Part shown: positions 1-64,000 of the stretch, in pieces
How the letters are laid out: each line of letters begins with the position of its first letter
Numbering within the stretch: position 1 is the stretch's first letter
Sequence record: NC_048047.1
Reading direction: 5' to 3' (one strand)
DNA: 64,000 bases
Position numbers and translations under genes: made by a program
The notes under the pieces: generated by a model
The model's input: only the letters and a program-made list of their open reading frames with translations
Database searches by the model: none
What the model was told of the DNA's origin: nothing

Positions 1-542
1 GCCTCTTCGGAGGCGCGTTCGACGACGTAGGGCAGGTTCGCGGTCGCCTCGCGCAGCGCCGTTTCCAGCAGCTTTTCAAGGTCGCGTAGGTCGCCCTTCT
101 TGGGCGCGCCGCCGGCCAGGATCGTTCGACATAGGTCGCGCGCATCCTTCGTGGCTTGCAGCGCCGTCGCCGCGTCTTCGGCGATCGCCTTTGACGCCAG
201 ATTGGCCGCGTCTTCCTTTGCGCTCGTCGGGGGTTCAGCCATGCCGACATATCGGCCTTCGCCGACCCAGCGGCGTTGAATGGTGCAGGGAACGCCCATG
301 GTGCCCACGCCGGTGATCAGTTGTGCGAACTGCACTTCCGACAAGGCGACCTTGATGATCTCCTTGTGCCCGAAGAACCGCTGCTCAACGCCACGCGTAT
401 AGCGCTCGGCCTCCACGACCGTGAGGGTCAGGTAGTGTCCCGTGGGCCACTCGCAGCCGACGAGATTACGTTCGCCCGAGGTGCGCAGGATTTGCACCAT
501 CCCATAGGACTCGTGGGCTTCCCTGATTTCATCGTCGGCCAT
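1..542 (-). CDS. Conserved phage hypothetical protein (3' end runs off the window)
   Basis: ATG at 542 after a GGAG RBS; own translation MADDEIREAHESYGMVQILRTSGERNLVG... is open to base 1; downstream of promoter 591-607; absent from the ORF track. Confidence 0.8.
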   Translation of the reverse strand, partial: MADDEIREAHESYGMVQILRTSGERNLVGCEWPTGHYLTLTVVEAERYTRGVEQRFFGHKEIIKVALSEVQFAQLITGVGTMGVPCTIQRRWVGEGRYVGMAEPPTSAKEDAANLASKAIAEDAATALQATKDARDLCRTILAGGAPKKGDLRDLEKLLETALREATANLPYVVERASEE

Positions 543-590
543 GGGGTCTCCTTTTCCGTTCGGGAGAGGTTTAGGACAGCCCTGAAAGGC

Positions 591-607
591 TGTCAACAGT
601 TTTCTTG
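591..607 (-). promoter_or_regulatory. Class I phage promoter (CAAGAAAACTGTTGACA)
   Basis: TTGACA -35, N16, CTAAAC; same element repeated about 19 times. Confidence 0.8.
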
Positions 608-636
608 CGCGTCCGCCGTCCAGGGACCAAGGACGC

Positions 637-1044
637 CTAGTAGTGCTTGGACAGTAGCCCACGCTGGTCCCAGATGTTAGGACGGGGCTGGTTGTAGGGA
701 TTGCGCGGATCGTCCCAGGCCAGGGTGTACTCCAGGCCGATGAGCTTGGCGCAGTCGGCGCCGATCAGGAACCAACCCATGTCCGAGCCGTGCCGGGGCC
801 AGCCGTCGCGCGGTTCGGGATAGGGCTCGACTTGCGCGAAAAGGTCTGTGTCATCCGGGTGGAGCGCGTAGGGTCCTCCGCCGACCGTGTGAACCACCCG
901 GCGCGGCTGACCTTCCTTCATGTCCTTCTGGCAGCGGCAGCAGAAGTGATTGGTCTTCGGATCACGGCGGTAATCCGGCTCCATCCACACTGCCCGGTAC
1001 GGGACGTTGGGCATGAACTCCTGCACGAATGTCGCCTTAGCCAC
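637..1044 (-). CDS. Hypothetical protein (Cys motifs CCRC, DCAK)
   Basis: Co-directional ORF, phage GC3 bias, coupled start; no family recognised. Confidence 0.7.
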   Translation of the reverse strand: MAKATFVQEFMPNVPYRAVWMEPDYRRDPKTNHFCCRCQKDMKEGQPRRVVHTVGGGPYALHPDDTDLFAQVEPYPEPRDGWPRHGSDMGWFLIGADCAKLIGLEYTLAWDDPRNPYNQPRPNIWDQRGLLSKHY

Positions 1045-1342
1045 GCTGGCGGGCCTTCCAGCGCGCGTCGAGGTCTTCCTTGGTCACGAAGATGCGCTCG
1101 GCCTCGGCGCCGCCATAAGGCTGCTCACAGACGAACACCGTGCCGGGCGTCGCCAAGGCGATCTCTGTGCCGTGGTCGCCACCACCCTCCGAGCCGTACT
1201 GGCTCATGTGGTAGGGCGAGACCTCGAAGGCTTCGGCGGCCTTGGCCTTCGAGGTTGTGGCCACGTAGGCTGCGCCCTGGCGCGAATTGCCGGGGATCGC
1301 CGGGTGGTAGAAGGTGAGGCTGTAGACCTTGAGCTTGGCCAT
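1037..1342 (-). CDS. Hypothetical protein
   Basis: Co-directional ORF, GC3 bias, TGATG coupling. Confidence 0.75.
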   Translation of the reverse strand: MAKLKVYSLTFYHPAIPGNSRQGAAYVATTSKAKAAEAFEVSPYHMSQYGSEGGGDHGTEIALATPGTVFVCEQPYGGAEAERIFVTKEDLDARWKARQRG

Positions 1343-1623
1343 CAGTCGATCACCGCGATGAAGTCGCTGCGGCGCCGCTTCCAGATGGCCGGACGTTCCG
1401 AGGCTTCCAGTTCAGCCGCCACCTCGGCGGTCACCGGCAGGTAGCCGATCTTGTCCCAGGTGGTGTACTCATGGGGCGTAGGACCGGTCTGCGAGGCGGC
1501 GTAGTCCTTCAGCCACGCGTCGGCGGTCGCTTCGGTGCGCAGGATCATGAAGCCGTCCGGGCGTTGGCCCCAGCCGCTCTCATGTTCGGTGCCTACGAGA
1601 ATGAAGAGGAAGGAGTGGGTCAT
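1342..1623 (-). CDS. Hypothetical protein
   Basis: ATG 1623 after GGAG RBS (MTHSFLFILVG...), downstream of promoter 1672-1688. Confidence 0.75.
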   Translation of the reverse strand: MTHSFLFILVGTEHESGWGQRPDGFMILRTEATADAWLKDYAASQTGPTPHEYTTWDKIGYLPVTAEVAAELEASERPAIWKRRRSDFIAVID

Positions 1624-1671
1624 CGGTCTTTCTCCTGGTTGTCGCTCCATTTAGGCGACTGCCTGGAGTGG

Positions 1672-1688
1672 TGTCAACTGTTTTCTAG
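1672..1688 (-). promoter_or_regulatory. Class I promoter (CTAGAAAACAGTTGACA)
   Basis: Repeat motif, N16 then CCTAAAT; its TGA is the stop codon of the upstream gene. Confidence 0.8.
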
Positions 1689-2006
1689 CACTCGCCGCTC
1701 GATATAGGCGCGCATCGCCGCCGAGGAGGCATAGCGCCATGTCCAGGGCGCCTTGTCAGGATCAGCGCCGTTGAACTGGCAAAGCCACAGATAGCCGGCC
1801 TCGGTGTGCGGGAACTGCTCGGCGGCGGCCGAAAACCCGGTCAAGCGGAAACAAGCCGCGACCTCGGCGGGTGAGAGGTTTGGCGGACGCACGTGGGTCA
1901 GCTTGACCTTCACCTCCTGCGGGGCAGTCGGGGGTGGCGGCTCGACCTCGTAGCCGGCCTTGCGCAGCAGCTTGATCGCCGCTGCGATTTCGGGTGACGG
2001 CTTCAT
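1674..2006 (-). CDS. Hypothetical protein
   Basis: ATG 2006 (MKPSPEIAAAIK...) overlaps the stop of the Rmf-like ORF (ATGA). Confidence 0.7.
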   Translation of the reverse strand: MKPSPEIAAAIKLLRKAGYEVEPPPPTAPQEVKVKLTHVRPPNLSPAEVAACFRLTGFSAAAEQFPHTEAGYLWLCQFNGADPDKAPWTWRYASSAAMRAYIERRVLENS

Positions 2007-2140
2007 CCCTGTACGCTCTTTTGGAAGTCCCAGCCATCCAACCATGTCCAGCGATCCAGGCTCAGGAGCCCGTACGGGCATGATGAGCGAGGGCGGCCAC
2101 GGGCGTAGGCTAGTTGCCCTTCTTGATAGGGGTCCATCAT
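2003..2140 (-). CDS. Rmf/CrpP-like small protein (45 aa)
   Basis: Own translation MMDPYQEGQLAYARGRPRSSCPYGLLSLDRWTWLDGWDFQKSVQG matches the Rmf pattern Y..G..A...G.....CPY......R..WL.GW; coupled on both sides. Confidence 0.7.
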   Translation of the reverse strand: MMDPYQEGQLAYARGRPRSSCPYGLLSLDRWTWLDGWDFQKSVQG

Positions 2141-2547
2141 TTCCTCGATTTGGCTATGTGCGTTTCCAGGGCTTCGTCATAGCCGGTCAGCTTATAGCCG
2201 GCTTCGGCGTAGGTCCGGGCATAGGACACCGCACAACGGTCGGTGCAGAACAGTTCGTCCTTGTAGCTCTCCCCGTCCCACACCGTGACCTTGTCGATAT
2301 AATCGCCTCCGGTCTCTCGCCGGTAGGTGTCGTGATGTGGGTTGTGCGGGTCGTACCGGCGCCACGAGACCGATACGATGACGCCGTTGATGAGGTCCTG
2401 GACCTCGGCCTTGCTGCGTGGATAGGTAGAGCCGAACCGGCGGCTATCCCCGCTCGCCATCTGGCCGAAGTAGTGGTAGTCGGTCGCCTTGCCGATCGGC
2501 TTGAAACAGCAGCGGCAGAGCGGGGCGATGGTTGCCTTGAACAGCAT
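2137..2547 (-). CDS. Zn-finger-like hypothetical (CRCC ... WDGESY ... FCTDRCA)
   Basis: Cys motifs; same domain as the C-terminus of 17085..17936. Confidence 0.75.
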   Translation of the reverse strand: MLFKATIAPLCRCCFKPIGKATDYHYFGQMASGDSRRFGSTYPRSKAEVQDLINGVIVSVSWRRYDPHNPHHDTYRRETGGDYIDKVTVWDGESYKDELFCTDRCAVSYARTYAEAGYKLTGYDEALETHIAKSRK

Positions 2548-3302
2548 CAGATGTGCGCTTCTTTGACGATTGCGATGGCCTTCATCAGGCTGTCGACCTC
2601 GAAGTTGGTCAGGTCGATAAGCTTGGCCTCGGCCTTGGTGCGGATGCCCTCCAACGCCTCGATCAGATCAGACCTCTCCTTGGTGGCCTGTGCGCGGGAC
2701 TCGCGCCAGCGCGCCTCGCGTTCCTCGTGAGCCTTCTTGGCCTGTGCGGCAGCTTCGCGCGTTTGGGTCAGCGACACCAGCTTGCCGGCCAGGAAAATCT
2801 GGTAGGCCAGATAGAGCGCCATTTCCTTGGAGTGGGCCGTGGTGCCAAAGGATCGACTGACGGTCTTCTCGACTCCAGCGACGGTGTTGACGCTAGAATA
2901 AAGGACCGGCTCTGGCTTTTGGCCTACCAGCACCTCGTCGCCATCGACCGCAAGCATCCTGATCATCCACTTGCCATTGTAGCCCGTGTCGAACAGGATG
3001 TGGGCGAAGGGCTCGCCGTTTACGACGGCGTAGTTGGCGCTTTTCCAGGCCTTGTTCTTGCCCGGCTCCCAGGCTTCGGTCTTCAGGTCAGCGCCGGTTT
3101 CGGCGATCTTCATCTTGCCGGCATGGCGGGCGCACGCCGGACAGGTGGCTTGGAAGGGGTCCTCGGTGGATCGGGTGACCCGCGTCGTGTCACGCTCACC
3201 GCAGTAGAAGACGTACTCGACCCTGGGGGTGTTCGACCCTTCCCAGTTGCCCAGATCGTTCTTCTGCTTGATCAGGTGATAGTGAGTAACTTGGCGGCCC
3301 AC
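2547..3302 (-). CDS. Hypothetical protein
   Basis: 251-aa ORF, GTG after GGAG RBS, downstream of promoter 3351-3367. Confidence 0.75.
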   Translation of the reverse strand: MGRQVTHYHLIKQKNDLGNWEGSNTPRVEYVFYCGERDTTRVTRSTEDPFQATCPACARHAGKMKIAETGADLKTEAWEPGKNKAWKSANYAVVNGEPFAHILFDTGYNGKWMIRMLAVDGDEVLVGQKPEPVLYSSVNTVAGVEKTVSRSFGTTAHSKEMALYLAYQIFLAGKLVSLTQTREAAAQAKKAHEEREARWRESRAQATKERSDLIEALEGIRTKAEAKLIDLTNFEVDSLMKAIAIVKEAHI

Positions 3303-3326
3303 GGCGATCTCCTTCTGTTCAGGGAC

Positions 3327-3812
3327 CTAGGTAGCGATCCGATGATCGGCTGTCAACAGTTTTATCGCAGGATGTAGGTGCCAGCGCCACCAGCGACTGG
3401 CCACCACCTGGGCGGCGGCGATCGTCAGGGACGTTAATTGGAGGGCATAGAGGATGTTGATGATCATCGTGTAGCCGCGATTAGAGGTGTGCGCCTCCAG
3501 GACGGCTTTGAGGAACCAGAAGATCAGGTGGCAGACCATCTGCGCGTAGAGCGATACACAGACCATGCGGCTCCACCATGAGGGCCGGCCCATGTAGATC
3601 AGGCCAATCATGACCGCCTGGATGGCGTCGATCCAGAGGTAGATCACCAGCGAGGATGAGCCGAAATAGAAGTAGACCCGCATCAGGTTGCAGACGATCC
3701 AACTGATGCAGAACATCGTGGCGACCACCTGCATGCCAGGGCGCCACGAAAGCAACGCGACCGTCCCCGTTAGGACGGTCGCGCCGGCAAAGATAAGCCC
3801 CCAGAACCCCAT
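3327..3812 (-). CDS. Multi-pass membrane protein (about 5 TM)
   Basis: Alternating hydrophobic segments; follows the 79-aa ORF after 3 bp. Confidence 0.75.
   Translation of the reverse strand: MGFWGLIFAGATVLTGTVALLSWRPGMQVVATMFCISWIVCNLMRVYFYFGSSSLVIYLWIDAIQAVMIGLIYMGRPSWWSRMVCVSLYAQMVCHLIFWFLKAVLEAHTSNRGYTMIINILYALQLTSLTIAAAQVVASRWWRWHLHPAIKLLTADHRIAT
3351..3367 (-). promoter_or_regulatory. Class I promoter (CGATAAAACTGTTGACA)
   Basis: Repeat motif inside the 3' end of the membrane gene. Confidence 0.75.
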
Positions 3813-3815
3813 GCG

Positions 3816-4055
3816 TTACGGGATCGTCGGTTCGTCTTCGGGCGGCTTGTCATTGCCTCCCGAGCGCAGGACCGCGACGTCCTTGATGCGCGGACCAAAG
3901 ACGCTGGCCGCGTAGTCGAGGAGGACGTTGAGACGTCGGTGGATACGATCCACGGTCGCCTTGATCTCCGGGTGCTCAGCGACCTGTTGGTGCAGGAGCA
4001 CGAAGTCTTCGGCGATGACGCCCACGAAACTAATGGCCTTGTCAATGATGCTCAC
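3816..4055 (-). CDS. Small protein with low-complexity tail RSGGNDKPPEDEPTIP
   Basis: GTG after GGAGG RBS; 79 aa. Confidence 0.7.
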   Translation of the reverse strand: MSIIDKAISFVGVIAEDFVLLHQQVAEHPEIKATVDRIHRRLNVLLDYAASVFGPRIKDVAVLRSGGNDKPPEDEPTIP

Positions 4056-4120
4056 TGGAGCCTCCCTTTACTCAGAACGAGGTTCTGCCTAGCAGCGGTC
4101 CTTCGGAGACGCGAGCGAAA

Positions 4121-4510
4121 TCATTGTGACGCGGCAGCTTTCGCAGCCTTGCGGGCCTTCACCTCCGCCGCCCTGGTCGCCATAAAGGCCTCGCCTTCTT
4201 CACGCGTGCGCCAAGAATCCCGGTGCTCCAGCAGGAAGGCGTAGCCGTCGGCCGACAACCGGTACTGCTTGGAACCACGCCGGTTCTTGAACTGCTTGTT
4301 GTGGAGTTCGGGCATGTTGCCGTGGCCACGCTGGCAGAAATCGACCAGACCGCGCTTGGCGAGTTTGGCCAGCGTCCCGGAATGGTGCGAGCCGTTCGTG
4401 GCGCCGATCCCGTAGGGCGTATGCCACTGGATCGGGTCATCCCGCCACAGCGGCGCCAGTTCGTTGAGCGTGGCGACATCGCGCTCGGTCAGGGGCTTCG
4501 GGCCAGCCAT
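4121..4510 (-). CDS. Winged-helix-like hypothetical protein
   Basis: ATG 4510; TLAKLAKRGLV...YRLSADG resembles a wHTH recognition helix plus wing. Confidence 0.6.
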   Translation of the reverse strand: MAGPKPLTERDVATLNELAPLWRDDPIQWHTPYGIGATNGSHHSGTLAKLAKRGLVDFCQRGHGNMPELHNKQFKNRRGSKQYRLSADGYAFLLEHRDSWRTREEGEAFMATRAAEVKARKAAKAAASQ

Positions 4511-4755
4511 CAGAAGTCCATGTCCAGGATGATGGTATGGGTGAAGCTGCCGTCCGTCAGGGTTTCCTTGACGATCCGCAGGCCCTTGACCTCGCGACCG
4601 CTCTGGTCCTGTACGAAGAACGACAGGCTCTCCTCCTCCTTCTCGGCTTCCTCGCACTGGTGCTGGGCCGTGCCCAGCGCCTCGATCAGGTCGTAGGCGA
4701 AAGACAGGCCTTGGCCATCGTCACCGGAGGTTTCGAAGATCACTTCCTTGGGCAT
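4510..4755 (-). CDS. Hypothetical protein
   Basis: ATG 4755 (MPKEVIFETSG...), acidic, coupled. Confidence 0.7.
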   Translation of the reverse strand: MPKEVIFETSGDDGQGLSFAYDLIEALGTAQHQCEEAEKEEESLSFFVQDQSGREVKGLRIVKETLTDGSFTHTIILDMDF

Positions 4756-4757
4756 GA

Positions 4758-5345
4758 TCACTCCTTTCTGGCCAGGGCGGCGGCCTCGGCTTCGAGTTTG
4801 CGGGCTTTGTCGATCAGGGTGGTGTGACCGGGCGTGTTCACGAGGTTGCGGGCCACGTCGCGCAGTTCCTGTGCCGATCGGCGCAGCGCGGCGATCTCGA
4901 TGTCGACTTCGTTCGACGGGTCCTTCGGAATGAAGACCACCGATGGCCGGCGCGCGTAATCCCGCGATTGCTTGCGCTTCTTGGTGCGGATCGCCTTGCG
5001 CTTTGCCGCGCCATAACCGCCGTGATAGTAGGTATAGACCAGAGTGCTCCTCCCCGGCGTCTCGCTTGGGATCAGCATGCTCTCGCGCTTGAGTGGGAAA
5101 GCCGGGGCCTCGATTCGAGTCCAACGGTCATCGAACGGCACCGCCGGTTCGAAAGTCTTCGGGCCGCCCTCGTCGGGACTGGACCGGCCGACCTTCACGC
5201 CGTCGGGATCGTAGTAGACGACGTCCATCAGGACCTCATCGCCGCACTCGTACGATTGGCGGATGCGCCCCACCACGATGCGGCCGTCATGGTTCTCGGC
5301 CACCCAGTCGCCCTGGACGACGGGAAGGATGCGTTCGTCGCTCAC
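4758..5345 (-). CDS. Hypothetical protein
   Basis: 195-aa ORF; GTG overlaps the upstream stop. Confidence 0.75.
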   Translation of the reverse strand: MSDERILPVVQGDWVAENHDGRIVVGRIRQSYECGDEVLMDVVYYDPDGVKVGRSSPDEGGPKTFEPAVPFDDRWTRIEAPAFPLKRESMLIPSETPGRSTLVYTYYHGGYGAAKRKAIRTKKRKQSRDYARRPSVVFIPKDPSNEVDIEIAALRRSAQELRDVARNLVNTPGHTTLIDKARKLEAEAAALARKE

Positions 5346-5509
5346 AGGTCGAAGACTTCCATGGCCAGGAGGGCGGCCCAGGGGGCAAGCGCAAATGCAC
5401 CTGCCATCGCCAACGACGCTGATCCGCTGATCAGGCCGCTCAGCATCAGCCCCGCGCTAATGGCGGTAATGATGCTGTAGCCGGCAATATTGCGCTTGCG
5501 GCGAGACAT
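5342..5509 (-). CDS. Small membrane peptide (55 aa)
   Basis: Own translation MSRRKRNIAGYSIITAISAGLMLSGL...; GGAGG RBS; not in the ORF track. Confidence 0.65.
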   Translation of the reverse strand: MSRRKRNIAGYSIITAISAGLMLSGLISGSASLAMAGAFALAPWAALLAMEVFDL

Positions 5510-5563
5510 GGGGCCTCCGGGTTGCTAGAAGTTGCGGGTACTTCTATGGCGAGAAGTGCCGTG

Positions 5564-5583
5564 AGTCAACTCATTTCTTGTAG
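5564..5583 (-). promoter_or_regulatory. Class I promoter variant (CTACAAGAAATGAGTTGACT)
   Basis: TTGACT -35 with A-rich upstream element. Confidence 0.65.
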
Positions 5584-5732
5584 AAATGCGAAGCTGCCCA
5601 AATAAGGGCGCCAACGCCTGCTAGGCCCCAAATCAGGGTCGACCCATGCAGGACGATGCGCGCATGAGAGACATAGTAGACAAGGCCGGCGCCTACGATG
5701 ACGGCGATCGCGACGCCGAATTTGCTGTTCAT
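5571..5732 (-). CDS. Small two-TM membrane peptide (53 aa)
   Basis: ATG 5732 after AGGA (MNSKFGVAIAVIVGAGL...). Confidence 0.6.
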   Translation of the reverse strand: MNSKFGVAIAVIVGAGLVYYVSHARIVLHGSTLIWGLAGVGALIWAASHFYKK

Positions 5733-5812
5733 GTCGATCCTCTGAAACTGATGCGGTGGATGGCCGTTGAGGCGGTTGTATCGTCGGTGGAGCTTCCACC
5801 GGAAAATCTTCT

Positions 5813-5838
5813 GTGACGTCGATCGTGACACTTGTCAA
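5813..5838 (-). promoter_or_regulatory. Class II promoter: TTGACA, 2 bp, 18-bp box
   Basis: Box reads GTGACG-TCGATC-GTGACA on the plus strand (5813-5830). Confidence 0.7.
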
Positions 5839-5874
5839 CCACGGCGTCGTGTGTCTAGTTAGAGGGACGAGTAC

Positions 5875-6339
5875 ATGAGGAAGGTGATGGGGCGCTATAC
5901 CAGCTTGTTCGAGGAGGCCGCCCAGGTCGTGGACGCAACGTCTCAGTACCCAGGGCAGACCATCCCCGGACTATGGGAGACCTCAGACACGGCTTCCTGG
6001 TCAATCCTGATGGGCGTGATCATGAGCAACGCCCTGGCGGCCACCTGTCGCCGGCGGGACGATTGCGTCTTCGAACATGCACTGGAGCGCTTGATCCAGA
6101 TCACGGCCGGCGTGGAAGTCGAACTAAAGGGCGACCCAGCGCAGATCGCGTCGCGCAGGCTGCGGCTCGCGGCCAAGATCAACGCCGATCGCGTGGAGAA
6201 CGCTGTCGAGCGCCTAAGTCGACTGGCGGCCGAAGCTGCGGGCTATCTCGAAGGCGAGAATGATCCTCGTCTCAAGCAACTGGTCATCGAAATACGCGCC
6301 GCCATCGGCGACGCCAAGGAAGCAGGAAAGATCGAGTGA
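5875..6339 (+). CDS. Hypothetical protein
   Basis: First gene of the plus-strand block; helical. Confidence 0.7.
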   Translation: MRKVMGRYTSLFEEAAQVVDATSQYPGQTIPGLWETSDTASWSILMGVIMSNALAATCRRRDDCVFEHALERLIQITAGVEVELKGDPAQIASRRLRLAAKINADRVENAVERLSRLAAEAAGYLEGENDPRLKQLVIEIRAAIGDAKEAGKIE

Positions 6340-6890
6340 CGACGCCGACCAAACCCAAGATCAAAGGCTCCAAGCGACTGGCCCGCCGCGCGGCGGCCCG
6401 CGCGCTCTATGGCGCCAAGCCTCCCGCTGGCGGCTACAAAGTCAAGCCGTTGCCTCGGTTCTTCACCAAGCCCGCACTGCCCTCGGACAGGGTGACGCGC
6501 ATCGAGACGCTGACCGGCATCCTGGAGAAGGCGGCGAAGGTTCAGCAAGGCCAACCGCCCTTCTATCAGAATCTGTATTGGACCGACCGCTCGGGTGCGA
6601 CCCAACGGCTGGTCGAGATGCCGATGATGCACCTGAAGTCGGCGATCCATCTTGTCCGGGTCAATCGCATCGACGCCATGAAGGCGGCGGCCAAGATCAA
6701 GGGGCAGGCCGAACGCAGCGCGCTCAACGCCCGTGCGGCCCTGGCCTGCGCTTGGCTGGTCTGCATGGAGGCCGAAGCCGAGCGGCGCGATCCTACCTAC
6801 GCCAGCCTGCGTAAGCTGCAAGGACACACCAAGGCCACGCCGTCTCCGGTCGAGATCGCGGCCTTGCCCGGCACCTTCATCGGGCAGTAG
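6336..6890 (+). CDS. Hypothetical basic protein
   Basis: GTGA coupling, GC3 bias. Confidence 0.7.
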   Translation: MTTPTKPKIKGSKRLARRAAARALYGAKPPAGGYKVKPLPRFFTKPALPSDRVTRIETLTGILEKAAKVQQGQPPFYQNLYWTDRSGATQRLVEMPMMHLKSAIHLVRVNRIDAMKAAAKIKGQAERSALNARAALACAWLVCMEAEAERRDPTYASLRKLQGHTKATPSPVEIAALPGTFIGQ

Positions 6891-6894
6891 CGGC

Positions 6895-7962
6895 ATGGGT
6901 TACTACGCCACGCGCTATCGTCTCCCCGACGGCACGATCCAGATCACTCAGTGCTACGCCGAGTCCGAGGAACACCTGGGTGAGGTGATGGCGGCGCGTG
7001 GCATGGGTGAGGCCCACCACCCGACGGGCTACGTCATCGCCAAGCCGAAGATGCCGTCTGAGTGGCTGGAAAAGCGCGACTACGCCAAGGCCATCCATGC
7101 CTTGACCTGGGCGGCGATGATCGCCGTCAAGGCGGGCGTGGACGCCTGGACCCTGCTCCACGACAAGGGTCTGATGCACGAGTTGGCGCACCTCAACGAA
7201 TACAACACCGAGGTCACCGCCTATCGACCGATGGATGCATGGTTGAACGCCTTCGGTCACCAAAGTGGGCAAGGCGCTGAGCCGCTCGATCTCAGAGCGC
7301 GCCGGCTGAAGCTGGTGGCCAGCCTCAAGGCGTTCGAGGCCACAGTACCGGGCTTGGCGCCGCCGCCGCCCAAGATCACGACCGTCGACTACAATGAACT
7401 CGAAAAGCGCGTCCTGGCGCAGGCCTACGATCTCCTGATCGAAGATTCCACCATTGAGTTCAAGACCGCGCCCAAGAAGGGCGAGAAGATCGTGGTGTCC
7501 TACGACTACGCCGCTGAAGAAGCCTTCCGATTGCCCGTCCGCATGCGCGTTGGGTCACGCGACTTCGATAAGCAGCGCCTGGAGCAATCCAGGACCGCCA
7601 AGGCCCAGAAGACCCAACAACTCCTGGCGAAGATGAAGGCGACCTCGGAAAAGTTGAAGGCCGCTCAGGCGCCGCCCTCGGAGGTAAGGGAGTCTGCGTT
7701 CAGTTCGATCTTGCGCGAGTATGCCGATAAAGTCCTGGGCAGCCCCCTGAGCAAGGACGCTGTCATCCCCAACGTCTTTTTGCCGGGAAGGACTTTCCGA
7801 GCCTCGAAGGTCGAGCCGGAAATGCAGAATTACGATCCCCAGGAACAGAAGTTCAAATACGAATACATCTTCGAGGTAAATCGCAAGAACCTAGATCAGC
7901 AAATCCTCGAAACTCTGACGCGCAAGGAAGACTTGGCGTTCAAGCTCGGAAGTCCCCTGTGA
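6895..7962 (+). CDS. HExxH family protein 1 (with long C-terminal extension)
   Basis: ATG 6895; LLHDKGLMHELAH; paralogous to 9719 and 36804. Confidence 0.75.
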   Translation: MGYYATRYRLPDGTIQITQCYAESEEHLGEVMAARGMGEAHHPTGYVIAKPKMPSEWLEKRDYAKAIHALTWAAMIAVKAGVDAWTLLHDKGLMHELAHLNEYNTEVTAYRPMDAWLNAFGHQSGQGAEPLDLRARRLKLVASLKAFEATVPGLAPPPPKITTVDYNELEKRVLAQAYDLLIEDSTIEFKTAPKKGEKIVVSYDYAAEEAFRLPVRMRVGSRDFDKQRLEQSRTAKAQKTQQLLAKMKATSEKLKAAQAPPSEVRESAFSSILREYADKVLGSPLSKDAVIPNVFLPGRTFRASKVEPEMQNYDPQEQKFKYEYIFEVNRKNLDQQILETLTRKEDLAFKLGSPL

Positions 7963-8462
7963 TGATTACGCCAGCCCGTCTGCCCGAACTGGACGACCGC
8001 TGCGCCTGCTACGGCCAGTGGCTCGATGAAGACATGTGGGTCACCGGAACGATCGTTGCCATCAGCGGCAGCGGCGCCACCGTCAAGACTGACCAGGGCA
8101 AGGAACTGAAGGTTCCGCACCGCCGGTTGACCTGGAAGAAGGCGCGCTCGGAATGGGCAGTCTGGTCGCCGCAGGTCGATCAGGAGGTCGAGAAGATTCG
8201 CACCCAGCGCGGCGGGGACGGTCGCTCGAAGTACAATCGTAAGCTGGTACCGGGCGAATACGTCCGTTGCCAGATGGGCACCAAGTTCGTCGGTGGTTTT
8301 GTCTGCCGGGTTCTTCTCGAAGGCTACATGATCACCATCCCCAAGGAAAAGTCCTTGGTACCCGACGCCGGCGTCGGTAACTTTGTGATCTCGGCCGACA
8401 TGCTTTCCTACGACCCCGACCGCCTGTGCTGGCAAGCCCGCTACACGCGGGTCAAACCGTGA
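7959..8462 (+). CDS. Hypothetical protein (beta-rich)
   Basis: GTGA coupling, GC3 bias. Confidence 0.7.
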   Translation: MMITPARLPELDDRCACYGQWLDEDMWVTGTIVAISGSGATVKTDQGKELKVPHRRLTWKKARSEWAVWSPQVDQEVEKIRTQRGGDGRSKYNRKLVPGEYVRCQMGTKFVGGFVCRVLLEGYMITIPKEKSLVPDAGVGNFVISADMLSYDPDRLCWQARYTRVKP

Positions 8463-8638
8463 CGAAGGATGATGCGATCAAGGTCGCCGAGGCCGTGAAC
8501 GCCATCGGGGATGTGGGCTTCTATCGAACCGAGACCCTGGCGCGTCTGCGCCGGTCTTTTCCCGAGGTCGCCGACGTCCTCGTCATCGACTATCCATCCA
8601 GCCGCCAGGAAAGGGAGGCTCGCTGTGCATCTGCCTGA
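8459..8638 (+). CDS. Small hypothetical protein
   Basis: GTG 8459 overlaps the upstream stop. Confidence 0.6.
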   Translation: MTKDDAIKVAEAVNAIGDVGFYRTETLARLRRSFPEVADVLVIDYPSSRQEREARCASA

Positions 8639-9212
8639 CGACGCCATCCGCTGGAAGATCAAGGCGCCGCGCCTACTGCCGCTGATCCCCCGTCCCTGGC
8701 TCCAGGAAGCGGCTGAGACCATCCGAGCCGAATGGACAAATCTGCGGCGCGGTCATCACGAGCCGTCGATCACCTCCTACCAACCCTTCGTGCGTGACGT
8801 GCCGCAGCACCAGAAGCTCAATCCTGGTCTGTCCTTCATCTATACCAATGGCGTGGCCCAGTATCACACCGACGGCAACTATCCGCGCTTCTTCTACCTG
8901 CTGATCCTTCATTCGCGGTCCTACTGCGTCGATGGTGGAGCATGGCCCGAGCCGTTCACCGCCGATCGTCCAGGCGACTTGATCTGCCTGGATAGTCACC
9001 TGGAGCACGGGCTGCGCGCCAAGTGGCTGGAGGGACCCGAAGACCTTGACCCTGAGGAGATGAACGTCAACCGCTGTCTGCCGAGCTACTGGCTGGCGCT
9101 GTCGATGGATTCCTGGGCGCTCTTGACACCAGAGCAGACGATCATGGCCTATAGCCGCGCTTTGGAGCACAACAACAAGAATATGCCGGCGCAAGCCCTG
9201 GAGATCGCATGA
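8625..9212 (+). CDS. Putative 2OG-Fe(II) dioxygenase / cupin-fold protein
   Basis: GTG 8625 after GGAGG; HTD ... GDLICLDSHLEH gives an HxD...H facial-triad pattern. Confidence 0.55.
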   Translation: MHLPDDAIRWKIKAPRLLPLIPRPWLQEAAETIRAEWTNLRRGHHEPSITSYQPFVRDVPQHQKLNPGLSFIYTNGVAQYHTDGNYPRFFYLLILHSRSYCVDGGAWPEPFTADRPGDLICLDSHLEHGLRAKWLEGPEDLDPEEMNVNRCLPSYWLALSMDSWALLTPEQTIMAYSRALEHNNKNMPAQALEIA

Positions 9213-9709
9213 AGACCCACTTCCATCGTATCCAGCCGTCCACGGTCCAGGACGCCATCGAGCTTCTGCACTCGTGGATGGACGAAAACGACAAGCTGGG
9301 CTTCATCATGGAAGGCCAGTCCGGTCGCCTGCACCATGGGTTCATGCGCGTCGTGCGTAACGAATGGAACCTCTGGGACACCTCCACGCCAATCGTGCGC
9401 AACACCAAGGCCGTCTATGGCGTCAACCACGCCGACGACATCTCGGGCCTGATCGAAGGCGGTCTGCTGGCCAAGCTGAACGGCGAGGATTTCAACTTCG
9501 ACGCCGAAGCCCGCCGCTACAAGGACCACTGGGCGCGCGAGGCGGCCAGCAAAGTCAAGGCCGTGCCGATCGAACCCTACACCCTCGCTTCCAGCCTCAC
9601 GGGAAGGGCCGACCACCTCGCGCCCAACCCGACTACCCGCCCTGGCACCTTGGAGGCTCCGCGTAAGCGGGGAATCCTCGATCGCCTGTTCTCCCACTTC
9701 AATCAATAG
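9209..9709 (+). CDS. DUF6794-like hypothetical protein
   Basis: H.GF.R.VRNEWNLW ... GVNHADDISGLI motif recognised by eye. Confidence 0.5.
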   Translation: MKTHFHRIQPSTVQDAIELLHSWMDENDKLGFIMEGQSGRLHHGFMRVVRNEWNLWDTSTPIVRNTKAVYGVNHADDISGLIEGGLLAKLNGEDFNFDAEARRYKDHWAREAASKVKAVPIEPYTLASSLTGRADHLAPNPTTRPGTLEAPRKRGILDRLFSHFNQ

Positions 9710-9718
9710 GAGCCCCGC

Positions 9719-10219
9719 GTGGCCAAGACCGACCCCAACCTGCCCTTCCTCTTCCATACCTCCTACGGCGAAGGCGCGCGCCGCCACGGCACCGTGATCG
9801 AGGCCGACAGCATCGAGCATGCTCGCGCCCTGGCCGTCCAGCGCGGCCTCAACGAGACCATCGACAGCCTGGGCTATCAAGGCGGCGATCCGGGCCTGGG
9901 CCATTTTGGCGCCTACCTGCTGAACGAGCGGTACGTCGATGCTCTGCACGAAGCCACTTTCCTGGGCTTCATCGCCATGCAATCGGGCGCGGCCACCGCC
10001 CGTGAAATCCTGGGCGACCGGGGCCTGCTGCACGAGATCGTCCACCTCATGCAGATGGGCAACGATCTCGACGATGAGCATCCCGACAGCCGCCTGATCC
10101 GCATCCGCGAACGGGCCAAGGACATCGCCATGCGCGTCCCCGGCTGGCCCAACGCCCACATCAACCACTTCTACCGCAACGCCGGCTTCGTGCCGAAGAA
10201 GGAAGTGGTCGAAGCCTGA
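9719..10219 (+). CDS. HExxH family protein 2
   Basis: GTG after GGAG; ILGDRGLLHEIVH. Confidence 0.75.
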   Translation: MAKTDPNLPFLFHTSYGEGARRHGTVIEADSIEHARALAVQRGLNETIDSLGYQGGDPGLGHFGAYLLNERYVDALHEATFLGFIAMQSGAATAREILGDRGLLHEIVHLMQMGNDLDDEHPDSRLIRIRERAKDIAMRVPGWPNAHINHFYRNAGFVPKKEVVEA

Positions 10220-10410
10220 TGACCGAGGTCCGACAGGAGGCGTTTGTCCACGCCTCCACCGACCAACGCTGCGTCCGCCTGGACAACGTCCATGGCGGAT
10301 GGGCGGCGCGCAACGCCGCCGGCGTGGAGAAGCAGTTCCCCACCTACGAGGCCGCCTGCCGATATGCGGGACTGCCGCCGCGCGTCCGAGAGCCAGTTCA
10401 TGATCAGTGA
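10219..10410 (+). CDS. Small hypothetical protein
   Basis: TGATG coupling. Confidence 0.65.
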   Translation: MTEVRQEAFVHASTDQRCVRLDNVHGGWAARNAAGVEKQFPTYEAACRYAGLPPRVREPVHDQ

Positions 10411-10657
10411 CGACCTCGATCTCGTGGACCCCGAGGTCGAGGCCCTGGCCCGCGCCATCACCGAGGAGGACTACCGCTACGGCGGCGGCGTGATCCTGCA
10501 CAATGAGCCTGACCTGGACAAGGTCGATGCCCACGTGGCCGCCAAGGTCGAATCACGCTGGCCCGAGCGCATCGAGCAGGCTCAGTCTCTGCTGGCGACC
10601 TTGCATCGATACAACCACACGGTGATACGCCTTCAGGGGCGTCTCGACCTGGGCTAA
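10400..10657 (+). CDS. Hypothetical protein
   Basis: ATG 10400 (MISDDLDLVDPEV...). Confidence 0.65.
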   Translation: MISDDLDLVDPEVEALARAITEEDYRYGGGVILHNEPDLDKVDAHVAAKVESRWPERIEQAQSLLATLHRYNHTVIRLQGRLDLG

Positions 10658-10721
10658 AAGGCGCGACCGGGGAGCGGCGGCGTAGCCGGCGTGAAACGGG
10701 ATGCGTTCGTGCTCTAATTCG

Positions 10722-10747
10722 TTGACACCGTGACGCGACTCGTGGCA
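10722..10747 (+). promoter_or_regulatory. Class II promoter: TTGACA-CC-GTGACG-CGACTC-GTGGCA
   Basis: Box 2 bp after the -35. Confidence 0.7.
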
Positions 10748-10757
10748 CGAACAGTGC

Positions 10758-11669
10758 ATGCAGCAGATCACCGACAGCGCTCCCCATCTTCGAGGCTACG
10801 GCTGGGCGCCGGGCGGCTACATGTCGACGTGTCACTCCTGCGAGCAGACCTTCATCGGCGACAAGCGCGCCATCTCCTGCCATCCGTGCGCCACCCGCCG
10901 CTACGAGAAAGAGCATCCCGAGACCATGACCGACGATCGCCGCCGCGTGCGCCAATCCTTCGCCGTCTACCTGGACCAGGATGGCGTGGTGTTCGACTTC
11001 GATGAGGGCCTGCGTCGGCTCGGGTTCCAACCCGACCCCGAGTACAACAAATCGTCGCACGCGATGAACGACGAAGCCAACCTGTGGAAGCAGGGCATGT
11101 ACGAGGTGATCAAGGGCACCGACTTCTTCGCCCGTCTCCCGCTCATGGACGGAGCCGTTGATCTCTACGCGGCTGTCGAGGACGCCGACCCGATCTTCCT
11201 GACGGCGTCGCCGAAGTTCGGCTCGACCGAGCATGATTTCCTGACCCATCCCTTCTTCCTGGGCGCGGCCTACCACAAGCGCCGATCGGTCGAAGAGGTG
11301 CTCCTGCCCCAGGTCGCCAAGCTGCGTATTCAGCAGTTGACGGGCAAGGAGCCCAAGGCCGCCGTACCGCGCGTGCGGATCGCTGACGATCGCTTCATCT
11401 GCACGACGTCCGCGCGCAAGCAGGAGTATATGCACCGGAAGCACTCGCCGCATCAGGTCCTGATCGACGACCGCATCGCCAACTGCGAGGCATGGGCGGC
11501 GGCTGGTGGCATCGCCATCCTGCATACCTCGGCCCGTAGCTCGATCACGATCTTCGAGCGGCTCGTCGATAGGGTGCTGGCCGGCGAGACCTTGGAGGCA
11601 GGCGTGCTGCGGACGGACTTTCCGCGTAGCAAGCAGCCCAAGGTCGATCTGGCGCAGGTCCTGGGCTGA
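10758..11669 (+). CDS. HAD-family 5'(3')-deoxyribonucleotidase-like protein with N-terminal Zn ribbon
   Basis: YLDQDGVV (motif I), FLTA (II), LIDD (IV); N-terminal CHSC...GDKRA..CHPC. Confidence 0.75.
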   Translation: MQQITDSAPHLRGYGWAPGGYMSTCHSCEQTFIGDKRAISCHPCATRRYEKEHPETMTDDRRRVRQSFAVYLDQDGVVFDFDEGLRRLGFQPDPEYNKSSHAMNDEANLWKQGMYEVIKGTDFFARLPLMDGAVDLYAAVEDADPIFLTASPKFGSTEHDFLTHPFFLGAAYHKRRSVEEVLLPQVAKLRIQQLTGKEPKAAVPRVRIADDRFICTTSARKQEYMHRKHSPHQVLIDDRIANCEAWAAAGGIAILHTSARSSITIFERLVDRVLAGETLEAGVLRTDFPRSKQPKVDLAQVLG

Positions 11670-11953
11670 TGAAGGACGCCCTTCTGGCCCTCTACGCCGT
11701 GGTGTCGGCGACGGCCATGGGGATCGCGCCGCTCATCCCGCTTATGTGCATGGTGGTCATCGCCGTGGAGAACCCCAAGCCAGAGGTGGAACGTAAGGCC
11801 TGGGGCCAAGCGTTCCGGTTTGGACTAGCCTGCTTCTCCGCCGGCTTCATCATGCTGCTGCTGGCCTATGGCCTGGGCTGGATGGCGCCGACTTATCGGG
11901 GCATCCCGCTCTGGGAGCAGAAAAATTACATAGCCGAGCATACTCGGCGCTAG
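11669..11953 (+). CDS. Small membrane protein
   Basis: Two hydrophobic segments; coupled. Confidence 0.7.
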   Translation: MKDALLALYAVVSATAMGIAPLIPLMCMVVIAVENPKPEVERKAWGQAFRFGLACFSAGFIMLLLAYGLGWMAPTYRGIPLWEQKNYIAEHTRR

Positions 11954-11962
11954 GAGGAAGCG

Positions 11963-12214
11963 ATGGGACTGCAATTGGATTTGGCCTGGATCATCCTCTG
12001 GGCGCTCGCGGCAGGCACGGGCCTGTCCGTCGGTTTGTTGGCCGAGGACATGGACAAGCGCTTCTGGGGCACCGTCCTGGGTGGTTGTCTGATCATCCTC
12101 TTCTTCTGGAAGGTCGTTCTTGCGGCGATCATCACCTTCTACGTTTTCGGCGCCGTGCTCTGGGGTCTGGGCGCCCTGCACAATCTCTCGGTCGCGAAAG
12201 GCTGGTTGCGCTGA
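11963..12214 (+). CDS. Small membrane protein
   Basis: GGAGG RBS; about 3 TM. Confidence 0.7.
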   Translation: MGLQLDLAWIILWALAAGTGLSVGLLAEDMDKRFWGTVLGGCLIILFFWKVVLAAIITFYVFGAVLWGLGALHNLSVAKGWLR

Positions 12215-12546
12215 TGTCCCGTGTCGTCCACTGGTACGCCATCAAGCCCTGGTCCGGCCCTGAAGCAGATTATCGGATCGCCGATGATCTGGCCGCAGGC
12301 ACCAGGGTCCTGACCGCTTGCATGCGGGAGGGAGCACCGGTGATCTATGTCGAGAAGGTCACGGCCAAGGGGCGGACCTCCGACATGTTCAAGAACCGCA
12401 TCGACGCCTTCTACGTGGAGACCGGCAAGGAGTTCGAAGAAGTCCTGCCACCGGGCGAACCGTTCCGCTACGTCGACACCATTCAGATCGATCGTCCGTC
12501 GGGGCTCTACTTCTATCATGTCTACGCACGGGTCCTGGGTCTGTGA
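12214..12546 (+). CDS. Hypothetical protein
   Basis: ATG 12214 coupled (MSRVVHWYAIKPW...). Confidence 0.7.
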   Translation: MSRVVHWYAIKPWSGPEADYRIADDLAAGTRVLTACMREGAPVIYVEKVTAKGRTSDMFKNRIDAFYVETGKEFEEVLPPGEPFRYVDTIQIDRPSGLYFYHVYARVLGL

Positions 12547-12811
12547 AGTTCTAAACCGCCGAGACTTCGGTGGTAAAATACCCCGTGGCGCTAAGTCTAT
12601 CGACAGGAACACGCCATACGGGAACCCATTTCACATCTCGCCTAAGATGACTCGGCCACAGGCCATAGCAGCTTTCAGTGTCTGGCTCCCGACACAACCA
12701 GCATTGATCGCCCGCGCGCGCCGCGAACTCTATGGCTACAATCTTGCCTGCTGGTGTGATCCCTTGCCTTGTCATGGGCACATCTGGAGGAAAATTCTCA
12801 TTACACCGTGA
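12518..12811 (+). CDS. DUF4326-family protein (start uncertain)
   Basis: IDR.TPYGNPF ... LYGYNLACWCDPLPCHG signature; many A/T-ending codons. Confidence 0.7.
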   Translation: MSTHGSWVCEVLNRRDFGGKIPRGAKSIDRNTPYGNPFHISPKMTRPQAIAAFSVWLPTQPALIARARRELYGYNLACWCDPLPCHGHIWRKILITP

Positions 12812-12825
12812 CGCCATCCTTGACA
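12800..12825 (+). promoter_or_regulatory. Class II box GTGACG-CCATCC-TTGACA upstream of the alarmone hydrolase
   Basis: Box 12808-12825; contains a TTGACA; preceded by ATTACA-CC. Confidence 0.6.
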
Positions 12826-12855
12826 GGGTAAGCGAAACCTAGGACACAATGTCAC

Positions 12856-13656
12856 ATGCTCTCGACCCCCGCGATCAAAGAGGCCTACGAATTCGCCTGT
12901 CAGGCGCATGCGGGGCAAATGTACGGCGACCAGACGTACGACGTCCACTTCCTTTCGGTCGCCCAGACCCTGGTCGAGCACGGCTATGACACCGACGACT
13001 GGATCATCATGGGCCTGACCCACGATGTGGTCGAGGACACCCCGGTCACCAAGGGTCAATTGGCCGACCGTTATGGCGACAATGTGGCCGAAGGCGTGTG
13101 GACGGTTTCGGGCTTTGGCGCCACCCGTGCGATCCGCAACGGCTGCATTGCCCTGAAGCTCTTGCGCCGGCCGCAGTACGCGCCTTTGAAGTGCGCCGAT
13201 CGAATCAGAAACGTTCGATCCGCCGCCGAGAAGAAGTCCATCCGCCATGCCGAACTCTATCTGGGCGAGGCCGGCGAATTCGATCCGCTGGTCAAGGGCC
13301 ACGTCCTGGCCTCGATGTTCCGCGACTTGCAAGACGCCTACCATGAAGCCGAACTCATGCTTCAGGCCGAGGGCGTCCAACGGAAGACTGGGCCGGCGAT
13401 GGAAGTCCACCCCGACGCCGCCTTCGACGATCAGGCGATCGACGCCTTTGCCGAGGCGCTGAAGGTCAAGATGGCCCAGTCTCGCGCCAAGGGCCGGGGA
13501 GGATGGAGCCGGCCCGAAGAGGTCTCCCAGGCCGCCCTGGTCGAGGCGTTGCATCATCACGTGAGCAAAGGTGATCCCCGTGACGTGGCGCTGTTCGCCA
13601 TGATGCTCAACTACCATGGCTGGTCGACGGCCATGACGCTTTCCGAGGCTGCATGA
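12856..13656 (+). CDS. Mesh1/small alarmone hydrolase-like HD protein fused to a helical phage domain
   Basis: AHAGQ, Y..H, THDVVEDT, KCADRIRN; C-terminal HPD..DD.AID.FA...K.KM..SRAKGRGGW...HV.KGDP.DVA..AMML. Confidence 0.8.
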   Translation: MLSTPAIKEAYEFACQAHAGQMYGDQTYDVHFLSVAQTLVEHGYDTDDWIIMGLTHDVVEDTPVTKGQLADRYGDNVAEGVWTVSGFGATRAIRNGCIALKLLRRPQYAPLKCADRIRNVRSAAEKKSIRHAELYLGEAGEFDPLVKGHVLASMFRDLQDAYHEAELMLQAEGVQRKTGPAMEVHPDAAFDDQAIDAFAEALKVKMAQSRAKGRGGWSRPEEVSQAALVEALHHHVSKGDPRDVALFAMMLNYHGWSTAMTLSEAA

Positions 13657-14093
13657 CTTACACGATCAAGCAGGCGTTGATCGCCCTTGACCATCTGACC
13701 CCTTCCCTCCCGCGCGAGACCGAGAGCGAGGAGGGCGGTTTTGAGACCAAGCCACCGGCCGACAAGTCGTGGGGCACGATTTCGCTGGCGCGCCGCCTCC
13801 AGACGTCCAAGGAAGCCGCCAGGGTCATCGAAGATGATCTGGTCGAAGACGGGCTGATGATCAGGACACCCGGCTTCCAGGGCAATCCGCGATTCAACCT
13901 GACCGATGCGGGCCACGCCTATCTGGTTCTGGGCCGCAAGGGTGGGCTGACCGCCGAACAGATCGTCAAGCGCATCCCCAGGGGGCCTTGCGCGGCTGAT
14001 CCGATCTCCATGCGTGGCACGCTGCTGAAGATGGAGTTTCTCGGCATCGTCTCGTCGGCCGACGGCGGTCAGACCTACTCGCTGGTGTCGTGA
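13653..14093 (+). CDS. Winged-helix-like protein (possibly tandem)
   Basis: ISLARRL...LVEDGLM...FNLTDAG; second L.KMEFLGIV segment. Confidence 0.55.
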   Translation: MTYTIKQALIALDHLTPSLPRETESEEGGFETKPPADKSWGTISLARRLQTSKEAARVIEDDLVEDGLMIRTPGFQGNPRFNLTDAGHAYLVLGRKGGLTAEQIVKRIPRGPCAADPISMRGTLLKMEFLGIVSSADGGQTYSLVS

Positions 14094-14881
14094 TGATCCA
14101 CGCCCGCGACCAGGAGGTCCTGGAATTCGTTCGCCAGGGTATCGAAGGCCCCGAGTTCATGCGCTGCGAAGTGCGCGAGCGTATGTGGGGAGCCTATTAC
14201 TGGATGGTCGCCACCGCGACCATGGGCCAACTCCAAGAGTTTCGTAAGCGTGGCGTGATGGGTTTCAGTCTACTTGAGTTGACCACTGAAGAAACCAGGA
14301 AGATCATCGAAGCGGAGGTCGCTTGGATGCTTCCGGGGATGGTCACCCGGTTCCCCGAACAAATCAGTAGAAGTTTCGGCGGCCTGCATATCAGCGCAGG
14401 ACTTCGGCGCGCCTACGATTTCCACCACACCAAGCAGCACTTCGAAGACGAGAACCCGTCCGCCGAGGTTGTGGGCCAAAGTGTCGACCGCGATTGGTGG
14501 CTGGTCCGCAAGAAGGACCCGATCGGCATCCTGGAAGAAGACCGGGCGTCTGGCGCGCGCAACGCAGTCATGTTCAGCGACCGCCCCCACGCCTCCAAGG
14601 AAGATTACCTGGACAGTGACGTCGTCGACGCGCCGGCGCTGCTACCGGCTGAGTACCATATCCTTCTCGACGCCCGAGCCAAGTTCTTCAAGAGGATGCG
14701 GCTGGGCGTGATGGGCTCCAGAACGGAAGTCGCCGAGCCGTTGGTCAGCCTGGGGCTGATCAAGCTGGAGCGGCCTCAAGACCGTTCACGCTCCGTTCAT
14801 GCGTGGGAGATCAGGCTGACGGACCTGGGCCTGCGGTTCTGCGGCATCAGCGACAAGCAGCGCAGGACTTTCGAAAGATGA
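14090..14881 (+). CDS. Hypothetical protein with C-terminal wHTH-like segment
   Basis: LVSLGLI...IRLTDLG; coupled. Confidence 0.65.
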   Translation: MMIHARDQEVLEFVRQGIEGPEFMRCEVRERMWGAYYWMVATATMGQLQEFRKRGVMGFSLLELTTEETRKIIEAEVAWMLPGMVTRFPEQISRSFGGLHISAGLRRAYDFHHTKQHFEDENPSAEVVGQSVDRDWWLVRKKDPIGILEEDRASGARNAVMFSDRPHASKEDYLDSDVVDAPALLPAEYHILLDARAKFFKRMRLGVMGSRTEVAEPLVSLGLIKLERPQDRSRSVHAWEIRLTDLGLRFCGISDKQRRTFER

Positions 14882-15147
14882 GCGTCTTCACGCCGTCCGA
14901 GAAGCAGCGCGGCATGCTGCACAACGCCCTGGGCCTGCTTTGGGCCAAGGAGCCTTATCGACGCCATTACGTGGTGGGGAAGGATAGTCCCTCCTACCAT
15001 GAGTGGAAGGAGTTGTGTGAGCACGGATACGGCGAACAGGCCGCAGACTCCGAGACTGGAGAACTCTACGACGCCGGGCCTCAGGTCTGGTTCTATGTAA
15101 CCGAGAAGGGCGCCGCCCTCTTCGGCAAGTCGCTTCCCCGCGACTAA
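14878..15147 (+). CDS. Hypothetical phage protein (wHTH-like)
   Basis: ATG 14878; YRRHY...W..L...GY...FYVTEKG. Confidence 0.65.
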   Translation: MSVFTPSEKQRGMLHNALGLLWAKEPYRRHYVVGKDSPSYHEWKELCEHGYGEQAADSETGELYDAGPQVWFYVTEKGAALFGKSLPRD

Positions 15148-15171
15148 AGCTTACAAGTTTGGGTGGTGTAA

Positions 15172-15567
15172 ATGGTGACAAAGGTTGAAAACTCGCTGTG
15201 GCCAGGGCGCCGCAGGGTCTGGGTCGAGTTTCTATTTGGAGGTCCGTTCAGCACGGCCTTCATCAATGAGAAGCAGTCCCATCGTGACGCGGCCATCGAG
15301 TTCAAAACGATGACGGCCGAAAAGCTCTGCCATCCGTGCGGTGACGGCACGAAGTGGAGCTTGTCCGACGCAGGCCGCGTGCTGCGTGTACTCTACATGC
15401 TGAGCGACAAGGAAGCTGGCCCCTGGACCTTGACCCAGGTGCGCCAATTCGCCGACATGAAGCGATTGACGGCCGACGAGGTTCTCCTGGGCCTCGAAGT
15501 CCTCGTCGAAGACAAAATCGTCCTCCTGCAACCTTCTTCCCGCACCCTCAAATGGGACCTGAAATGA
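15172..15567 (+). CDS. Hypothetical protein
   Basis: Co-directional ORF; start uncertain. Confidence 0.6.
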   Translation: MVTKVENSLWPGRRRVWVEFLFGGPFSTAFINEKQSHRDAAIEFKTMTAEKLCHPCGDGTKWSLSDAGRVLRVLYMLSDKEAGPWTLTQVRQFADMKRLTADEVLLGLEVLVEDKIVLLQPSSRTLKWDLK

Positions 15568-15800
15568 CCAAGACCTACTTCACCCGAGACGGGCAAGTCT
15601 ACAAACTGCAACTGGGGGAAGAAATCCCTATGCCGCTCGGCGGCGCAAAGCTGCGCCACACCCAGCACCTGACCGACGCTGGCTTCAACAAGGCGGCCTA
15701 CCCCGAAGTCGCTGAGAAGGAACTGGCGCAGGCCGCCGAACTGGCCGAGGCCATTCGAGAAGTTGATCCGACCTTCGATGGTAAGGCGGGCTTCTGCTAG
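15564..15800 (+). CDS. Hypothetical protein
   Basis: ATGA coupling at 15564. Confidence 0.65.
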   Translation: MTKTYFTRDGQVYKLQLGEEIPMPLGGAKLRHTQHLTDAGFNKAAYPEVAEKELAQAAELAEAIREVDPTFDGKAGFC

Positions 15801-15813
15801 AAAGCTGTTGACA
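15797..15813 (+). promoter_or_regulatory. Class I promoter (CTAGAAAGCTGTTGACA)
   Basis: Repeat motif. Confidence 0.8.
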
Positions 15814-15865
15814 AGCCTCCTCGTCCCCGCGTAAGAGAGCGTGACACCAACGAGGAGGCCCTGTC

Positions 15866-16171
15866 TTGAGCGAACGCTACGAAGTCCGGTTCATTACGCC
15901 CACTGGCGTACCGAACCCCAAGGGCGCCTACACCTACAGCGACGCCCTGTTCGTCCGGGACTCGGCGGCCAAGATGGACCCGCCCTACGCCCTCGCCAAT
16001 CCAGACATCGTGCGCTTCACCGAGACGGTGGTCCCCGCCTCGGCTTATCCGCGTCTTCTGGAGCCGCTGACCGGCCTGGAGATCACCGAAATTCGCACTG
16101 CTCTGCGTCGCGGCTGCGATGAGCGCACCGCGCAACGCGCCCTGGCCCAGATGGGAATCTTCGACCGATGA
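15866..16171 (+). CDS. Hypothetical protein
   Basis: TTG after GGAGG. Confidence 0.7.
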   Translation: MSERYEVRFITPTGVPNPKGAYTYSDALFVRDSAAKMDPPYALANPDIVRFTETVVPASAYPRLLEPLTGLEITEIRTALRRGCDERTAQRALAQMGIFDR

Positions 16172-16623
16172 AGCTGAAGCGTCCCCTCAAGACCGCGTCC
16201 GATCTCAAGCGCGGTGTCCGCCTCGCCACGCCGGCCCAGCGCGCCAAGCTGGACCCACTGGAACTCGCCAACGTCGTCGAAGCCGAGCGGAAGATGAAGG
16301 CCTACGATGACAAGCGTGCGGCCGATCTCGAAGCGGCCAAGCGTTCGCCGCTCGATGCCTATCGCGCTGGCAAGGGCTACACCGGCGACCCCATGCCCGA
16401 TAAGGGCCAACGCGACGGCTCCTGCAATCGCTCGGCCTGCCAGCTTCCCCTGGCCGGCAACCGCCAGTTCTACATGAAGGACCACTTCACCGGCGGGCGC
16501 CTCTACTATTGCCCGGCCTGCGAGCGCAAGTTCACCGAGGCTGATCGGCAGTTCGGTGAGCCGATGCGCTGCCAACCGGACGAAGACAACGAAAACCGCC
16601 CGCGTTGGGAGACCTATCCATGA
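16168..16623 (+). CDS. Zn-binding phage protein
   Basis: KG..DGSCNRSACQ ... YYCPAC. Confidence 0.7.
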   Translation: MKLKRPLKTASDLKRGVRLATPAQRAKLDPLELANVVEAERKMKAYDDKRAADLEAAKRSPLDAYRAGKGYTGDPMPDKGQRDGSCNRSACQLPLAGNRQFYMKDHFTGGRLYYCPACERKFTEADRQFGEPMRCQPDEDNENRPRWETYP

Positions 16624-17075
16624 CCGGCCCGCAACGCCTCGCCATCTTTCTGGTCTTCGCCGACATCCTGACCGACAGGCAGTTTCCCGAAGGCCAGCGG
16701 ATCAAGAACTTCTCCTTGACCGACCTGAACGTCGCGCAAGATCACATGAAGTTCGAGGACTTCCAGCAGGTTCGTCGTGTCTTGCGCGCCATGGAAGGCG
16801 ACGGGCTAGCCCGCAATACCGACGGCTTCTGGACCTTGACAGCGTCCGGCGCCGTCTACCGTTATCTCTGCCGCAAGGCCGAGACGTCGGTCGATCCCTC
16901 CGAGCGCATCCCCTACAAGAAGCTGATCATGCTCGAAGAGTTCGACGTCTACGCGGCCAAGAACATCAATCACGCTCCGACCGAATTGCGTGAGCGCAAT
17001 CTGGTCGAAGCTGACTTCCGCAACAAGACCGTCTGGCTCTCGGACGTCTTCTATCCGCTCTCACTCCTGTCCTAG
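16620..17075 (+). CDS. Winged-helix-like protein
   Basis: VRRVLRAMEGDGL...WTLTASG. Confidence 0.6.
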   Translation: MTGPQRLAIFLVFADILTDRQFPEGQRIKNFSLTDLNVAQDHMKFEDFQQVRRVLRAMEGDGLARNTDGFWTLTASGAVYRYLCRKAETSVDPSERIPYKKLIMLEEFDVYAAKNINHAPTELRERNLVEADFRNKTVWLSDVFYPLSLLS

Positions 17076-17084
17076 GAGCATCCC

Positions 17085-17936
17085 ATGACGACGTTCGAAA
17101 TCGTTGATCGCGAGCACACGTCCGGCTCCCAGGGTGGCACGGACTACGGGTCCAAGGCCTTGACGGTCCTGGCGCGCTCGCCCAAGGCCGTTCTGCTGTG
17201 GATGCCGGGTCACTCCTACTTCGGCGGGATCGGGATGCGCAATTACGCTTCTGCCTACATGCTACTGGTCAAGGAGCGGCGTCTGGGCGGCTGGAAGACT
17301 GGAGACAAGGAAGACTTCCGGCACAACCAGGACGCACCCGCGACGCGGCTGTCGCCGGCTTTGGTCATGGAACGCGCTGAGCGAATCAATCAGTTCTTCG
17401 AGGCCGATGTCGCCACGCAGATCGCCCAGGCGGTCAAGACGCGCCAGACGCTGTTGATCGATGGCGGCGGCGAGGCGCTGCGCAAGGATTACAACACCGA
17501 GCGCAAGAAGGCCCAGGCGCATGTGCAGAAGATTGCCGCCCAGGCCAGCGTGGCGCGTTCGATCGAACCGGAAGGCGTGGCCTGCTGTCGCCAGTGCGGC
17601 GTGAAGCTTACGCCCAGTCGCCATAAGCATTGGGTCGAGGACGGTGATGTGCAGCCCACCTCGCTCGAAGACCTCCAGCGCCGCTTCAACGATCTACGCG
17701 TCCTGGCGGTTGGACCGCACAACACCGTCGACAAGGCCCATCTGATCGGAACCTATACGACGTGGGATGGCGTGTCCTACGACAATGGTCCGTATTTCTG
17801 CACCGAGGGCTGCGCGGAGAACTATGCCGTCCGCGCCGTCGAAGCGTATGCGCCGCTCCCGATCATCCCCCAGCCCACGGCGGAGGAACTGGCGGCCCAG
17901 GAACGCGCCAAGCGGGACGCTGTCTGGGGTCTGTGA
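17085..17936 (+). CDS. Hypothetical protein with C-terminal Zn-finger-like domain
   Basis: CCRQC ... WDGVSY ... FCTEGCA; GGAG RBS. Confidence 0.75.
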   Translation: MTTFEIVDREHTSGSQGGTDYGSKALTVLARSPKAVLLWMPGHSYFGGIGMRNYASAYMLLVKERRLGGWKTGDKEDFRHNQDAPATRLSPALVMERAERINQFFEADVATQIAQAVKTRQTLLIDGGGEALRKDYNTERKKAQAHVQKIAAQASVARSIEPEGVACCRQCGVKLTPSRHKHWVEDGDVQPTSLEDLQRRFNDLRVLAVGPHNTVDKAHLIGTYTTWDGVSYDNGPYFCTEGCAENYAVRAVEAYAPLPIIPQPTAEELAAQERAKRDAVWGL

Positions 17937-17950
17937 GAAACCTGTTGACT
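17933..17950 (+). promoter_or_regulatory. Class I promoter (GTGAGAAACCTGTTGACT)
   Basis: Repeat motif, N16, CCTATGT; weak class II box at 17971-17988. Confidence 0.7.
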
Positions 17951-17999
17951 TGACGTGGCTGCTTGCCCTATGTCACGTTCAGCATCACAGGAGACCCGC

Positions 18000-18371
18000 T
18001 TGACCGACCAGCCGAAGACCACGGAACGCCACCTCGCTCCCAAGCAGATGCAGCACTGGGCGCGCCGTCACGGTCTCGTGCCGATCATGTATCGCAAAGG
18101 TGGTTGGCGGGAATATCCCCTCTTCAAGTCCGCAAAGCCAAAGTTCATCGCCGGCTGCCGCGACCAGAAGCGCTTCGTCCGTGTCCTTCCCCATCTGGAT
18201 CGGATGGAAATCTGCGACGGCTACATGGACCGTTGGGCCAATTCGCACGGCGCCGAAGTAGTCATGCCCAAGACCATGGCGCAGTTCGACGTGGCGATCG
18301 AAACCCTCCTGAAGGAGGCCGCGCCTAGGGTCCGTGACACCCATCCCGTCGAGGAGAACGCCAATGGCTAG
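18000..18371 (+). CDS. Hypothetical protein
   Basis: TTG 18000 after GGAG. Confidence 0.7.
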   Translation: MTDQPKTTERHLAPKQMQHWARRHGLVPIMYRKGGWREYPLFKSAKPKFIAGCRDQKRFVRVLPHLDRMEICDGYMDRWANSHGAEVVMPKTMAQFDVAIETLLKEAAPRVRDTHPVEENANG

Positions 18372-18765
18372 CGCCGCCGCGATCGAAGGCATCAGCGTCT
18401 ATGGCCTAAAGTGGCGTTGGGTCTGCTCCATCGGCCTGCGCAACAACGCCGCTCGGTTGGTCGCCATGATCGACCATATCGAAAACCCGGTCCAGGCCGA
18501 GGTTCTTCATCCGATGTGGTTCGACGACATCGTTGAACCCGTGCGCGTCTATGTCGAAAAGATCGAGGCCAAAGGCGTCCGCGACGACCACGAGCGCGCC
18601 CTGGTCACGGCGCTCAACGACTGGGTCTATGAGGCCAAGACCGTCCTGGTCTCCGACATCGACACGGTCTACGACGGCGACCCCGACGCCTGGATCGAGT
18701 CCCGGATCGAGGACCTGCACGAACTCTACGACGTCTTCGACTACTACCGCGTGTGCTGCTACTGA
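18364..18765 (+). CDS. Hypothetical protein
   Basis: ATG 18364 after GGAG. Confidence 0.7.
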   Translation: MASAAAIEGISVYGLKWRWVCSIGLRNNAARLVAMIDHIENPVQAEVLHPMWFDDIVEPVRVYVEKIEAKGVRDDHERALVTALNDWVYEAKTVLVSDIDTVYDGDPDAWIESRIEDLHELYDVFDYYRVCCY

Positions 18766-18974
18766 TGTCCCGAACCAGTTCGACAGGACCGCGCTACTGG
18801 ATCGAGGACGATGGGCGGGTCATGATGATCGAAGACGGGGTTTCCTCGCATCTCACGACCCTTGACAAGGGTGAGTTGACCAAGCTCCGCAGTAACGGTT
18901 GGCGGATCGGTTCTTCCGCGCGCCGCTACGCTTATAATCCGGCCGCAATCGTGCGTGGAGCCTTCAACCGATGA
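18765..18974 (+). CDS. Small hypothetical protein
   Basis: TGATG coupling. Confidence 0.65.
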   Translation: MSRTSSTGPRYWIEDDGRVMMIEDGVSSHLTTLDKGELTKLRSNGWRIGSSARRYAYNPAAIVRGAFNR

Positions 18975-19243
18975 GCGTCGATCTCCTGGTTCTCGACGAA
19001 CATTACGATGTCGTCGTCAGCCATGACACGGTCTGGGTCAACGACGCCGTCGGCATGTGCATTGGCCGCTTCGGGCCGCGCGGCATCGACGTCCATGCCA
19101 CGGCCCAGGACCAGCTAGAGGGCGCGCACTGCTTGGCCTGCGCCAAGCGCACCGCCGACGTCGATCAGGACTGGTCGTTCTTCGTCGACAACATGCTCAC
19201 CCATCACCGCATCAAGCTCACCGACAAGGACCGCCCACGATGA
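18971..19243 (+). CDS. Hypothetical protein
   Basis: ATGA coupling. Confidence 0.7.
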   Translation: MSVDLLVLDEHYDVVVSHDTVWVNDAVGMCIGRFGPRGIDVHATAQDQLEGAHCLACAKRTADVDQDWSFFVDNMLTHHRIKLTDKDRPR

Positions 19244-19614
19244 CCCTGCACAAGAACATCGCCGACGCGGTCGGCGCCAATGTCTCGCAACTCATGCTGC
19301 GCACCGAATTCGAGAGCGCGGCCAACGACATTCTGGCGCTGCTGGGGCCGCATGCCGAACTCGCCTGGGCCATCCATGCCGTCGAGCAGACCCTGCCCGG
19401 CTGGGGCTGGCTGACTCGGGCCGACGCGGAGCAAGGCTACTTCGCCAACATCATGACCCCCGACTTCGCGGGCGGCGTGGCGCTCGTCGACGGCTTCGTC
19501 CTGGACTTCAGCGTGGGGGAACGGTTCATGGCCTATGCCAAAACCCCTGGTGAGGCCCTTCTGAACTCCCTGGGACAGGTCACCGCTCGATTGAAGAAGA
19601 CCGCCGATGCCTAG
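19240..19614 (+). CDS. Hypothetical protein
   Basis: ATGA coupling at 19240. Confidence 0.7.
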   Translation: MTLHKNIADAVGANVSQLMLRTEFESAANDILALLGPHAELAWAIHAVEQTLPGWGWLTRADAEQGYFANIMTPDFAGGVALVDGFVLDFSVGERFMAYAKTPGEALLNSLGQVTARLKKTADA

Positions 19615-20791
19615 CCGTATCCTGATCCCCTCCGACCTGCTGCGTCTGCGTCAGGGCTTCCAGAGCATCGACCGCGACGTCCGCTTCGTCGGCGGCTGCG
19701 TGCGCGACACCTTGTTCGGCCTCGTGCCCAAGGACATTGATCTCTGCACCGACGCCTCGATCAACGAGATGATCCTGATCGCCAGCCGTCTGGGGATCAC
19801 CGTGATCCCCACCGGTGCCGAGCACGGCACCCTGACGTTCAAGCTCGACAGCGGCCTCTACGAGATCACCTGCCTGCGTGAGGAGACCAAGCACGACGGC
19901 CGCCGCGCCGAGTGCCGCTTTGGTCGGGATTGGGACAAGGACCTCTCGCGCCGCGACCTTACCATCAATGCCATGGCCATGGACTTCGACGGCGTGATCT
20001 ACGACCCGTTCGGCGGCCAGAAGGACCTGGAGCACGGCATCGTTCGCTTCGTGGGCGAGGCCGCCGATCGGATGCGGGAGGACTACCTGCGCATCCTGCG
20101 GTGGCTGCGCTTCCACGGACGCTATCGCGGCGCGCCAATCGACTTCCACGCCATGCTCGCCGCCCAGGACGTTCGCGAGGGACTTTCGAAGCGGGACGTC
20201 GATGGATCGTTCCTGATCTCGCGTGAGCGGGTCTGGGCCGAGATGGCCAAAATCTTCGCCGGCCCCAGCGTCGGCTACATCCTTCACTACCTCGTCTACA
20301 TGCGCCTGGACGAGCACATCGACATGAAGGGTCCCTATAACGTCAACCGCCTGGAGTGGGTGGCCAAGAAGACCGACGACTACATCGTCCGCCTTGTGGC
20401 GTTCATGACGTCCGTGGCCCAGGTCGAGGCGCTGGCCGAGGCCTGGAAGTGGAGCGTTGACGAGCGCAAACGCGCCGTTTTCCTGGCCAAGGAGGCCTAT
20501 GGACGTCGTACGCGCCTGGACTGGTTGGTGCTGATGGGTATGGCGTCCAAGGAATGGGCCGAGGACATCGCCCTCATCCGCGAGGACGAGGAGACCTTTG
20601 AGACCCTGCGTGCCTGGAATCCGCCCAGCTTCCCGCTGCGTGGCCAGGATTTGCTGGACATAGGCTTCACGCCGGGTCCCGCGATCGGCTACCATCTGGA
20701 TGAACTTCGGGTCGCCTGGGCGCATGCCGACGGCCTCCTCACCAAAGAGCAACTTCTTCAAGGCGTCACGCCGGAGACCAATTATGGCTGA
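19607..20791 (+). CDS. cca: Class II tRNA nucleotidyltransferase (CCA-adding enzyme / poly(A) polymerase family)
   Basis: VGGCVRD...DID, RRDLTINAMA, DPFGG..DL, EDYLRILR.LRF. Confidence 0.9.
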   Translation: MPSRILIPSDLLRLRQGFQSIDRDVRFVGGCVRDTLFGLVPKDIDLCTDASINEMILIASRLGITVIPTGAEHGTLTFKLDSGLYEITCLREETKHDGRRAECRFGRDWDKDLSRRDLTINAMAMDFDGVIYDPFGGQKDLEHGIVRFVGEAADRMREDYLRILRWLRFHGRYRGAPIDFHAMLAAQDVREGLSKRDVDGSFLISRERVWAEMAKIFAGPSVGYILHYLVYMRLDEHIDMKGPYNVNRLEWVAKKTDDYIVRLVAFMTSVAQVEALAEAWKWSVDERKRAVFLAKEAYGRRTRLDWLVLMGMASKEWAEDIALIREDEETFETLRAWNPPSFPLRGQDLLDIGFTPGPAIGYHLDELRVAWAHADGLLTKEQLLQGVTPETNYG

Positions 20792-21110
20792 TCTGAGTCC
20801 CATCCTGATCCAGGAAATCACCCGGATCATCAACACCAAGTCGCCGCTGGCGGACAAGCCTCAAGGCGTCAGCGGGGTGTCCTATGTCGGCGGCACCCTG
20901 CCCGACCGCATCACCCACATCATCGCCTTCCATGTGGAGGGCTGGGGGCTACATCGTTGGGCCTCGTTCGCCTATGTGATCGCTGGCCCCGATCCGCTCA
21001 ACATGGAGGTCAGGAACATCGTCTATCGCGAGGACCTGACCATGCCCGGCGCCGATCCCTGGGACGACGAGGACCTGACCGCCCTGGCCGCCAAGCTCCT
21101 CTATGTCTGA
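20784..21110 (+). CDS. Hypothetical protein
   Basis: ATG 20784 after GGAG. Confidence 0.7.
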   Translation: MADLSPILIQEITRIINTKSPLADKPQGVSGVSYVGGTLPDRITHIIAFHVEGWGLHRWASFAYVIAGPDPLNMEVRNIVYREDLTMPGADPWDDEDLTALAAKLLYV

Positions 21111-21348
21111 GCGCGTCCTGGTCGCCGCGATCCATGGCGACCGCAACCGCTATTACGCGGAGCCCTGGTGCGACCCGTGGAAAACCTGGGCTTTCCGATG
21201 GAAGGTCTACCGCCACGATCGCCTGCCCTGTGACGGGCGCATGCGCCAGTATGTGGGCGAAGCCGCCTCACTGATGGAGGCCAGGACTGTGATCGCCCGG
21301 AACATCCGCAACATGCGACGGCGAGCGCGTCTGCGAGAAAACAGTTGA
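21103..21348 (+). CDS. Hypothetical protein
   Basis: Coupled; stop codon supplied by the promoter motif. Confidence 0.65.
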   Translation: MSERVLVAAIHGDRNRYYAEPWCDPWKTWAFRWKVYRHDRLPCDGRMRQYVGEAASLMEARTVIARNIRNMRRRARLRENS

Positions 21349-21350
21349 CA
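21333..21350 (+). promoter_or_regulatory. Class I promoter (GCGAGAAAACAGTTGACA)
   Basis: Repeat motif. Confidence 0.75.
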
Positions 21351-21400
21351 AGCGCCCGTATCCTCCCCAAGGATGCGGGCGTTTTCATTTGGAGGATCGC

Positions 21401-21658
21401 ATGACCCGCATACCGCCGCCGCTGAATGGCGAAAAGACCCATCCGCTGTCGGCCGTCGCCCTGAGCACGCTGCGGAGCATCAGCCGTTTCCCCTGCCCGA
21501 CCCAGGAGATCAATCACGGTCTGATCAACCGCTACCAGCGCGAGGGACTGATCGAACTCTACGAGGACGTCAGCCCGTACAAGACCCACAAGGGCAAGAA
21601 GATCAGCTTCGTACGCATCTCGCCGGCGGGGCAGGCCATCCTGCAAGAAACCGGTTGA
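21401..21658 (+). CDS. Small wHTH-like protein in a single-gene cassette
   Basis: GGAGG RBS; L...GLIE...VRISPAG; bracketed by two class I promoters. Confidence 0.65.
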   Translation: MTRIPPPLNGEKTHPLSAVALSTLRSISRFPCPTQEINHGLINRYQREGLIELYEDVSPYKTHKGKKISFVRISPAGQAILQETG

Positions 21659-21660
21659 CA
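21644..21660 (+). promoter_or_regulatory. Class I promoter (CAAGAAACCGGTTGACA)
   Basis: Repeat motif, N16, CCTAGAT. Confidence 0.8.
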
Positions 21661-21709
21661 TCTGATCGATAGGTGTCCTAGATATCGATCAACAGCCTCG
21701 GAGGCCCTT

Positions 21710-22141
21710 ATGCAAGTCAACGCCAGCAACCTGCGCAACGCCCTGGTCGTCCTCAAGGAGGAAGACCCCAATCTGGCCAAGCTGCTCGATCCGATCATCG
21801 ACGATCGCGTCACCCTGCGCCAGTTCGCCGACATCCTGAACACCGTCTACGAGGCCGGATACAACCGCCCGACACTGTCGTCGTTCACGGTCACCGGCTC
21901 CAAGCACATCGGCTTCCCGATGGATATGCTGCGCAAGGGCGACTGCTGGCCGGCCTCGACCGACGATGCCAACCTGATCGAGAAGCTCATCGAGCGCAAC
22001 GACGGCTACATCGCCCGGCTGCCCAAGAACGTCACGGTCCGCCTGACGACCTGCGCCAGCGAGTACGCCCAGGACAACGCCGCCCACCGCTGGGCCTCGT
22101 TCGGCTGGACCGTTTCGGCCCTGGAGCAGGACGCCGCGTGA
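21710..22141 (+). CDS. Hypothetical protein
   Basis: GGAGG RBS. Confidence 0.75.
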   Translation: MQVNASNLRNALVVLKEEDPNLAKLLDPIIDDRVTLRQFADILNTVYEAGYNRPTLSSFTVTGSKHIGFPMDMLRKGDCWPASTDDANLIEKLIERNDGYIARLPKNVTVRLTTCASEYAQDNAAHRWASFGWTVSALEQDAA

Positions 22142-22470
22142 GCCAGACCAAAAACCCTCGACGCGACAAGGTCTACGCCGTCCTCTATGACCGCCATTGC
22201 GCGCCGGCCGAGCCGGTAATGGTCTGGGTCATCTGGGAAGGCCATGGCGGTGCTGTGATCGCCGACTGGAAGGCCGAGGACAATACCACGAAGGTTCGCC
22301 TCGTGAGCCTCGAAAACCTTTACTACAAGGGCGCCTTCGAGGACGTGTTGAAGGGTTGGGCGGCGCCGTCTGTCCTGTTCAACCAATTCGTCAGGAAGAC
22401 CGAGGCCGCCAAGACCGCCCGCGAAGAACTCGACGCCGAAGTTCGTCGCCTCCTGGCGCCGGGCAAATAG
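22138..22470 (+). CDS. Hypothetical protein
   Basis: GTGA coupling. Confidence 0.7.
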   Translation: MSQTKNPRRDKVYAVLYDRHCAPAEPVMVWVIWEGHGGAVIADWKAEDNTTKVRLVSLENLYYKGAFEDVLKGWAAPSVLFNQFVRKTEAAKTAREELDAEVRRLLAPGK

Positions 22471-22482
22471 CAGGAGACCCTG

Positions 22483-22902
22483 ATGCGCAAAGCCCTGACC
22501 AAGGCCGTGACGATCGCCGGCCGTCGCTTCAACCTGATCGACATCTTCGTCAAGCGGGTGGACCTGTCGATGCTGCACGATCGTCCAACGGTCGACACGG
22601 CTGTCGGCGTACGCATCCTGGGCCTGGGCTTCAACATCCAGGCCTATCAGAGCACGCGATCCTTCACCCTGGCCCTGGGCCATTCCTGGTTGCTGGATGT
22701 TCAAATCGGCGGGACGGCGCCAGCCGTCTCGTCGCCGCTGAACACGGGGGCTCCCGATTTCAACCCGCCGGGCGTTCGGTTCTGCATGACCATCCTGGGC
22801 TCGATCACCAAGACGCGCTGGACCTGGGAGGGCTTCGAGGTCACCAATGTCCTCTACCCCGGACATGGCCGCGTGATGCGTTGGAGCCACCAGTTTGGCT
22901 GA
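22483..22902 (+). CDS. Hypothetical protein
   Basis: GGAG RBS. Confidence 0.7.
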   Translation: MRKALTKAVTIAGRRFNLIDIFVKRVDLSMLHDRPTVDTAVGVRILGLGFNIQAYQSTRSFTLALGHSWLLDVQIGGTAPAVSSPLNTGAPDFNPPGVRFCMTILGSITKTRWTWEGFEVTNVLYPGHGRVMRWSHQFG

Positions 22903-24100
22903 TCTAGACCTCTACAACGAACTATGGATTCGGACGGAACGTGAAGAGTCGTTCCGGTACATGAACGACGCTGTTCGACGCGCCCGCGCCTTTACGCTCG
23001 ATGACGACATGGCAAGCGTGCTGAGTCGATTGGCAGCATCCGCCGACGATCGGATGCTTCTGCGTTATAAGCAGGCAGCGCGGCTTCCCTATCCTGAAAT
23101 GTGGTTGGAAGCCAGCTACGAGCACGCCTTCGCGGACAACGCAGCGTCACGGCACGTATTTGGCCGCCCAACGAGGGTTGGATGGCTAATTCGTCAAGGA
23201 GACGTGAGGTATGGACCTGACGTGATCCAAGCTGTTCGGATTGCAAAAACCGATGGAGGCGGGCCTTTGTCTGGCGGCGATCAACTCGCGTCAGTCTATC
23301 CTATCAGAATGATTTGGCGCCCGGAAGGGAAGATCGAGTATCTTAATCACTCCAACTACGATGCTCACGAAGGCCCCGTTGGTCGCTATCTCCGAGAGAT
23401 TTGTGACGCTGAAAGAGACTTCAACTCCAAATCGGCTTCCATGCGTCTTTGCTGGACGCCCAACGATCCAGGCGTCGAGCGTGTCCAAGGACTGGATGCG
23501 CAGGCGCTGCTCGAACGCGCCAGCCGTGAGACGGATAAGCTGCCTTTGGCTGGCCACGCAGTCTTGACGACGGAGAATCGTACGTTATCCGGCTTATTGG
23601 AGCGTGTTGGCGCACGGAGTGTGGGTGAAGGCATCAACGAGATCATGGGCGCCGCGCTCTATGATCAAACCGGTGATCTGGGCCTGATCGTCACGGCCCT
23701 GTCCCTGATCAACGAAATTCCCGTCCGTTTCGTCGAGCACCAGCCGCGCGGGTCACTACGGGCCGGCGGTCGGATGCGCCCCTACATGCGCTCCTCCATC
23801 GTCTCGATCGAAGTCCCTGCCACCCGTCGCCGGATCAAGGACATCGAGAAGACGATCAAGCAGAAGGTCGAGGCCGCCAAACGCGCCCGCCACGAGGTGC
23901 GCGGCCATTGGATGACCGCTGACAAGCCGCCGCGCGTCGAGCAGACCCGCGAGACCAAGCGCTGGGAGACCTACTTCGATCGCGAAGGCCGTATCCGCTG
24001 GCGGACCTGGGTCGACAACCACATGCGCGGCAGCGCCGAGGTTGGCTACGTCCAGCAGGTCTATGAGGTGACCGAGAACCCGCGCCGTTCGAACTACTAG
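22895..24100 (+). CDS. Conserved hypothetical protein with C-terminal H.VRGHW motif
   Basis: 401 aa; RHEVRGHW...WV.NHMRG. Confidence 0.75.
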   Translation: MADLDLYNELWIRTEREESFRYMNDAVRRARAFTLDDDMASVLSRLAASADDRMLLRYKQAARLPYPEMWLEASYEHAFADNAASRHVFGRPTRVGWLIRQGDVRYGPDVIQAVRIAKTDGGGPLSGGDQLASVYPIRMIWRPEGKIEYLNHSNYDAHEGPVGRYLREICDAERDFNSKSASMRLCWTPNDPGVERVQGLDAQALLERASRETDKLPLAGHAVLTTENRTLSGLLERVGARSVGEGINEIMGAALYDQTGDLGLIVTALSLINEIPVRFVEHQPRGSLRAGGRMRPYMRSSIVSIEVPATRRRIKDIEKTIKQKVEAAKRARHEVRGHWMTADKPPRVEQTRETKRWETYFDREGRIRWRTWVDNHMRGSAEVGYVQQVYEVTENPRRSNY

Positions 24101-24113
24101 AAAACGGTTGACA
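24097..24113 (+). promoter_or_regulatory. Class I promoter (CTAGAAAACGGTTGACA)
   Basis: Repeat motif, N16, CTAAGA. Confidence 0.8.
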
Positions 24114-24165
24114 CAGTTTGCAGGCGCCTCTAAGAGGGAGCAACTGAACCAGGAAAGGATTCGCT

Positions 24166-24699
24166 TTGACCGACGAGACCGAGACCGAAACCGAGCACGC
24201 CCTGTACTACGCCCTTGTCGCCGGCGCGGCCGAGTATGACGGGCTTCCGGCTGTGCTCCTGGCGGTCTGGGCCGAGAACGACAAGACCGTCACCGGCCGC
24301 GTCGTCGAGCAAATCTACACCTACAACAACAACATCACTCACGTGACCAAGCCCGACCAGAAGTTCGCCTTCATGGGCGGACGGCAGGGCACCGGCCTCT
24401 ATCGGGCCTCGAAGAACAAGCTGCTGGCCACCTTCGCCGATAAGGCGACGGCCGAGGATGCGACCTTCAAGGCCAAGACCATCGCCTCGGTCCAGGTCGA
24501 CGAATTTGGCGAGAGCGCCAAAATCAAGGACATCCTCCACCGCGCCGGCGAACTGGAGCAGCAGGCCCGGAAGCTGCGCGAGGAAGTAAGGCCGCTCCGT
24601 GCCGCCGCCTGGAAAGAACGCTTCCAGCAAGTCCTCGGGACGCTGCGCGACGCGGGCGCCTCTCATGTCTGGGCGCCGCCTGAGGACGTCACGGCATGA
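24166..24699 (+). CDS. Hypothetical protein
   Basis: TTG after AGGA. Confidence 0.75.
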   Translation: MTDETETETEHALYYALVAGAAEYDGLPAVLLAVWAENDKTVTGRVVEQIYTYNNNITHVTKPDQKFAFMGGRQGTGLYRASKNKLLATFADKATAEDATFKAKTIASVQVDEFGESAKIKDILHRAGELEQQARKLREEVRPLRAAAWKERFQQVLGTLRDAGASHVWAPPEDVTA

Positions 24700-24887
24700 C
24701 GCTCCTCGACGCCTGGATCATCGGCCTCGTGCCGTCGGTGCTGATCATCCTCTACTGGAATACCTACGAACTACGTGGGTGGAACATCCCCTACGTCATC
24801 ATCGGAGCGTTCATCGCCGGCGGCCTTTGGCCGATCTTCTGGCCCTGGCACCTGATCATGACCGCCAAGCAAGACCAAGAAAGCTGA
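24696..24887 (+). CDS. Small membrane protein
   Basis: Two TM segments; ATGA coupling. Confidence 0.7.
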   Translation: MTLLDAWIIGLVPSVLIILYWNTYELRGWNIPYVIIGAFIAGGLWPIFWPWHLIMTAKQDQES

Positions 24888-24889
24888 AC

Positions 24890-25525
24890 ATGAACCAACC
24901 CATCAAGCATCTCATCCTCCACAGCGTCGAAGACGCCGGTATCCAGGGCATGGTCCGCGCCGTGCTCGGCCCGGACTTCTCCTCGATCCTGGTTCCCGCC
25001 GAGATGATCCACGAGGAGTGGGACAACCCCGAACCCGTCGCCGTCCTGCTCCAGCCGGTCTACAACGAAGAGACCGGCCGCCTGGGCGTTGTCCTGGGCC
25101 GCCGCGCGGTCGCGCCGAAGATCGGCGAATGGGCGATCCCCGGAGGCTTCATGGAGCGTGGCGAGACGCCCGAAGAAGGTGCGGTGCGCGAGACCCAGCA
25201 GGAGTGGGGCATCGCTGGCCTCTATGGCCACACCGCGCGCATCTGGAAGGTCTATCCCTCGACGGGCGCAAAGCCGCGTCTGCTGATCTTCTGCGTCAAC
25301 GGCCACACCCTGAAGGCCTCGGAAGTTCGCGAAATCCTCGGCGCCAGCAAAGGCGACGGCGAGATGAGCGAGTTCCAGGTCTTCTACGACCCGATCGAGA
25401 CGGCCTTCCCGATCCACACCACCGTCCTGGCGAAGTTCTTCGCCGAGGCCGGCGTGGGCGCCAAGGAGTTCCCGATGAGCGGCTACGGGCTGATCGCCTC
25501 CCGCAGCCATCCCCCGCAACGCTAG
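24890..25525 (+). CDS. Nudix hydrolase
   Basis: ATG 24890; WAIPGG FMERGE TPEEGAV RETQQEWGI Nudix box (EE->QE). Confidence 0.85.
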   Translation: MNQPIKHLILHSVEDAGIQGMVRAVLGPDFSSILVPAEMIHEEWDNPEPVAVLLQPVYNEETGRLGVVLGRRAVAPKIGEWAIPGGFMERGETPEEGAVRETQQEWGIAGLYGHTARIWKVYPSTGAKPRLLIFCVNGHTLKASEVREILGASKGDGEMSEFQVFYDPIETAFPIHTTVLAKFFAEAGVGAKEFPMSGYGLIASRSHPPQR

Positions 25526-25535
25526 GAGACTGGCC

Positions 25536-25703
25536 ATGCCTGCTACCCGCCTGCGTGACCCCAAGTCGGTGGCCAAGATCATCAAGACCTTCGATGAGAC
25601 CAAGAGCCTCGACAAGACCGCCAAGAAGATGAAGGCCTCGGTCTCGGGTATCCGCGCCGTGCTTCGCGTGCATGCGCCGCACCTGCTCGAACCGGGAGCC
25701 TGA
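25536..25703 (+). CDS. Small helix-turn-helix protein (55 aa)
   Basis: Own translation MPATRLRDPKSVAKIIKTFDETKSLDKTAKKMKASVSGIRAVLRVHAPHLLEPGA; GGAG RBS; not in the ORF track. Confidence 0.65.
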   Translation: MPATRLRDPKSVAKIIKTFDETKSLDKTAKKMKASVSGIRAVLRVHAPHLLEPGA

Positions 25704-25707
25704 CAAA

Positions 25708-25735
25708 CCGCCTAGGGCGTCTGCGCCCTAGGCGG
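25708..25735. terminator. Perfect 12-bp stem-loop, likely terminator
   Basis: CCGCCTAGGGCG-TCTG-CGCCCTAGGCGG between an operon end and the next promoter; weak U-tract. Confidence 0.6.
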
Positions 25736-25740
25736 AAATT

Positions 25741-25760
25741 CTACAAGAAAGCTGTTGACA
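25741..25760 (+). promoter_or_regulatory. Class I promoter (CTACAAGAAAGCTGTTGACA)
   Basis: Repeat motif, N16, CCTATGT. Confidence 0.8.
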
Positions 25761-25812
25761 GCCTTTCCTCGCGTAGCCTATGTTGCGTCCATAGCCGCTT
25801 GAGGAGAGCCCC

Positions 25813-26646
25813 ATGTCGATCATCATGCCCGCCCGCAAGGACGCCGAGGGCAACTGGCCCGAGACGGCTTATACGCCGGTCGAGACCTTCACCGAGGGCT
25901 CCTATCCGACTACCCAGCGCTACGACCGCGAGGCCAAGAAGGACATCCTGGTCTATGACGAGTTCGACCCGGCCACTGGGCGCTACGTCCAGGTCACGCC
26001 GATGTTTGGCCCCTATCGTCGCAATCACCTCGTCGGCTATCGTCCGACCGAACGCTTTGAGTGCGTCATGGCCGAAACCCACAAGGGTCAGGTCCTGAGC
26101 CTGGGCGAGGTCAACGGCTATCACGACAGCGACTTCTACGCGATCGCCTGGAACCCTGAGAAGCCCGGCTACGAGCGCATCGAGTACGCCTCGACGCGCG
26201 GCTACACCTACCATTGCAGCGCCTATGTCGACGCCACGGACGACGTCCGCGCCGCCGCCCAGGCCTACGACGAGGAACAGACCCGTCTGCGGATCGAGGC
26301 GCGTGCGAAGGCCGTGGACGACGCGCGCGCGGACTACGCCAAGACGCTGGAGGTAGACACCTCGGTGATCTCGCGTCTGGAGCAGGCCTACGGGCAAATC
26401 GACCCGCGTCCCGTCTCAACCTACGGACGCTATGGCGGCCACTATACCTCGCTGTCGAGGGCCTATGGCTTCACCCGTGAATCCACGGCTCTCGACGCTG
26501 TCCTGGCGCTGATCATCAGCGCCAAGAAGGGTCGCCTGCGCAGCGAATTCAAGAAGAAGCTCGCCGCCCAGGTCATGGCTTGGCTGGCCGACCCCGCACC
26601 GAAGTACCCGACTCCGCTTTCCACCAAGCAACTCCAGCACGTCTAA
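25813..26646 (+). CDS. Conserved phage hypothetical protein
   Basis: NGYHDSDFYA...STRG...VDAT; GAGGAG RBS. Confidence 0.75.
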   Translation: MSIIMPARKDAEGNWPETAYTPVETFTEGSYPTTQRYDREAKKDILVYDEFDPATGRYVQVTPMFGPYRRNHLVGYRPTERFECVMAETHKGQVLSLGEVNGYHDSDFYAIAWNPEKPGYERIEYASTRGYTYHCSAYVDATDDVRAAAQAYDEEQTRLRIEARAKAVDDARADYAKTLEVDTSVISRLEQAYGQIDPRPVSTYGRYGGHYTSLSRAYGFTRESTALDAVLALIISAKKGRLRSEFKKKLAAQVMAWLADPAPKYPTPLSTKQLQHV

Positions 26647-26659
26647 GGGAGGACCTCCT

Positions 26660-27457
26660 TTGAAACACGCTCCGAACGGCCTTTGTCTTCACTGCGGCTC
26701 GGCCCTCAACCCCATGGACTGCTGCGACGTCTGCGGCGCCGACGCTGATCTGGCGGTCGATGCCGCCCTGGGCGGCCTGCTGCGGGACTATCCAGACCCG
26801 ATCACGATCGAGCACTGGATGGGTGAGGAAGACCCCTATGTCCTGCTGTCGGCGCGTAAATCCTTTGCGGTCGACGGCGACGCTGTTCGTCGGGCCTTCT
26901 GGGTGAGCAACATCGATTTGGGCATCAACGCCGACGGCGTGACCGACGTCACCATCGCCTTCCGCGACGCGCTGTGCTTCACCCGCAAGATGGCTGAAGG
27001 CCTCATGGAGACCTACAAAGGCGAATACATCGCCGTGCCCTATGAGGTCGCGCGACGCATCAACACCCTGAGCAACCGCTTCCACTACATCCGGGGTGAG
27101 TACGCCAAGGGCATCGCCCAGGGCCACGAGGAAGTGACCCTCGATCGCCGGACCATGCTGCTCGACATGTACCGCAGCGACGCCTACGTGCTGCTGACGG
27201 AGCATGCCCTGTGGAAGCCACGCGCCTTCATGTGGTCGAAGGCCAACGACAGGACCGACAACACGCCGCACCTGACCGAAGCCGGCGCCTACGACTGGGA
27301 CGAAGCGCGGATGGTCCGCAGCCTGATGCCCTCGTCGTTTTTCATCCTGCCCTGTGATCTCGCCGGCCGGCTGGTCTATCTCGACATCTACACCCAATCG
27401 CTGGTCGAAAACGTCACCGGCGGCATCCTGACCCTCAAAATGGGAGAACCCGCTTGA
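26660..27457 (+). CDS. Hypothetical protein
   Basis: TTG after GGAGG; N-terminal CxxC motifs. Confidence 0.75.
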   Translation: MKHAPNGLCLHCGSALNPMDCCDVCGADADLAVDAALGGLLRDYPDPITIEHWMGEEDPYVLLSARKSFAVDGDAVRRAFWVSNIDLGINADGVTDVTIAFRDALCFTRKMAEGLMETYKGEYIAVPYEVARRINTLSNRFHYIRGEYAKGIAQGHEEVTLDRRTMLLDMYRSDAYVLLTEHALWKPRAFMWSKANDRTDNTPHLTEAGAYDWDEARMVRSLMPSSFFILPCDLAGRLVYLDIYTQSLVENVTGGILTLKMGEPA

Positions 27458-28413
27458 CCTTCATCGATAATACCCAGCCCGTCGAGAGCGGCAACTTCGC
27501 CATCATGTGGAGCGGAGGCGCCTTCGAGGTCTTCGAACTGCGCTCCCAGTTTCGCGAGAAGCAAGGCGACGGTACGATCCTTCGCTTCAATGCCTACGAG
27601 GTCACCGACCCCTATCCGATTATCCTGAACGCGCGAGAGATCACCGCCCGCTACGACGACAAGGACGAGGCGCTGCTGTGCGCCGAGACCGCCAGGGCGG
27701 CCTGGAAGGGCGGTGACGACGCGCTGAAGGAACTGCAAGACGAGTTCGACCGCAAGAAGAAGCTGCTCACCGAGCGCCGCGACCGCTACGCCCGCGATCT
27801 GGCGATCGCCGGCCGCGAGAAGATCGACGCCGGCACCATCAAGCCGATGCCGATCCCGCTAAGCGATCGCGAAATCGATCGCGAGATGGAAGCGTCCTAT
27901 CGCCAGGACGCTGCCGTCGAGAGCGCGCTGGGCAACATCACCGAGGTCCTACCGCCGGTCTGCGAGTTCCCCGGCATGCCGGACTCCTGGTACGAGAAGC
28001 CCGTCTGCTTCGTTGAGTGGGCCAGAGAGGACGGTGACCCGTCCGTCGGCATCCCCGGCTGGCACGGCCTCGTCCTCAAGCCCGATCAAACCGGCACGAT
28101 CCTGGGCGACATCCTCGCCGACCTGAAGGACGACGTCGACGCGGCGCCGGCCGAGGGCCAGGAAGTCGTCACCGCACCGGCTGGCGTCTCCAAGCTCTAC
28201 ACGCGACTGGAAGCGGCCGAGGCGGTGATCGCCCTGCTGACCTCCATGATGGAGGACCAGACCTCGACCCACATGCGGTTCGAATCCGATCAAGCCGCCT
28301 ACAAGGATCGCGTCCGGGTCCTGATGGCCTATGTCGAGGGCAACGCCAATCGGCTGGTCGAAGCGCTAGGCGTCTGGGAAGAAGCCGTCGAAGCCATGAA
28401 GGAAACCGCATGA
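27454..28413 (+). CDS. Hypothetical protein
   Basis: 319 aa; TTGA coupling; GDPSVGI motif. Confidence 0.75.
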   Translation: MTFIDNTQPVESGNFAIMWSGGAFEVFELRSQFREKQGDGTILRFNAYEVTDPYPIILNAREITARYDDKDEALLCAETARAAWKGGDDALKELQDEFDRKKKLLTERRDRYARDLAIAGREKIDAGTIKPMPIPLSDREIDREMEASYRQDAAVESALGNITEVLPPVCEFPGMPDSWYEKPVCFVEWAREDGDPSVGIPGWHGLVLKPDQTGTILGDILADLKDDVDAAPAEGQEVVTAPAGVSKLYTRLEAAEAVIALLTSMMEDQTSTHMRFESDQAAYKDRVRVLMAYVEGNANRLVEALGVWEEAVEAMKETA

Positions 28414-28907
28414 CCGCCATCTACGACAAGCCCACCGTGCTCCAGCGCGTCCGCTTCGCCCAGAAGCTGATCCGCGCCATCCCGGATGACGGCGACGCCA
28501 TGCTGCCGGACACCAACGCCGCCATGGCCCAGGACGCGGTCATCAACCTGATCGTGGCCTACAACCTGATCAGCGACGAGGTGGACTTCAAGTCGGCCCG
28601 CGTGGCGGTGACGTCAGATACCAGCCGCAAGCAGCCGCCGGTCCTGATGGACCCGATCGCTCTGCGCGTGCCCGCAGGCCCGCTCACGATCGTCATGGGC
28701 GCCATCCGCAACTACGACATGCTCGCCGCCGGCCGCTTCGATGCGATCATCGGCCTGCTGACGATGCCGGGCTTTTTGAGCCCCAATCGCAAGTACGCCG
28801 CCTTGTCGTTCGACGACATGAAGGAACTCGATCGCCTGGATCGGGTACGCCTGTCGTACCTGCTGCTGGACCTGATCGAGGTCTTCACCTACGGCTTCAT
28901 CGCCTAA
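28410..28907 (+). CDS. Hypothetical protein
   Basis: ATGA coupling. Confidence 0.75.
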   Translation: MTAIYDKPTVLQRVRFAQKLIRAIPDDGDAMLPDTNAAMAQDAVINLIVAYNLISDEVDFKSARVAVTSDTSRKQPPVLMDPIALRVPAGPLTIVMGAIRNYDMLAAGRFDAIIGLLTMPGFLSPNRKYAALSFDDMKELDRLDRVRLSYLLLDLIEVFTYGFIA

Positions 28908-28927
28908 CTACAAGAAAACTGTTGACA
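28908..28927 (+). promoter_or_regulatory. Class I promoter (CTACAAGAAAACTGTTGACA)
   Basis: Repeat motif, N16, CTAAAA. Confidence 0.8.
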
Positions 28928-28979
28928 CCCGTCTAAGGGGTCTCTAAAAGACGCTCATCCGCCGCTAGAGGAGACCCCG

Positions 28980-29345
28980 ATGACCACCGAAGCCGCCATC
29001 AACGCCAAGCCCTTCATCCTCACCCACGACGGTGGCGGCCAGATTCGCATCTGGGAAGTCAAGGGTCTGCGCGCACGCGGTGAACGTGAACCGGGCGTCT
29101 TCGAGATCGACATCGCCGACACCGAGGAGAACAACTCCACGTCGATCCGCAGTGACGACTTCGACACGATCTTCGCCACGGCGCCGACCATCGAAATGGC
29201 CAAGCTCGCCCGTCGCGCCGCCCAGGGTACCTGGGAGAGCCACGAGCGCACGATCGCCTCGATCTCCAACGCCCTGCAAAACGCCCGCAACAACCAGTGG
29301 GCCGAGTTCAAGGCGGTCGCCCGCATGATCGTCGAGGTCCTGTAG
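28980..29345 (+). CDS. Hypothetical protein
   Basis: GAGGAG RBS. Confidence 0.75.
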   Translation: MTTEAAINAKPFILTHDGGGQIRIWEVKGLRARGEREPGVFEIDIADTEENNSTSIRSDDFDTIFATAPTIEMAKLARRAAQGTWESHERTIASISNALQNARNNQWAEFKAVARMIVEVL

Positions 29346-29348
29346 GCC

Positions 29349-29720
29349 ATGACCGACCATCCGCTCGTCATTCGCCGCGACGCCATCAAGAAGCTCCACG
29401 TCGCTGTTGCGGCGCTGACCGGCTGGGGTCGCCAAAGCTACCACCTGGGCGCCAACGCCCTGCGGATCGCGCTGGAGCGCGCCATGTCGACGGAAGACGA
29501 CGGTAAGTGGCGCTACGAAGCTCTAGGTTTTGTCGAAGGCACCCGCCAAGCCCTGGAGGGCATGTCGGACACCTACTGCGACATCCCCTGCGATCCACTC
29601 TACGCCGCCCTTTCTCACGCGCGGGACCTCCTGCGCTGGGAACAGCCCAAGCACTACGACGCGGTGATGACCGACATCGCCCCGACCGTAAAAGCCCTGG
29701 AGGACCTCGCCCGTGGTTGA
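29349..29720 (+). CDS. Hypothetical protein, tandem paralogue A
   Basis: WRYEALGFVEGTR. Confidence 0.75.
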   Translation: MTDHPLVIRRDAIKKLHVAVAALTGWGRQSYHLGANALRIALERAMSTEDDGKWRYEALGFVEGTRQALEGMSDTYCDIPCDPLYAALSHARDLLRWEQPKHYDAVMTDIAPTVKALEDLARG

Positions 29721-30099
29721 GTTCACCGCCATCACCGTCGACGACCGTCGCCAGCAGGTCCTGCGCGCCATCCGTGACGCCGTTGTGCGTCATCGCACCG
29801 ACAAGAAGCCCTGGACCCATCCGACGTTCGAGGCCATCCGCGACGCGGCCGACGCCGGCGCCAAGGATCGCATCTGGCGCATGGAAGCGGCCGGCTATGT
29901 CGACGGCACCCGCAACACCCTCCTGCGCCTGCGCAGCAACTTCGTGCTGCCCCAGGGCCTGGACATGCAACCCATGCTCGACGCCCTCATCCAGGTCTAT
30001 CAGGTCCTGGAGGTCGAGGACCTCGCCGCCCTGAAATTGGAGGAGACCGGCGTCCACCGGGTCCTCGACGTTCTGGAAAGGACCCGCCCTCGTGACTGA
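29713..30099 (+). CDS. Hypothetical protein, tandem paralogue B
   Basis: WRMEAAGYVDGTR. Confidence 0.75.
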   Translation: MVEFTAITVDDRRQQVLRAIRDAVVRHRTDKKPWTHPTFEAIRDAADAGAKDRIWRMEAAGYVDGTRNTLLRLRSNFVLPQGLDMQPMLDALIQVYQVLEVEDLAALKLEETGVHRVLDVLERTRPRD

Positions 30100-30538
30100 T
30101 CCGATCCCCGACCGCCTGAGCCGCAACGCCGAAAACGGCGTCTGGAACCTCTACGACTGCAATCTGAACCGATTGCTGACGGACGCGGACTTCGCCCACG
30201 CGGGCGTGACGGTCGCCGAAGTTGGCACCGCGCTCGACTCGGGCCACTACAAGTTCTACAGCCTGGGCGAGCCGGGCGACTGGACGCGTCGCGATGTCGT
30301 GCGGGCTGGCACCCTGGATTTCCCGGTGCGCGGCGTGACGATCGAACTGGCGGCCATCCGCACCTGGATGGACACCGAATGGGTGAAGCGCGAGGCGGAC
30401 AAAGCGAAGGCGGCAGCCGCAGCGGAGTTCGTCGACGCGATCAAGTCCCAGATGGAAGCCGCCGCCATCACCCACGAGGACGTCATCCTGCACCTGACCC
30501 CCGGTCAGCAGCAGATGCTGAAGGAGTACCTGAAGTGA
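30092..30538 (+). CDS. Hypothetical protein
   Basis: Coupled ORF. Confidence 0.75.
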   Translation: MTDPIPDRLSRNAENGVWNLYDCNLNRLLTDADFAHAGVTVAEVGTALDSGHYKFYSLGEPGDWTRRDVVRAGTLDFPVRGVTIELAAIRTWMDTEWVKREADKAKAAAAAEFVDAIKSQMEAAAITHEDVILHLTPGQQQMLKEYLK

Positions 30539-30900
30539 CCAACATCCATGCCTTCTCCGAAGCCCTCTACGAGAGCCGTGACACCATGCGCGGCGTGGCG
30601 GGCGGTCTGGCGCACCTCGCCGGCGCCTTCATGATGACGGGCAACGCCAAGGTCGCCGAGGAACTCTACGATCTGTGCAACGTCCTGGACAAGCAGGTCG
30701 ACCGGCTGATGTCGGCCTACAGCCAGAAGGTCAACGACGACATGCGCGCCTCCGAGCAGGCGACCGCGACCATGCTGCTGGGTATCGCCGGCGGCATGAA
30801 GGTCGCGGGCGGCCTCTCGCCCGAGAGCGAGGACGTCATGTTCGCTCTGGCCGAATCCGTCTCGCCGGGCATCACCATCCCGATCCGCGAGGCCGTCTAG
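30535..30900 (+). CDS. Hypothetical protein
   Basis: GTGA coupling at 30535. Confidence 0.7.
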   Translation: MTNIHAFSEALYESRDTMRGVAGGLAHLAGAFMMTGNAKVAEELYDLCNVLDKQVDRLMSAYSQKVNDDMRASEQATATMLLGIAGGMKVAGGLSPESEDVMFALAESVSPGITIPIREAV

Positions 30901-30902
30901 CC

Positions 30903-31319
30903 TTGAACGACACCACCAATCCGGCGCATACCCGCGCCAGTCAGATCAGGGCGCTGTCGACCTGTCTCGACAAGTTCGTGGCGCGGTTCGACACGCCGTC
31001 CAAGCGCCGCCTGATGCCCTTCTATCTTCAGCCGGCCGCCGAGATGGTCCGAGAGTCCCTGACCGCGACGCGCGCCGACAGCATGATGGCGCGCAAGGAG
31101 TGGGGCCTGAAGCTGATGGGAGCCCATGCGCTGCTCGGCGTGCATCCCAAGGACGCGGTGGCGCCCCTGGTGACCCAGGTCCTGGATCATGCCGCCTACG
31201 TCATGTTGGCCGAGACGACCAACCGGATGAAGGAGCGCTGGGACCCTATCAACACCCTCGTCGCCAAGGTGGCGGCGATCAAGATCGACCCGCCGGTCTC
31301 GACTCCCGTCAAGGCCTAG
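30903..31319 (+). CDS. Hypothetical protein
   Basis: TTG 30903 after GAGG. Confidence 0.65.
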   Translation: MNDTTNPAHTRASQIRALSTCLDKFVARFDTPSKRRLMPFYLQPAAEMVRESLTATRADSMMARKEWGLKLMGAHALLGVHPKDAVAPLVTQVLDHAAYVMLAETTNRMKERWDPINTLVAKVAAIKIDPPVSTPVKA

Positions 31320-31334
31320 CTGAAGGAGCCTACG

Positions 31335-31571
31335 ATGAGCCAGAACACCCATCCCACCTTCCGCCTCCAGATCACCGTCCGTGATTATCTGCCGTTCGAG
31401 GTTTTCGGTGATTCACCCGAAGACGTCATGACCCAGTTCACCGACGCGGTCCATCGCAAGGCCAAGATCGGTGGCTGGAGCGCGCACGCCCAGCACGAAA
31501 TCGACCGCATCCGCCCCGAGTGGATCGAGGAACTACGTCATGGCGTGACGATCGAAGGCGAGCCTTTCTGA
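31335..31571 (+). CDS. Hypothetical protein
   Basis: GGAG RBS. Confidence 0.7.
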   Translation: MSQNTHPTFRLQITVRDYLPFEVFGDSPEDVMTQFTDAVHRKAKIGGWSAHAQHEIDRIRPEWIEELRHGVTIEGEPF

Positions 31572-31576
31572 TCCTG

Positions 31577-31593
31577 CAAGAAAGCTGTTGACA
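31577..31593 (+). promoter_or_regulatory. Class I promoter (CAAGAAAGCTGTTGACA)
   Basis: Repeat motif, N16, CTAAAA. Confidence 0.8.
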
Positions 31594-31639
31594 CGGCGGT
31601 GATGGCCTCCTAAAACGGGTTCAACGAAAGGAGGCCCTC

Positions 31640-31885
31640 ATGGCTGAGTTCCATGTCATCTGCCGTCGGGACGGTCGCGAGCGCGATCGCGCCGACTTCG
31701 AGTCCCTGGCCCAGGCCAAGACGCGCGCCACCCGCTACGCCGAGCGCGAGGCGATGATTCAGGGCATCCTGCATACGGACGAGTTCGAGGCCGCCAAGGA
31801 CGCGATCCAGGCTTTCAAGCCGGGATGCTTCAAGGGCGTCCAGATCGGCGCCAACGCCGTCGTGCGGATCGAGGATCACTCGTGA
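31640..31885 (+). CDS. Hypothetical protein
   Basis: GGAGG RBS. Confidence 0.75.
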   Translation: MAEFHVICRRDGRERDRADFESLAQAKTRATRYAEREAMIQGILHTDEFEAAKDAIQAFKPGCFKGVQIGANAVVRIEDHS

Positions 31886-32175
31886 AGCTGTTCGTCTGGC
31901 AAGGCGGCGACGTCGTTCGCGACTATAGCAGCGGCATGGTCGTGATCTTGGCCGAGAACGAGGCCGTCGCCTGGGACAAGTTGCGACAAGCCCATCTGCG
32001 GGCTTTCGTTCAATTGGTCACCGGCCATCACTTCTGCGTCGATCACCCCGAGGAACTGGTGCTCTACTGGGAAGACCTGGAGCCTGATGAGATGATCAGG
32101 CCGGGCTTCCCGATCCTGCCGGTGGCCTACGACATCAATCAGGCGCCCGTGCTGGTTCAATGGGGAGGCGGCTGA
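31882..32175 (+). CDS. Hypothetical protein
   Basis: GTGA coupling at 31882. Confidence 0.7.
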   Translation: MKLFVWQGGDVVRDYSSGMVVILAENEAVAWDKLRQAHLRAFVQLVTGHHFCVDHPEELVLYWEDLEPDEMIRPGFPILPVAYDINQAPVLVQWGGG

Positions 32176-32546
32176 TGGCCATTCCGACCTACACGATCGA
32201 ACGCGACATCGACGACACCCGTCAACGGGACTTGATGTCCCTGGCCTACGAGTGGTTCGACAACGGTATCGGCAAGGCCATGTACCAGTTCGCCGGCGGC
32301 CGTCCCTGTGACGGACGCAAGCTGCTGGCGGAGGCTAAGACAACTCTTCGGGTCGCCCAGGCAACCAATCACCGCGACGTGCCTCGCTTGGTTGAACTCG
32401 TCGACTACGCCGCCGCGCAGGTGGCCTATGCCCGCCTGCGCATCAAGACTCGCGTCCTGCTGATCGAGGCGGCCAAAGCCGGCGTCGACAAGCACGAAGT
32501 GAAAGCCTGGATGGAGGAAGCCTATGCTGACCAACCGCGTGCCTGA
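32175..32546 (+). CDS. Hypothetical protein
   Basis: TGATG coupling, GGAGG RBS. Confidence 0.7.
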   Translation: MAIPTYTIERDIDDTRQRDLMSLAYEWFDNGIGKAMYQFAGGRPCDGRKLLAEAKTTLRVAQATNHRDVPRLVELVDYAAAQVAYARLRIKTRVLLIEAAKAGVDKHEVKAWMEEAYADQPRA

Positions 32547-32787
32547 CTTCATGCTCGATCCCGTGACCGGGGTGGGGCCGACCATCAAGCAGCGCATGGT
32601 CGAGCGCCTGCGCATCCGACAGGACCTCGAACGGGAGCATCCTGGCTGGAAGGTCCAAAGCACTACCGAATCGCGTACGGGCTGGATCGAAGCCGTCATG
32701 TTCAAGGATGGCGAAACCTTCCCCAAGCGCGTCTCCTGGAACCGCGACGCCTATCTGGGCCGGCAGTTCCTCCTACCCTTCAACTAG
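32524..32787 (+). CDS. Hypothetical protein
   Basis: GGAGG RBS. Confidence 0.7.
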   Translation: MLTNRVPDFMLDPVTGVGPTIKQRMVERLRIRQDLEREHPGWKVQSTTESRTGWIEAVMFKDGETFPKRVSWNRDAYLGRQFLLPFN

Positions 32788-32796
32788 GAGGCCCCA

Positions 32797-33012
32797 ATGG
32801 GCTGGAAATCGACCCAGCGCCTGACCCGTCAGGACGCTGAAGAACGCTATCTCCGCTTTCGGCTCGCCGACCCGGACCTGATCCGTTCCATCCGCGCCGA
32901 GGCGGTGATGATGAACGATACGGCCCTCGAAGACGCGCTGGAGCGCCTCGCAGAACAGAACCATGAATCCGGCTACAACTACCTCATCACCGCCTACCCC
33001 GACGAAGACTAA
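32797..33012 (+). CDS. Hypothetical protein
   Basis: GGAGG RBS. Confidence 0.7.
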   Translation: MGWKSTQRLTRQDAEERYLRFRLADPDLIRSIRAEAVMMNDTALEDALERLAEQNHESGYNYLITAYPDED

Positions 33013-33062
33013 GTTCGTCCTGGTGCTGGGACAGCCACGTCAGGCTCTCTGGCGGCGAGCGG

Positions 33063-33115
33063 CAAGAAAACTGTTGACACGCCTGCTCTAGGTCCCCTAG
33101 AACGGGCGTGTCAAC
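33063..33115 (+). promoter_or_regulatory. Class I promoter within an inverted repeat (mirror-image promoter on the minus strand)
   Basis: GTTGACACGCC-tgct-CTAG-gtccc-CTAG-aacg-GGCGTGTCAAC. Confidence 0.8.
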
Positions 33116-33132
33116 GAAAGAGGAGACACCCC

Positions 33133-33996
33133 GTGGCCAAGGCCGAGAACGTGAGCGTCGTGCTCATCATCTACAAGCTCTACGAGACCGACAGCGCCGT
33201 CGCCGTCAATGCCGGGGAGCTTCAGATGCAGCGTGACAATCCGCGCGGCCTTGCCTATCTGCCCAAGAGCCAGATCATCGTCGGCAAGCCACTGGCCGGC
33301 CATGAGGACAAAGTCCGCTCGCGTGGCGTGCCCATGAAGGTCGCCGAGCGCCTGGGCATCTCCTTGACGGGCTACTATGCCGTCTTCGCCTCAGGCGGTG
33401 AGGTGACCTCGCGGGTCGAGTGGTGCCCCGTCACCATGCCCAAATGGCTGGCCGATAAGAACGGCTGGACCCATCAATCGGCTGAGGACATGGTCGCGGT
33501 CTGCAAGACCTGGGCCTATACCGACATCACGGTGCAGCAGGCCCTGGAGGCGATCGCCTCGCCGGGTGATCTGGCCCTCGCCCGCAAGGCCGCGAGAGAG
33601 GCCAAGGACCCTACCCAGGAGCGCCTGGGCAAAGCCCTCGATAGCTTGATGAACCTGCCTGCAACCGAGCCGGTCGCCTGGGAGGCCAAGGAGACCGGCT
33701 ATTACTGGATCGCGCTCAACGACCACATCGACTTCTATCCCGTGGGCAAGGCGCGTCCTTTCCTGGTCAAGGTCGAGGTTGAAGAGGCCTATGCCATGGT
33801 AACCTCCGTCGACGGCCGGCTCCACTTCGAGTTCGACATGACCGTCAAGGACCGTCCGCGCAACCAGTACAAGATCGCCTTCTCCGGCAACATCGCCGGC
33901 GCCATCCCCACCACCACCTGGGAATGGCTGGGCGTGACCTGGATCAGCGAGGTCCACCCGCCGGCCATGCCCAAGGAGCTTGCCCTGTGCGAGTAA
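33133..33996 (+). CDS. Hypothetical protein
   Basis: GTG after GAGGAG; ETD.AV...YLPKSQI...MPKWLA phage motif. Confidence 0.75.
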   Translation: MAKAENVSVVLIIYKLYETDSAVAVNAGELQMQRDNPRGLAYLPKSQIIVGKPLAGHEDKVRSRGVPMKVAERLGISLTGYYAVFASGGEVTSRVEWCPVTMPKWLADKNGWTHQSAEDMVAVCKTWAYTDITVQQALEAIASPGDLALARKAAREAKDPTQERLGKALDSLMNLPATEPVAWEAKETGYYWIALNDHIDFYPVGKARPFLVKVEVEEAYAMVTSVDGRLHFEFDMTVKDRPRNQYKIAFSGNIAGAIPTTTWEWLGVTWISEVHPPAMPKELALCE

Positions 33997-34244
33997 ACCA
34001 GAGGAAGCCTTCCATCCTGCGTTGGGTCGAGGACCGAGGCGGCGCCATGGGCTATCTCGGCGACATCTACGTCGCCCATGTCGCTGACTATGGGACCGGC
34101 AAGCGCTACTGGCGCACCGAGTTCGCCGCGCCGGGCTTTAACCGGGCGGGCAAGGGCATCGGCGAAGCCTACTGCCGACGGCAAGCCGAAAGGCGATCCA
34201 GAACTGGTTGGACGCGGCCGGCCTTGCGATCAAGTCGACGGTAG
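33987..34244 (+). CDS. Hypothetical protein (start uncertain)
   Basis: GTG 33987 after GGAG. Confidence 0.55.
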   Translation: MRVNQRKPSILRWVEDRGGAMGYLGDIYVAHVADYGTGKRYWRTEFAAPGFNRAGKGIGEAYCRRQAERRSRTGWTRPALRSSRR

Positions 34245-34280
34245 AGTAAGCAAGGACGTCACCACGATAGAAGAAACGAC

Positions 34281-34517
34281 ATGCCACACGTTGTCACCGT
34301 TGAGGACGCCATGGCGATCCTGGCGTCCATGCCCAAGAAGGCCGTCCTGGTGATTGGCAACGAGTGCGTCGCCGGCCTGTCCCTGCAAGAGGGCCGGGTC
34401 CGCGAAGGCTACTACAACAAGTCGTTCAAACCGCTCGAAGGCGGTCGTGATCAGGCCGTGCGCTTCACGACCGTCACCGAACTTTCCACCGGCGAAGTCA
34501 CTGAGGTGCCCCTATGA
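34281..34517 (+). CDS. Hypothetical protein
   Basis: Co-directional ORF, GC3 bias. Confidence 0.7.
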   Translation: MPHVVTVEDAMAILASMPKKAVLVIGNECVAGLSLQEGRVREGYYNKSFKPLEGGRDQAVRFTTVTELSTGEVTEVPL

Positions 34518-35155
34518 TCGGCGCGTTCGATCTCCTGCTGCGCAAGGCCGGCGCCGTGCGCTTCTCGGTCAACGAGAACCGAAGCTACTACGAAACGGCC
34601 GCGATCGACTTCCACAAGCACATGATGCTGCCGGAGGAATGGTCGAACACGATCGAGAAGGCCATGATCGAAACCCTGGGCGCCCAGAAGGACTCGCCCA
34701 TCACGACGACCAAGATTTTCCTGCGCGACGAGGTCCAGGGCAAGGAACGTTCCTTCACCGCCGGCGTCAACCCGGCGCTCGTGATCGCCAGGGCTCTTGA
34801 TCGCTGGCGTCTTGAAACCGGGAACCTCGATCCGATCACGGACTTCGCGGCCGACGAGATGTTGGAGTTGGAACAGGCGATGATCTACCTGACGGTAGAG
34901 TCCGTCTCCTGGTACATCGACGGCAACGAGCATCTGCGCGACGGCGCGTCCACATACGCCGAGATCGTCCGTGACTATCCAGGCTCTTTTCCGACCTGGG
35001 TCGGCGAGCCTGTTGCTGACGACTACACCGGCGACATCATGATCCTGACCTTCTATCCCGATACACCCATCGGCTCCTACCGAATGGCGGCTGCGACGCT
35101 GCCGGAAGTCCTACGAGCCGCCCACGCCCTGATGAGAGAATTGCGCGGACAATGA
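34514..35155 (+). CDS. Hypothetical protein
   Basis: Coupled; C-terminal FYPDTPIG phage motif. Confidence 0.75.
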   Translation: MIGAFDLLLRKAGAVRFSVNENRSYYETAAIDFHKHMMLPEEWSNTIEKAMIETLGAQKDSPITTTKIFLRDEVQGKERSFTAGVNPALVIARALDRWRLETGNLDPITDFAADEMLELEQAMIYLTVESVSWYIDGNEHLRDGASTYAEIVRDYPGSFPTWVGEPVADDYTGDIMILTFYPDTPIGSYRMAAATLPEVLRAAHALMRELRGQ

Positions 35156-36000
35156 GCCTCTTCGAAACCAAGGACGCCTTTGGCGACCGCATGAAGGCCT
35201 ACGAGAAGGTTGAGACCGGTCGCCGTTTCATGCCGGGCCTGCCGCTCTACGTCCGCCTGGACGGACGGGGCTTCTCGCGCTTCACCAAGGGCATGGCCAA
35301 ACCCTTTGATCCGCGCATGACCGAGGCGATGGCCGAGACCACCCGCACGCTGGTGGCCAAGACCCACGCCAGCCTCGGCTACTGCCAATCCGACGAGATC
35401 AGCTTGGTCTTCATGCCCAAGGACCAGATCAACGACTACTTCTTCGCCGGCAAAGTGCAGAAGATCGTCTCGGTCCTGGCTGGCCTATGCTCGACCGTTT
35501 TCTATCGCGAGTTCGAGGTTCAATGCGGCGATCATATCCCCACACGCGGCGTCGAGCATCCCGACCAGTTCCTCAGGCGCTTGCCGCACTTTGACGCCCG
35601 CGCCTTCCAGGTGCCGGTGCTCTACGAGGTCGCCAACGCGGTCCTGTGGCGTGTCAAGGACGCCGAACGCAATGCCGTGCAGATGGCGGCCCAGGCGGTC
35701 TATTCGCAGCGGGACCTGCACAAACAGCCCACCCGCAAGCTGCGCGAGATGATCGCCGAAGCTGGCGTCGACTTCGAGGCCTACCCCAGGGCGGTGCGGT
35801 CGGGCCGCTTCTACGCGCGCATCACCGAAGAACGGGCGACGCCGCCGGAAATTCTGGCCAGGATGAAGGAGAAGGATCGCGACAAGAACGCGATCATCAG
35901 CCGCAGCGAAGTCCAGGAGATCATCCCCGAAGGGCCGATCACCTACCAGACGATCGCCGACCTCTTGAAGTTCGATCCGCCCGCGACGGTGGCGCCGTGA
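35152..36000 (+). CDS. thg1: tRNA(His) guanylyltransferase / Thg1-like 3'-5' polymerase
   Basis: RMK.YE, RLDGRGFSRFT, SDEISL, KI.S, FDARAF, WR..DA.RN. Confidence 0.9.
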   Translation: MSLFETKDAFGDRMKAYEKVETGRRFMPGLPLYVRLDGRGFSRFTKGMAKPFDPRMTEAMAETTRTLVAKTHASLGYCQSDEISLVFMPKDQINDYFFAGKVQKIVSVLAGLCSTVFYREFEVQCGDHIPTRGVEHPDQFLRRLPHFDARAFQVPVLYEVANAVLWRVKDAERNAVQMAAQAVYSQRDLHKQPTRKLREMIAEAGVDFEAYPRAVRSGRFYARITEERATPPEILARMKEKDRDKNAIISRSEVQEIIPEGPITYQTIADLLKFDPPATVAP

Positions 36001-36254
36001 GCCGCGTCGTCGTTCATGAGCGCAACGACCGCTCGATCTTCTACATGGTCGCCCTTGATGGCGCCGGCCCGCCCACGCGCCTGCATGCCGACCCGGATAA
36101 GGCGCTGAAGGAGGCCAAGCGCCTGACCAAGCACTTCAAGCGCCCCGCCCGTATCCTGATGCAGATCGGCATGGTCTTTCCGACCTCCCAGCCGGACTCC
36201 GTCATCGTGGCGAATTTCGCCGTCGGCCAATGGTACACCGAACATGGCTCATGA
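35997..36254 (+). CDS. Hypothetical phage protein
   Basis: GTGA coupling; PT..H....A.KEA.RL. Confidence 0.7.
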   Translation: MSRVVVHERNDRSIFYMVALDGAGPPTRLHADPDKALKEAKRLTKHFKRPARILMQIGMVFPTSQPDSVIVANFAVGQWYTEHGS

Positions 36255-36804
36255 CCTGACGGGTTGGTCCATGTCCTTCCTGGAGCCGCAGCCGCCGGTG
36301 CGCGTCAACGAGCACGGCTGGGCGATCTACCCGAACTTCCACTGCTATCTGACGCGCTATGCGCCCAAGGCCAAGCCGGAAGACAAGGACGTGATCCTTG
36401 AAGTGATCGGCGCCGCAAGCTCCACGAGCATGGATGAAGCCCATGCGGAGGTCCTGCGCCAATTCACCCACTACCGTCGTGACCGGCTCGACTTCTACCG
36501 CTGGCGCTATGCCAAGCATCTACTCGATCAGGCGCTTCCAGGGGTCCGTCAGCGGCTGAAACAGCCCCGATGGTTCCGACATAGCTGGCAGGATGAATAT
36601 CCCGACCAGAAGCCGCCCAAGAGCCTTGATGACGGCCGGGAGTCCATCTGGTTCCCCGAGCGCTTCATCAACGAGACCTACGAGGCCGCCTGGGGCGATG
36701 GTGAGACGGTCCTGACGGTCGTGGCCGCCCGTTTTGGCTGGACCCTAGGACAGGCCTATCAGGCGACCGAGGACTGGTTTCGCGATCCGGTGAACTACAA
36801 CTGA
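36244..36804 (+). CDS. Hypothetical protein
   Basis: Co-directional ORF. Confidence 0.7.
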   Translation: MAHDLTGWSMSFLEPQPPVRVNEHGWAIYPNFHCYLTRYAPKAKPEDKDVILEVIGAASSTSMDEAHAEVLRQFTHYRRDRLDFYRWRYAKHLLDQALPGVRQRLKQPRWFRHSWQDEYPDQKPPKSLDDGRESIWFPERFINETYEAAWGDGETVLTVVAARFGWTLGQAYQATEDWFRDPVNYN

Positions 36805-37406
36805 TGCCCCTATATTTTAGCACCTACAAGTTCAAAACGTCCAAATACCCAGGGCAGACAGTCGAGGCTGCGACGCAGTTCTACGCCCGCGACTACGGCC
36901 ATGCGCTCCAAACGCTGAAGATGCGGAACCTGGACGAATTCGTTTGCCGCCCGCCCTTGCCGCGACCCGGTATCGTCACAGGCGCCGAAGGTCCTCCCGA
37001 GATGCCTTCCGACATGATACAGCAAGGTCGCTTGGCCGAAGCCATGCATGCGGCGATCTATATGGGCTTCCTGGCGCACGCCTGCGAGGCCACGAAAGGC
37101 TACGATCTCTTGCATGACATCGGTGTGCTGCACGAGATCGGACATCTTCTTCTTTTCGATGCCTGGGGTAAGGCAGGGTCGCTACGCAACCCCTACGCGG
37201 CCTCCGGTCGCGACAAGGAGATCGTCGCGGAAGTCGCGGCCTTGGAGCGTCGCATCCCTGGTTTCCATCCCTCGTGGTCAGGCGTGGAGGAATATCCAGC
37301 CGTACCGTTCCCGCAGCGCCTTGCCTGGGCCAAGGACGGCATCCAGGAACCGGACTGGTATGCCAAGGACATCCCGTGGTCGGCGCCTCGGGTGATCTTC
37401 GGCTAA
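36804..37406 (+). CDS. HExxH family protein 3
   Basis: TGATG coupling; LLHDIGVLHEIGH. Confidence 0.75.
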   Translation: MPLYFSTYKFKTSKYPGQTVEAATQFYARDYGHALQTLKMRNLDEFVCRPPLPRPGIVTGAEGPPEMPSDMIQQGRLAEAMHAAIYMGFLAHACEATKGYDLLHDIGVLHEIGHLLLFDAWGKAGSLRNPYAASGRDKEIVAEVAALERRIPGFHPSWSGVEEYPAVPFPQRLAWAKDGIQEPDWYAKDIPWSAPRVIFG

Positions 37407-37408
37407 GG

Positions 37409-37428
37409 CTACAAGATAACTGTTGACA
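37409..37428 (+). promoter_or_regulatory. Class I promoter (CTACAAGATAACTGTTGACA) heading the NAD module operon
   Basis: Repeat motif, N16, CTACCC. Confidence 0.75.
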
Positions 37429-37482
37429 GGCCATGTGGCGGTCACTACCCATGACGCAACAGCTTTCACCAGGGGAGTCCAC

Positions 37483-38097
37483 GTGACCTACCAATCCACT
37501 CTGAAACCGCCGGGCTTCGTCACCGAGGAGGGCGGTTTTCGCGACTACCTCCACGTCTGGATCAAGGGTTCGCCCGAGGGCGCCTCGGGTGAACTGGCGC
37601 TGGGCGTCAGCCTGGGAAGCGACGACACGACCGAGCCGCCCAACCTGCGCGAAGCCATCGCGGTGATCGCCGCCTTCGCCAGCGGCGTGATCATGAAGCA
37701 ACCCGGCTTCGTCGGCATGACCGACGAGCAGCGCGAGCATGCCGTCCAGGGTGGGGTCTACCGGCTGCTTTCGGCCGTCATCGAGTCGGCCGCTCCGGGT
37801 TTCGGTCCGCATCCTGGCACACTGCTGCCGCCCGAGCCGATCGAGGACGAACCCGAAGCTATCCAAGCCATTGGCATCTGGGCCACACCCGGCGCCGATG
37901 GCGGCTTCTTCGCAGAGTTCATCGACGAACCGTCGACCATGCCCGTCGGCGCCATCCTGGCCGCAGCCGCGCTCGAAGCCGGTGTCGCCACTGAAGGCTC
38001 GGACGAAGACGTCTACGACACCGCCCTGGTGCGCGCTGTCCAGGCCGACTTCAACAAGACGATCGAAACCGCGCTCGTGGTCGGGACCGTCCAGTGA
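37483..38097 (+). CDS. Acidic hypothetical protein (first gene of the NAD operon)
   Basis: GTG 37483 after GGGGAG. Confidence 0.7.
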   Translation: MTYQSTLKPPGFVTEEGGFRDYLHVWIKGSPEGASGELALGVSLGSDDTTEPPNLREAIAVIAAFASGVIMKQPGFVGMTDEQREHAVQGGVYRLLSAVIESAAPGFGPHPGTLLPPEPIEDEPEAIQAIGIWATPGADGGFFAEFIDEPSTMPVGAILAAAALEAGVATEGSDEDVYDTALVRAVQADFNKTIETALVVGTVQ

Positions 38098-38783
38098 TCC
38101 ACAGCACCCTCCTTCGCGTCTGCGCGCTGGCCGTCCTGGCCAGCGCCTTCGTCTCGACGGCCCAGGCCGCAGACCTCGCCGGCTCGGTCAGCCTGACCAG
38201 CGCCTACATCTCTCGCGGCACCGACCAGAACGTCCTCAACGGCGCGGCCGTCCAAGGCTTCGTGACCTACACACGTGGCCCGTTCTATGTCAGCGCCTTC
38301 GCCTCGTCCATGAACTACGGCGAGGGCACGACCAAGGAACTCGACTTCTTCGGCGGGGTGCGCAAGAGCGTAGGCCCCTGGACGGTCGATCTCGGGTTCG
38401 CCAACATCAACTACCCCGACAACCACACGCCGCTGAACTTCGTCGAGTACGATCTGAAGGTCGACCGCGCGATCGGCAAGGGCAACGTCGGGGTCTGGCT
38501 CGGCTACACTGACGCCTACTTCAACACCTACGGCCAGGGCGTCTGGACCGAGGCCCACGCCAGCTATCCGATCACCTCGACGGTGACGATCAGCGGGGCG
38601 GTCGCCAACCAGGACCTGCCCAACAACTTCGACTACCGGACCTGGAACGTGGGCGCGACGAAAAGCTTCGCGCACGGCGTTTCGGCCGACCTGCGCTATA
38701 GCGATACCGACCGTCACGATCTGGACCCCCGCTGGCACACCTACAGCGCGCGGACCTCGCTGACCCTCACCAAGAGCTTCTAG
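38094..38783 (+). CDS. TorF/TIGR02001-like outer-membrane beta-barrel porin
   Basis: Sec signal ending AQA|A; S.Y.SRG..Q...AVQG, ELDFFGG, alternating beta pattern, C-terminal Phe. Confidence 0.75.
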   Translation: MIHSTLLRVCALAVLASAFVSTAQAADLAGSVSLTSAYISRGTDQNVLNGAAVQGFVTYTRGPFYVSAFASSMNYGEGTTKELDFFGGVRKSVGPWTVDLGFANINYPDNHTPLNFVEYDLKVDRAIGKGNVGVWLGYTDAYFNTYGQGVWTEAHASYPITSTVTISGAVANQDLPNNFDYRTWNVGATKSFAHGVSADLRYSDTDRHDLDPRWHTYSARTSLTLTKSF

Positions 38784-38792
38784 GGGGAGCCG

Positions 38793-39428
38793 ATGAGCCT
38801 GCTTGAAATCCTAGCCACTGTCGTCACCGTCGCCTGCGTCCTGCTGGCCGTCAAACGGTCGACTTGGCAGTACCCTATCGGCATCGTCGGCACGATCCTG
38901 TTCTTCTTCGTCTTCCTGGGCGCCAAGCTCTATGCGAGCGCCATGCTCCAGGTCTTCTTCACCGGCGTGCAGGTCTACGGCTGGTGGTACTGGATCAAGG
39001 GCTACAAGGGCAAGGCGCCGCCGATCACGTCCTGGTCGGCGCCCGTGACTGGGCTTGTGATCCTGGCGGGCCTAGCCCTGGGCATCACCTTGAGCGATCT
39101 GCTGTCGGCCTTCACCGACGCCAAGGTCGCCAAGGCCGACTCGATCATCTTTGGCCTTTCCATGGCCGCGCAGTTTCTGCTCGACCGCAAGAAGCTGGAA
39201 AACTGGCTGGTCTGGGCAGGCGTCAACGCCATCTCGATCTACGTCTACGGCAGCCAGGGGCTGGCCCTGACGACCGTCCTCTACACCTTCCTGTTCTTCA
39301 ATGCCTTCTACGGCTACTACGAGTGGCACAAGGCCAAGCGCGCCCAACGCATCGTCTGGGAAGCCGACGCCAAGAAGTACCCGCCGGCGCCCGTGGTCGA
39401 GACCAAGCCAGGGGACCTCATCCTTTGA
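38793..39428 (+). CDS. pnuC: Nicotinamide riboside transporter PnuC
   Basis: W.YPIG, LQVFF...YGWW.W, DS.I..LS..AQ.L..RKK.ENW..W...N, YGY..W. Confidence 0.9.
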   Translation: MSLLEILATVVTVACVLLAVKRSTWQYPIGIVGTILFFFVFLGAKLYASAMLQVFFTGVQVYGWWYWIKGYKGKAPPITSWSAPVTGLVILAGLALGITLSDLLSAFTDAKVAKADSIIFGLSMAAQFLLDRKKLENWLVWAGVNAISIYVYGSQGLALTTVLYTFLFFNAFYGYYEWHKAKRAQRIVWEADAKKYPPAPVVETKPGDLIL

Positions 39429-40465
39429 ACTACGCACAGCAAATCCTTCCCCATCCGTTCGAGGCCAAGCCCGAGAAGGGCTTCGTCCTGGGCAAGTTCA
39501 TGCCGCCGTCGGAGGGCCATCGGTTCCTCTGCGAGTTCGCGCGTGAATACTGCCAGAAGCTGACCATCCTGGTCTGCTCGATGCCCGACGAGCCGATCGA
39601 CGGCTTCTTGCGCTTCCAGTGGATGCGCGAGATGTTCCCCGACTGCAATGTCGTCTGGTGCCAGGAGGTCCTGCCCCAGGAACCGGTGGGCGAGGACCCG
39701 CAGTTCTGGGAGACCTGGGCGGGCGTCATCCAGAAGTACGGCAGCCGCTATGGCGAGCCCTACAAGCCCGACGTCGTCTTCGCCTCCGAGCCCTATGGCC
39801 ACAAGCTGGCCGCCAGCGTCGGCGCCCGGTTCGTGCCCTGCGACATCTCGCGGACGGCGCGCGACATCTCGGCCACCCGCATCCGCGCCCAGCCCCTGGC
39901 CAACTGGTCCTACATCCCCAACGTCGTGCGCCCGCACTTCGTCAAGCGGGTGACCATGTTTGGCCCCGAGAGCAGCGGCAAGTCGACCTTGGCCTGCGCC
40001 TTGGCCAAGGTCTACGACACTATCGTCGTGCCCGAGTACGGGCGCACCTACACCGAGCAATTCGGGACCGATGTTGGCGCCGAAGACCTGATCCGCATCG
40101 TCCAGGGTCACCGCGCCAGTGTCACAGCAGGCAAGCGGCAGGCCAACCGCATCCTGTTCGAGGACACCGATCCGATCATGAGCGCGGTCTGGTCCGATAT
40201 GCTGGGCGTGCCTCGTGACCCGTGGTTCGACAGCTTCGACGACAAGGCCGACCTCTACCTGCTCTGTGGCGTCGACATCCCCTGGGTGGACGACGGCACT
40301 CGCTACTTCTCGTCGGAGGCTGATCGGCAGCGCTTCTATGGGCTGTGCAAGCTGGAACTCGAACGGCGCGGCTGCGCCTATGTGGAGATCAGCGGTTCGA
40401 TGCTGGACAGACGCATCACCGCCATGACCGCAATCAACAAGACCTTCGGGATCGAAGCGCCATGA
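39425..40465 (+). CDS. nadR: NadR-type NMN adenylyltransferase / nicotinamide riboside kinase (no HTH)
   Basis: TTG 39425; GKFMPPSEGH, ISATRIR, Walker A GPESSGKS, PEYGR, FEDTD, PWVDDG.R. Confidence 0.9.
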   Translation: MNYAQQILPHPFEAKPEKGFVLGKFMPPSEGHRFLCEFAREYCQKLTILVCSMPDEPIDGFLRFQWMREMFPDCNVVWCQEVLPQEPVGEDPQFWETWAGVIQKYGSRYGEPYKPDVVFASEPYGHKLAASVGARFVPCDISRTARDISATRIRAQPLANWSYIPNVVRPHFVKRVTMFGPESSGKSTLACALAKVYDTIVVPEYGRTYTEQFGTDVGAEDLIRIVQGHRASVTAGKRQANRILFEDTDPIMSAVWSDMLGVPRDPWFDSFDDKADLYLLCGVDIPWVDDGTRYFSSEADRQRFYGLCKLELERRGCAYVEISGSMLDRRITAMTAINKTFGIEAP

Positions 40466-40854
40466 TCAACTTCACTTACCTGGGCATCCCCTACACCTCC
40501 AAGAACCCCAACCCTGTCGAGGCCGCTGCTGAGCGCGCCGCTCGCATGGTCGAGTTCTGGAAGGCCTGCGCCATGCTGATCGACCAGGGCGAAAACATCG
40601 TCTCGCCGATGACCCTGGAGCCAGCCCTGACCGTGGTTCCCGATCTGCCCTACGAATGGCCGTTCTGGCAGCACTATTCCCGGAACATGCTGGCCTTCTG
40701 CTCCAAGCTGGTCGTCCTTCAACTGGACGGCTGGGATGTCTCCACGGGCATCGCCGGCGAGGTCGAGGAGGCCCAGCGTCTTGGGCTGGAAATCCACTAT
40801 CTGGCGCCGCAGGAAGTCGAGGCGTGGAGACAGGGGCGATCCCGTGGCGGCTAA
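40462..40854 (+). CDS. DUF1937 / nucleoside 2-deoxyribosyltransferase-like fold protein
   Basis: ATG 40462; YLGIPY, IVSP, W..W, LVVLQLDGWDVSTGIAGEVEEA..LG. Confidence 0.7.
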   Translation: MINFTYLGIPYTSKNPNPVEAAAERAARMVEFWKACAMLIDQGENIVSPMTLEPALTVVPDLPYEWPFWQHYSRNMLAFCSKLVVLQLDGWDVSTGIAGEVEEAQRLGLEIHYLAPQEVEAWRQGRSRGG

Positions 40855-41095
40855 GGCTCCAAACACCAAGGCCGGCCGCGAAGCGCTGAACACGATCCGT
40901 GATCGCCTCAAGCCCCTGGGCATGGATGTCAGGTTCGAAACCGGGTCCAAGCACAACTACATCGTGGTTCGCGGACATCGTCAGCAGGACCTTTGGCGGC
41001 TCACCTTGACCCAGGGCTGCAAAAGCCACCAAGGCACCTACATCAAGGTCGCCGAAGGCTTCTGCCGCCAAGTCAAGGCCGCCATAGCGGCCTAG
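40844..41095 (+). CDS. HicA-like small basic protein
   Basis: GTG 40844; helix, then RFETGSKH-beta-hairpin pattern. Confidence 0.45.
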   Translation: MAAKAPNTKAGREALNTIRDRLKPLGMDVRFETGSKHNYIVVRGHRQQDLWRLTLTQGCKSHQGTYIKVAEGFCRQVKAAIAA

Positions 41096-41104
41096 ACTTT
41101 CTGC

Positions 41105-41149
41105 TTGCACCGTGTCACGAAGCATGTACTGATGACGCGACAAGTGACA
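41105..41149 (+). promoter_or_regulatory. Class II promoter with two boxes
   Basis: TTGCAC-CG-TGTCAC... then ATGACG-CGACAA-GTGACA (41132-41149). Confidence 0.65.
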
Positions 41150-41160
41150 CGGGGTATTTC

Positions 41161-41745
41161 ATGGGCGACACCACCGACGATCCGTTCGGCGGCGACGAAG
41201 GGTTCTTGAGCTACGTCGAGTCGCACTCCCAAACCGAACGGGCTCTGTTCTCCGTCGAGCATATCGACCGTTTCGCCAAGCTCGCTGGGCCGCCATGGAA
41301 GTTTGATCCGGCCGACTACAGCGCCAAGGCCTTCCTGCCGATGCCGTACGACCATATCGCCGGCGCCGTGAAGGCGGCGTGGAACCGGCACAAGAACAAG
41401 CGCCGGCCGCAGGCCGTACTCGACCCTGGCACCTATGGCGGCAGTAAGGCCTTCCATCGCCTGACCGAGGACCTGAACAAGGCTCAGGACGCCAATCTCA
41501 ACCGCCTGATCTCCCGCCACTTGACGGACCTGCGCAAAGGCTTCAAGGACCTGGAGAGCCTGTCGATCAGCACTCATCGGCGCATGGCTCTGCTCTGGCT
41601 TCGAGAGCACGAGCGGACCGCCGAGGAGACGATCATCCCGCGTCTCCACGCCATCGGGACCAACGTGTCCCTCTACCGCAACCTGATGAAAGCCTGCTAC
41701 CGCGACTCGCTGAGGCGCGCTGCCGGCGTGAAGAAGAAGTTTTGA
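41161..41745 (+). CDS. Hypothetical protein
   Basis: ATG 41161. Confidence 0.7.
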   Translation: MGDTTDDPFGGDEGFLSYVESHSQTERALFSVEHIDRFAKLAGPPWKFDPADYSAKAFLPMPYDHIAGAVKAAWNRHKNKRRPQAVLDPGTYGGSKAFHRLTEDLNKAQDANLNRLISRHLTDLRKGFKDLESLSISTHRRMALLWLREHERTAEETIIPRLHAIGTNVSLYRNLMKACYRDSLRRAAGVKKKF

Positions 41746-41945
41746 TGTCTCATCGTGACGCCACGCCCGCCGACTTCGAGGGCAAGAAGATCATCCTGGC
41801 CGAAGTTGGCGCGATCAACGTCTGGCGCCTGCACTTCGATGACGGGACCAACGTCACGGTCGAGTTGACCTATTTCGGGCCTCAGGTTGGCTACGGCATG
41901 GCCGTCTGCGAGTGCGAAAAGCCTGTACCGGAACTGGAGGCCTGA
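41742..41945 (+). CDS. Small hypothetical protein
   Basis: Coupled. Confidence 0.65.
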   Translation: MMSHRDATPADFEGKKIILAEVGAINVWRLHFDDGTNVTVELTYFGPQVGYGMAVCECEKPVPELEA

Positions 41946-41946
41946 C

Positions 41947-42303
41947 ATGCGTCGGCATCTGCCCAATCGTGGCTGGCTGACGCGCTGTGGCCTCTGCGTC
42001 TACGGAGGCGAGGTGGACGATCCAAGCCGTCCGCTCCCCGACGACGCCTCGCTGATCGATCCCAAGAGCTTTCGTCCAGGCACGTTCGAGGTGATCGGCA
42101 TCTACAAGACCGAGAAGGAAGCGATCGACGCATGGAAAGCCAAGGCATGGCAAACCGTCGACAACGCTCATGCGCGTTATCGGATCGCCGAGGCGTTCTT
42201 GGAAGACCTGCCGCCGGTCCACGCCGATCACGGCTTCTTGCCAGGGACCCTGACCGCCAAGTTCCTCGGCGTGCTGCGCTATCGGGAGGCTAAGGATGCC
42301 TGA
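41947..42303 (+). CDS. Hypothetical protein
   Basis: ATG 41947 after GGAGG. Confidence 0.7.
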   Translation: MRRHLPNRGWLTRCGLCVYGGEVDDPSRPLPDDASLIDPKSFRPGTFEVIGIYKTEKEAIDAWKAKAWQTVDNAHARYRIAEAFLEDLPPVHADHGFLPGTLTAKFLGVLRYREAKDA

Positions 42304-42640
42304 TCCCATCCGCACCCTTCGCGTCATCGTCGAAGAGACGGTCACCCGCGCCTACGACCTCTCGGTCGACGCCGATCCCGCCCACTTCACCTACGTGGAT
42401 GCGTTGAGCTACAACGTCTCCGACCCGGACGTCCGCTATATCCCGGCCGCCCTCAAGGGCTATCTGGGCAAAGGCGGCGAACCGGTCGAACTACCCGTCG
42501 GTCTACGTCCATCCTCGGAACTCACCAGGATCACCAAGGTCACGCAATTGGCCTGTGATGACGGCGAGCCCTTTCACAAGATCGTCCGCACCCCGTCCAC
42601 CATCACGGCCGGTCCCGTCCGCGCCAAGCGCAAACGCTGA
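42296..42640 (+). CDS. Hypothetical protein
   Basis: GGAGG RBS. Confidence 0.7.
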   Translation: MPDPIRTLRVIVEETVTRAYDLSVDADPAHFTYVDALSYNVSDPDVRYIPAALKGYLGKGGEPVELPVGLRPSSELTRITKVTQLACDDGEPFHKIVRTPSTITAGPVRAKRKR

Positions 42641-42656
42641 TCCTGGAGACGCCATC

Positions 42657-43403
42657 ATGGCCATCATCTATTCGCCCGCCGTCCTCACCAAGATCGAAGA
42701 CCTCCTCAACGATCGCCTGGAAGGTAACTACAGCCCGTTCCTGCTTCAGACGATCAATGGCAGCCTTGACTACCTGCTCAACGGCAACCTGAAGTACACC
42801 TATACCCGCAACTTCCTGGGCAACGCCAACGACATGGGCACGCTGCTGCGCTCGCTGCTGCCGGGCGCTTCGATCGTCACCCAGGTCAAGAAGGGCTTCC
42901 TGACCATTGGCGCCGGCACCGAGGTCACCATCGAATACGACGGCGAGACCTATACCGACTTCGTGGGCACCACCGACGAAATCCTGGCGACCGCGCTCGC
43001 CGCCCTCGCGCCGCTGCGCGTCAAGCTGACCAAGGACGAGGCCGAGCGCGCCGAGAAGGCCATCAAGGCCGAGGCCCGCAAAGCCGCCAAGAAGGCCACT
43101 GCCGCCGCGCCGAAGCTCGCCGATACCGGCCTGTCCGTGGCCAAGGAAGCCGACAAGCCGGCCCCCAAGAAGAAGGCCCCCTCCAAGAAGGCCAAGCACG
43201 AAGTTCTGGACGCCGGCACCGACGTCATCGAGCGGCAGGTCGCCCTGGAGCCTACGGGCAAGAAGACCGGCGAAGTCCAGGCCAGATCGTCGGGCTCGCA
43301 TCGCCCCGCAGGCTTCAAGGCCCCGACCGCCGGCCGCAACACCTCTTCGACCAGCGGTTCGGTGGGCCATCGCCAGATCGTCCGCGACCCGTCCAAGCGC
43401 TAG
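42657..43403 (+). CDS. Hypothetical protein with Lys/Ala-rich C-terminal half
   Basis: ATG 42657 after GGAG; PAPKKKAPSKKAK. Confidence 0.75.
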   Translation: MAIIYSPAVLTKIEDLLNDRLEGNYSPFLLQTINGSLDYLLNGNLKYTYTRNFLGNANDMGTLLRSLLPGASIVTQVKKGFLTIGAGTEVTIEYDGETYTDFVGTTDEILATALAALAPLRVKLTKDEAERAEKAIKAEARKAAKKATAAAPKLADTGLSVAKEADKPAPKKKAPSKKAKHEVLDAGTDVIERQVALEPTGKKTGEVQARSSGSHRPAGFKAPTAGRNTSSTSGSVGHRQIVRDPSKR

Positions 43404-43406
43404 TCC

Positions 43407-43880
43407 ATGACCTGCATCGTCTACCGCGACGGCGTCCTGGTGGCCGATAGCTGGGTGCTCGACGTCTGGACCAAGATCGGCCGGTTCCCCAAGATCGCCA
43501 AACGCGAGGGGGCGCACGGTACGATCCTGCTGGCCGCGTCGGGTGACAGTGGCTACTCCAAGAATTTCCTGGACTGGGGTCGCGGCCCCGGCCTCCTGGA
43601 CTGGATCAAGAAGGGCGACGAGGTTCACGAGGGCATCCCCAACCTGGGCGAAGGCGATCGCACCGCCAACGGCATGCTGATCATGCCCGACGGCTCGTGC
43701 ATCCGTTTTGACCCAGGCTCCTTGCCCTACGTGATCAAGGCGCCGTTCTACGCCATGGGTTCGGGGTGCTGGGTCGCGCTGGGCGCCCTGGAGGCTGGAG
43801 CCACGGCCGAGGAAGCCGTCCTGGCCGCCGAGAAATGGGACGTAGGCACGAACGGCCCGCTCATCACACTGAGGCACTGA
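43407..43880 (+). CDS. Ntn-hydrolase, proteasome-beta/HslV-like
   Basis: M-T-C-I-V N-terminus, ADS, K in FPKI, AMGSG...ALGA, D..T.G. Confidence 0.7.
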   Translation: MTCIVYRDGVLVADSWVLDVWTKIGRFPKIAKREGAHGTILLAASGDSGYSKNFLDWGRGPGLLDWIKKGDEVHEGIPNLGEGDRTANGMLIMPDGSCIRFDPGSLPYVIKAPFYAMGSGCWVALGALEAGATAEEAVLAAEKWDVGTNGPLITLRH

Positions 43881-44158
43881 TGATCAATCTCACCATCACC
43901 GAGACCGTCACCCGGACCTACGTCCTGCTCGAAAACGAGGAGAACTTGGCCCTGCTCGACGATCTGCGCGAGACGATGCTGAAGGCCAACGAGCAGCCCG
44001 CCGTCCAGGTCTTCGGCCAGTTGCCCAGGCCCAAGGCGGGTGTCCCCGCCGCATTGCGGGGCCAGGAGCAGAACGCCGTGTTCGAGATGAGCACCTATCG
44101 CTATTCCACCTCCAAGCGTCGCGAGTCCGGCGAACACGGGCACATCTACACGCCATGA
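43880..44158 (+). CDS. Hypothetical protein
   Basis: TGATG coupling. Confidence 0.7.
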   Translation: MINLTITETVTRTYVLLENEENLALLDDLRETMLKANEQPAVQVFGQLPRPKAGVPAALRGQEQNAVFEMSTYRYSTSKRRESGEHGHIYTP

Positions 44159-44667
44159 GAACCCCCGAAGAGATCAAGGAACTTCCGCGCCTGGAGCCGC
44201 GCTATGGCGGCACCTTCGTGCTGCTCAACGACGAGCGCATGCTGATCCGCCGCGCCGTGCCCGACTTCCAACTAGGCGGCGAGATGAAGCAGCTTGCTTC
44301 ACAAGGCCGGGCGATCCTGGTCTTCAAGGAGGTCCATCACGACTGCCGCCACTGCCGGGCGCGGCGAGAGGCTTTCGCCAAGGAGCATCCCAATCTCACG
44401 CGGCCAACCCTGATTGAACGCCTGCGCGCCGCCAAGGATCGCGACGCCTACTGGTGCAATACCTGTCAGGCCACCGGCTGGGTCGTCGAGCCCATCGAAG
44501 ACCTGATCAAGCGCCTCGACATCGTGACCTGGGAGAAGAAGGCCGCCGCCCTCTCCAACGAGGAATTGAAGGTGGAGATGGCCCAGGCCAGCGACCTCAA
44601 CTTCCGCCTCCACAAGAAGGGCTTTCCGCCCGACGTCCTGGCCGCCGAAGCGGCCCGCAGGCTCTAG
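44155..44667 (+). CDS. Hypothetical protein (CxxC pairs)
   Basis: CRHC, CNTC; ATGA coupling. Confidence 0.7.
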   Translation: MRTPEEIKELPRLEPRYGGTFVLLNDERMLIRRAVPDFQLGGEMKQLASQGRAILVFKEVHHDCRHCRARREAFAKEHPNLTRPTLIERLRAAKDRDAYWCNTCQATGWVVEPIEDLIKRLDIVTWEKKAAALSNEELKVEMAQASDLNFRLHKKGFPPDVLAAEAARRL

Positions 44668-44676
44668 GAGACACCC

Positions 44677-44865
44677 ATGCTGCCCCAACTCGTGACCATC
44701 TTCTACCACCTGGACGGCGCCGTTACCCGTCACCAGGACATCGACGAGGCCGTCGCCCTGCGCGCCGATGAAACTGGCAAGGCCGAGTTCAAGGGCCAAA
44801 TCTACAACGCCGATGTCTACTGGGACACCTATGGGCGCGTCGACATCTACCTGAAGGCGGCCTGA
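44677..44865 (+). CDS. Small hypothetical protein
   Basis: GGAG RBS. Confidence 0.7.
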   Translation: MLPQLVTIFYHLDGAVTRHQDIDEAVALRADETGKAEFKGQIYNADVYWDTYGRVDIYLKAA

Positions 44866-44867
44866 CG

Positions 44868-45266
44868 ATGGCGCAGATCGTCTGGCTGGCTGTCCTCTTC
44901 CAGGTCAAGCACTTCGTCTTCGACTGGGCCTATCAGCCGCCCTACATGTGGAAGAACAAGGGCACCTTCGGGCACTGGGGCGGGCTCGTCCATTCGGGCA
45001 TCCATGCGGTCTGGTCGGCGCTGATCCTGGCGCTGTTTGCCGCGATCACCCTCAAGTCCGACGGAGCCGTACGCGCCATCCCGCTGATCGCCGTGGCCGA
45101 GTTCGTCGCCCACTACCTGATCGACTGGGCCAAGATGAACATCAACAGGAAGATGGGGTGGACCGCCACGACCCATCACGCCTTTTGGGTTCTGACGGGC
45201 TTTGACCAGCTACTCCATCAACTCACCTATGTGGCGATCGTCGCTTACTGGGTCAGCCTCTGGTAA
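44868..45266 (+). CDS. DUF3307-family membrane protein
   Basis: KHFVFDWAYQ, HSGIH, HYLIDW.K, GFDQLLH. Confidence 0.8.
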   Translation: MAQIVWLAVLFQVKHFVFDWAYQPPYMWKNKGTFGHWGGLVHSGIHAVWSALILALFAAITLKSDGAVRAIPLIAVAEFVAHYLIDWAKMNINRKMGWTATTHHAFWVLTGFDQLLHQLTYVAIVAYWVSLW

Positions 45267-45270
45267 CCGC

Positions 45271-45996
45271 ATGGCCGACTACTTCCAGCCGATCGTCTTC
45301 TGGGGCGCGCTCTATGACGCCTGGATGACCCCCAAGTCCGAGGGCGGTCTGGGTCCAGAGAACGCCCGTGAGGTGCTCGGGATCGAGGCCTTTCACCACT
45401 ATGGGGTGACGACGCACGAGGCGGTCGCCGGCACGGCGGCTGGCGAAGTGATCTATGGTCTCGTTCGCTCGACGTGGCACAAGCCACGTGAGGATGGCGG
45501 CGGCCTGCACGACGACGACCATACCTGGGACTTCAAGGACCCCTCCGCGCCAGGAGGACGCGGGCGCGTCCAAATCTACAAGACCGAGAAGGCCGGATAC
45601 TGGGCGTTCAATCCGTACGGTGTCGCCGATGGCCCTGGTGCGCGCTGGTTCGATCAGGAGTATCGCGTTCCCACCGTTGGTGAGTTGCTCGCCGAGGCCG
45701 CCTATTGCGAGGCCAAGATCGTCGAGCATGGCAACGAGATGCTGCGCTGTCGCGATACCGTGCGCGGGCGCAAGAGCATCAAGAACCTCAAGAGCCTGAT
45801 CGAGGACCGCGAATGGCGTCGCAAGATGGTACTTAAGCGCTGGCCTCAGACCAGCATCTTCCTGGACGCCCCGCTGACGGCGCCGGCGCACCTGCCGGCC
45901 GATCGCCTAGACATCACCAAGTTCTCGGCCCAGCGCCTGGAGAGCTATCCCATCATCCGCGCTCTCCTGGGAGACCACCCGTGCGCTACTACCTAG
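45271..45996 (+). CDS. Hypothetical protein
   Basis: ATG 45271. Confidence 0.7.
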   Translation: MADYFQPIVFWGALYDAWMTPKSEGGLGPENAREVLGIEAFHHYGVTTHEAVAGTAAGEVIYGLVRSTWHKPREDGGGLHDDDHTWDFKDPSAPGGRGRVQIYKTEKAGYWAFNPYGVADGPGARWFDQEYRVPTVGELLAEAAYCEAKIVEHGNEMLRCRDTVRGRKSIKNLKSLIEDREWRRKMVLKRWPQTSIFLDAPLTAPAHLPADRLDITKFSAQRLESYPIIRALLGDHPCATT

Positions 45997-46430
45997 ACTG
46001 TGAATTCGACGGGCATGGTGGCCCTCTGATCTCCCTGGCCCTGTACCGCAAGGACGGCCGCCACCTCTATCTGGTGCGCGACGACGCTGAATTCATGATT
46101 CAGGACCTGTGGGTGCGCCAGAACGTCTTTCCCATCCTGCGAAGCGTTCCGTCCAACATCGGCATCGATGTCGTACCCATCGGAGAGTTCGGCCAGAAGA
46201 TCGCCGAGTTCTTCCAGGACGAGACCCCCTACATCGTCTGTGATTGGCCCATGGACGCCAGCCTGTTCTCCCAGACCCTGATGATCCGGCCCGATCGCAT
46301 GGCGACACTGCCCAACTACGTGGTCCAGGTTTTCCGCATCGACGCCTACGAGGGCACGCCATTCAAGAACGCCGTTCGGCACAACGCCGCCTGGGATGCC
46401 ATCGTCCTCTGCGACGCCATCGAACCGTGA
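45981..46430 (+). CDS. DEDDh 3'-5' exonuclease, Rv2179c/RNase AS-like
   Basis: YYLDCEF, LISLAL, WV..NV.P.L, DW..D, HNA.WDA. Confidence 0.75.
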   Translation: MRYYLDCEFDGHGGPLISLALYRKDGRHLYLVRDDAEFMIQDLWVRQNVFPILRSVPSNIGIDVVPIGEFGQKIAEFFQDETPYIVCDWPMDASLFSQTLMIRPDRMATLPNYVVQVFRIDAYEGTPFKNAVRHNAAWDAIVLCDAIEP

Positions 46431-46446
46431 TCCCCAGAAAGGTCAC

Positions 46447-46472
46447 GTGACACCTTGACGCGATCGGTGTCA
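46447..46472 (+). promoter_or_regulatory. Class II promoter: GTGACA-CC-TTGACG-CGATCG-GTGTCA
   Basis: Box 2 bp after a -35-like hexamer. Confidence 0.6.
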
Positions 46473-46511
46473 TGGAGGATGAAAGGTTAAGCAAGAAACC
46501 GAGGTTCTCCC

Positions 46512-46844
46512 GTGACCGCCGCGCCCATTTGGGACTACTACCCGACGCCTCCAGGCTCCCTTGAACGCATGCGATACCACGTCGACTCGGCCGGCTCGCA
46601 TCTGCACTTCGAGATTCACGATGCCGACGGCTCCGACGACGCGCCGCTGATCGACGGAGCCGCGCGCATCTTTGGCACGGTCAACTGGGAAGGGTGCATC
46701 AACTGGCGCACCCACAAGTACATGAACTGCCACTTCTGCACGCCGGCCGATTCGCTGCGTCTGCATGAACTGTTCAAGGGCCTGTGGCGCCTTGCCAGCC
46801 TGTCCTTGCCCAACTGGTGTGGAGACGTGGAGGAAACGGCGTGA
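46512..46844 (+). CDS. Hypothetical protein
   Basis: GTG after GAGG. Confidence 0.7.
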   Translation: MTAAPIWDYYPTPPGSLERMRYHVDSAGSHLHFEIHDADGSDDAPLIDGAARIFGTVNWEGCINWRTHKYMNCHFCTPADSLRLHELFKGLWRLASLSLPNWCGDVEETA

Positions 46845-47395
46845 ACCAGGGCGATATCGACTTCACCCAGGCGTGGTGGAGCAACAAGCTGGGTGATCCG
46901 CCGGCCTTGCTGCGCTTCCTGGAGAAGCTGCACTACACCGAGTTCAGCGGCTACAAGGACAACATCGACGCCGCCTACAAGTGGGCGCCGAACAATCCAA
47001 CGGCCCATCACATCTTCTGCCAGACGGCGGAAGACGAGATGCGCCATGCCCAGCTTCTCGTTCCCCTGGTCCTCGATCGTGGCGGACGCTGCGATGGTAT
47101 CGATGCGCCTGCGCAGTCCTTCTACTGGGACGAGATGGACAAGGCGATCATCGACCTGGAATCCTGCGCCGCCGTCTTCCACCTCGGGGAAAAGCTCGCC
47201 GCCGAGCGCTTCGAGGTGATGCTGGACAATTATGGCAATCCCGAAGACATCCGGGCCTTCCTGGAATCGGTCATTCCCGATGAGCAGCACCATGCGCGCA
47301 TCTTCGGCAAGCTGGCTGGCCCCGAAGCGATCGCCGCGATGCAGGCCCACCACGACAAGACCGTCATCCAGTTGAAGGACGCAGGCGGAAGCTGA
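46841..47395 (+). CDS. Ferritin-like di-iron carboxylate protein
   Basis: GTG 46841 after GGAGG; E...DEMRH...E...DEQHH. Confidence 0.75.
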   Translation: MNQGDIDFTQAWWSNKLGDPPALLRFLEKLHYTEFSGYKDNIDAAYKWAPNNPTAHHIFCQTAEDEMRHAQLLVPLVLDRGGRCDGIDAPAQSFYWDEMDKAIIDLESCAAVFHLGEKLAAERFEVMLDNYGNPEDIRAFLESVIPDEQHHARIFGKLAGPEAIAAMQAHHDKTVIQLKDAGGS

Positions 47396-47811
47396 TGAAC
47401 ACCTACATGAACACCTACATGATGCCGACCGGCGCGTACGAGGCGCTGGACTATCCGCGCCGCGCGTCGTCTAGCTGGTCGCGGGACCTGCCGGACTGGA
47501 CCTTCATCACGATCTCGCCGGGAGATGTGCCACCCGAGGGCGCCGTGCCGATCAGCTTCATCCACGCGGCGGTCGAGCAGGCCTACAACGCCTACCACCT
47601 CAATGGCTGGATCAACTGGGAAGGCGGTGAGATGCCTCTGCCTCAGGGCACCCTGGTCGATGTCAAGCACCGCGACGGTACGACCTACACCGAGCAGTTC
47701 GCCGGCTCGATCGAAGGCGCCGCCGCCGAGTGGTTCCACGGCGATGAGCAGAACGGAGCGACGAGTCCGGCCGACATCATCGCCTATCGCCGGACGCCCC
47801 GGCGTGGATGA
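47395..47811 (+). CDS. Hypothetical phage protein
   Basis: W..W.GG..P....V.V..RDG...W.H...DIIAYR motif. Confidence 0.7.
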   Translation: MNTYMNTYMMPTGAYEALDYPRRASSSWSRDLPDWTFITISPGDVPPEGAVPISFIHAAVEQAYNAYHLNGWINWEGGEMPLPQGTLVDVKHRDGTTYTEQFAGSIEGAAAEWFHGDEQNGATSPADIIAYRRTPRRG

Positions 47812-48049
47812 TGCCAAGACGGTCCAGACCGTCCTGGAGGTGGCGAGGCGCTTGGCGGCCCAGGGCATGGAGCCCTGGCCGTCGATCGCACCAAAGCTGA
47901 CCGGCGCCTACGAGGAACCGCAATTCGTCTTCACGGTCGGCAAGGCTGAACTTCGGATCGACGAAGCCATCCATCTGGTGCATCCGCCGACTGAAGCCAA
48001 TGTCGTGATCCTGTGTGAGATCGAGAAAGTCCATCGCGCTCGTGGCTAG
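47804..48049 (+). CDS. Hypothetical protein
   Basis: GTG 47804. Confidence 0.6.
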   Translation: MDDAKTVQTVLEVARRLAAQGMEPWPSIAPKLTGAYEEPQFVFTVGKAELRIDEAIHLVHPPTEANVVILCEIEKVHRARG

Positions 48050-48290
48050 CCGTACCTGCATCAATCCAAACTGCGGCCGTCGGTTCAAGCCCGATCATCG
48101 AGGGCACTTCTGGTGTCAGCAGATGTGCCGTCAGAGCCACTTCAAGATCGACACTGGCAAGGACCTGTCAGGCGCCTTTGGCTTCATGACGGACCGCAAT
48201 CTCGTGCGGGCCTTCGACGACAAGTGGATCAAGGCCGCCGGCCGACGCACGAAGCCCACGAAGAAGAAGGCTCAGCCATGTCCATCATGA
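48042..48290 (+). CDS. Small Zn-ribbon-like protein
   Basis: CINPNC...F...CQQMC. Confidence 0.65.
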   Translation: MASRTCINPNCGRRFKPDHRGHFWCQQMCRQSHFKIDTGKDLSGAFGFMTDRNLVRAFDDKWIKAAGRRTKPTKKKAQPCPS

Positions 48291-48487
48291 CCGTCACCTC
48301 GCCCGTCTCGTTCCGCTACTTCATGCAGAAGTCCAAGGATTGGCTGGCGTCCCACATCCAGACCCTGGAAGGGCTTCTGGACCGCCCCAGGACGCCGCAC
48401 AGCGCCCTGATGACGCTTCTCCGCTACGACCTAGCCAAGATGGCTCTCGCCCTCCACAGCGAGCTTCCTGAGGACGACAATGTCTGA
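48278..48487 (+). CDS. Small hypothetical protein
   Basis: ATG 48278. Confidence 0.6.
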   Translation: MSIMTVTSPVSFRYFMQKSKDWLASHIQTLEGLLDRPRTPHSALMTLLRYDLAKMALALHSELPEDDNV

Positions 48488-49250
48488 CCTCTCCGACGCC
48501 TTCGTAGAGCGCTATGGCGCCGACCTCTTCGACGACTTGTGTGAAGGCGTCCTGTCACCTGAGGCCTATCCGCACGTGCGGGTCACCGAAACCGAAAGGC
48601 ACAATGCCTGCAACCACACCTATCGTGGCGAGATCGTCCGCGAGGGCCAGGAGACGGTGTATTACTCCCTCGATAGTGGGGATTGGAACGGGACCTACCT
48701 GCGCTACTTCAGCGAGGAAGGCCCGGAGGACTACGAGCGCGGCTATCGCGTCTATGTCTTCGATCTCAATCCCAGTCGGCTGACCGTACCCGTCGCTGAG
48801 GTCCGTCTGAAGGTTTCGATCTGGCTCAACAACTACCTGTCGGTCACCATGGCCAACGGCGAGTTCAAGGACAAGGAGCGCGGCTACGGCTATGATTCCA
48901 CCTTCGCCCCCGGTGTCGTGACTGACAAGCACTATCGCGACTACGCCGCCTCCCGCGATCTGATCCCCGCTTCCGCCTGGATACCCGAGACCATCGAGCG
49001 GGTGTCCACGACCGAATTCAACAACGCCCGGATCGAATACGAGAAGGCGGCCGACATCCGCTACCGCAAGCAATTCCGCGACAAGGTCGAGCCGCAGCAC
49101 GAAGAGGCCTTGAGCCAACGTGCCGGCGAGTTCTTCCGGCTCCTGGCGATCCGGTTCGCCAGCGAGGGGCGCGAGAACGCCGCCGCTCTGGCCAAGGACG
49201 TTTCTAAGGCTTGGCTGGATGCTCTGGTCGATTCACCAAGTTCTGCTTGA
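48480..49250 (+). CDS. Hypothetical protein
   Basis: 256 aa; GAGG RBS. Confidence 0.75.
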   Translation: MSDLSDAFVERYGADLFDDLCEGVLSPEAYPHVRVTETERHNACNHTYRGEIVREGQETVYYSLDSGDWNGTYLRYFSEEGPEDYERGYRVYVFDLNPSRLTVPVAEVRLKVSIWLNNYLSVTMANGEFKDKERGYGYDSTFAPGVVTDKHYRDYAASRDLIPASAWIPETIERVSTTEFNNARIEYEKAADIRYRKQFRDKVEPQHEEALSQRAGEFFRLLAIRFASEGRENAAALAKDVSKAWLDALVDSPSSA

Positions 49251-49272
49251 ACTCTGTCACGAATGGCGTCAT
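49247..49272 (+). promoter_or_regulatory. Class II promoter: TTGAAC-TC-TGTCAC-GAATGG-CGTCAT
   Basis: Box in reverse orientation 2 bp after the -35; CATGAT at 17-bp spacing. Confidence 0.65.
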
Positions 49273-49561
49273 GATGCCGCAAATGCTGACCCAGAAGGGG
49301 CCGATGCCCGTGAACACTAACCCGGATAGACGCTCGTTCCTGGCCCTCCTGGGCCTGGGCGTCGGGGGCTTCAGCGCCGGCTTGGGCGGCGGGCTCCTGG
49401 CCATCAAGCCGCCCGAGCCCAAGGTGATCGTGGCCAACTTGCCCGCTATCGACACCAGCAACGCCGGAAAGTATCTGGTCTACGACGGCGAGAAGATGGC
49501 CTGGATCAAGGTCAATCCCCAGGCCCGTAGAATCCTCCAGGAAATTGAGAGTCACCTGTGA
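49271..49561 (+). CDS. Small protein with twin-arginine-like signal
   Basis: DRRSFLALLG followed by a hydrophobic Gly-rich stretch. Confidence 0.6.
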   Translation: MMPQMLTQKGPMPVNTNPDRRSFLALLGLGVGGFSAGLGGGLLAIKPPEPKVIVANLPAIDTSNAGKYLVYDGEKMAWIKVNPQARRILQEIESHL

Positions 49562-49965
49562 ACGCCTCCGACCTCGTTCCGCTACGCGACGGCGACCTCT
49601 TGACCCTCAAGGGCGTGTTCCGTCTCCAGGACGGTCAGCCCCATGTCGACTTCCGCTGCGCTGGCGCCGCGTGGCTGCCGCTCCTCGAAGGGGTGATGCA
49701 GCAGGTCGTCAGCATCGACCATCTGCTGCACAAGGGTGACTACGTCTCGGCCTCCGGGCAGTACGGGCACGTTCGTCAGGCGCTGATGGCCAACGGCGAG
49801 ATCGCCGAGCCGGGTCAGCGCCCCGATGCCTACTTGGTCGACATCGAGCGCGACTCCTACGGGTCGTTCGGCGACAAGGCCAAACCCAGCGGCCTGACCC
49901 TGGTTGAGGCCGGCAAGGTTCATCTTCGTAAGCGTACCGCTTCAGGCCGACAAGGATTGACATGA
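49558..49965 (+). CDS. Hypothetical protein
   Basis: GTGA coupling. Confidence 0.7.
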   Translation: MNASDLVPLRDGDLLTLKGVFRLQDGQPHVDFRCAGAAWLPLLEGVMQQVVSIDHLLHKGDYVSASGQYGHVRQALMANGEIAEPGQRPDAYLVDIERDSYGSFGDKAKPSGLTLVEAGKVHLRKRTASGRQGLT

Positions 49966-50387
49966 CCACCAGCACCCAGACCGTTCGCCCCGGCTCCGTC
50001 ACCGAAATCTACCTGATGCGGGCGGGCTTCCTGAAGCTGGCGGTCTACGGCATCGAGCCGGCCAGCGAGCACGAGCCGATCGAGTATCAGGCCCACTATA
50101 TCGTTGGCGATACCGTCGGCGCCGTTCTTCCGCTCCCGCTGCTGCGGATGCTCAAGGCCAATCGCGATTACATCGCCACCATGGTCCAGGGCCTTGCCGA
50201 GTACGATGGGTTGGTCGATGAGGTCGACGGCGCCGGCCTCCTGGTGCAACGCTACCAGGACGCCAACGGCAAGACCCAGATCAGGACCATCCTGTCCTGG
50301 CAGGGCATGACGATCGGCGTCCTGGGTGGCGGCATCGGCGAGATCGACCTGATCCTGAGCGCTCTCGAACATATCCCGACCACTTGA
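49962..50387 (+). CDS. Hypothetical protein
   Basis: ATGA coupling. Confidence 0.7.
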   Translation: MTTSTQTVRPGSVTEIYLMRAGFLKLAVYGIEPASEHEPIEYQAHYIVGDTVGAVLPLPLLRMLKANRDYIATMVQGLAEYDGLVDEVDGAGLLVQRYQDANGKTQIRTILSWQGMTIGVLGGGIGEIDLILSALEHIPTT

Positions 50388-50403
50388 GCCAAGGAGACAC
50401 CCG

Positions 50404-50859
50404 ATGGCCAACGACCAGAACCGCGATTTCACCTGCTGCTACCTGCTGATGCGTGTCGACCTTAAGTCGCTGTGCGCCGGCAAGGCGATCGCCCAGGCCC
50501 ACCACGCCGGGCTTCAGTTGGAGCATGACGCCAAGGACTGGACCTCCGAGCAGCAGGCGATCTTCGCCCGCTATCGCAAGGAGGCCCGTGGCTTCGGGAC
50601 GACCATGACCCTGGCTGTCACCGAGCAGGAGATGCGCGCGGCGATGATTCGCGCTCGCGACCTGGGCTACCTGCATGGCGTGGTCCACGATCCTTCCTAT
50701 CCGCTCTATGATGGCGGGTTCCTGCACCACATCCCGCTGGACACCTGCGCCTACGTCTTCGGCGAGAAGCGCTTCGTCGAGAACGCGGTGATAGGCCTGG
50801 ACCTCCTGCGTCGCGCCAGTCTCTGGCAGCCGGTGTCCAAAGTGCCGGCCGATGGCTGA
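50404..50859 (+). CDS. Divergent Pth2-like (peptidyl-tRNA hydrolase type 2 fold) protein
   Basis: LLMRVDL....GKAIAQAHHA, TMTLAV, VHDP, TCAYVFG, LDLL. Confidence 0.65.
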   Translation: MANDQNRDFTCCYLLMRVDLKSLCAGKAIAQAHHAGLQLEHDAKDWTSEQQAIFARYRKEARGFGTTMTLAVTEQEMRAAMIRARDLGYLHGVVHDPSYPLYDGGFLHHIPLDTCAYVFGEKRFVENAVIGLDLLRRASLWQPVSKVPADG

Positions 50860-51154
50860 TCTGCTACAAACCTGGGATCGCCTCGACGCGGCCATCCAGC
50901 GAGTCCTGACCTCGACGATCGAGGACGTCAGTCCGCGCGCCCAGGTGCTCGATACCATGCGCGAGGAAATGCGTGACGTGCTTCAGCAGCGCGCCCGGCA
51001 TCAGGACCTCATCGTCAAGGCGCTCGAAGCCTATGACGACGTCTTGAAGGCGGGCAGCCAAGAAGCTGCCGACGTGCCCGGCGCCCAGGCCTTCATCGCG
51101 CACAACGACCACATCCGCCTGAAAATCGCCGAGGCGATCGAGCTTCACCTATGA
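50852..51154 (+). CDS. Hypothetical helical protein
   Basis: Coupled. Confidence 0.7.
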   Translation: MADLLQTWDRLDAAIQRVLTSTIEDVSPRAQVLDTMREEMRDVLQQRARHQDLIVKALEAYDDVLKAGSQEAADVPGAQAFIAHNDHIRLKIAEAIELHL

Positions 51155-51582
51155 CCCCGCGTGAGCACAACTACGCCCAACTCCGCATGGCGCTCAGCCG
51201 TGACTTCAAGGGCCATGCCGAGATCAGGAAGCTGATCAAGGGCCAGAAGCTGCGCGACGACCTGGACGCGGCCGAAGACCTCGCCGGCGTCAAGGCCGTG
51301 GTCCACGAACTGATCACCAGCGTCTATGGCGACCATCCCTGGCTCCGTGAACCGCCCCCGGTCTACGAGGGCGAGATCAAGAAGGGCATGGAGTTCTTGA
51401 TGACGGTCGACGAGGGCAATGCCCGAGAGATCAAGATCGTCGAGGTCCAGGAAGACAATCTAGGACACCGTTTCTACAATTATCGCTACATGAATGGCGT
51501 CGGTAAAGGCCACATCGAGTCTCTGGCCGACGACATGCTGCGCGGGATCATCGAACCGCTCGACGACGAAATCCCCTTCTAG
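51151..51582 (+). CDS. Hypothetical protein
   Basis: ATGA coupling; ends DDEIPF. Confidence 0.7.
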   Translation: MTPREHNYAQLRMALSRDFKGHAEIRKLIKGQKLRDDLDAAEDLAGVKAVVHELITSVYGDHPWLREPPPVYEGEIKKGMEFLMTVDEGNAREIKIVEVQEDNLGHRFYNYRYMNGVGKGHIESLADDMLRGIIEPLDDEIPF

Positions 51583-51597
51583 CCAAGAGACCCGAAC

Positions 51598-51870
51598 ATG
51601 GCTTTTATCCGCCTCTCCGTGGACGACATCCTGCATCACTTCGATCTGACCAAGGCTTCTCCTGGCAACATCCGCGTCAGTGATGGCGCGGGCATCACCA
51701 TTGGAATGGGTGAAGAAGCTTTCGATCTGGAGATCGATGTCGAGCACCCCGACTTGCCCGAAGGCCGGGTCGAGGTTCACGCCGACTTCAAATACCACGA
51801 CGACGGCGGCATTACGCTGCTGCGCATCAATGATGTCGACCTCCAAGATGTCGCTGGCGAGGACGACTAA
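51598..51870 (+). CDS. Acidic hypothetical protein
   Basis: Co-directional ORF. Confidence 0.7.
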   Translation: MAFIRLSVDDILHHFDLTKASPGNIRVSDGAGITIGMGEEAFDLEIDVEHPDLPEGRVEVHADFKYHDDGGITLLRINDVDLQDVAGEDD

Positions 51871-51872
51871 TC

Positions 51873-52118
51873 ATGAGCATCATGCCTGACACGCGCCAAG
51901 GCGCACACATCGAAGTGCCGGCCAATGCGCCGCATGAGCTTTCCCGCGCCCTGGCGGCCCTGCTGAAGGTGCATCCCGAGATGGGCGTCTACCGGGGACA
52001 CTTCTCGTCCCTGTGGGAGCGCAACTACACCATGACGGCCGAAGGCGGTGCCTATCTGGCCCGCCTGATCCTGAAGGACCTGGAAGAACGCGGCGCGACG
52101 GACCTCTTGACGTCGTGA
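51873..52118 (+). CDS. Hypothetical protein
   Basis: Stop codon lies within the class II box. Confidence 0.7.
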   Translation: MSIMPDTRQGAHIEVPANAPHELSRALAALLKVHPEMGVYRGHFSSLWERNYTMTAEGGAYLARLILKDLEERGATDLLTS

Positions 52119-52132
52119 CGTCGATCGTGTCA
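52107..52132 (+). promoter_or_regulatory. Class II promoter: TTGACG-TC-GTGACG-TCGATC-GTGTCA
   Basis: Box matches the 5813 box at 17 of 18 positions. Confidence 0.7.
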
Positions 52133-52165
52133 TCTGGTCACCAATCATAGCAAGAAGCGTGCCAG

Positions 52166-52393
52166 ATGGCCCTCCTCCAACATTTCCAGATCGGCCAACA
52201 GGTCCGCGTTCGCCTCCTTGAGGACGAGCCCTGGACCCGTGATTGGCAGGACTACGCTGACCTGTGGGTCGCCGGTGTCGAATACGAGATCGGCAAGGGC
52301 ACGCCCTCCTACACCTTGTCCGATCACTGGCCGCCGCGTTCGCGAGGCGACATGACCAGCGAATTTTCCGAACACCACATCGAGGCCGTCTGA
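52166..52393 (+). CDS. Hypothetical protein (SH3-like beta pattern)
   Basis: FQIGQQVRV...VAGV.Y. Confidence 0.65.
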   Translation: MALLQHFQIGQQVRVRLLEDEPWTRDWQDYADLWVAGVEYEIGKGTPSYTLSDHWPPRSRGDMTSEFSEHHIEAV

Positions 52394-52683
52394 TGCTCAG
52401 CCGTCAAACCCGCACCCAGCACATCGTCCTCGTGACCGTCGATCCGGCCAAGTTCACGCCGGAGTTCATGGAAGAGTTCCGCGCCCACTTCTTCGACTAC
52501 GAGACGATCGAGGAGCACATCGAGCACCTGGGCAGCCTCTACGGGCGCGGGGTGATCGAAGGATTCCCCCACGAGTTCATCGAAGGCTATGGTGTCGCCA
52601 AGGAGATGGGCATCTCCTTCAAGACCCTCGTCGAGCAGACCGAACTGCTCTACGACTACGAGGAAGTGGAAATCCGCCCGTGA
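52393..52683 (+). CDS. Hypothetical protein
   Basis: TGATG coupling. Confidence 0.7.
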   Translation: MLSRQTRTQHIVLVTVDPAKFTPEFMEEFRAHFFDYETIEEHIEHLGSLYGRGVIEGFPHEFIEGYGVAKEMGISFKTLVEQTELLYDYEEVEIRP

Positions 52684-53207
52684 TCCTCGCTGACGAGAGC
52701 GCCAGCCTCGCGCCGGCGGCGGCTCCTCCGCTGGATAACCTCTGCTTGGAGGTCCAGGTCCCGCTGACCGAGGAAGAGAAAGACGCACGCTTCCGCGCCG
52801 CGATCGCCGAGGCCAAGAAGGCTTGGTACCCGAAGTCCAACGAAAAGGCCCTGCACGACTTCAGTCTGCCGGCCATCGTCCGGGGCTTCCTGGCGCTGCA
52901 CCAAGGACCGGCGACCGAGGTTCTGGCGATCGAGGAAGCAGGCTTCATGCCGCGCCTGTTCGCCAAGCATGGTGAGCGGCACTGCCAAGTCACCCTGGTC
53001 TCGGCCATGGACGACATCGGCATCTCCTACACCTACCAGCCTGACGGGTACGGCTACACCGAACGCCTGTCGATCTACGACCTGACCGACTTCACCTTGA
53101 CCAACCCTTTCCGCCAGTTCGGAGAGAGCGAAGAGGTCGAGTACGTCCAATACGAGAGCGGTCGGATCGGGCGTCGCAAGAAGCGTCGTCTACGGAGCCG
53201 CCTGTGA
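52680..53207 (+). CDS. Hypothetical protein
   Basis: GTGA coupling. Confidence 0.7.
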   Translation: MILADESASLAPAAAPPLDNLCLEVQVPLTEEEKDARFRAAIAEAKKAWYPKSNEKALHDFSLPAIVRGFLALHQGPATEVLAIEEAGFMPRLFAKHGERHCQVTLVSAMDDIGISYTYQPDGYGYTERLSIYDLTDFTLTNPFRQFGESEEVEYVQYESGRIGRRKKRRLRSRL

Positions 53208-54253
53208 TCCCGCATCTGGTCTTCTTCGCCGAGGGCGACGTCGTCTTCGACGGCAAGATGTACCATTTCGAGGACTGCTATGGCGGCGTCGGCGGAAGCT
53301 ACGACACGGCTGCCCAGTGCGCCTTCAAGGAAGGCTGGGAAGTTCTCGTCTATTTTGTTGAGCGATTCGATGAGATCAAGACGATCGAAGAAACCGAGCG
53401 CCTAATCAATCTTTGTCCTGAGACTGGAGAGCACCGTATCTGGTTGCTCAAGTCGAACTCCAAAAGAACGCGTCCCCTTCACATGAGCAAGACCTTCAGC
53501 TTGGACGAGCACATCAACAGTCAGCCGCTGTCGATCGACAAGCCTAAACTGGTTGATCCCGACGCGCTACACTACAACGTCTGGACCTCCTCAGGCCATT
53601 ACTTTGCCGGTGACGCCGAGGCCTACGTCAAACGTTTCAACCCGCGCCACGTCGAACCCACGCTCCAAAGCATCGTGGCGCACGCTCAGCGTAGCGACTA
53701 CGATCTCGTCATCACCAAAGGCGCGGCGACGACACGCATGATCCAGCGTTTCGGCGCCTTGGTCTACGACCTCAACGACGTCTTCATCGTTGACCCGAAC
53801 AATCCCGACCAACTCAAGGAAGTCGATCTCACCCAGCCCGACTGGGAAAAGGTGGTGCGAGGACAGGCTGCCCAGGCTCCGGCCAAGGAGCCCTTCGTCC
53901 TGCCGCCGGTCTTGGGCAAGTGGCTCGCCTTTGGTCTGCCGGCCCTGCTGTTCCTGCTGGTCCTCACCTTCACTGGAGCCTGGACGCCGATCTTCGATGT
54001 CCTGGGCGCCTGGGGCGTAGGCTTCGTCCACGTCTGCATTGCCATTGGGCACTGGTTCGCGGTCTACTGGTGGGTGCCACTGATCCCGATCGTGTTGATC
54101 CTGATGGTCACCGACGGGGGTATCGCCCTCCTCCTGGCCATCGCCGCCGTGTTTGGCTTGATCTGGGGTCTCTGGAGCGCCACCGTGGGGCTCTACCACT
54201 ATGGCAAGGAAATTCAGGCCAGGGAGCGGGCGGCGATCCATGCTCCACGCTAA
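53204..54253 (+). CDS. Hypothetical protein with C-terminal TM segments
   Basis: 349 aa; about 4 hydrophobic helices at the C-terminus. Confidence 0.75.
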   Translation: MIPHLVFFAEGDVVFDGKMYHFEDCYGGVGGSYDTAAQCAFKEGWEVLVYFVERFDEIKTIEETERLINLCPETGEHRIWLLKSNSKRTRPLHMSKTFSLDEHINSQPLSIDKPKLVDPDALHYNVWTSSGHYFAGDAEAYVKRFNPRHVEPTLQSIVAHAQRSDYDLVITKGAATTRMIQRFGALVYDLNDVFIVDPNNPDQLKEVDLTQPDWEKVVRGQAAQAPAKEPFVLPPVLGKWLAFGLPALLFLLVLTFTGAWTPIFDVLGAWGVGFVHVCIAIGHWFAVYWWVPLIPIVLILMVTDGGIALLLAIAAVFGLIWGLWSATVGLYHYGKEIQARERAAIHAPR

Positions 54254-54476
54254 CTGGCCCGGCCGACGGCCCGTTCTTCCGGGCGATCTGATCCTCCAAT
54301 TGGAATGGCGCGACGAGCCGGGCGCCTGGAAGGATGTCGAGCCCCTCAATCCGGCCCTGTCGTCGAGCTTCCAGCTTGCGGCCCTGGTCGAAGAAGGCAT
54401 GGTGTCGGTCCGCCGCTACGGCGACCTGAAGTACCTGCCAAACTTCCGCATCGCCACCTACGAGCCCCGCATATGA
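54240..54476 (+). CDS. Hypothetical protein
   Basis: ATG 54240. Confidence 0.65.
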   Translation: MLHANWPGRRPVLPGDLILQLEWRDEPGAWKDVEPLNPALSSSFQLAALVEEGMVSVRRYGDLKYLPNFRIATYEPRI

Positions 54477-54688
54477 CCTACGCAAGCAGACGTGAGAAGG
54501 TCAACCAGACCTATCAGGCCACCCGTGCGGTCGAGGCCGCGATCAACAATCTCGACTTCTCCGCTCTGGAGGATGGCGGCGCGCGCCTGATCGCCACGCT
54601 GGAGACTGCCCTGGGCAAGCACCGCGTCGCGGCGGACAAGGTCGCCGAGGAGACGCGGATTGACGGCATTATCAAGGGGGACCGTTAA
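54473..54688 (+). CDS. Small helical protein
   Basis: ATGA coupling. Confidence 0.65.
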   Translation: MTYASRREKVNQTYQATRAVEAAINNLDFSALEDGGARLIATLETALGKHRVAADKVAEETRIDGIIKGDR

Positions 54689-55419
54689 TGGGCTGGTCTG
54701 ACTGCGGCGATGACAGCAAGGGCCGCCCGATCGGATATGGCCACGCCGCGACCTGTGATCAGGAAGGCTGCACCGCCGAAATCCATCGCGGGCTGGCCTA
54801 TGCCTGCGGTGACATGCACGGTTCCTCACCCGGCTGCGAGGGCTACTTCTGCGACGAGCACATGGGCTCGGCCTGGGACCCCGGCGTGCAGCAGTACATC
54901 CAGGTCTGCGCCAAATGCGAGGCAGACCTGGAGAACGCCAAGGCCGAGGCCTACAAGGACGTTCTTCTGTCAGCCGTGCGTGTGGCCGCGCCGGCGCCGG
55001 ACTTCAAGCCGATCGACAGCAAGCGCATCGACGTCTTCCTGCAAGGACACTTCGTTGGGTCGCTCAAGGCCCGCGACAGTGGTTCCTGGGAGTTCGTCGA
55101 CGAGGGCTTCACCATGACCATGGGCAAGGATGCTCCTTCGGCGGTGTCGCGCTGTATCGAGCACTTCACCCAGCCACCGCTGACCCACCGTCAGCTTCGC
55201 GCCAGGATCATGGCGCTGATGGTCGAGTGGGACGACGAGGACCTTCATCTGCTCCCTACCGGGTCTGGCTTGGTGTCGGAGTCCGAGGAGAAGTCCATCG
55301 TCGCGGCCAAGGAACGCCACGCCAATTGGACGGTCAAGATCGAGCCCAACCAGGAGGTCATGGACCGCCTGAAGGACATGGCCCGCGAGCGTAACGCCCA
55401 GGTCAAGATTATCGCGTAA
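54688..55419 (+). CDS. Cys/His-rich Zn-binding phage protein
   Basis: GR.IGY...CD..GC...I.RGL.Y.CG..HG...GC..YFC..H. Confidence 0.75.
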   Translation: MGWSDCGDDSKGRPIGYGHAATCDQEGCTAEIHRGLAYACGDMHGSSPGCEGYFCDEHMGSAWDPGVQQYIQVCAKCEADLENAKAEAYKDVLLSAVRVAAPAPDFKPIDSKRIDVFLQGHFVGSLKARDSGSWEFVDEGFTMTMGKDAPSAVSRCIEHFTQPPLTHRQLRARIMALMVEWDDEDLHLLPTGSGLVSESEEKSIVAAKERHANWTVKIEPNQEVMDRLKDMARERNAQVKIIA

Positions 55420-55429
55420 GGAGAGCCCC

Positions 55430-55801
55430 GTGGGCCAGGATATCAAAGCCATTGGAGGCGTGGGCCTCATCATCGACCTCGACGATTTCGACCTGGACGA
55501 GGAGGTCGAGGAACTGCTGCGCGACGCCCTTAGCTGGGGTGACGACGGCATGACCTGCTCGAAGGTCGGAGCCTATCCCGACGAGACCGGCAGCAATCTC
55601 TTCTTCGTCGGTGTGGGCGTTGAGCGGGTTGGCTACGCCGAAATCGTCACCAAAGGCGCGCCCATCCCCGACCCGGCGAAGGTCAAGGAAAAGATCAAGA
55701 AGTTCCTCTACAGCATCGACGACCTCGACAAGAAGATCGCCGATGCCATGCTGGCCAAGAAGGCCAACTTCGGCCTCCACGCCAACGTCTACGTGTACTG
55801 A
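55430..55801 (+). CDS. Hypothetical protein, tandem paralogue C
   Basis: GVGLIIDL ... KIKKFLYSIDDLD ... FGLH. Confidence 0.75.
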   Translation: MGQDIKAIGGVGLIIDLDDFDLDEEVEELLRDALSWGDDGMTCSKVGAYPDETGSNLFFVGVGVERVGYAEIVTKGAPIPDPAKVKEKIKKFLYSIDDLDKKIADAMLAKKANFGLHANVYVY

Positions 55802-56262
55802 TGAGCACCGACTACACGCCCGGCGCCGGTATCGGCATCCTTCTGGACCTCAAGCGCCTGGACAAACCCGGCGGCGTCCAGCAATCCTGCGAGCACGAGC
55901 AACGGATTGGCCAGCGCTTCTGCCCGGTCTGCGGCAAAGCGGTCAAAAAGGATCGGCCGGCGATCGACTCGACCGCGCGATGGGCCGTGTCCGAGCAGTT
56001 CCAGGAGTGCCCGCAGCTTCAGAATCCCGAGGCCACGGACCTGATGCTCGCACATGCCGACTATCACGAAGACGTCTGGTTCCTAGGCTGGGGCAGGACC
56101 TTCGATCGCGACGATATGCTTGGGCCGTTCTCCCTCCCTGACCTGGAGGACCTGGACCGCAAGATCGAGACCTTCCTGAAGTCGATCAATGGCCTCGACG
56201 ACCCGGACGTCATCGTCAAGCCCAAGTCGTTTGGCTTCCACGTCTTCATGCCGGGGTGGTGA
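55801..56262 (+). CDS. Hypothetical protein, tandem paralogue D (Zn-ribbon insert)
   Basis: GIGILLDL ... CPVCG ... KIETFLKSINGLD ... FGFH. Confidence 0.75.
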   Translation: MSTDYTPGAGIGILLDLKRLDKPGGVQQSCEHEQRIGQRFCPVCGKAVKKDRPAIDSTARWAVSEQFQECPQLQNPEATDLMLAHADYHEDVWFLGWGRTFDRDDMLGPFSLPDLEDLDRKIETFLKSINGLDDPDVIVKPKSFGFHVFMPGW

Positions 56263-56264
56263 CC

Positions 56265-56546
56265 ATGTGCGGCTGCGTCAACGTCGAGATGGGCTCCTAC
56301 GCCAACCAGGAGGAGCGCTGGGCGCCCACGGGCCGGCTGGTGGGCATCGACCGCTGCCTGCTCGACGAGATCGAAGGCCTCTGGCGTCTGGGCGTCGTAA
56401 CCGTCGAAAGCTGCTGCGGCCACAATCAGGCCAGCGGCTACATCGCCGTGGCGTCTGGCCACGAGCCCATCATGCGGGCGATGGGCTACCAGCCCGATCC
56501 GCGTGTGCCAGATCGCGTCGACCTTTTCAGCCCCAAGAGCCTATGA
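56265..56546 (+). CDS. Small phage protein with ID...G..T..SCCGH motif (Taw3/TYW3-like pattern)
   Basis: IDRCLLDEIEGLWRLGVVTVESCCGH. Confidence 0.6.
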   Translation: MCGCVNVEMGSYANQEERWAPTGRLVGIDRCLLDEIEGLWRLGVVTVESCCGHNQASGYIAVASGHEPIMRAMGYQPDPRVPDRVDLFSPKSL

Positions 56547-56848
56547 CCAAGCTGCGCATCATCCCGTTGAGCCTTTTCCAGGCGCTGAAGGAGCAGCTTC
56601 CCCTGACGCGACTCCTGCGTAACTTCTTCGTCACCGGCAACGCCTGGGGCATGTTCCATGCCAATAGCCACATCGTCGGTGCAACGGGAAAACCCAAGGC
56701 CGTCCATCCGACCAAGGCCAGCGCCGAGAAGGCAGCAGCGTCCATGGCCAAGAAGCATGGCGGGGTCTTCAGACCCTACAAATGCGTCTATTGCACGGGC
56801 TATCACATAGGCAAGAACCGGCCGCCGGAGCCGCCTCAGGATGTGTGA
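56543..56848 (+). CDS. Basic protein with Y.C..C..YH motif
   Basis: ATG 56543; K...A.KAA...YKCVYCTGYHIG. Confidence 0.7.
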   Translation: MTKLRIIPLSLFQALKEQLPLTRLLRNFFVTGNAWGMFHANSHIVGATGKPKAVHPTKASAEKAAASMAKKHGGVFRPYKCVYCTGYHIGKNRPPEPPQDV

Positions 56849-57092
56849 GCCCGCAGAAAAGATCGGCAATGAAATCGGCGCCGATCCCTGGCTAATCGAT
56901 ACTAAGACCTGGAGCGACCAGGACATTTCGGAACTCAAAGATCGGCAATATACCGACGAAGAGTTCAAGCGCCTCTACATGCAGGAGTGGGAATATGAGC
57001 CAAGACCCCCTGAACCTCTTCAGTCACCGCCCGATCCTCGACCACGGCGAAGAACCCGCCCTTTCCGAGATTATCGAGACCTACTACGCTAA
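56841..57092 (+). CDS. Possible small ORF (overlaps the next gene by 98 bp)
   Basis: DPW...ELK....EEF.R.YM.EW; weak RBS. Confidence 0.45.
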   Translation: MCEPAEKIGNEIGADPWLIDTKTWSDQDISELKDRQYTDEEFKRLYMQEWEYEPRPPEPLQSPPDPRPRRRTRPFRDYRDLLR

Positions 57093-57381
57093 GCATGGGC
57101 TAGCGGCGGACAGGGCTGCCCAGGTCGCGCACGCCTACATGTCCAAGATGTCTTCGGACATCCAGGCTGCGGTCGCCCCCGATCCTCGCGACGACAACGG
57201 ACACCAACTGGCCCACCTGTCGGTCAAGGTCGCTGCGCTTCTGAAGCTGCCCGCCCAGTTGATCGCGGGCGATCGGGCGCACATCGCCGCCGTCAAGCTC
57301 TACAACGCCATCCAAAGCGGCGACCAGGACGAAATCTTCGCCGTCTTGCGCGAGATCAAAGAAGCGTTCCCAGCCCTATGA
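56995..57381 (+). CDS. Hypothetical protein
   Basis: GGAG RBS; coupled to the next gene. Confidence 0.7.
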   Translation: MSQDPLNLFSHRPILDHGEEPALSEIIETYYAKHGLAADRAAQVAHAYMSKMSSDIQAAVAPDPRDDNGHQLAHLSVKVAALLKLPAQLIAGDRAHIAAVKLYNAIQSGDQDEIFAVLREIKEAFPAL

Positions 57382-57854
57382 TTGCTGCCTGGAGCCCGCC
57401 GGCCGACGTGCGCGCCCGCAACCAGATCATCGGCATCTATGACTTCTCGCCGCGCTCCAATGCCCGCCCCGTCTATGCCATTTGCCTGGACATGGCCGAC
57501 CATCTTTTCGTCAAGGACATCTTCGAAGGTCGGCAGGACTGGTGCTTCGATCAGCTTGAGATGTTGCAGGAGCGCTATCCGGGGCGAGGATTTGCGTTCC
57601 ATCCTCTACCGCGCGATCTCCAGGTCCAGGTCGATGAGTGGGCGCGCCATCGCGGCGTGACGATCTGGACCAAGGGCACACGCGACCCTAAGCATCACGC
57701 GCATCTGGGGGTGATCCAGCACGCCATAGAACGCGGCGCCATCCGGCTGCGCCCCGACCTCATGATCGAGAACGCCGCCTATCTGGAGGCTCTGTTCTAC
57801 CCTTGGCAATGGTACCATCGCCCGCCGATAGCCGTTAACTATCTCGTGCAATAA
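57378..57854 (+). CDS. Hypothetical protein
   Basis: ATGA coupling. Confidence 0.7.
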   Translation: MIAAWSPPADVRARNQIIGIYDFSPRSNARPVYAICLDMADHLFVKDIFEGRQDWCFDQLEMLQERYPGRGFAFHPLPRDLQVQVDEWARHRGVTIWTKGTRDPKHHAHLGVIQHAIERGAIRLRPDLMIENAAYLEALFYPWQWYHRPPIAVNYLVQ

Positions 57855-57865
57855 CGCTGTTGACA
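57851..57865 (+). promoter_or_regulatory. Class I-like promoter (ATAACGCTGTTGACA)
   Basis: TTGACA, N16, CTATAT. Confidence 0.75.
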
Positions 57866-57927
57866 ACCTAAAGTCATGCGCCTATATGCCGCATCCTGAC
57901 GCGGATGCTATCATGGAGGCGCCACGC

Positions 57928-58050
57928 ATGTTACGACATATCTGGTGCGACATGTTTCACTGGCTTCGCTGGGAACTGCTCGACGCCAACGACCGAACCA
58001 ATCGTCGCTGGCGCTGCAAAGAGTGCGGCCAGCATCACCACGTCGACTAG
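57928..58050 (+). CDS. 40-aa Cys/His peptide (DUF1660-like pattern)
   Basis: GGAGG RBS; MLRHIWCDMFHWLRWELLDANDRTNRRWRCKECGQHHHVD; not in the ORF track. Confidence 0.6.
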   Translation: MLRHIWCDMFHWLRWELLDANDRTNRRWRCKECGQHHHVD

Positions 58051-58063
58051 AGGCCTTCGCCAC

Positions 58064-58276
58064 ATGCCCTGGGACCGGATGGAGCGCCACAAGACCCGTA
58101 GCTGCACCTCCAAGGTCCGCTACGGCTCCGAGGCCCTGGCCCGCGACGGCGCCCAGGACATGCTTCAGCGCACCGGCCGCAAACGCGCCGGCGTCTATCC
58201 GTGCGAGTTCTGCGGCCTCTGGCACGTCTCCAGCGACGGTGTCGGGCGCTTCATCGTCGTGCGAGAAAACTGTTGA
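58064..58276 (+). CDS. Small protein with C.SK.RY...Y.C..C..WH motif
   Basis: ATG 58064 after GAGG; stop codon inside the promoter motif. Confidence 0.7.
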   Translation: MPWDRMERHKTRSCTSKVRYGSEALARDGAQDMLQRTGRKRAGVYPCEFCGLWHVSSDGVGRFIVVRENC

Positions 58277-58278
58277 CA
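58261..58278 (+). promoter_or_regulatory. Class I promoter (GCGAGAAAACTGTTGACA)
   Basis: Repeat motif; drives the 719-aa/Pth2 operon. Confidence 0.75.
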
Positions 58279-58335
58279 AGCTCCTTCTAAGGCCCGATAA
58301 CGCGAGCCTCGACGACGAAGAAAGGCCCGCCGCCC

Positions 58336-60495
58336 ATGATGGAAGACAGCCCCCTTTGGAAAGCCATTGGTCTCTGGGAAGAGATCACCGGCGTGGCTGT
58401 GCCCAATGCCGACGGCTCGTTCAAGGGCACGCTGGGCGAATACGACATTCGCCAGACCTATATCGAACTGCGCGAGACCCTGGAGCTTGATCCCACCGAG
58501 GTCACGACGAACCTGATCTTCAACACGTTCGTCAAGCAGTGGATGGCCAAGCAGCAAAACAGCCTGCTCGACCTCTTCAACGACCCGGTCAAGTACGAGC
58601 AGAAGCTGGAAAAGCCGCGTCTGCTGATGAGCATCCTCAACCGCCCCGAGATCATCGAGGCGCGTGACGCGTTCCTGGCGTCGTTGAACGAACTGACCGT
58701 CCGGTACGGCGCCGATCAGCGCGCTGATCTCCAGAAGACCCTGGTACAGTACGACCTGCTCGCCTTCCTGCGCCGCGACGCGCTGCGGGCCTCCGCGCGC
58801 CTGCGCATCCACCAGTTCACCTCTGGCGCCCCAGAGGCTGCTGACTACAAGCCCGTCTTCGTCAAGACCGTCCACCAGTGGTGGAACATCAACTCGCTGC
58901 TCGAAGCAGCCCTGCGCATGCCTTCGGGCATCTCTCTGAACCTGATCCGCGACCCGGACATGTTCCAGTCGTTCTTTTGCTTCTGCATCCGCAATGGCGG
59001 CAACCTCTTCATCCTCACCGACGCGCCCGAGAACGCCCATCCCCTGCAAGGGTTGTTCCGTCGCAAGCCAGAACGCGCCTACGAGGCGCGCGTCAGCAAG
59101 TCGTGGTTCCCCTATGACCTGATGAACCTGGAGTGGGATGAGGAAACCGAACGCTATTTCCAGGCGGAGTCGACGGTCACCGCCCTGGCGACCTACCAGA
59201 ACCAGCACCTGCCGCTGAAGCCCTTCAACGAGCTTGACCCGGCCGAATTCCTGTGGTGCTCGATGATGCTCGACCTGATCGTCGAGAAGTTCTGGCGCCA
59301 GAACTATCAGCACCCCTCGCTGTCCTATACCGGCGAAATGCTGATCATCGAAAATCGCCTGGAAACCAGCGCCGCGAGCGCCGGCCTGCCCGTGGCCGCA
59401 TACCAGCCGCTGAACCTGCCGGCGCTGTCCGCCGCCGACATGAAGACCGACCGTCTCGACGAGGCCGCGATCGGCCTCTCCTACCACAAGCCCAACCTTT
59501 GGTTGGAGGAGCGGTTTGGGCACAAGGTCCAGGACGCGGCCCTAAACCTCGTGGCTGACACCAGCCAACTGATCCTGATGGACAAGTCGACGGGGGAGAT
59601 CACCACCGAAGGCCGCGAGTTCATCAAGAAGTACGAGGCCATTCCGTCGGTGTTCACCGACCGGAAGGCTCAGATGATGGCCGGCCGCGTCAAGATGCAG
59701 GTCCTCAATCCCACGCGGTTTGGCACCCGCGAGGAACTGGACAACGACCGCAAGTTCATCGCCCGCTACAACTACGCCACCGAAATCGGGCGCATGGCCC
59801 ATGAGGAGTTCGCGGCGCGCAAGGACGCGATCAAGGCGTGGTGGAAGAAGGCGGTCGAGAAGAACCGCGACAACCTCCTGGCCTACGCCGCCGCCGAGAG
59901 CGTCTGGGTCTGGTCGGACATGAAGGGCTCGGGCGACACCTTCGACCATATGCGCTCGGGCGCTGGGCCGCGCTATCGCGTCGACCTGGGCCAAGGCGAT
60001 CAAGGCGGCTTCCGCAGCCGCCGCTACAAGGACGCCCACAAGTTCACCCACCGCGTCCCGATGGAGAAGTTCGACTACTCCACCCTGGGCTTTGAGTGGG
60101 TCAATCTCGGCGACTATGAGCACAAGCGTCGCTATCTCTGCGCGATCAACGAGACCAAGGCCTCGTTCATGCAGTGCTTCCACCCGACCAATGCCGACGA
60201 ACTGGCGATCCTGGCCGGCTGCACCGTCGAGGAGCTTCCTGACGTGCTTCAGCACTGGACCCTGGCTGATCCCTACGACGGCAATCACCTCCTGAGCCGG
60301 ATCGATCCGCTCAACTGGAACGTCAAGAACCCGTGGCTGAGTCTGAGCTTCCGTGTCGGCATCCCGTTGTCGATGCGCGGCGCGGCCAAGATCGCACCGA
60401 TGGCCCGTAAGCCGGCGATCCCCAACATCATCCCGGACGATCTGATCGTTGACGATCGCCCCTCCTTCCCTTCGCCTTTCAGGACCGAACAATGA
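58336..60495 (+). CDS. Large hypothetical protein (719 aa)
   Basis: Longest ORF in the window, strong GC3 bias; no motif recognised. Confidence 0.85.
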   Translation: MMEDSPLWKAIGLWEEITGVAVPNADGSFKGTLGEYDIRQTYIELRETLELDPTEVTTNLIFNTFVKQWMAKQQNSLLDLFNDPVKYEQKLEKPRLLMSILNRPEIIEARDAFLASLNELTVRYGADQRADLQKTLVQYDLLAFLRRDALRASARLRIHQFTSGAPEAADYKPVFVKTVHQWWNINSLLEAALRMPSGISLNLIRDPDMFQSFFCFCIRNGGNLFILTDAPENAHPLQGLFRRKPERAYEARVSKSWFPYDLMNLEWDEETERYFQAESTVTALATYQNQHLPLKPFNELDPAEFLWCSMMLDLIVEKFWRQNYQHPSLSYTGEMLIIENRLETSAASAGLPVAAYQPLNLPALSAADMKTDRLDEAAIGLSYHKPNLWLEERFGHKVQDAALNLVADTSQLILMDKSTGEITTEGREFIKKYEAIPSVFTDRKAQMMAGRVKMQVLNPTRFGTREELDNDRKFIARYNYATEIGRMAHEEFAARKDAIKAWWKKAVEKNRDNLLAYAAAESVWVWSDMKGSGDTFDHMRSGAGPRYRVDLGQGDQGGFRSRRYKDAHKFTHRVPMEKFDYSTLGFEWVNLGDYEHKRRYLCAINETKASFMQCFHPTNADELAILAGCTVEELPDVLQHWTLADPYDGNHLLSRIDPLNWNVKNPWLSLSFRVGIPLSMRGAAKIAPMARKPAIPNIIPDDLIVDDRPSFPSPFRTEQ

Positions 60496-61223
60496 GCGTC
60501 TACACCCAGCTTCCCGCCAATGGCGTCCCGATCCGCTGTCTGGGTTCGGACAAGGACTATATCGAGCGGGCGCGCGTCTGGGCCGTCGAGAACACCAAGT
60601 TCACGGTCGCCCAGATCAGGCCCAAGGAAAACCACGGCAACGTCGCCGAGAACATCATGGTCTTCGAGACTTTCGAGCAGAAGCGGGATTTCGCCCGGAA
60701 GTGGCTGGTCGGCGTTCACTTCGCGCCGCTCGACAAGATTCCCTGGGAACGAGCCTATCCTGACCAACCCCTGTTCAGTGACGAGACCTGGAGCGCCCCG
60801 CCGGTGCGCCACGAATATTCCGAACTGGTGATGTACTCGATCATCAGCGAGGAAGCCCTGAAGGCCATGAAGGGCAATCGCGGCAAGCTGGTCTCCCAGG
60901 GCGGGCATGCCTACCTGCACACGTGGTGGGACTCCGAGCGGCGCTTCTCCAGCGCGGCCTACGCGTACCGCAACTCCAACGCGGCCGTGAAGGTGGCGCT
61001 TAGGCCGATGCAAGACCTTGCTCTGCCCGACATCCTGGTGGCCGACACCGAAGACCAGCTTTCGGCCCTCTACGACATCTTCCATCCGATCTGTGGGTGT
61101 ACCCTGACCCGCGACGCCGCCCGGACCGTCTTCACCGAACCGACGGTGACCTTCCTGGGTGTGGGGCCGATCTACAAGACCCTCTTCAACGAACTGGCGC
61201 CGGGGCTGCGTCCACTCCTTTAG
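60492..61223 (+). CDS. pth2: Peptidyl-tRNA hydrolase type 2 (Pth2) fused to an unknown N-terminal domain
   Basis: MKGNRGKLVSQGGHA, VKVAL, DTEDQL, RDAARTVF.EPTVTFLGVGP, LRPL. Confidence 0.8.
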   Translation: MSVYTQLPANGVPIRCLGSDKDYIERARVWAVENTKFTVAQIRPKENHGNVAENIMVFETFEQKRDFARKWLVGVHFAPLDKIPWERAYPDQPLFSDETWSAPPVRHEYSELVMYSIISEEALKAMKGNRGKLVSQGGHAYLHTWWDSERRFSSAAYAYRNSNAAVKVALRPMQDLALPDILVADTEDQLSALYDIFHPICGCTLTRDAARTVFTEPTVTFLGVGPIYKTLFNELAPGLRPLL

Positions 61224-61227
61224 ACCC

Positions 61228-61279
61228 GCGAGAAAACTGTTGACAGCCTCCTAGGTGCGTCCTAGAAGACTGTCAACAG
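61228..61279 (+). promoter_or_regulatory. Class I promoter within an inverted repeat (mirror-image promoter on the minus strand)
   Basis: CTGTTGACAG-cctc-CTAGG-tgcgt-CCTAG-aaga-CTGTCAACAG. Confidence 0.8.
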
Positions 61280-61299
61280 CCGCCGCAAGGAGACAGTCC

Positions 61300-61701
61300 A
61301 TGACCGCCCCGTACGTGACCCGCGCCCTGATCATCGTGGACAAAGAAGTCGCCAATCCCAACCACGATCGCCGCGTCAAGCACGGCGAGGACAGTCTGGC
61401 CAAGCTCACCGTCGGCGAGCGTCTCGTCGTCTCCACGGCCGACTACGGTACGCACCAGGAAGTCACCATGCGCCGCATCGGCGCCAACACCAGCATCTGG
61501 AAGCGCGCCTTCGTCGAAGCGATCCAGGCCAACGCCTCGCCGATCGAGCCGGAGACCTTCGCTGAGTGGGCCGCGCTGACCGGCGACGAGGGCGAGGGCA
61601 TCAACCGCCGGATGTTGGAAATTCTCTTCCAGACCAAGCCTGACATCGTCAAGAAGGCCCACGCCTCGGCGGTGGCGCGCTACGACGAGTTCAACGACTG
61701 A
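61300..61701 (+). CDS. Hypothetical protein
   Basis: ATG 61300 after GGAG. Confidence 0.75.
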   Translation: MTAPYVTRALIIVDKEVANPNHDRRVKHGEDSLAKLTVGERLVVSTADYGTHQEVTMRRIGANTSIWKRAFVEAIQANASPIEPETFAEWAALTGDEGEGINRRMLEILFQTKPDIVKKAHASAVARYDEFND

Positions 61702-61892
61702 TGCGCCTGATCATAAACGCTCCCGAACCCTGGGTCCCGGAGGCCATGAAAATCCTGGCCGCCCAGGTTAAGCGTTTCGACGAATATCCGAAGATCGGCT
61801 GGGGATGGTCATTTGGCCATTACCCCAACAAGTTCTTTGTGCGTCGGATTAAAGACGGTCTGTCAATCACCCACGTGATGCCGAAACTCTGA
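61701..61892 (+). CDS. Small hypothetical protein
   Basis: TGATG coupling. Confidence 0.65.
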   Translation: MRLIINAPEPWVPEAMKILAAQVKRFDEYPKIGWGWSFGHYPNKFFVRRIKDGLSITHVMPKL

Positions 61893-61893
61893 C

Positions 61894-62247
61894 ATGAAGC
61901 AGCGCTGGATCAAGGACCGCTTCGGTGACAGCCGGCGGGCGCCCATGACGGTCAACGACGCGATCGTGATCATCCTGGAGCACATGCAAAGCTCGGTCGC
62001 GAGCATGGCCCGCATGCCCGAGTATCAGAATCCGCGCAATCCCAACCGCCTTCCCGAAAAGTCGATGTCGTCGACCAAGGTCTTCCCGCCTCGCTACTGG
62101 CAGGCGGCCGAACGCCTGATTAAGGAAGGCGCCGTGGTCGCCACTTGCGGCAGCCCTGACATCCGCGACGACTTCAGCAATCCTTTGTTCATGATCGCCG
62201 GGCCAAACTACGACAAGGCCATACGCACCTATCTGGGAGACGTCTGA
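61894..62247 (+). CDS. Hypothetical protein
   Basis: Co-directional ORF. Confidence 0.7.
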   Translation: MKQRWIKDRFGDSRRAPMTVNDAIVIILEHMQSSVASMARMPEYQNPRNPNRLPEKSMSSTKVFPPRYWQAAERLIKEGAVVATCGSPDIRDDFSNPLFMIAGPNYDKAIRTYLGDV

Positions 62248-62408
62248 TGCTCTACGAAGCTTGCGCCTTCGGTTACGGTGTCGTGACCTTGCGCCCGGCC
62301 CCGCTCATTGAACTCCTGGCGTTCGTCGTCGCCCTGGCCGCCGGCGTCGAGTGCTGGCGCGCATGGGCCATGCGCGAGGTCAAGAAGGCCATGCAAGAAA
62401 ACGGTTGA
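62247..62408 (+). CDS. Small membrane peptide (53 aa)
   Basis: TGATG coupling, GGAG RBS; MLYEACAFGYGVVTLRPAPLIELLAFVVALAAG...; not in the ORF track. Confidence 0.55.
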   Translation: MLYEACAFGYGVVTLRPAPLIELLAFVVALAAGVECWRAWAMREVKKAMQENG

Positions 62409-62410
62409 CT
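62394..62410 (+). promoter_or_regulatory. Class I promoter (CAAGAAAACGGTTGACT)
   Basis: Repeat motif, N16, CTAGAA. Confidence 0.75.
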
Positions 62411-62460
62411 CAATCCTCGAACCCACCTAGAAATCAGGCTCCGCAATCGAGGAGGACCCG

Positions 62461-63507
62461 ATGAAGAAGGAACGGTTCGAGGTGCTGGACGCCCTGCGCG
62501 GCGTCGCTGCCGTGCTGGTGATGCTTTATCACGTTGGCAACACCTTCTCGGCCGAGGCCGGCATTGGTCATCTGGCGATCTTCGCCCAGCACGGCTGGGT
62601 GGCGGTCGACTTCTTCTTCATGCTGAGCGGCTTCATCATCGCCCACGCCTATGACGCCAAGCTGGCGACTGGGCTGGGCGCGATGCCGTTCATGAAGGCG
62701 CGCATCAAGCGGCTCTATCCCTTGTACTTGGTCGGTGCGGTCCTGGGCGCGTTCGCGACCGTCTGCCTGACCCTGACCAAAGACGTGCCCGTCGGACCCG
62801 CCGAGGTGATCGTTGTCCTGACCACGACACTGCTGTTCTGCCCCATCCTGGGTGCGGCTCCCGCCTTCGTTTTCAACGTGCCGGCGTGGTCTCTGTTCTT
62901 CGAGATCGTGGCCAATCTCGCCTACGCCGCCGGCTTCAAGTGGACTTCCAAGCGCGTACTGCTGGGCGCCTCGCTGGTGGGTCTCGCGGGGCTGGGCGCC
63001 TGCCATGCTGCTTACGGCACGCTCGACGTGGGCTGGTCCGGCGGCAACTTCCTGGGTGGGCTGGCCCGCATCGCCTTTGCCTTCCCCTTGGGCGCGCTGA
63101 TCTATCGCCTCCACGTCGAAGGCCGTTTCTCCTGGGTCCCCCGCGTCAGCCCGGTCATGCTGATCGCCTTGCTGGTGGCTCTCACCTGCCTGCCGGCGCC
63201 GCGCAACACCATGATCGATCTGCCGATCATCGCCACGATCTTCCCTCTTTACCTGATCCTGGCAGCCCAGTCGCGCTTCGCTAAACCGGCCAAGCTGCTT
63301 CGCCAAGGCGGCGATCTCTCCTACGCGCTCTATGCGACCCACTCGCCGGTCTTGGTCCTGGTCTCGGCGATCCAGGTCGCCGCACATGCCTCGCCCGTCC
63401 TGCTACTGACCTCGGCGCCCTTGGCTATCCTCGTGGCAATGGGCGCGCAGCACCTGACGACGAAATCCTGCAAGAAAGCGGTTGACACCCGTCTGGCGGT
63501 CGCCTAA
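62461..63507 (+). CDS. Acyltransferase-3 (OafA/YrhL-like) membrane O-acyltransferase
   Basis: LDALRGVAA..V..YH, G..AVDFFF.LSGF, R..RLYP, WSL..E, SY.LY..H; about 10 TM, no SGNH domain. Confidence 0.9.
   Translation: MKKERFEVLDALRGVAAVLVMLYHVGNTFSAEAGIGHLAIFAQHGWVAVDFFFMLSGFIIAHAYDAKLATGLGAMPFMKARIKRLYPLYLVGAVLGAFATVCLTLTKDVPVGPAEVIVVLTTTLLFCPILGAAPAFVFNVPAWSLFFEIVANLAYAAGFKWTSKRVLLGASLVGLAGLGACHAAYGTLDVGWSGGNFLGGLARIAFAFPLGALIYRLHVEGRFSWVPRVSPVMLIALLVALTCLPAPRNTMIDLPIIATIFPLYLILAAQSRFAKPAKLLRQGGDLSYALYATHSPVLVLVSAIQVAAHASPVLLLTSAPLAILVAMGAQHLTTKSCKKAVDTRLAVA
63471..63487 (+). promoter_or_regulatory. Class I promoter (CAAGAAAGCGGTTGACA)
   Basis: Repeat motif, N16, CTAAGA; inside the 3' end of the acyltransferase gene. 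Confidence 0.8.
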
Positions 63508-63542
63508 GACTAGGACATCAACCGCGAAGGGAGCCCCAGCGC

Positions 63543-64000
63543 ATGCCGAAGAAAATCCACACCGTGACTTTCGCCGATGGCACGACCGCCACCCGCGAGT
63601 CCGAGAACCGGACCTACAGCCACGTCGTGGTCGGCAAGCACGACAAGCGGGTCGACATCGACTACGCGCGCAAGCGTTCGCGCAGCGATCGCAGCAACTA
63701 CGACTACTACACGAACATGGCCAACGCCACGCCGGGCGTCCCGGCGACCTACACCTCGCACTCGGACGACCGCCCCTTCACCTTCACCTATACCGCCGCC
63801 GAGATCGCCAACGGCCAGGAAGAAATCGCCGGCCGCGACGCGGACACCTACTGCAAGGACAAGCTGGCCGAACGTCTCGACGAGATCGAGAAGAAAGCCG
63901 CTGAAGGGTACTACGATCGCTGGAACGCCCTGACCTGGGCCTCCCGCGCCGATCTGGCCGCCAAGCAGGTGAACAACTGGGCCAAGACCTTCACCGAGGT
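63543..64000 (+). CDS. Hypothetical protein (3' end runs off the window)
   Basis: ATG 63543 after GGGAG; MPKKIHTVTFADG... open to the window end. Confidence 0.75.
   Translation, partial: MPKKIHTVTFADGTTATRESENRTYSHVVVGKHDKRVDIDYARKRSRSDRSNYDYYTNMANATPGVPATYTSHSDDRPFTFTYTAAEIANGQEEIAGRDADTYCKDKLAERLDEIEKKAAEGYYDRWNALTWASRADLAAKQVNNWAKTFTE

Follow-up and report, generated by a model that had tools for sequence, protein, structure and literature searches.

The analysis of seven genes in a 64,000-nucleotide stretch of Caulobacter phage CcrBL9 (the window; identical at 100% to bases 186001-250000 of NC_048047.1, from a genome of 322 kb) gives somewhat better than even support to reading them as separately inherited components of a repertoire by which the phage itself maintains translation. 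Repertoires of this kind have already been described from jumbo phages, and the seven genes are not a single defined system. A preliminary description had presented them as a dispersed toolkit for tRNA-end repair and translation rescue that might form one system. All seven ORFs are intact, at the starts given there, and profile and structure matches bear out their families; the single system does not hold, as at least four different phyletic patterns are found among the seven. The genes are scattered across 58 kb amid roughly 120 genes, most of them unknown. What the analysis shows directly are the gene identities, the folds, the conserved catalytic residues, the distributions and order of the genes, and the tRNA genes lacking CCA.

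The two strongest family calls are a CCA-adding enzyme and a Thg1-like protein (TLP), both as originally proposed. The first, gp394 (19607..20791, plus strand), is by Pfam, NCBIfam, PHROG and PDB profiles a class II tRNA nucleotidyltransferase: its PolyA_pol head domain scores 96 bits in Pfam, and the human mitochondrial CCA-adding enzyme (4x4w) is matched over the full length (E 2e-57). An HD phosphohydrolase domain is absent in Pfam and NCBIfam domain searches. CcrBL9 has 28 tRNA genes (outside the window), and CCA is encoded in 26 of them; the exceptions, tRNA-His and tRNA-Val(GAC), stop one base past the discriminator, directly against the following tRNA. The tRNA-His gene of phage C1 likewise has no encoded CCA. 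Because two phage tRNA genes lack an encoded CCA, gp394 has a routine housekeeping substrate: it would complete and repair 3' CCA ends, and would be required for these two tRNAs. CcrColossus and Kikimora, however, retain the enzyme though CCA is encoded in every one of the 24 tRNA genes examined per phage, and therefore maturation alone is insufficient to explain it. A bacterial host is expected to own both a CCA enzyme and Pth, and their duplication by the phage suggests that those of the host cannot cope or come under attack.

The TLP, gp364 (35152..36000, plus strand), is a predicted 3'-5' nucleotidyl transferase identified with Pfam (Thg1, 104 bits), PHROG (4717, 239 bits) and PDB profiles. 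Among solved structures the TLP of Bacillus thuringiensis, 4kgk (BtTLP; E 7e-24), is its nearest relative, while true Thg1 matches at 4e-8 or weaker. The catalytic Asp and a Ser-Asp-Glu stretch align between gp364 and BtTLP; unlike BtTLP, gp364 is phage-encoded, in a host lineage whose tRNA-His has no G-1, and co-occurs with phage tRNA-His genes of varied acceptor ends. The predicted role of gp364 is templated 3'-5' addition that extends or repairs the 5' ends of tRNAs, phage tRNA-His being the likeliest target. The presence of the TLP tracks the phage's own tRNA-His: among the first six phiCbK-like phages, tRNA-His is found in Colossus only (PMC3556154), and Colossus is the sole TLP carrier. 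But the host HisRS does not use G-1, addition of which cuts kcat/Km five-fold (PMC3064791), and this counts against the part of the upkeep reading that has the TLP acting on tRNA-His.

The calls for both Pth2 proteins and for the HD domain of gp408 are of moderate strength. Two Pth2 homologues had been proposed, and both exceed the Pfam PTH2 cut-off of 23 bits; their scores against the NCBIfam Pth2 equivalogs are far under cut-off. gp331 (Pth2-a; 50404..50859, plus strand) scores 25.2 bits, its family profile matches solved Pth2 structures in the PDB at 2e-8, and the best 12 Foldseek matches of its AlphaFold model (pLDDT 87) are all Pth2; Lys27 and Asp96 are invariant in the family (41 members). 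In gp311 (60492..61223, plus strand; Pfam, NCBIfam, PHROG and PDB profiles) the Pth2 domain, Pth2-b, occupies residues ~110-243 (27.1 bits over residues 126-239) and is preceded by an N-terminal extension of 105 residues that is unique to CcrBL9; the start of gp311 overlaps the stop of gp312. The two proteins would free tRNA from peptidyl- or N-blocked aminoacyl-tRNA.

gp408 (12856..13656, plus strand) had been called a Mesh1-like hydrolase. The hydrolase family stands, but Mesh1 itself is not among the matches, so the call is narrowed to a small alarmone hydrolase of the RelA/SpoT HD family. Pfam HD_4 scores 33.3 bits (cut-off 27.2), NCBIfam spoT_relA is matched over the N-terminal part only, and residues 7-123 align with Rel/RelA/SpoT hydrolase domains and small alarmone hydrolases in the PDB, including the HD and ED residues; nearest are the domains with which long Rel/RelA enzymes hydrolyse (p)ppGpp. 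A C-terminal domain (residues ~170-260) matches only PHROGs of unknown function. gp408 would hydrolyse 3'-pyrophosphates, of (p)ppGpp or (p)ppApp and possibly of pyrophosphorylated CCA ends too. The biochemical logic put forward for these families in the preliminary description agrees with published work: the pyrophosphate that toxSAS toxins place on tRNA CCA ends is taken off by small alarmone hydrolases (bioRxiv 10.1101/2021.04.30.441581), and stand-alone hydrolases of the phages SSU5 and PVP-SE1 neutralised each of the five toxSAS tested (PMC7229694). These hydrolases, PaSpo (Salmonella phage SSU5) and PbcSpo (PVP-SE1) (PMC7229694; Kurata et al. 2021), are stand-alone RelA/SpoT-type HD enzymes like gp408; toxSAS neutralisation is demonstrated for them, whereas gp408 is a predicted hydrolase and bears its extra C-terminal domain in Bertelyvirus.

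The remaining two products have no demonstrable tie to tRNA ends. gp343 (45981..46430, plus strand), annotated as 'Rnase H' in the record, is better described by its catalytic residues, profile and fold as a DEDDh 3'-5' exonuclease. It has no match in Pfam; the call as RNase AS-like, already made in the preliminary description, rests on profile and fold. The family profile (42 members; D6, E8, D92, H134 and D139 invariant) matches only RNase AS in the PDB (2e-10), and the best seven Foldseek matches of the model (pLDDT 96) are RNase AS. The likeness to this nearest solved relative (Rv2179c, Mycobacterium tuberculosis) lies in the DEDDh residues, fold (TM 0.66-0.71) and size, but sequence similarity is restricted to the first 84 residues and the RNase AS equivalog scores 24 bits, far under the cut-off of 200. 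gp343 would trim RNA 3' tails.

The seventh gene, a 45-aa ORF (2003..2140, minus strand) absent from the record annotation, fills the gap between gp431 and gp430 with a 4-nt overlap with each. It had been described as Rmf-like; Pfam, NCBIfam, PDB profiles and conservation place it in the Rmf/CrpP family, and it is not a proven RMF. NCBIfam NF041886 (Rmf/CrpP) scores 32.3 bits (cut-off 28), Pfam RMF 27.4 bits (just below the GA of 27.9; 32.1 bits for the CcrSC orthologue and 26.1 for that of C1), and the top three PDB matches are RMF (E 0.015-0.16). The peptide shares its size and a Cys-Pro-Tyr plus Trp-Leu-x-Gly-Trp stretch with RMF and with phage/ICE Rmf/CrpP fold proteins (NF041886, NF041887), but is under both the RMF (24.3 bits, cut-off 40) and the Rmf_like_phage equivalog cut-offs. 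RMF proper is known as a gammaproteobacterial protein, whereas the host of CcrBL9 is an alphaproteobacterium. Codon differences from CcrSC are 13 synonymous and eight non-synonymous. The peptide may bind ribosomes.

Co-occurrence across phages is observed for a block of three genes and not for the seven together. The CCA enzyme, TLP and Pth2-a are found in all nine Bertelyvirus, both Colossusvirus and all seven Brevundimonas jumbo phages, and none of the three was detected in the 205-230 kb phiCbK group. Their order is identical in three phage lineages, alongside phage tRNA-His: 205.6, 221.2 and 236.4 kb in CcrBL9, 208.6, 215.9 and 218.1 kb in CcrColossus, and 114.6, 111.5 and 94.6 kb in Bambus, with spacings down to 1.5-3 kb in relatives. 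This subset does behave as a module. It would be an old collinear core, inherited with an enlarged tRNA set including tRNA-His and probably widened to 30 kb in Bertelyvirus by inserted genes; collinearity and co-occurrence in related phages can also reflect common descent, not function. Among the others, the exonuclease is core to the whole subfamily and the hydrolase HD domain is found in each of its Caulobacter and Brevundimonas phages; Pth2-b follows a third pattern, apart from block and core genes, and the Rmf/CrpP ORF is present in all nine Bertelyvirus genomes and only there. All seven genes are syntenic across the genus with amino-acid identities of 51-95%, which is how stable genes behave, unlike those of a fast-turnover anti-defence island.

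This stability bears on a dedicated counter-defence, the reading of the preliminary description, in which the genes undo an abortive-infection attack on tRNA: the hydrolase frees CCA ends of the pyrophosphate added by toxSAS/CapRel, clipped tails are rebuilt by the CCA enzyme, the TLP and RNA ligases mend cut or shortened tRNAs, and Pth2 clears stalled peptidyl-tRNA. By analogy this is plausible for the CcrBL9 set, given the hydrolase activities on CCA ends and toxSAS cited above, the CCA enzyme kept where all tRNA genes encode CCA, an RtcB ligase, hydrolase and Pth2-b lying inside 6.3 kb on the same strand in phiCbK, tRNA-tail cleavage as a now established immune mechanism (PMC12851939), and the proposal of the repertoire in this role by Iyer et al. 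2021 (PMC7824862). We nevertheless consider it unlikely: the genes are kept across genera and not variable, their phyletic patterns differ, gp394 lacks the HD domain with which the E. coli-type repair enzyme heals ends, PADLOC defence-system models match none of the seven, and no Caulobacter tRNA-targeting system was identified within this analysis.

Rather less probable is that part of the set serves a takeover of host physiology apart from tRNA ends, with the hydrolase clearing (p)ppGpp/(p)ppApp and thereby keeping infected cells from being slowed by the stringent response, ribosomes being modulated by the Rmf/CrpP peptide, and the exonuclease acting in general RNA or DNA turnover. The kinship of gp408 to long Rel/RelA hydrolase domains fits this, as do alarmone accumulation, discussed as a phage barrier (PMC7229694), the core status of hydrolase and exonuclease even in phages without CCA enzyme or TLP, and the presence of the exonuclease family in many Pseudomonas and Ralstonia phages; the additional uncharacterised domain of gp408, the sub-cut-off RMF score of the peptide and the closeness of the phiCbK hydrolase to an RNA ligase and Pth2-b argue against it. 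That these are coincidental, unrelated or decaying accessory genes without current function, as their spread and weak equivalog scores (RNase AS, Pth2) might suggest, is very improbable, with all seven intact and kept in every genus member, catalytic residues invariant within families, and a synonymous excess against CcrSC even in the small Rmf/CrpP ORF.

Three CcrBL9 RNA ligases lie outside the window, Rnl1-type gp479 and Rnl2-type gp226 and gp508, the last adjoining a ligase-associated nucleotidyltransferase, gp509. Phage T4 repairs tRNA-Lys cut by PrrC, an abortive-infection nuclease, with Pnkp/Rnl1, a case cited in PMC7824862. CcrBL9 has the Rnl1-type ligase, but a polynucleotide kinase/phosphatase is neither annotated in the genome parts inspected nor detected in the window, and its window genes would work at the tRNA termini instead of the anticodon loop. 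Also outside the window is an unannotated permuted tmRNA (73 bits, cut-off 47), kept at 85-98% in all nine Bertelyviruses.

The closest known repertoire is that of Iyer, Anantharaman, Krishnan, Burroughs and Aravind 2021 (PMC7824862, sections 3.4.8-3.4.9), which lists phage tRNAs, RNA ligases, CCA enzyme, Thg1, PTH2 and an HD alarmone phosphodiesterase. CcrBL9 shares this component list, including Rnl1/Rnl2 ligases with the associated nucleotidyltransferase and many phage tRNAs, the dispersed, non-operonic layout and the proposed purpose, and differs in further having the permuted tmRNA and the Rmf/CrpP peptide. A jumbo-phage RNA-repair and ribosome-rescue repertoire is already in print (PMC7824862), and so is counter-defence as a general idea (Iyer 2021, PMC7824862; Jimmy 2020, PMC7229694); what goes beyond PMC7824862 is that the CCA enzyme, TLP and Pth2-a form a collinear block linked with phage tRNA-His, and that two tRNA genes without CCA give the CCA enzyme a routine substrate. 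We infer the activities and substrates of all seven products from homology, and a translation-upkeep repertoire of this kind would bring protection from tRNA-targeting defences as a benefit rather than as a demonstrated purpose.

The window belongs to Caulobacter phage CcrBL9 (MH588546.1 / NC_048047.1, 322,272 bp, genus Bertelyvirus; host C. vibrioides CB15), whose record is 100% identical to window positions 19000-37000 in a megablast search; the whole window corresponds to record positions 186001-250000. About 130 genes are annotated within it, mostly as 'hypothetical' in the record, and the G+C content stays at 61-65% along the whole length. No tRNA genes were found in the window by ARAGORN, and no RNA family there reached the Rfam gathering thresholds. 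Seven genes had been grouped in the preliminary description as a dispersed tRNA-end repair and translation-rescue toolkit, and all seven do belong to the stated families at family level, on evidence from profile, PDB and fold matches. The remaining 120 annotated proteins of the window, scanned with Pfam, gave no additional RNA or translation families; their matches were to NAD-salvage, acyltransferase, ferritin-like and DUF families only. 28 tRNA genes are found in the whole CcrBL9 record, which outside the window also encodes an Rnl1-type RNA ligase (gp479, after which come a SLOG-domain protein and an ATP-dependent ligase) and two Rnl2-type ligases (gp226 and gp508, the latter adjoining the nucleotidyltransferase gp509); the window contains just a portion of this bigger set. 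The label 'histidyl tRNA synthetase' of gp554 (record 79662-80240, 192 residues, inside the tRNA cluster) was not used, as PHROG 4806 is its only source and there is no Pfam match.

Some other genes of the window deserve a mention. The NAD-salvage genes (38793-40854) encode a PnuC-type NMN transporter, a NadR-like NMN adenylyltransferase with an AAA_28 domain, and a DUF4406 / nucleoside 2-deoxyribosyltransferase-like protein; together with NAMPT, a NadM-type enzyme and NAD synthetase encoded outside the window, they could rebuild NAD during infection. An HslV-family peptidase is encoded at 43407-43880, with a second copy (gp108) at record 48751-49191. The NUDIX hydrolase gp385 (24890-25525) is conserved across Bertelyvirus with ~75% DNA identity, and nucleotides, ADP-ribose or the RNA cap are possible substrates. 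No gene is annotated in the 718 bases between 22903 and 23620, where a TTG-started ORF of 401 aa (22895-24100; no PHROG match) crosses into gp388.

gp394 (19607-20791) encodes a predicted class II CCA-adding tRNA nucleotidyltransferase. Its Pol-beta head domain matches PF01743 (PolyA_pol) with 96 bits (cut-off 23), the Gly-Gly-x-Val-Arg-Asp and Asp-Ile-Asp stretches of this domain align with human TRNT1, and residues 11-387 of 394 align to the human mitochondrial CCA-adding enzyme (4x4w, E 2e-57). CCA enzymes in the PDB are matched at 2e-57 to 6e-28 (the bacterial ones after the human one) and poly(A) polymerases at 1e-13 or weaker; the neck, body and tail regions, which set CCA enzymes apart from poly(A) polymerases, are present by the alignment to 4x4w. 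An HD phosphohydrolase domain is absent by Pfam and NCBIfam. The best NCBIfam model (PRK13299) scores 157 bits, under its curated equivalog cut-off of 290, and by these scores gp394 is a divergent member of the family.

26 of the 28 CcrBL9 tRNA genes encode the CCA end. The exceptions are tRNA-His(GTG) and tRNA-Val(GAC), in each of which a single C after the discriminator is followed directly by the next tRNA (tRNA-Ala and tRNA-Ile, respectively; the His-Ala pair lies at record 82349-82496 and the Val-Ile pair at record 89129-89277); the tRNA-His of phage C1 likewise has no encoded CCA and shows the same arrangement. Both tRNAs need C and A added post-transcriptionally, and would thus be routine substrates for the predicted CCA enzyme. 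That the enzyme serves tRNA maturation solely is ruled out by CcrColossus and Kikimora, which both have it and in each of which all 24 tRNA genes examined encode CCA; in those two phages its other role is likely to be the mending of ends that are worn or attacked.

The Thg1-like protein gp364 (35152-36000) contains a Thg1 catalytic domain (PF04446, 104 bits against a cut-off of 29), and its metal-binding acidic residues, in the Asp of Arg-x-Asp-Gly and in a Ser-Asp-Glu stretch, align to 4kgk, a Thg1-like protein (TLP) from Bacillus thuringiensis. It falls on the TLP branch: 4kgk is matched at 7e-24, as against 4e-8 to 2e-5 for Candida, human and other Thg1 proteins. G-1 is absent from the host tRNA-His, whose acceptor end carries G1-U72 and A73, and the host HisRS recognises the anticodon and U72, the addition of G-1 making it five-fold less efficient (PMC3064791). 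None of the six phage tRNA-His genes encodes G-1, and only that of Kikimora has a C73 able to template it. Their acceptor ends vary in every lineage with a Thg1-like protein: G1·U72 with discriminator (position 73) G and no encoded CCA in Bertelyvirus; U1 unpaired opposite U72, with discriminator A and encoded CCA, in Colossusvirus (CcrColossus, 12283-12357 of stretch L010; CcrPW, 584-658 of stretch L013); and C1-G72 with encoded CCA in both Kikimora (discriminator C) and Bambus (discriminator A). The top of the acceptor stem is thus unpaired in Colossusvirus, and the host-type U72 and A73 are retained.

Colossus alone of the first six phiCbK-like phages has a tRNA-His (PMC3556154). It is likewise the sole member of the six to have a Thg1-like protein (by tblastn, among the matches listed), so that the enzyme tracks the phage's own tRNA-His. 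Read by coordinates, the phiCbK tRNA cluster contains no tRNA-His; the CcrBL9 tRNA cluster as a blastn query did not reach the phiCbK group. It is conceivable, if rather unlikely, that the Thg1-like protein is a dedicated partner of the phage tRNA-His, rebuilding or editing its 5' end in hosts that have moved past the G-1 rule. If so, it would form with the CCA enzyme a phage-borne pathway for editing tRNA ends. To our knowledge, comparable 5' end editing is otherwise found in protist mitochondria only.

The two Pth2 proteins pass the PTH2 family of Pfam (cut-off 23 bits), gp331 (Pth2-a, 50404-50859) narrowly with 25.2 bits and gp311 (Pth2-b, 60492-61223) with 27.1 bits over residues 126-239; neither reaches the Pth2 equivalog TIGR00283 (14.9 and 23.8 bits, respectively, against a cut-off of 82). 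Lys27 and Asp96 are invariant in an alignment of 41 sequences of the gp331 family, and we take the conserved Lys and Asp to be the Pth2 active-site residues, as in archaeal Pth2. The profile of this family matches six solved Pth2 proteins (best 2e-8), and the AlphaFold model of gp331 (pLDDT 87) has Pth2 proteins as all of its 12 best Foldseek matches, with target-normalised TM scores of 0.70-0.84. gp311 was assigned by its sequence match to 2zv3, with which its Gly-Lys, Gly-His-Ala and Arg-Asp-Ala stretches align. The first ~105 residues of gp311 (60492-60818) are matched in no other phage record, and the Pth2-b of CcrSC is a stand-alone protein of 136 aa without such an extension; possible explanations are an insertion specific to CcrBL9 that is translated as an N-terminal extension, and a wrongly set start codon. 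Upstream lies gp312 (58336-60495, 719 aa), whose stop overlaps the Pth2-b start, a coupling that is kept in CcrSC; gp312 has no match in Pfam, NCBIfam, PHROGs, PADLOC or the PDB sequences.

gp408 (12856-13656) had been called Mesh1-like, a label that is too specific. What stands is an alarmone-hydrolase HD domain: HD_4 scores 33.3 bits (Pfam cut-off 27.2), and over residues 7-123 gp408 aligns with the Rel/RelA hydrolase domain as well as several small alarmone hydrolases, His-Asp and Glu-Asp being in place and the His-Asp-x-x-Glu-Asp stretch matching that of Rel. No synthetase family of Pfam or NCBIfam matches, and gp408 is predicted to be a small alarmone hydrolase of the RelA/SpoT-homologue type. 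Its C-terminal part (approximately residues 170-260; 13336-13656) matches six PHROG families without assigned function and no Pfam family, and is joined to the HD domain in Bertelyvirus only. gp343 (45981-46430), annotated as 'Rnase H', has no Pfam match and resembles DEDDh exonucleases related to RNase AS: the DEDDh set (D6, E8, D92, H134 and D139) is invariant in its 42-member family, RNase AS is the sole PDB match of the family profile (2e-10), and the seven best Foldseek matches of its model (pLDDT 96) are RNase AS, above Pol III epsilon and RNase T. With 24 bits against the cut-off of 200 for the RNase AS equivalog (NF033638), gp343 is a relative of RNase AS rather than an orthologue.

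The seventh gene is absent from the public record. It was revealed by a listing of short ORFs as an ORF of 45 aa (2003-2140, minus strand) that occupies exactly the space separating gp431 from gp430, with a 4-nt overlap at each side; nothing Rmf-like was found in gp431 or in a plus-strand ORF, which were also considered. Its description as Rmf-like is borne out for the broader Rmf/CrpP family (NF041886 of NCBIfam, 32.3 bits against 28) and not for RMF proper: it scores under the NCBIfam equivalog cut-offs of 40 both for RMF (24.3) and for phage Rmf-like proteins (26.9). It lies just under the Pfam RMF cut-off (27.4 against 27.9 bits), which its CcrSC orthologue passes (32.1 bits); the C1 orthologue scores 26.1 bits. 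Between CcrBL9 and CcrSC there are 13 synonymous and eight non-synonymous codon differences. A word-based protein search with this ORF found the CcrSC orthologue only, and an exhaustive one 48 representatives, mostly of 45-70 aa and some with repeated domains. The ORF is found in 9/9 Bertelyvirus genomes and, at the search sensitivity used, in no others among 50,697 phage records. We also found a permuted tmRNA (two-piece type) outside the window (record 149054-149359), by ARAGORN and by Rfam tmRNA_permuted (73 bits, cut-off 47), with a tag reading frame that terminates in Lys-Leu-Ala-Ala. It is missing from the CcrBL9 record annotation; across all nine Bertelyvirus genomes it is 85-98% identical and in nearly all of them unannotated, and the 2012 phiCbK paper reported tRNAs as the only RNAs. 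The tmRNA and the Rmf/CrpP ORF are two features added to the public records.

For the distribution of the genes, the phage collection was searched by tblastn with each protein in turn, taking the best 60 records per query (absence meaning no match at the threshold). The CCA enzyme, the Thg1-like protein and Pth2-a (the trio) are found in 9/9 Bertelyvirus, 2/2 Colossusvirus and 7/7 Brevundimonas jumbo phages, and are absent from the phiCbK group (205-230 kb) among the matches listed. They were not detected in Brevundimonas phage Bajun (by tblastn, among the matches listed), and all three are found again in roseophages MD18 and DSS3_MAL1. The alarmone hydrolase and the exonuclease are present in all four groups, and both occur in each Caulobacter or Brevundimonas phage record that belongs to the subfamily. 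The Pth2-b domain is found in Bertelyvirus, in Gurke and Kikimora only among the Brevundimonas phages, and in the phiCbK group, and is absent from Colossusvirus, among the matches listed; the tmRNA and the Rmf/CrpP ORF have no match in Colossusvirus, the Brevundimonas jumbo phages or the phiCbK group. There are at least four phyletic patterns among the seven genes, and only the members of the trio coincide. The seven genes, moreover, are scattered along 58 kb, on both strands, and form no operon, and the single system that had been put forward as a hypothesis is not upheld. Independent gain and loss applies to the seven as a whole but not to the trio, with its shared distribution.

The order of the trio is constant, on one strand: CCA enzyme, Thg1-like protein and Pth2-a lie at 205.6, 221.2 and 236.4 kb in the CcrBL9 record (likewise in CcrSC and C1), at 208.6, 215.9 and 218.1 kb in CcrColossus, and at 114.6, 111.5 and 94.6 kb in Bambus. 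The CCA enzyme and the Thg1-like protein are only 2-3 kb apart in the Bambus group, and the Thg1-like protein and Pth2-a only 1.5 kb apart in Colossusvirus, so that the dispersal in CcrBL9 amounts to an ancestral, tighter block drawn out. A 6.3-kb stretch of phiCbK (record 131534-137876) has, on the same strand, an RtcB-type ligase ('tRNA splicing ligase'), the hydrolase and Pth2-b, next to NAD-salvage genes (NadM-type enzyme and NAMPT). The linkages of the trio and of phiCbK speak for a functional relation among the genes; mere common inheritance in related phages could also account for them.

The best-supported reading is that the seven genes are parts of the phage's translation upkeep, inherited in separate layers and not as one system. 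The trio would serve the ends and the recycling of the tRNA pool, with the two CCA-less tRNA genes of CcrBL9 as its routine need. Counter-defence is plausible as a benefit of the repertoire. Two points count against pure upkeep: the CCA enzyme is kept where all examined tRNA genes encode CCA, and the phage enzymes repeat functions of which the host is expected to have its own versions. A search of the seven proteins against the defence-system models of PADLOC gave no match.

Such a repertoire is already known from jumbo phages. In the one listed by Iyer et al. 2021 (PMC7824862), tRNAs and Rnl1, Rnl2 and RtcB ligases with an associated nucleotidyltransferase stand beside the CCA-adding enzyme, Thg1, an HD alarmone phosphodiesterase and PTH2, the last removing stalled peptidyl-tRNA; these authors read the repertoire as countering host attacks on translation. 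The stand-alone alarmone hydrolases of Salmonella phages SSU5 and PVP-SE1 neutralise five out of five toxSAS tested, and phages were suggested to bypass toxSAS-type defences with such hydrolases (Jimmy et al. 2020, PMC7229694); small alarmone hydrolases restore tRNA with a pyrophosphorylated CCA end (Kurata et al. 2021). Hydrolysis of (p)ppGpp, (p)ppApp or a tRNA 3'-pyrophosphate is published for small alarmone hydrolases other than gp408 only. In the light of these three studies, the idea of a toolkit against tRNA-targeting abortive infection is sound but not new.

Large phages bring much of the machinery that maintains translation, and whether it serves the upkeep of their own tRNA pool or shields it from tRNA-targeting immunity is a live question. 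CcrBL9 and its relatives form an orderly natural series in which to address it: the CCA enzyme, the Thg1-like protein, Pth2-a and tRNA-His are all missing from one group and all present, in a constant gene order, in three. With this series, and with hosts that read tRNA-His without G-1, the roles of the phage 3'-5' polymerase and CCA enzyme should be readable from the tRNA ends of infected cells.

Follow-up and report, generated by a model that had tools for sequence, protein, structure and literature searches.

Lambda CI at OR2/PRM-PR and phi29 p4 activate transcription from a position just upstream of or overlapping the -35 element and repress it from a position over the core promoter, and these dual registers switch gene classes during infection. 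Direct-repeat sites overlapping the -35 serve lambda CII (TTGC-N6-TTGC) and OmpR/PhoB-type response regulators, the Pho box of PhoB consisting of CTGTCAT direct repeats with an 11-bp period at the -35; the LexA box of alphaproteobacteria is GTTC-N7-GTTC. T4 middle promoters combine a MotA box with sigma appropriation by AsiA. In Caulobacter, the 'RRF' motif (Keiler and Shapiro 2001) occupies the spacer between -35 and -10 in swarmer-silenced replication promoters, its binder being given as unidentified in PMC1175088.

The window analysed here, a stretch of 64,000 nucleotides (record positions 186001-250000 of the Caulobacter jumbo phage CcrBL9, NC_048047.1), contains an 18-bp box that is a genuine, conserved element restricted to CcrBL9 promoters. 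The initial annotation had described it as RTGACG-N6-GTGWCA in seven promoters, and every box that it placed is present in the sequence, although the 'partial' one at 41113 is weak (11.9 bits with the site matrix, and three mismatches when read as an inverted box). Exact matches number 4 in the window against 0.02 expected (5813, 41132 and 52115 on the plus strand and 49255 on the minus strand), and matches with at most one mismatch number 9 against 1.05 expected; neither count was equalled in any of 100 shuffles. Sites with one mismatch include 10730 (GTGGCA), 12808 (TTGACA) and 46455 (TTGACG), and a further intergenic box at 17971 (minus strand) was absent from the initial list. Eight of the nine lie in non-coding DNA, which makes up 8.1% of the window; the ninth, at 3175, is within a CDS and looks like a chance occurrence. 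The genes assigned to the boxes were also correct, namely a deoxyribonucleotidase (10730), an HD_4-domain hydrolase (12808) and a rubrerythrin/ferritin-like protein (46455).

The supposed regulon of seven promoters proved too small: the same element is found at about 45 sites in the genome, and a matrix derived from the sites returned 55 genome-wide matches at 15 bits or more, as against 1.9 in Markov controls. The consensus, cGTGACGC-n-a-w-TC-KTGACA-yGg, comprises two hexamers with a TGWC core, the second starting exactly 12 bp after the first. At this spacing the non-coding DNA of the genome contains 21 direct TGACR pairs, compared with at most 7 (median 1) at each other spacing from 5 to 39 bp and one pair at 11 bp; at 12 bp only 5 pairs are convergent, so that the box is mainly a direct repeat. 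Inverted versions with unchanged spacing occur at 93925, at 52115 and in the RB23 copy of 46455, and at 126787 and 103318 the hexamers form arrays, beginning at offsets 0, 12, 20 and 32. Sites are found in both orientations, including head-to-head and back-to-back pairs; in a manual tally of matrix matches against the record annotation, the box points in the direction of the gene at about 31 of 40 strong sites, while about 9 are oriented against the local genes, several of them (46515, 129403, 142988, 140376 and 49255) in inverted pairs with no gene to serve. The phages used for comparison were CcrSC, RB23 and phiCbK. Between CcrBL9 and RB23 the hexamers are identical at 80 of 84 positions (95%), the N6 of the box at 27 of 42 and the flanking non-coding DNA at 310 of 490 (63%), a footprint with a Fisher p of 1e-10.

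The box occupies two registers relative to the promoter. In type A, to which most sites genome-wide and window site 12808 belong, the 3' hexamer doubles as the -35; outside the window the form seen most often is GTGACGC-nn-TTC-TTGACA. Here GTGACG takes up positions of about -47 to -42, those of the A-rich UP-like tract in class I (early-type) promoters, and a -10-like TA starts 15-18 bp downstream at 12 of 22 sites with a TTGACN 3' hexamer, against about 3 expected. In types B and C the entire box, in either orientation, sits 1-2 bp downstream of a separate -35 and covers about -27 to -10; the window sites are 10730, 52115, 41132, 49255, 17971 and, relative to gp422, 5813. The latter register is non-random genome-wide: at 10 of 42 strong sites the box is preceded, with a gap of exactly 1-2 bp, by a hexamer that differs from TTGACA at no more than one position, and at none of the 42 does a -35-like hexamer end 0 or 3-12 bp before it. 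The earlier statement that the box is fixed 2 bp downstream of the -35 stands for TTGACA at 10722 and at 5838-5833 on the minus strand, TTGACG at 52107, TTGAAC at 49247 and TTGCAC at 41105, and is not supported for ATTACA at 12800 and GTGACA at 46447, where CcrSC and/or RB23 keep the box but not these hexamers. An operator covering the spacer and -10, as had been envisaged, fits about five window sites and neither 12808 nor the genome-wide majority; it is just one of two positional classes, because the majority form has the 3' hexamer of the box as its -35. The -35 hexamer is perfect or one-off at 10722, 12820, 52107, 49247 and 5838-5833; -10 candidates at the window sites are poor (GCACGA, GACACA, CATGAT), and a promoter scan with an E. 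coli-type consensus found no promoter at any box.

Table 1. Boxes and associated promoter elements in the window (window coordinates).
Feature	Position	Strand	Context
Box, exact	5813..5830	+	Divergent control region; gp421, true start 5875, to the right and gp422 to the left
TTGACA, -35 of the leftward gp422 promoter	5833..5838	-	Overlaps rightward TTGTCA 5832-5837
TTGACA, -35	10722..10727	+	2 bp upstream of the 10730 box; kept in CcrSC and RB23
Box, one mismatch (GTGGCA)	10730..10747	+	Between the -35 and the deoxyribonucleotidase gene start
Box with 3' hexamer TTGACA (12820-12825), type A form	12808..12825	+	Ahead of the HD_4 hydrolase gene
Inverted box, one mismatch	17971..17988	-	Over -10/+1 of a class I promoter; kept in RB23
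TTGCAC, -35-like (41105-41110), 2 bp, weak inverted box (41113-41130)	41105..41130	+	11.9 bits
Box, exact	41132..41149	+	Upstream of gp354
GTGACA (46447-46452), 2 bp, box 46455-46472 (one mismatch)	46447..46472	+	Upstream of the rubrerythrin/ferritin-like operon
TTGAAC, -35-like (49247-49252), 2 bp, inverted box 49255-49272	49247..49272	+ (box exact on minus)	Upstream of gp334
TTGACG (52107-52112), 2 bp, exact box 52115-52132	52107..52132	+	Upstream of gp326, ATG 52166

Three of the window genes begin very close to their box. The deoxyribonucleotidase ATG at 10758 lies 10 nt past the 10730 box, at position 37 from the -35; it is the real start, since its N-terminal codons are conserved in RB23, and a leaderless mRNA is predicted for it because it is without a Shine-Dalgarno sequence. 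In CcrBL9, CcrSC and RB23 alike the HD_4 hydrolase ATG (12856) lies 30 nt past the 12808 box and the gp354 ATG (41161) 11 nt past the 41132 box. An ATG at position 36-37 from the -35, as at 10758, 12856 and 41161, is compatible with a leaderless start, and judging from the sequence these three starts may be leaderless. Counted from the -35 T (10722; genome 126799), the start codon falls at 36-37, a distance that accommodates a -35/-10 spacer of only about 17 bp.

The 5813 box is placed 2 bp downstream of the -35 of the leftward promoter, and relative to the rightward promoter it ends 1 bp ahead of TTGTCA (5832-5837), which is followed after 18 bp by a -10-like TAGTTA (5856-5861). Both hexamers are kept in CcrSC; RB23 differs at one base (GTGACA to GTGACC) and keeps the entire -35/-10-like block. 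At 17971 the class I promoter is represented by an A-rich element and TTGACT at 17936-17950. The layout at 49247-49272 is shared by 41105-41130, where conservation in RB23 is partial, and has further copies at genome coordinate 140376 and, on the minus strand, at 5838-5813. The true start of the first gene of the 46455 operon is GTG 46512, the CcrSC and RB23 annotations giving a longer ORF, and the rubrerythrin/ferritin-like protein is encoded by the second gene; the RB23 copy of this box is a palindrome, TGACG-N7-CGTCA, without an upstream hexamer, and the -35 register at this site is ambiguous. The arrangement at 52107-52132 is kept in CcrSC, and RB23 is without the homologous region.

Class I promoters are partitioned from the boxes along the genome, 45 of 45 lying in 0-40 kb and 160-300 kb. 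In the structural, lysis and replication block at 40-160 kb, no promoter type other than the box sites can be recognised, and type A boxes precede head, tail, lysis-region and replication genes. The proposals that the box is a selected, promoter-specific element distinct from the A-rich class I promoters, and that it marks a different gene class, are supported. The window boxes are the local part of a genome-wide promoter signature for structural and replication genes, not a small separate operator regulon.

CcrBL9 is a Bertelyvirus and phiCbK a Shapirovirus of the same subfamily with a common host. In phiCbK, cognate elements (GTCGTGAATC-TTGACA and (A)TGTCGTGAATC-TTGACA) stand before the portal, capsid operon, tail tube and endolysin genes, and (A)TGTCGTGAATC-TTGACA also stands ahead of several replication genes; we found no published description of the latter element. 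Like the CcrBL9 box, the phiCbK element is an 18-bp unit of a hexamer, 6 bp ending in TC and a TTGACA -35, but its 5' hexamer is ATGTCG rather than GTGACG, and its spacer contains a GANTC (CcrM) site that most CcrBL9 boxes do not have. In the 100 kb of phiCbK examined, no copies were seen downstream of a separate -35, and the first 100 kb show no 12-bp peak of TGACR direct repeats (one pair, the background level).

Our preferred reading, held tentatively and at somewhat short of an even chance, is that one phage-encoded factor reads the hexamer pair, activates from -47/-30, occludes from -27/-10 and marks non-early genes. Both registers would sit on host sigma-73-type promoters; in the type A position the protein would recruit RNA polymerase, or stabilise it, at promoters without the UP-like tract, and in the type B/C position it would occlude polymerase. 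We infer protein binding, recognition of the hexamer pair by a single DNA-binding protein of phage origin, and the sign of regulation in each register. A phage-encoded rather than a host reader is suggested because two phage genera of one host have different upstream hexamers but an identical -35, and a transcription factor fits better than an element read by polymerase alone because the boxes occur in both orientations, in head-to-head and back-to-back pairs and in arrays. Architecture and synteny point to gp491, gp426 of the window (winged helix), gp464 and gp475 as candidates; gp491 has an HTH_3 domain and an S24/UmuD-like C-terminus and is homologous to and syntenic with phiCbK gp109. With a period of 12 bp the half-sites are offset on the helix by about 50 degrees, an uncommon geometry for a dimer.

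Such a reader would resemble lambda CI and phi29 p4 in that one protein activates or represses by position. Those two regulators have dyad-symmetric operators, whereas the CcrBL9 box is mainly a direct repeat with a 12-bp period, its reader is a candidate protein, and CcrBL9 is handled as a lytic phage. With the CII, OmpR/PhoB and LexA sites the box shares short repeats in tandem, spaced by roughly one helical turn, and a proximal repeat at the -35; it differs in its period (12 bp, not 10-11), its TGWC(R) half-site and the occurrence of inverted versions. The alphaproteobacterial LexA illustrates that an HTH plus S24-type protein, the architecture of gp491, can read a direct repeat. As in T4 middle promoters, a phage element near the -35 would mark a non-early class that retains the host sigma and -10; the MotA box replaces the -35, whereas CcrBL9 keeps a perfect TTGACA, and the annotation of the CcrBL9 record lists neither a MotA nor an AsiA homologue. 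A Pho box is ruled out by the period (21 pairs at 12 bp against one at 11 bp) and by half-sites whose orientation relative to the gene is opposite. Zero matches to CtrA TTAA-N7-TTAA in the whole window rule out identity with the CtrA box. Elsewhere in the genome, TTAACCAT half-sites accompany some boxes as separate elements. A GcrA/CcrM methylation-dependent promoter is likewise rejected, GANTC being present in only 1 of the 8 window boxes (10730, at 10737). The XRE regulon of RtrA, RtrB, CdxA and TgrL, which spans the host and phiCbK, has ChIP-seq matrices with a CAA(C/G)C half-site (PMC10688885, S2 Table); these are unlike TGACG/TGACA, and this site is also ruled out. Type B/C boxes can be likened in position to RRF as conserved promoter-spacer elements, RRF setting timing according to PMC1175088 and being a host element where the CcrBL9 box is a phage element.

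Other explanations of the box were weighed against this reading. The host -35 consensus of Malakooti, Wang and Ely (1995) is reportedly TTGACGS, which the 5' hexamer GTGACGC resembles, and it is conceivable, if unlikely, that the box is an intrinsic extended promoter element in which GTGACGC and TTC-TTGACA are read directly by host RNA polymerase with no separate factor. Sigma-73 region 4, the alpha C-terminal domains or both would make the contacts, or the reader would be a polymerase modified by a phage cofactor such as a T5 A1-like protein; any box preceded by another -35 would amount to an alternative promoter overlapping the first. Most sites have a perfect -35 as their 3' hexamer, with a -10-like TA at the right distance, box orientation mainly agrees with the gene, the 5' hexamer stands in for the class I A tract at the same position, and Gill et al. 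proposed that an A1 homologue changes polymerase specificity (PMC3556154). Yet about 9 strong sites run counter to local genes, several of them in inverted pairs that serve none; the 10730 box cannot be a type A promoter, because its start site would fall within conserved coding sequence; UP elements are A/T-rich; and the upstream hexamers of phiCbK and CcrBL9 differ despite a shared host polymerase. Co-option of the operator of a host Caulobacter regulator, which would couple box genes to the cell-cycle or nutritional state of the host, seems rather improbable. It has a documented precedent in the co-option of CtrA by phiCbK-like phages (PMC9437464) and a parallel in the host spacer motif with an unidentified binder at replication genes (PMC1175088), and box genes include nucleotide and alarmone metabolism functions, but phiCbK, in the same host, has a different upstream hexamer and no 12-bp TGACR peak in its first 100 kb, and the box is unlike every host motif compared (CtrA, RtrA/RtrB/CdxA/TgrL, the Pho box and GANTC).

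The initial annotation, whose interpretation is partly supported overall, had proposed a pure repressor operator or a MerR-like activator site in about seven promoters. A placement 1-2 bp past a -35-like hexamer is indeed seen at five to six window sites, and this register is non-random; that narrow version is nevertheless distinctly improbable, as most genome-wide boxes are upstream of and include the -35, 12808 and probably 46455 do not fit, and the family has about 45 members. The MerR-like activator is contradicted by a spacer of 17 bp rather than 19-20, by a direct repeat in place of a dyad and by the annotation of about 560 proteins in the record, which lists no MerR-family protein. Chance or base composition, in a GC-rich genome with many TTGACA-like promoters, was also considered as the source of the box. 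In its favour, TGACA-type pentamers are generally enriched in the non-coding DNA of the phage, but that explanation is already refuted by the exact spacing peak, by shuffle and Markov controls that fail to reproduce the counts, and by hexamers 95% conserved against 63% for flanking DNA.

If a single phage-encoded factor does read the hexamer pair, its opposite action in the two registers would therefore time the box-bearing window genes differently from the surrounding class I operons. By analogy with phiCbK, the box genes of CcrBL9 may share their timing, although the box may not define a single timing class, because the phiCbK cognate precedes reported-early replication genes as well as structural genes. 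The box would then be a protein-binding element in the non-early transcription programme of Bertelyvirus phages.

An 18-bp box, RTGACG-N6-GTGWCA, whose two hexamers start 12 bp apart, recurs far above expectation in the window, which is 100% identical to positions 186001-250000 of the 322-kb record NC_048047.1, Caulobacter phage CcrBL9 (genus Bertelyvirus). Exact matches number 4 against 0.02 expected, and 9 against 1.05 at no more than one mismatch; neither count was equalled in any of 100 shuffles. When frequency inside genes was set against frequency outside them, 8 of the 9 matches fell in non-coding DNA, which makes up 8.1% of the window as annotated; the match at 3175, inside a gene, is probably chance. 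The box observation is real. Every box coordinate in the initial annotation proved correct on the sequence, including that of a 'partial' box at 41113, which is nevertheless weak as a box; the list was incomplete, an intergenic minus-strand box at 17971 having been overlooked.

Seven box regions were aligned with those of the related phages CcrSC (about 87% identical) and RB23 (about 70% in these regions). Between CcrBL9 and RB23 the 12 hexamer positions are identical at 80 of 84 sites (95%), against 27/42 (64%) in the central N6 and 310/490 (63%) in flanking non-coding DNA (hexamers versus flanks, Fisher p = 1e-10). On these alignments, conservation is restricted to the hexamers, a footprint that marks a bipartite recognition site. 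The upstream '-35' hexamers proposed initially at 12800 (ATTACA) and 46447 (GTGACA) are not conserved, whereas the boxes there are.

The box family extends across CcrBL9 positions 1-300000 (the rest being terminal repeat), with 41 matches to the pattern at no more than one mismatch. TGACR direct-repeat pairs spaced exactly 12 bp occur 21 times in non-coding DNA, against at most 7 (median 1) at other spacings of 5-39 bp, where coding DNA outside the window was masked by our own crude gene caller (stop codons agree with the annotation at 92/131) and the coding/non-coding labels there are thus approximate; the sites cited were compared with the annotation by eye. Minor peaks appear for inverted pairs at 12 bp and at 8, 19-20 and 31-32 bp. 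Aligned sites give the consensus cGTGACGC-n-a-w-T-C-KTGACA-yGg. By manual tally of matrix matches against the annotation, about 31 of 40 strong sites have the box pointing the same way as the local genes, and most anti-oriented boxes are second members of inverted pairs or belong to the inverted type C layout. A box at 253418-253435 (minus strand) faces two minus-strand tRNA-Arg genes at 253145-253295, and the element may also drive tRNA transcription. In IMG/VR, a scan with GTGACG-N4-TCTTGACA was uninformative, the matches listed being mostly single ones in unrelated contigs.

The box occurs in two registers. In type A, GTGACGC-nn-TTC-TTGACA, the commonest form outside the window and the form of window site 12808, the 3' hexamer is itself a perfect -35; these sites precede genes near the major head protein, tail and tail-fibre genes, DNA methyltransferases, the region after DNA polymerase, ribonucleotide reductase and others. 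In type B/C, a separate -35-like hexamer precedes the box, with a gap of exactly 1 or 2 bp between them; among the 42 strong sites such a hexamer never ends 0 or 3-12 bp before the box. Both forms are combined at two loci, whose hexamers start at 0, 12, 20 and 32. Many type A promoters also carry, 5-19 bp downstream of TTGACA, TTAACCATG or CATGGTTAA, which contains the octamer TTAACCAT, a CtrA/SciP-type half-site; in several phiCbK promoters this element starts 16 bp after the -35, at the -10 position, and its only resemblance in the window is at 46485 (GGTTAA).

At five loci, counting from the first T of the -35 puts the start codon at position 36-37, and these genes have no well-placed Shine-Dalgarno sequence. 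The box-to-ATG distance changes by no more than 1 nt between CcrBL9 and RB23 despite their sequence divergence (10 versus 9, 30 versus 30, 11 versus 11); together with the missing Shine-Dalgarno, this is consistent with initiation at or beside the ATG, and we predict leaderless mRNAs there. A further leaderless ATG at 49283 (position 37 from TTGAAC) was rejected, since CcrSC has ATA in its place. The host does make leaderless transcripts, one of which is mentioned in PMC4287350. RefSeq gene starts appear too short at window 5875-6339, 46512-46844 and 22895-24100: 5875 is the probable start of gp421 (its PHROG match begins at residue 8, and the RB23 annotation has 155 aa) and GTG 46512 that of gp342 (the long form is annotated in CcrSC and RB23), and a 401-aa ORF, an annotated gene in CcrSC, spans the 718-bp 'gap' at 22903-23620. 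The annotated 37-aa gp335 (49204-49317, minus strand) runs antisense across box 49255 and the gp334 promoter, and is probably not a gene.

A second promoter type, class I, is early-type and A-rich, with the form aAGAAAnnTGTTGACA, 17 bp, then a TAnAAC-like element, followed by strong Shine-Dalgarno sequences. The 45 genome-wide copies of its signature, AGAAAnnTGTTGACA, are all found within 0-40 kb and 160-300 kb; in 40-160 kb, which holds structural, tail, lysis and replication genes, no promoter type other than the box sites can be recognised. In the arm containing the window the box sites form scattered islands. An E. coli-type promoter and terminator scan misses even obvious class I promoters and is thus uninformative for this host. 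Words of the TAACCTTAA/TTAAGGTTA type are strongly over-represented and almost exclusively non-coding, mostly in the terminal repeat at 1-22 kb; one of them, AACCTTA, occurs 45 times against 8.5 expected. These words may have a connection with the CtrA-type sites that are reported to cluster in phiCbK-like phages (PMC9437464).

In 100 kb of the Shapirovirus phiCbK, which shares the host, there is no 12-bp TGACR direct-repeat peak (one pair at that spacing, background level), but a cognate 18-bp unit, (A)TGTCGTGAATC-TTGACA, stands at about ten promoters, preceding the portal, capsid operon, major tail tube, endolysin and several replication genes. In every copy of this element, GTCGTGAATC-TTGACA, a GANTC (CcrM) site immediately precedes the -35. 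phiCbK encodes a GcrA homologue, unlike CcrBL9 as annotated (PMC3556154), and a link to methylation-dependent activation is possible.

Among candidate phage-encoded binders, gp491 combines HTH_3 with an S24/UmuD-like C-terminal region. Its homologue in phiCbK is gp109 (29% identity, E = 5e-16), and in both phages the gene stands in the same place, next to those for dUTPase and ribonucleotide reductase; a syntenic CI/LexA-like protein is thus conserved between two genera whose phages are considered lytic. Another candidate, gp426, is a winged-helix protein by a low-confidence structural match; its gene follows the divergent region that bears a box (transcribed leftward from 5732 and rightward from about 5875 on) but has a class I promoter of its own. 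Two other candidates, gp464 and gp475, are XRE-type proteins.

Coordinates of promoter elements, predicted leaderless starts and candidate binders
Feature	Sequence	Position	Remark
Type B/C, box forward	window	10730, 52115, 46455
Type B/C, box forward	CcrBL9 genome	126807, 180811, 46571, 103337
Type B/C, box inverted	window	49255, 41113, 5813	5813 relative to gp422
Type B/C, box inverted	CcrBL9 genome	140376
Both forms combined	CcrBL9 genome	126787, 103318
-35 to ATG	window	10722 to 10758
-35 to ATG	window	12820 to 12856
-35 to ATG	window	41125 to 41161	hexamer at -35 position, TGTACT (41125-41130), only a 3-of-6 match to TTGACA
-35 to start codon	CcrBL9 genome	126799 to 126835
-35 to start codon	CcrBL9 genome	154777 to 154730
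TTAACCATG/CATGGTTAA sites	CcrBL9 genome	36542, 58631, 123671, 129384, 132837, 154760	outside window
TTAACCATG/CATGGTTAA sites	phiCbK	19463, 47404, 94002, 98010
GTCGTGAATC-TTGACA	phiCbK	e.g. 33210, 78364, 94002	about ten promoters
Class I promoters	window	16 sites in 591-63487, e.g. 591-, 15799+, 28913+, 61231+
CI/LexA-like gp491	CcrBL9 genome	147894-148517
CI/LexA-like gp109	phiCbK	80860-81660
gp426	window	4121-4510 (minus)	winged helix; low-confidence structural match to PadR/MarR

We tentatively favour, with a little less than even confidence, a phage-encoded factor that binds the hexamer pair, helping host polymerase in type A and blocking it in type B/C. At type A sites the factor would cover about -47 to -30, the place of the UP-like A tract in class I promoters, and assist the polymerase; at type B/C sites it would occupy about -27 to -10 and block it. 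Given these two registers, the box-bearing genes of the window would be timed with, or switched by, the structural and replication gene programme. In 12 of 22 type A sites a TA starts 15-18 bp past the 3' hexamer (about 3 expected from flanking positions), most often at 17 bp (6 sites), as expected of a sigma-70-type -10. That the box is instead an extended promoter element read by polymerase alone seems unlikely. Between the CcrBL9 and phiCbK genera the -35 is unchanged but the upstream hexamer is not, which points to a reader encoded by the phage rather than by the host. We consider a co-opted host factor, for instance the binder of the host 'RRF' spacer motif, quite unlikely. As box binders, the XRE factors RtrA, RtrB, CdxA, CdxB and TgrL, known from Caulobacter and phiCbK, are excluded by their published CAAsC-type matrices, CtrA was rejected on sequence (its box is absent from the window), GcrA/CcrM was rejected as GANTC occurs in only one window box, and PhoB was rejected on period, the Pho box having an 11-bp period, and an orientation opposite to the CcrBL9 box, against 12 bp here.

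The narrow operator regulon of the initial annotation, with the box 2 bp after the -35, describes a real arrangement, but one confined to a minority (10/42 strong sites), and we rate the regulon as such very unlikely; the MerR-type activation offered with it failed the tests that define that mechanism. Chance has next to no probability: at 15 bits or more the box matrix finds 55 matches, where second-order Markov controls give 1.9. The non-coding versus coding contrast and the spacing test picked out the box; a whole-genome maximal-order Markov k-mer test did not. The many anti-oriented sites, and canonical -10s 17 bp after the 3' hexamer, speak against the box as a compact promoter from which a phage-specific polymerase would start 10-11 nt downstream. 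The sigma-54-like TGGCAC-N5-GTGCA at 10743-10759, which resembles a -24/-12 element and overlaps box and start codon, was rejected because RB23 does not conserve its second half and transcription would begin within the gene; it is probably a coincidence. A broader proposal, unlikely as a whole, is a two-register code shared across the Dolichocephalovirinae, in which CI/LexA-like gp491/gp109 would read the 12-bp-period hexamer pair, co-evolve with it between genera, activate host sigma-73 polymerase from -47/-30, repress from -27/-10 and time several dozen promoters, some giving leaderless mRNAs.

Similar dual-register logic is known from lambda CI and phi29 p4, and direct-repeat sites overlapping the -35 from lambda CII, response regulators and the alphaproteobacterial LexA box, although none of these matches the box in sequence or spacing. 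We found no published description of these promoter classes for jumbo Caulobacter phages in the available literature. Such a box promoter class is not surprising in principle, but is useful for annotating and dissecting this phage group, whose jumbo members carry hundreds of genes of unknown function. If validated, box versus class I would sort CcrBL9 genes into temporal classes from sequence alone, and would flag metabolic genes wired unlike their early-type neighbours: a deoxyribonucleotidase, an HD-domain alarmone-type hydrolase and a rubrerythrin-like protein. The leaderless starts predicted here lend themselves to direct testing, the host being already known to make such mRNAs, and the box, if validated, would serve as DNA bait with which to find the regulator behind the transcriptional switch in these phages.

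Follow-up and report, generated by a model that had tools for sequence, protein, structure and literature searches.

The closest described system for the three genes considered here is phrog_24358, a family that was clustered automatically and whose entry gives neither a name or function nor any motif description or structure. Two further points of background concern metalloproteins in general: the usual zincin order of elements has no three helices between the sheet and the helix carrying the HExxH motif, and three-His metal sites are typically catalytic, not structural. The 64,000-nt stretch of DNA analyzed here (the window, record NC_048047.1) comes from the giant Caulobacter phage CcrBL9, and three of its genes, called A, B and C below, are members of the uncharacterized family of alpha/beta domains of about 145 residues to which phrog_24358 belongs. 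Conservation counts are given for 150 family representatives, and residues are numbered as in copy C.

Three family members in CcrBL9

The three ORFs reported in the preliminary description are all present (Table 1); the RefSeq coordinates of the A and B coding sequences are 192895-193962 and 195719-196219, respectively. The alignment contains the shared motifs in the order given there, that is, A-x4-H, R-(G/N)-(M/L)-x-E, A-x-H-(A/E), (L/I)L(H/G)DxG(L/V)(M/L)HE(L/I)xH and (V/I)PG, as well as MPS(E/D), common to A and C, and the extra C-terminal residues of A are indeed found beyond a shared core of about 155 aa. The word "dispersed", used for the copies at that stage, needs one refinement: A and B are 2.8 kb apart in one string of co-directional genes, and C is found 27 kb further on.

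The pairwise identity is about 30% (BLASTP A/C 3e-11, B/C 3e-9, A/B 2e-10), a similarity far beyond chance, and judged by their sequences A, B and C are true paralogues. The family HMM matches exactly three ORFs in the six-frame translation of the window (A, with E 1e-61, B and C), and three places are matched in the whole CcrBL9 genome by tblastn. The view that the family is genuine and lacks both name and function holds: its sole family match is phrog_24358 (C 8.3e-15, B 1.3e-6, A 3.5e-5), labelled "unknown function", while Pfam, NCBIfam and PADLOC yield no match for any copy, including the PADLOC models of anti-phage defence and counter-defence proteins at E<=1, and no literature on these proteins was found.

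The RefSeq gene gp361 (copy C) is annotated only from 37002. Several features point to a start at 36804 instead, and the gene model was corrected to this position: the start codon shares one base with the stop codon of the preceding gene (TGATG), the N-terminal 66 aa are 85% conserved in phage CcrSC, the phrog_24358 match spans residues 1-159, and a relative of 198 aa (P0002) has been called at full length.

Table 1. Positions of the three genes and of their conserved elements in the window
Feature	Coordinates	Strand	Remarks
Paralogue A, CcrBL9 gp419	6895..7962	+	355 aa; core domain and helical C-terminal extension
Core His-triad domain of A, residues 1-155	6895..7359	+	alignment; AF2
R...E pair of A, equivalent of R41...E45	6997-7011	+	codons checked
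H82 equivalent of A	7096-7098	+	codon checked
H-x3-H of A (HELAH, residues 95-99)	7177..7191	+	translation
C-terminal extension of A, ~200 aa	7360..7959	+	long helices, no known domain
Paralogue B, gp414	9719..10219	+	166 aa, GTG start
H82 equivalent of B	9947-9949	+	codon checked
H-x3-H of B (HEIVH, residues 105-109)	10031..10045	+	translation
Paralogue C, gp361	36804..37406	+	200 aa ORF
R41...E45 pair of C	36924..36938	+	codons checked; 149/150 each
H82 of C, third invariant His	37047..37049	+	codon checked; 150/150
D105 of C, D-x-G turn before the H-x3-H helix	37116..37118	+	codon checked; 147/150
H-x3-H of C (HEIGH, residues 110-114)	37131..37145	+	translation; on model helix 108-123
E148 and P-G (152-153) closing the domain in C	37245..37262	+	conservation counts

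Distribution, selection and gene context

A profile search of 1.84 billion representatives returned 431 clusters at E<=1e-3 (152 at <=1e-10); the domain of about 145 aa is therefore widespread. It occupies the N-terminal part of proteins of 100-528 aa, and minimal members, of about 140 aa, end just after P-G. A degenerate DNA motif built from the family column counts was scanned in three collections, with the matches sorted by HMM, and gave a few new members along with several chance matches; a search for related loci with an alignment of four sequences returned only CcrBL9 and CcrSC. The family is found in phage-like contigs, among them giant Caulobacter, Brevundimonas and Ralstonia phages as well as many uncultured ones, and in two Bacteroidota MAG contigs; two members are located in bacterial chromosomal contigs with adjoining transposases. 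The carriers are mainly large phages and, occasionally, mobile islands of bacteria.

Each of the three copies belongs to a separate old subfamily and is more closely related to proteins of other phages than to the other two CcrBL9 copies (the B orthologue in CcrSC is 96.4% identical). CcrBL9 keeps a single member from each of these three subfamilies, which suggests three non-redundant specificities and not a recent duplication. All three copies are under purifying selection, with dN/dS values between CcrBL9 and CcrSC of 0.22 for A, 0.08 for B and 0.05 for C. Given the age of the subfamilies and this range of dN/dS (0.05-0.22), the earlier idea of an arms race, in which the copies had diverged against variable host factors, finds no support.

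Family members usually lie in strings of small co-directional phage ORFs. An all-against-all BLASTP comparison of the ORFs from 16 loci revealed no conserved neighbours beyond the synteny among close relatives, and no fused domains were found in the long members. One metagenomic member, P0034, is situated within a head-tail module, with capsid-side genes on one side and a tail-completion gene on the other, as could be expected of a non-enzymatic virion or assembly component resembling head-tail connectors. This role is very improbable for the family, as the same module also holds non-structural inserts such as methyltransferase genes, the members elsewhere all lie in gene strings of a non-structural kind, the two chromosomal members stand beside transposases, and connector proteins would not be expected to have an invariant His triad.

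One of the neighbouring genes is Thg1-like, and in Ralstonia phage RsoM2USA, too, a Thg1-like gene (41% identical to it) is located 2.3 kb upstream of the family member. A functional link between the two was considered and dropped: Thg1-like genes occur in 158 phage records, compared to about 20 with the family; among the records listed, CcrColossus and CcrPW have Thg1 and no family match; and the Bertelyviruses C1 and RB23 have Thg1 without the C copy. No general link between the family and Thg1 was found.

Conserved residues, predicted fold and a putative metal site

Three His residues, H82, H110 and H114, are invariant (150/150 each). Almost as conserved are R41 and E45 (149/150 each), D105 (147/150), G107 (146/150), G153 (147/150), P152 (145/150) and Y8 (142/150), followed by E148 (138/150); position 33 is occupied by His, Glu or Asp in 127 of the 150 representatives, and no Cys is conserved in the family. 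At the same time, only 90 of them retain the Glu of "HExxH", with replacements by Gln, Asn, Ala, Arg, Asp, Ser and others in every subfamily, so that the real motif, as read from the alignment, is H...D-x-G-x-x-H-x3-H, without the Glu. The Glu equivalent to E148 is missing from copy B and from 7 of the 26 members of the B subfamily.

The AF2 model of C (pLDDT 91.2, pTM 0.86) has a three-stranded N-terminal sheet and three helices preceding the H-x3-H helix; H110 and H114 are placed at i and i+4 of this one helix, and H82 on the preceding helix. In the model of A, pLDDT exceeds 90 over most of residues 1-160 (the core), and the strand and helix order of the core is the same as in C. Consistent with that, a Foldseek search of BFVD with the C model retrieves both the A protein and an orthologue of B at probability 1.00 (E 5e-10 to 2e-6); a common fold of the copies, which the preliminary description had set as a test, is thus shared according to both Foldseek and the AF2 element order. 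The extension of A is predicted to form helices at residues 166-183, 222-257, 265-281 and 315-351, with mixed confidence; it has no Pfam match and is partly conserved in the Bajun and Bertelyvirus homologues. It may mediate oligomerization or targeting.

Of the initial alternative "metalloprotease or metal-binding family", the second part stands: metal binding is plausible because the three His residues are invariant in all 150 representatives, while the zincin protease part is not supported (see below). In our preferred reading, H82, H110 and H114 would, with at least one near-invariant carboxylate (D105, E148 or E45), make up a mononuclear metal site, and R41, E45 and Y8, polar residues that are likewise invariant, would turn it into the active site of an enzyme, not a purely structural site. 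The enzyme type would most likely be a hydrolase; the residue pattern is the only ground for this assignment, because no characterized enzyme homologous by sequence or by fold (PDB) was found.

The same His triad could, in principle, hold a structural ion in a non-catalytic module that binds a host or phage macromolecule, inhibiting or retargeting it, with partners differing between subfamilies. Such a module would agree with the small, stand-alone nature of the proteins (often about 140 aa), their C-terminal tails and extensions, which vary and contain no enzymatic domain, their location in accessory gene strings of the kind usual for proteins of host takeover, and the variability of the would-be catalytic Glu. 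We consider it rather unlikely, since the invariant polar residues R41, E45, D105, E148 and Y8 exceed the needs of a structural site, structural zinc sites are usually rich in Cys, and conservation follows one pattern throughout the subfamilies, while partner-binding surfaces would be expected to vary.

The preferred reading, by which large phages carry the family as a new accessory domain that binds metal and is probably an enzyme, has in our estimate a little under an even chance. The catalytic metal-site reading in its full form is more tentative, with a probability of roughly 0.3: a mononuclear metalloenzyme of new fold, with a His triad, a carboxylate and an invariant Arg/Glu pair, specific to phages and mobile elements, acting on a host or phage macromolecule in takeover or counter-defence, and represented in Bertelyviruses by three isoforms that diverged long ago and differ in specificity.

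Three observations speak against the preferred reading, namely, the members of the B subfamily without the downstream Glu, copy B included, the lack of a conserved neighbour or fused domain hinting at a substrate, and the member inside the head-tail module.

If the triad is a catalytic metal site, the family represents an undescribed enzyme fold in hundreds of sequence clusters. The residue signature, domain boundary, subfamilies and corrected gp361 start obtained here are needed before a member is chosen for structural work.

Comparison with known systems

A diverged HD-domain phosphohydrolase, with "LLHDxG" of A and C as the HD dyad, was suggested by this local likeness and by a weak HDOD match of C (E 0.15). 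It was rejected, its probability being close to negligible: the would-be dyad His is present in only 14 of the 150 representatives and is Gly in B; the C model is alpha/beta, with an N-terminal sheet, compared to the all-alpha HD fold; the Foldseek matches include no HD structure; and none of the 150 members matches an HD Pfam model.

For a classical zincin, the His pair of HExxH would bind zinc, the Glu would activate water, and E148 would supply the third ligand, as it does in gluzincins; host or defence proteins would be the substrates. The likeness to zincins of the gluzincin type includes two His one helical turn apart on a helix, the Glu after the first His in all three CcrBL9 copies, and the conserved Glu about 34 residues downstream. 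Moreover, scattered sub-threshold Pfam matches are found (WLM in two members; M60, M85 and M90 in one each), as are matches to NleC-type chains (E 0.11-0.24) with one family profile. Still, this reading, and with it the protease claim of the preliminary description, is distinctly unlikely. The Glu of the motif is lost in every subfamily while other key residues stay, and a classical zincin mechanism is probably not used because the family can do without this Glu. The additional upstream His, the invariant R...E pair and D-x-G are foreign to the zincin pattern, and the three helices between the N-terminal sheet and the H-x3-H helix depart from the usual order. Foldseek searches of PDB with the two confident models list no zincin and no other matching fold (best E 0.46 for C and 0.33 for A, TM <=0.25), and no Pfam or NCBIfam peptidase model was reached by the three proteins and their 150 relatives, apart from isolated matches at E >=0.002.

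The similarity to NleC-type proteases (Peptidase_M85) covers the H-x3-H helix and the next segment, and one of the 150 members matches Pfam M85 with E 0.028. As the NleC match is obtained with profile A4 and vanishes with A6 and A3, and M85 is absent from the Foldseek lists, we treat it as a chance likeness of the motif helix. More generally, HExxH observed in a single genome should not be taken for a zincin, given that family-wide its Glu is dispensable and other residues are invariant.

The known family to which the three genes belong is phrog_24358, whose first 160 positions are matched by C. The family described here is far larger, with 431 clusters at 50% identity, and splits into subfamilies, of which three reside together in CcrBL9.

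Three family members in the CcrBL9 genome

Caulobacter phage CcrBL9 (Bertelyvirus, Dolichocephalovirinae; 322,272 bp; MH588546.1 / NC_048047.1) encodes three paralogues, copies A, B and C, all annotated as hypothetical proteins (see the table; window position is record position minus 186,000). Megablast of window 30000-42000 gave a 100% match to this genome. The ORFs exist as given in the preliminary description, none of the genes discussed here is broken, and our alignment of the three copies reproduced the ordered series of motifs that it lists. Its claim that they form one family is borne out by pairwise BLASTP (E 3e-11, 3e-9 and 2e-10, about 30% identity), by the common match to phrog_24358, 160 positions of which are covered by copy C, and by a six-frame search of the window with the family HMM and tblastn against the whole genome, which found these three ORFs only and three family places, respectively.

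Copies of the family and genes discussed with them (window coordinates)
Feature	Gene	Position	Length, aa	Annotation or match
Copy A	gp419	6895-7962 (+)	355	hypothetical protein
Copy B	gp414	9719-10219 (+)	166	hypothetical protein
Copy C, proposed start	gp361	36804-37406 (+)	200	hypothetical protein
Copy C, RefSeq start	gp361	from 37002	134	hypothetical protein
Between A and B	gp418	7962-8462		SH3-like (Myosin_N), E 1e-5, sub-threshold (below gathering score)
Between A and B	gp415	9209-9709		DUF6794, E 9e-8
Two genes upstream of C		35152-36000		Thg1-like tRNA-His guanylyltransferase
Signal-peptide protein		38094-38783		Gcw_chp / porin-like family, Pfam E 2.5e-19
Transporter		38793-39428		PnuC-like
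Adenylyltransferase/kinase		39425-40465		NadR-like
Next gene		40462-40854		deoxyribosyltransferase-like

For copy C the start proposed earlier is preferable to that of RefSeq, since the 66 codons in question (36804-37001) show homology to both the PHROG and the N-terminal parts of A and B, with 85% identity to phage CcrSC, the ATG overlaps the stop of the upstream gene by one base, and a 50%-identical metagenomic relative has a full-length gene call. Homology, conservation and the overlap indicate a 200-aa protein; the CcrSC orthologue (L008:6001-6600) is annotated at 120 aa.

Conserved residues and predicted fold

Conservation was counted in 150 representatives, with residues numbered as in copy C. 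His82, His110 and His114 are invariant, and Arg41 and Glu45 (149/150 each), Asp105 and Gly153 (147), Gly107 (146), Pro152 (145), Tyr8 (142) and Glu148 (138) are nearly so. Position 33, the His of the A-x4-H motif, is His, Glu or Asp in 127. Therefore, the family signature is H ... D-x-G-x-x-H-x3-H, plus R...E and E...P-G. Glu111, the Glu of HExxH, is present in 90 of the 150, being replaced in every subfamily by Gln, Asn, Ala, Arg, Asp, Ser, Gly, Leu or Thr, and is seldom present in one subfamily. Judged from this alignment, HExxH is a trait of the CcrBL9 copies and not of the family. In copy B, both the downstream Glu and the His of "LLHD" are missing.

The AlphaFold2 model of copy C (150-row alignment) has pLDDT 91.2 and pTM 0.86. 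Two strands are followed by a helix ending at Arg41, a short strand after Glu45, and helices 68-73, 77-93 (with His82), 99-103, 108-123 (His110, His114), 130-134 and 136-150 (Glu148), leading to the Pro-Gly pair. For copy A, the model shows the core with the same order of elements (pLDDT >90) and a C-terminal extension of about 200 aa made of long helices of mixed confidence. Foldseek matches in BFVD are family members only, among them the A protein and the CcrSC orthologue of B (probability 1.00, E 5e-10 and 2e-6); hence the paralogues share one fold.

The HExxH motifs had been read as those of a metalloprotease or metal-binding family. The zincin reading does not hold well, as two defining features of zincins are lacking: the catalytic Glu is kept in only 90/150 representatives, and there is no fold or family match. 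In particular, Foldseek found no PDB match to the models of C and A (best E 0.46 and 0.33, TM <=0.25), and profile searches of PDB sequences were negative; NleC-type chains appeared with one profile (E 0.11-0.24) and did not recur with others. A true zincin protease is thus improbable. An HD phosphohydrolase is the least credible option, the His of "LLHD" being present in only 14/150. This leaves a conserved, confidently predicted domain with no known relatives. Its invariant residues (three His, an Arg and several carboxylates) are of the sort from which catalytic mononuclear metal sites are made. Since the zincin and HD readings fail and the invariant residues suit such a site, we favour a new metal-dependent enzyme domain, with a probability of roughly 45%. 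A metal-stabilised binding module ranks below it as an unlikely reading, slightly ahead of the zincin. We infer metal binding and catalysis, as we would a function in takeover of the host or in counter-defence.

Distribution, age and genomic surroundings

A word-indexed search gave two relatives only; when 1.84 billion representatives were searched exhaustively with the profile, 431 clusters appeared at E<=1e-3, and 152 at the stricter limit of <=1e-10. The domain, about 145 residues long, is nearly always N-terminal in proteins of 100-528 aa. Among cultured phages, all with genomes of 207-344 kb, CcrBL9 and CcrSC carry three copies, the other Bertelyviruses C1, C2, J4, BL47 and RB23 carry an A-like and a B-like copy with the same 2.8-kb spacing, and single copies are found in CcrSwift, Magneto, Karma, CcrBL10, Brevundimonas phage Bajun and Ralstonia jumbo phage RsoM2USA. 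Around the metagenomic members, small ORFs follow one another in the same direction, as is typical of accessory regions in phages. One is situated inside a head-tail module that also carries methyltransferase genes; a virion component is nonetheless ranked far below the enzyme domain, as very improbable. When a degenerate 15-codon motif, built from the column counts of the family alignment, was scanned against prokaryotes at one genome per species, two genuine members came up, each in a Bacteroidota MAG contig (L018:2769-3179, L023:1432-1875). They are located among cellular genes (QueA, glucose/sorbosone dehydrogenase-like), and thus the family is not strictly phage-borne; they adjoin genes for DDE transposases, a RhuM-family protein and a zeta-toxin-like kinase. 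No conserved neighbour was found across unrelated family loci, and no known domain fused to the family.

In the clustering of the 150 representatives, A, B and C fall into subfamilies of 40 (most with long C-terminal extensions), 26 and 4 clusters, respectively. The core of each copy is 44-53% identical to relatives in other phages, versus about 30% to its own paralogues, and dN/dS between CcrBL9 and CcrSC is 0.22, 0.08 and 0.05 for A, B and C. These comparisons point to long-separated genes under purifying selection, the copies being old, not recent; this is not the signature that rapid diversification would leave.

The Thg1-like gene near copy C has a 41%-identical counterpart in the unrelated RsoM2USA (L015:871-1686), 2.3 kb upstream of the family member. 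No general link between the two was found, as Thg1-like genes occur in 158 phage records versus about 20 for the family. The porin-like gene lies directly upstream of the PnuC-like gene, followed by the NadR-like and deoxyribosyltransferase-like ones, and a metagenomic relative (L024, 50% identity) has the genes in this order too; the predicted pairing of a phage outer-membrane channel with an NAD-precursor importer is worth a look. At L007:3292-5431, the single A-like protein of Bajun (476 aa) begins two bases downstream of a gene annotated as GcrA cell-cycle regulator, to which the gene upstream of copy A in CcrBL9 shows no similarity. Apart from gp418 and gp415, neighbours of A and B have no Pfam or PHROG match, and ARAGORN found no tRNA genes in window 1-64000.

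Relation to known families

Many phage families of unknown function exist. For this one we found no curated model, no structural relative in PDB and no literature. It falls within none of the known families and folds tested, and in that sense is new; phrog_24358, a PHROG that was built automatically and carries no annotation, is the same family and the only form in which it is known.
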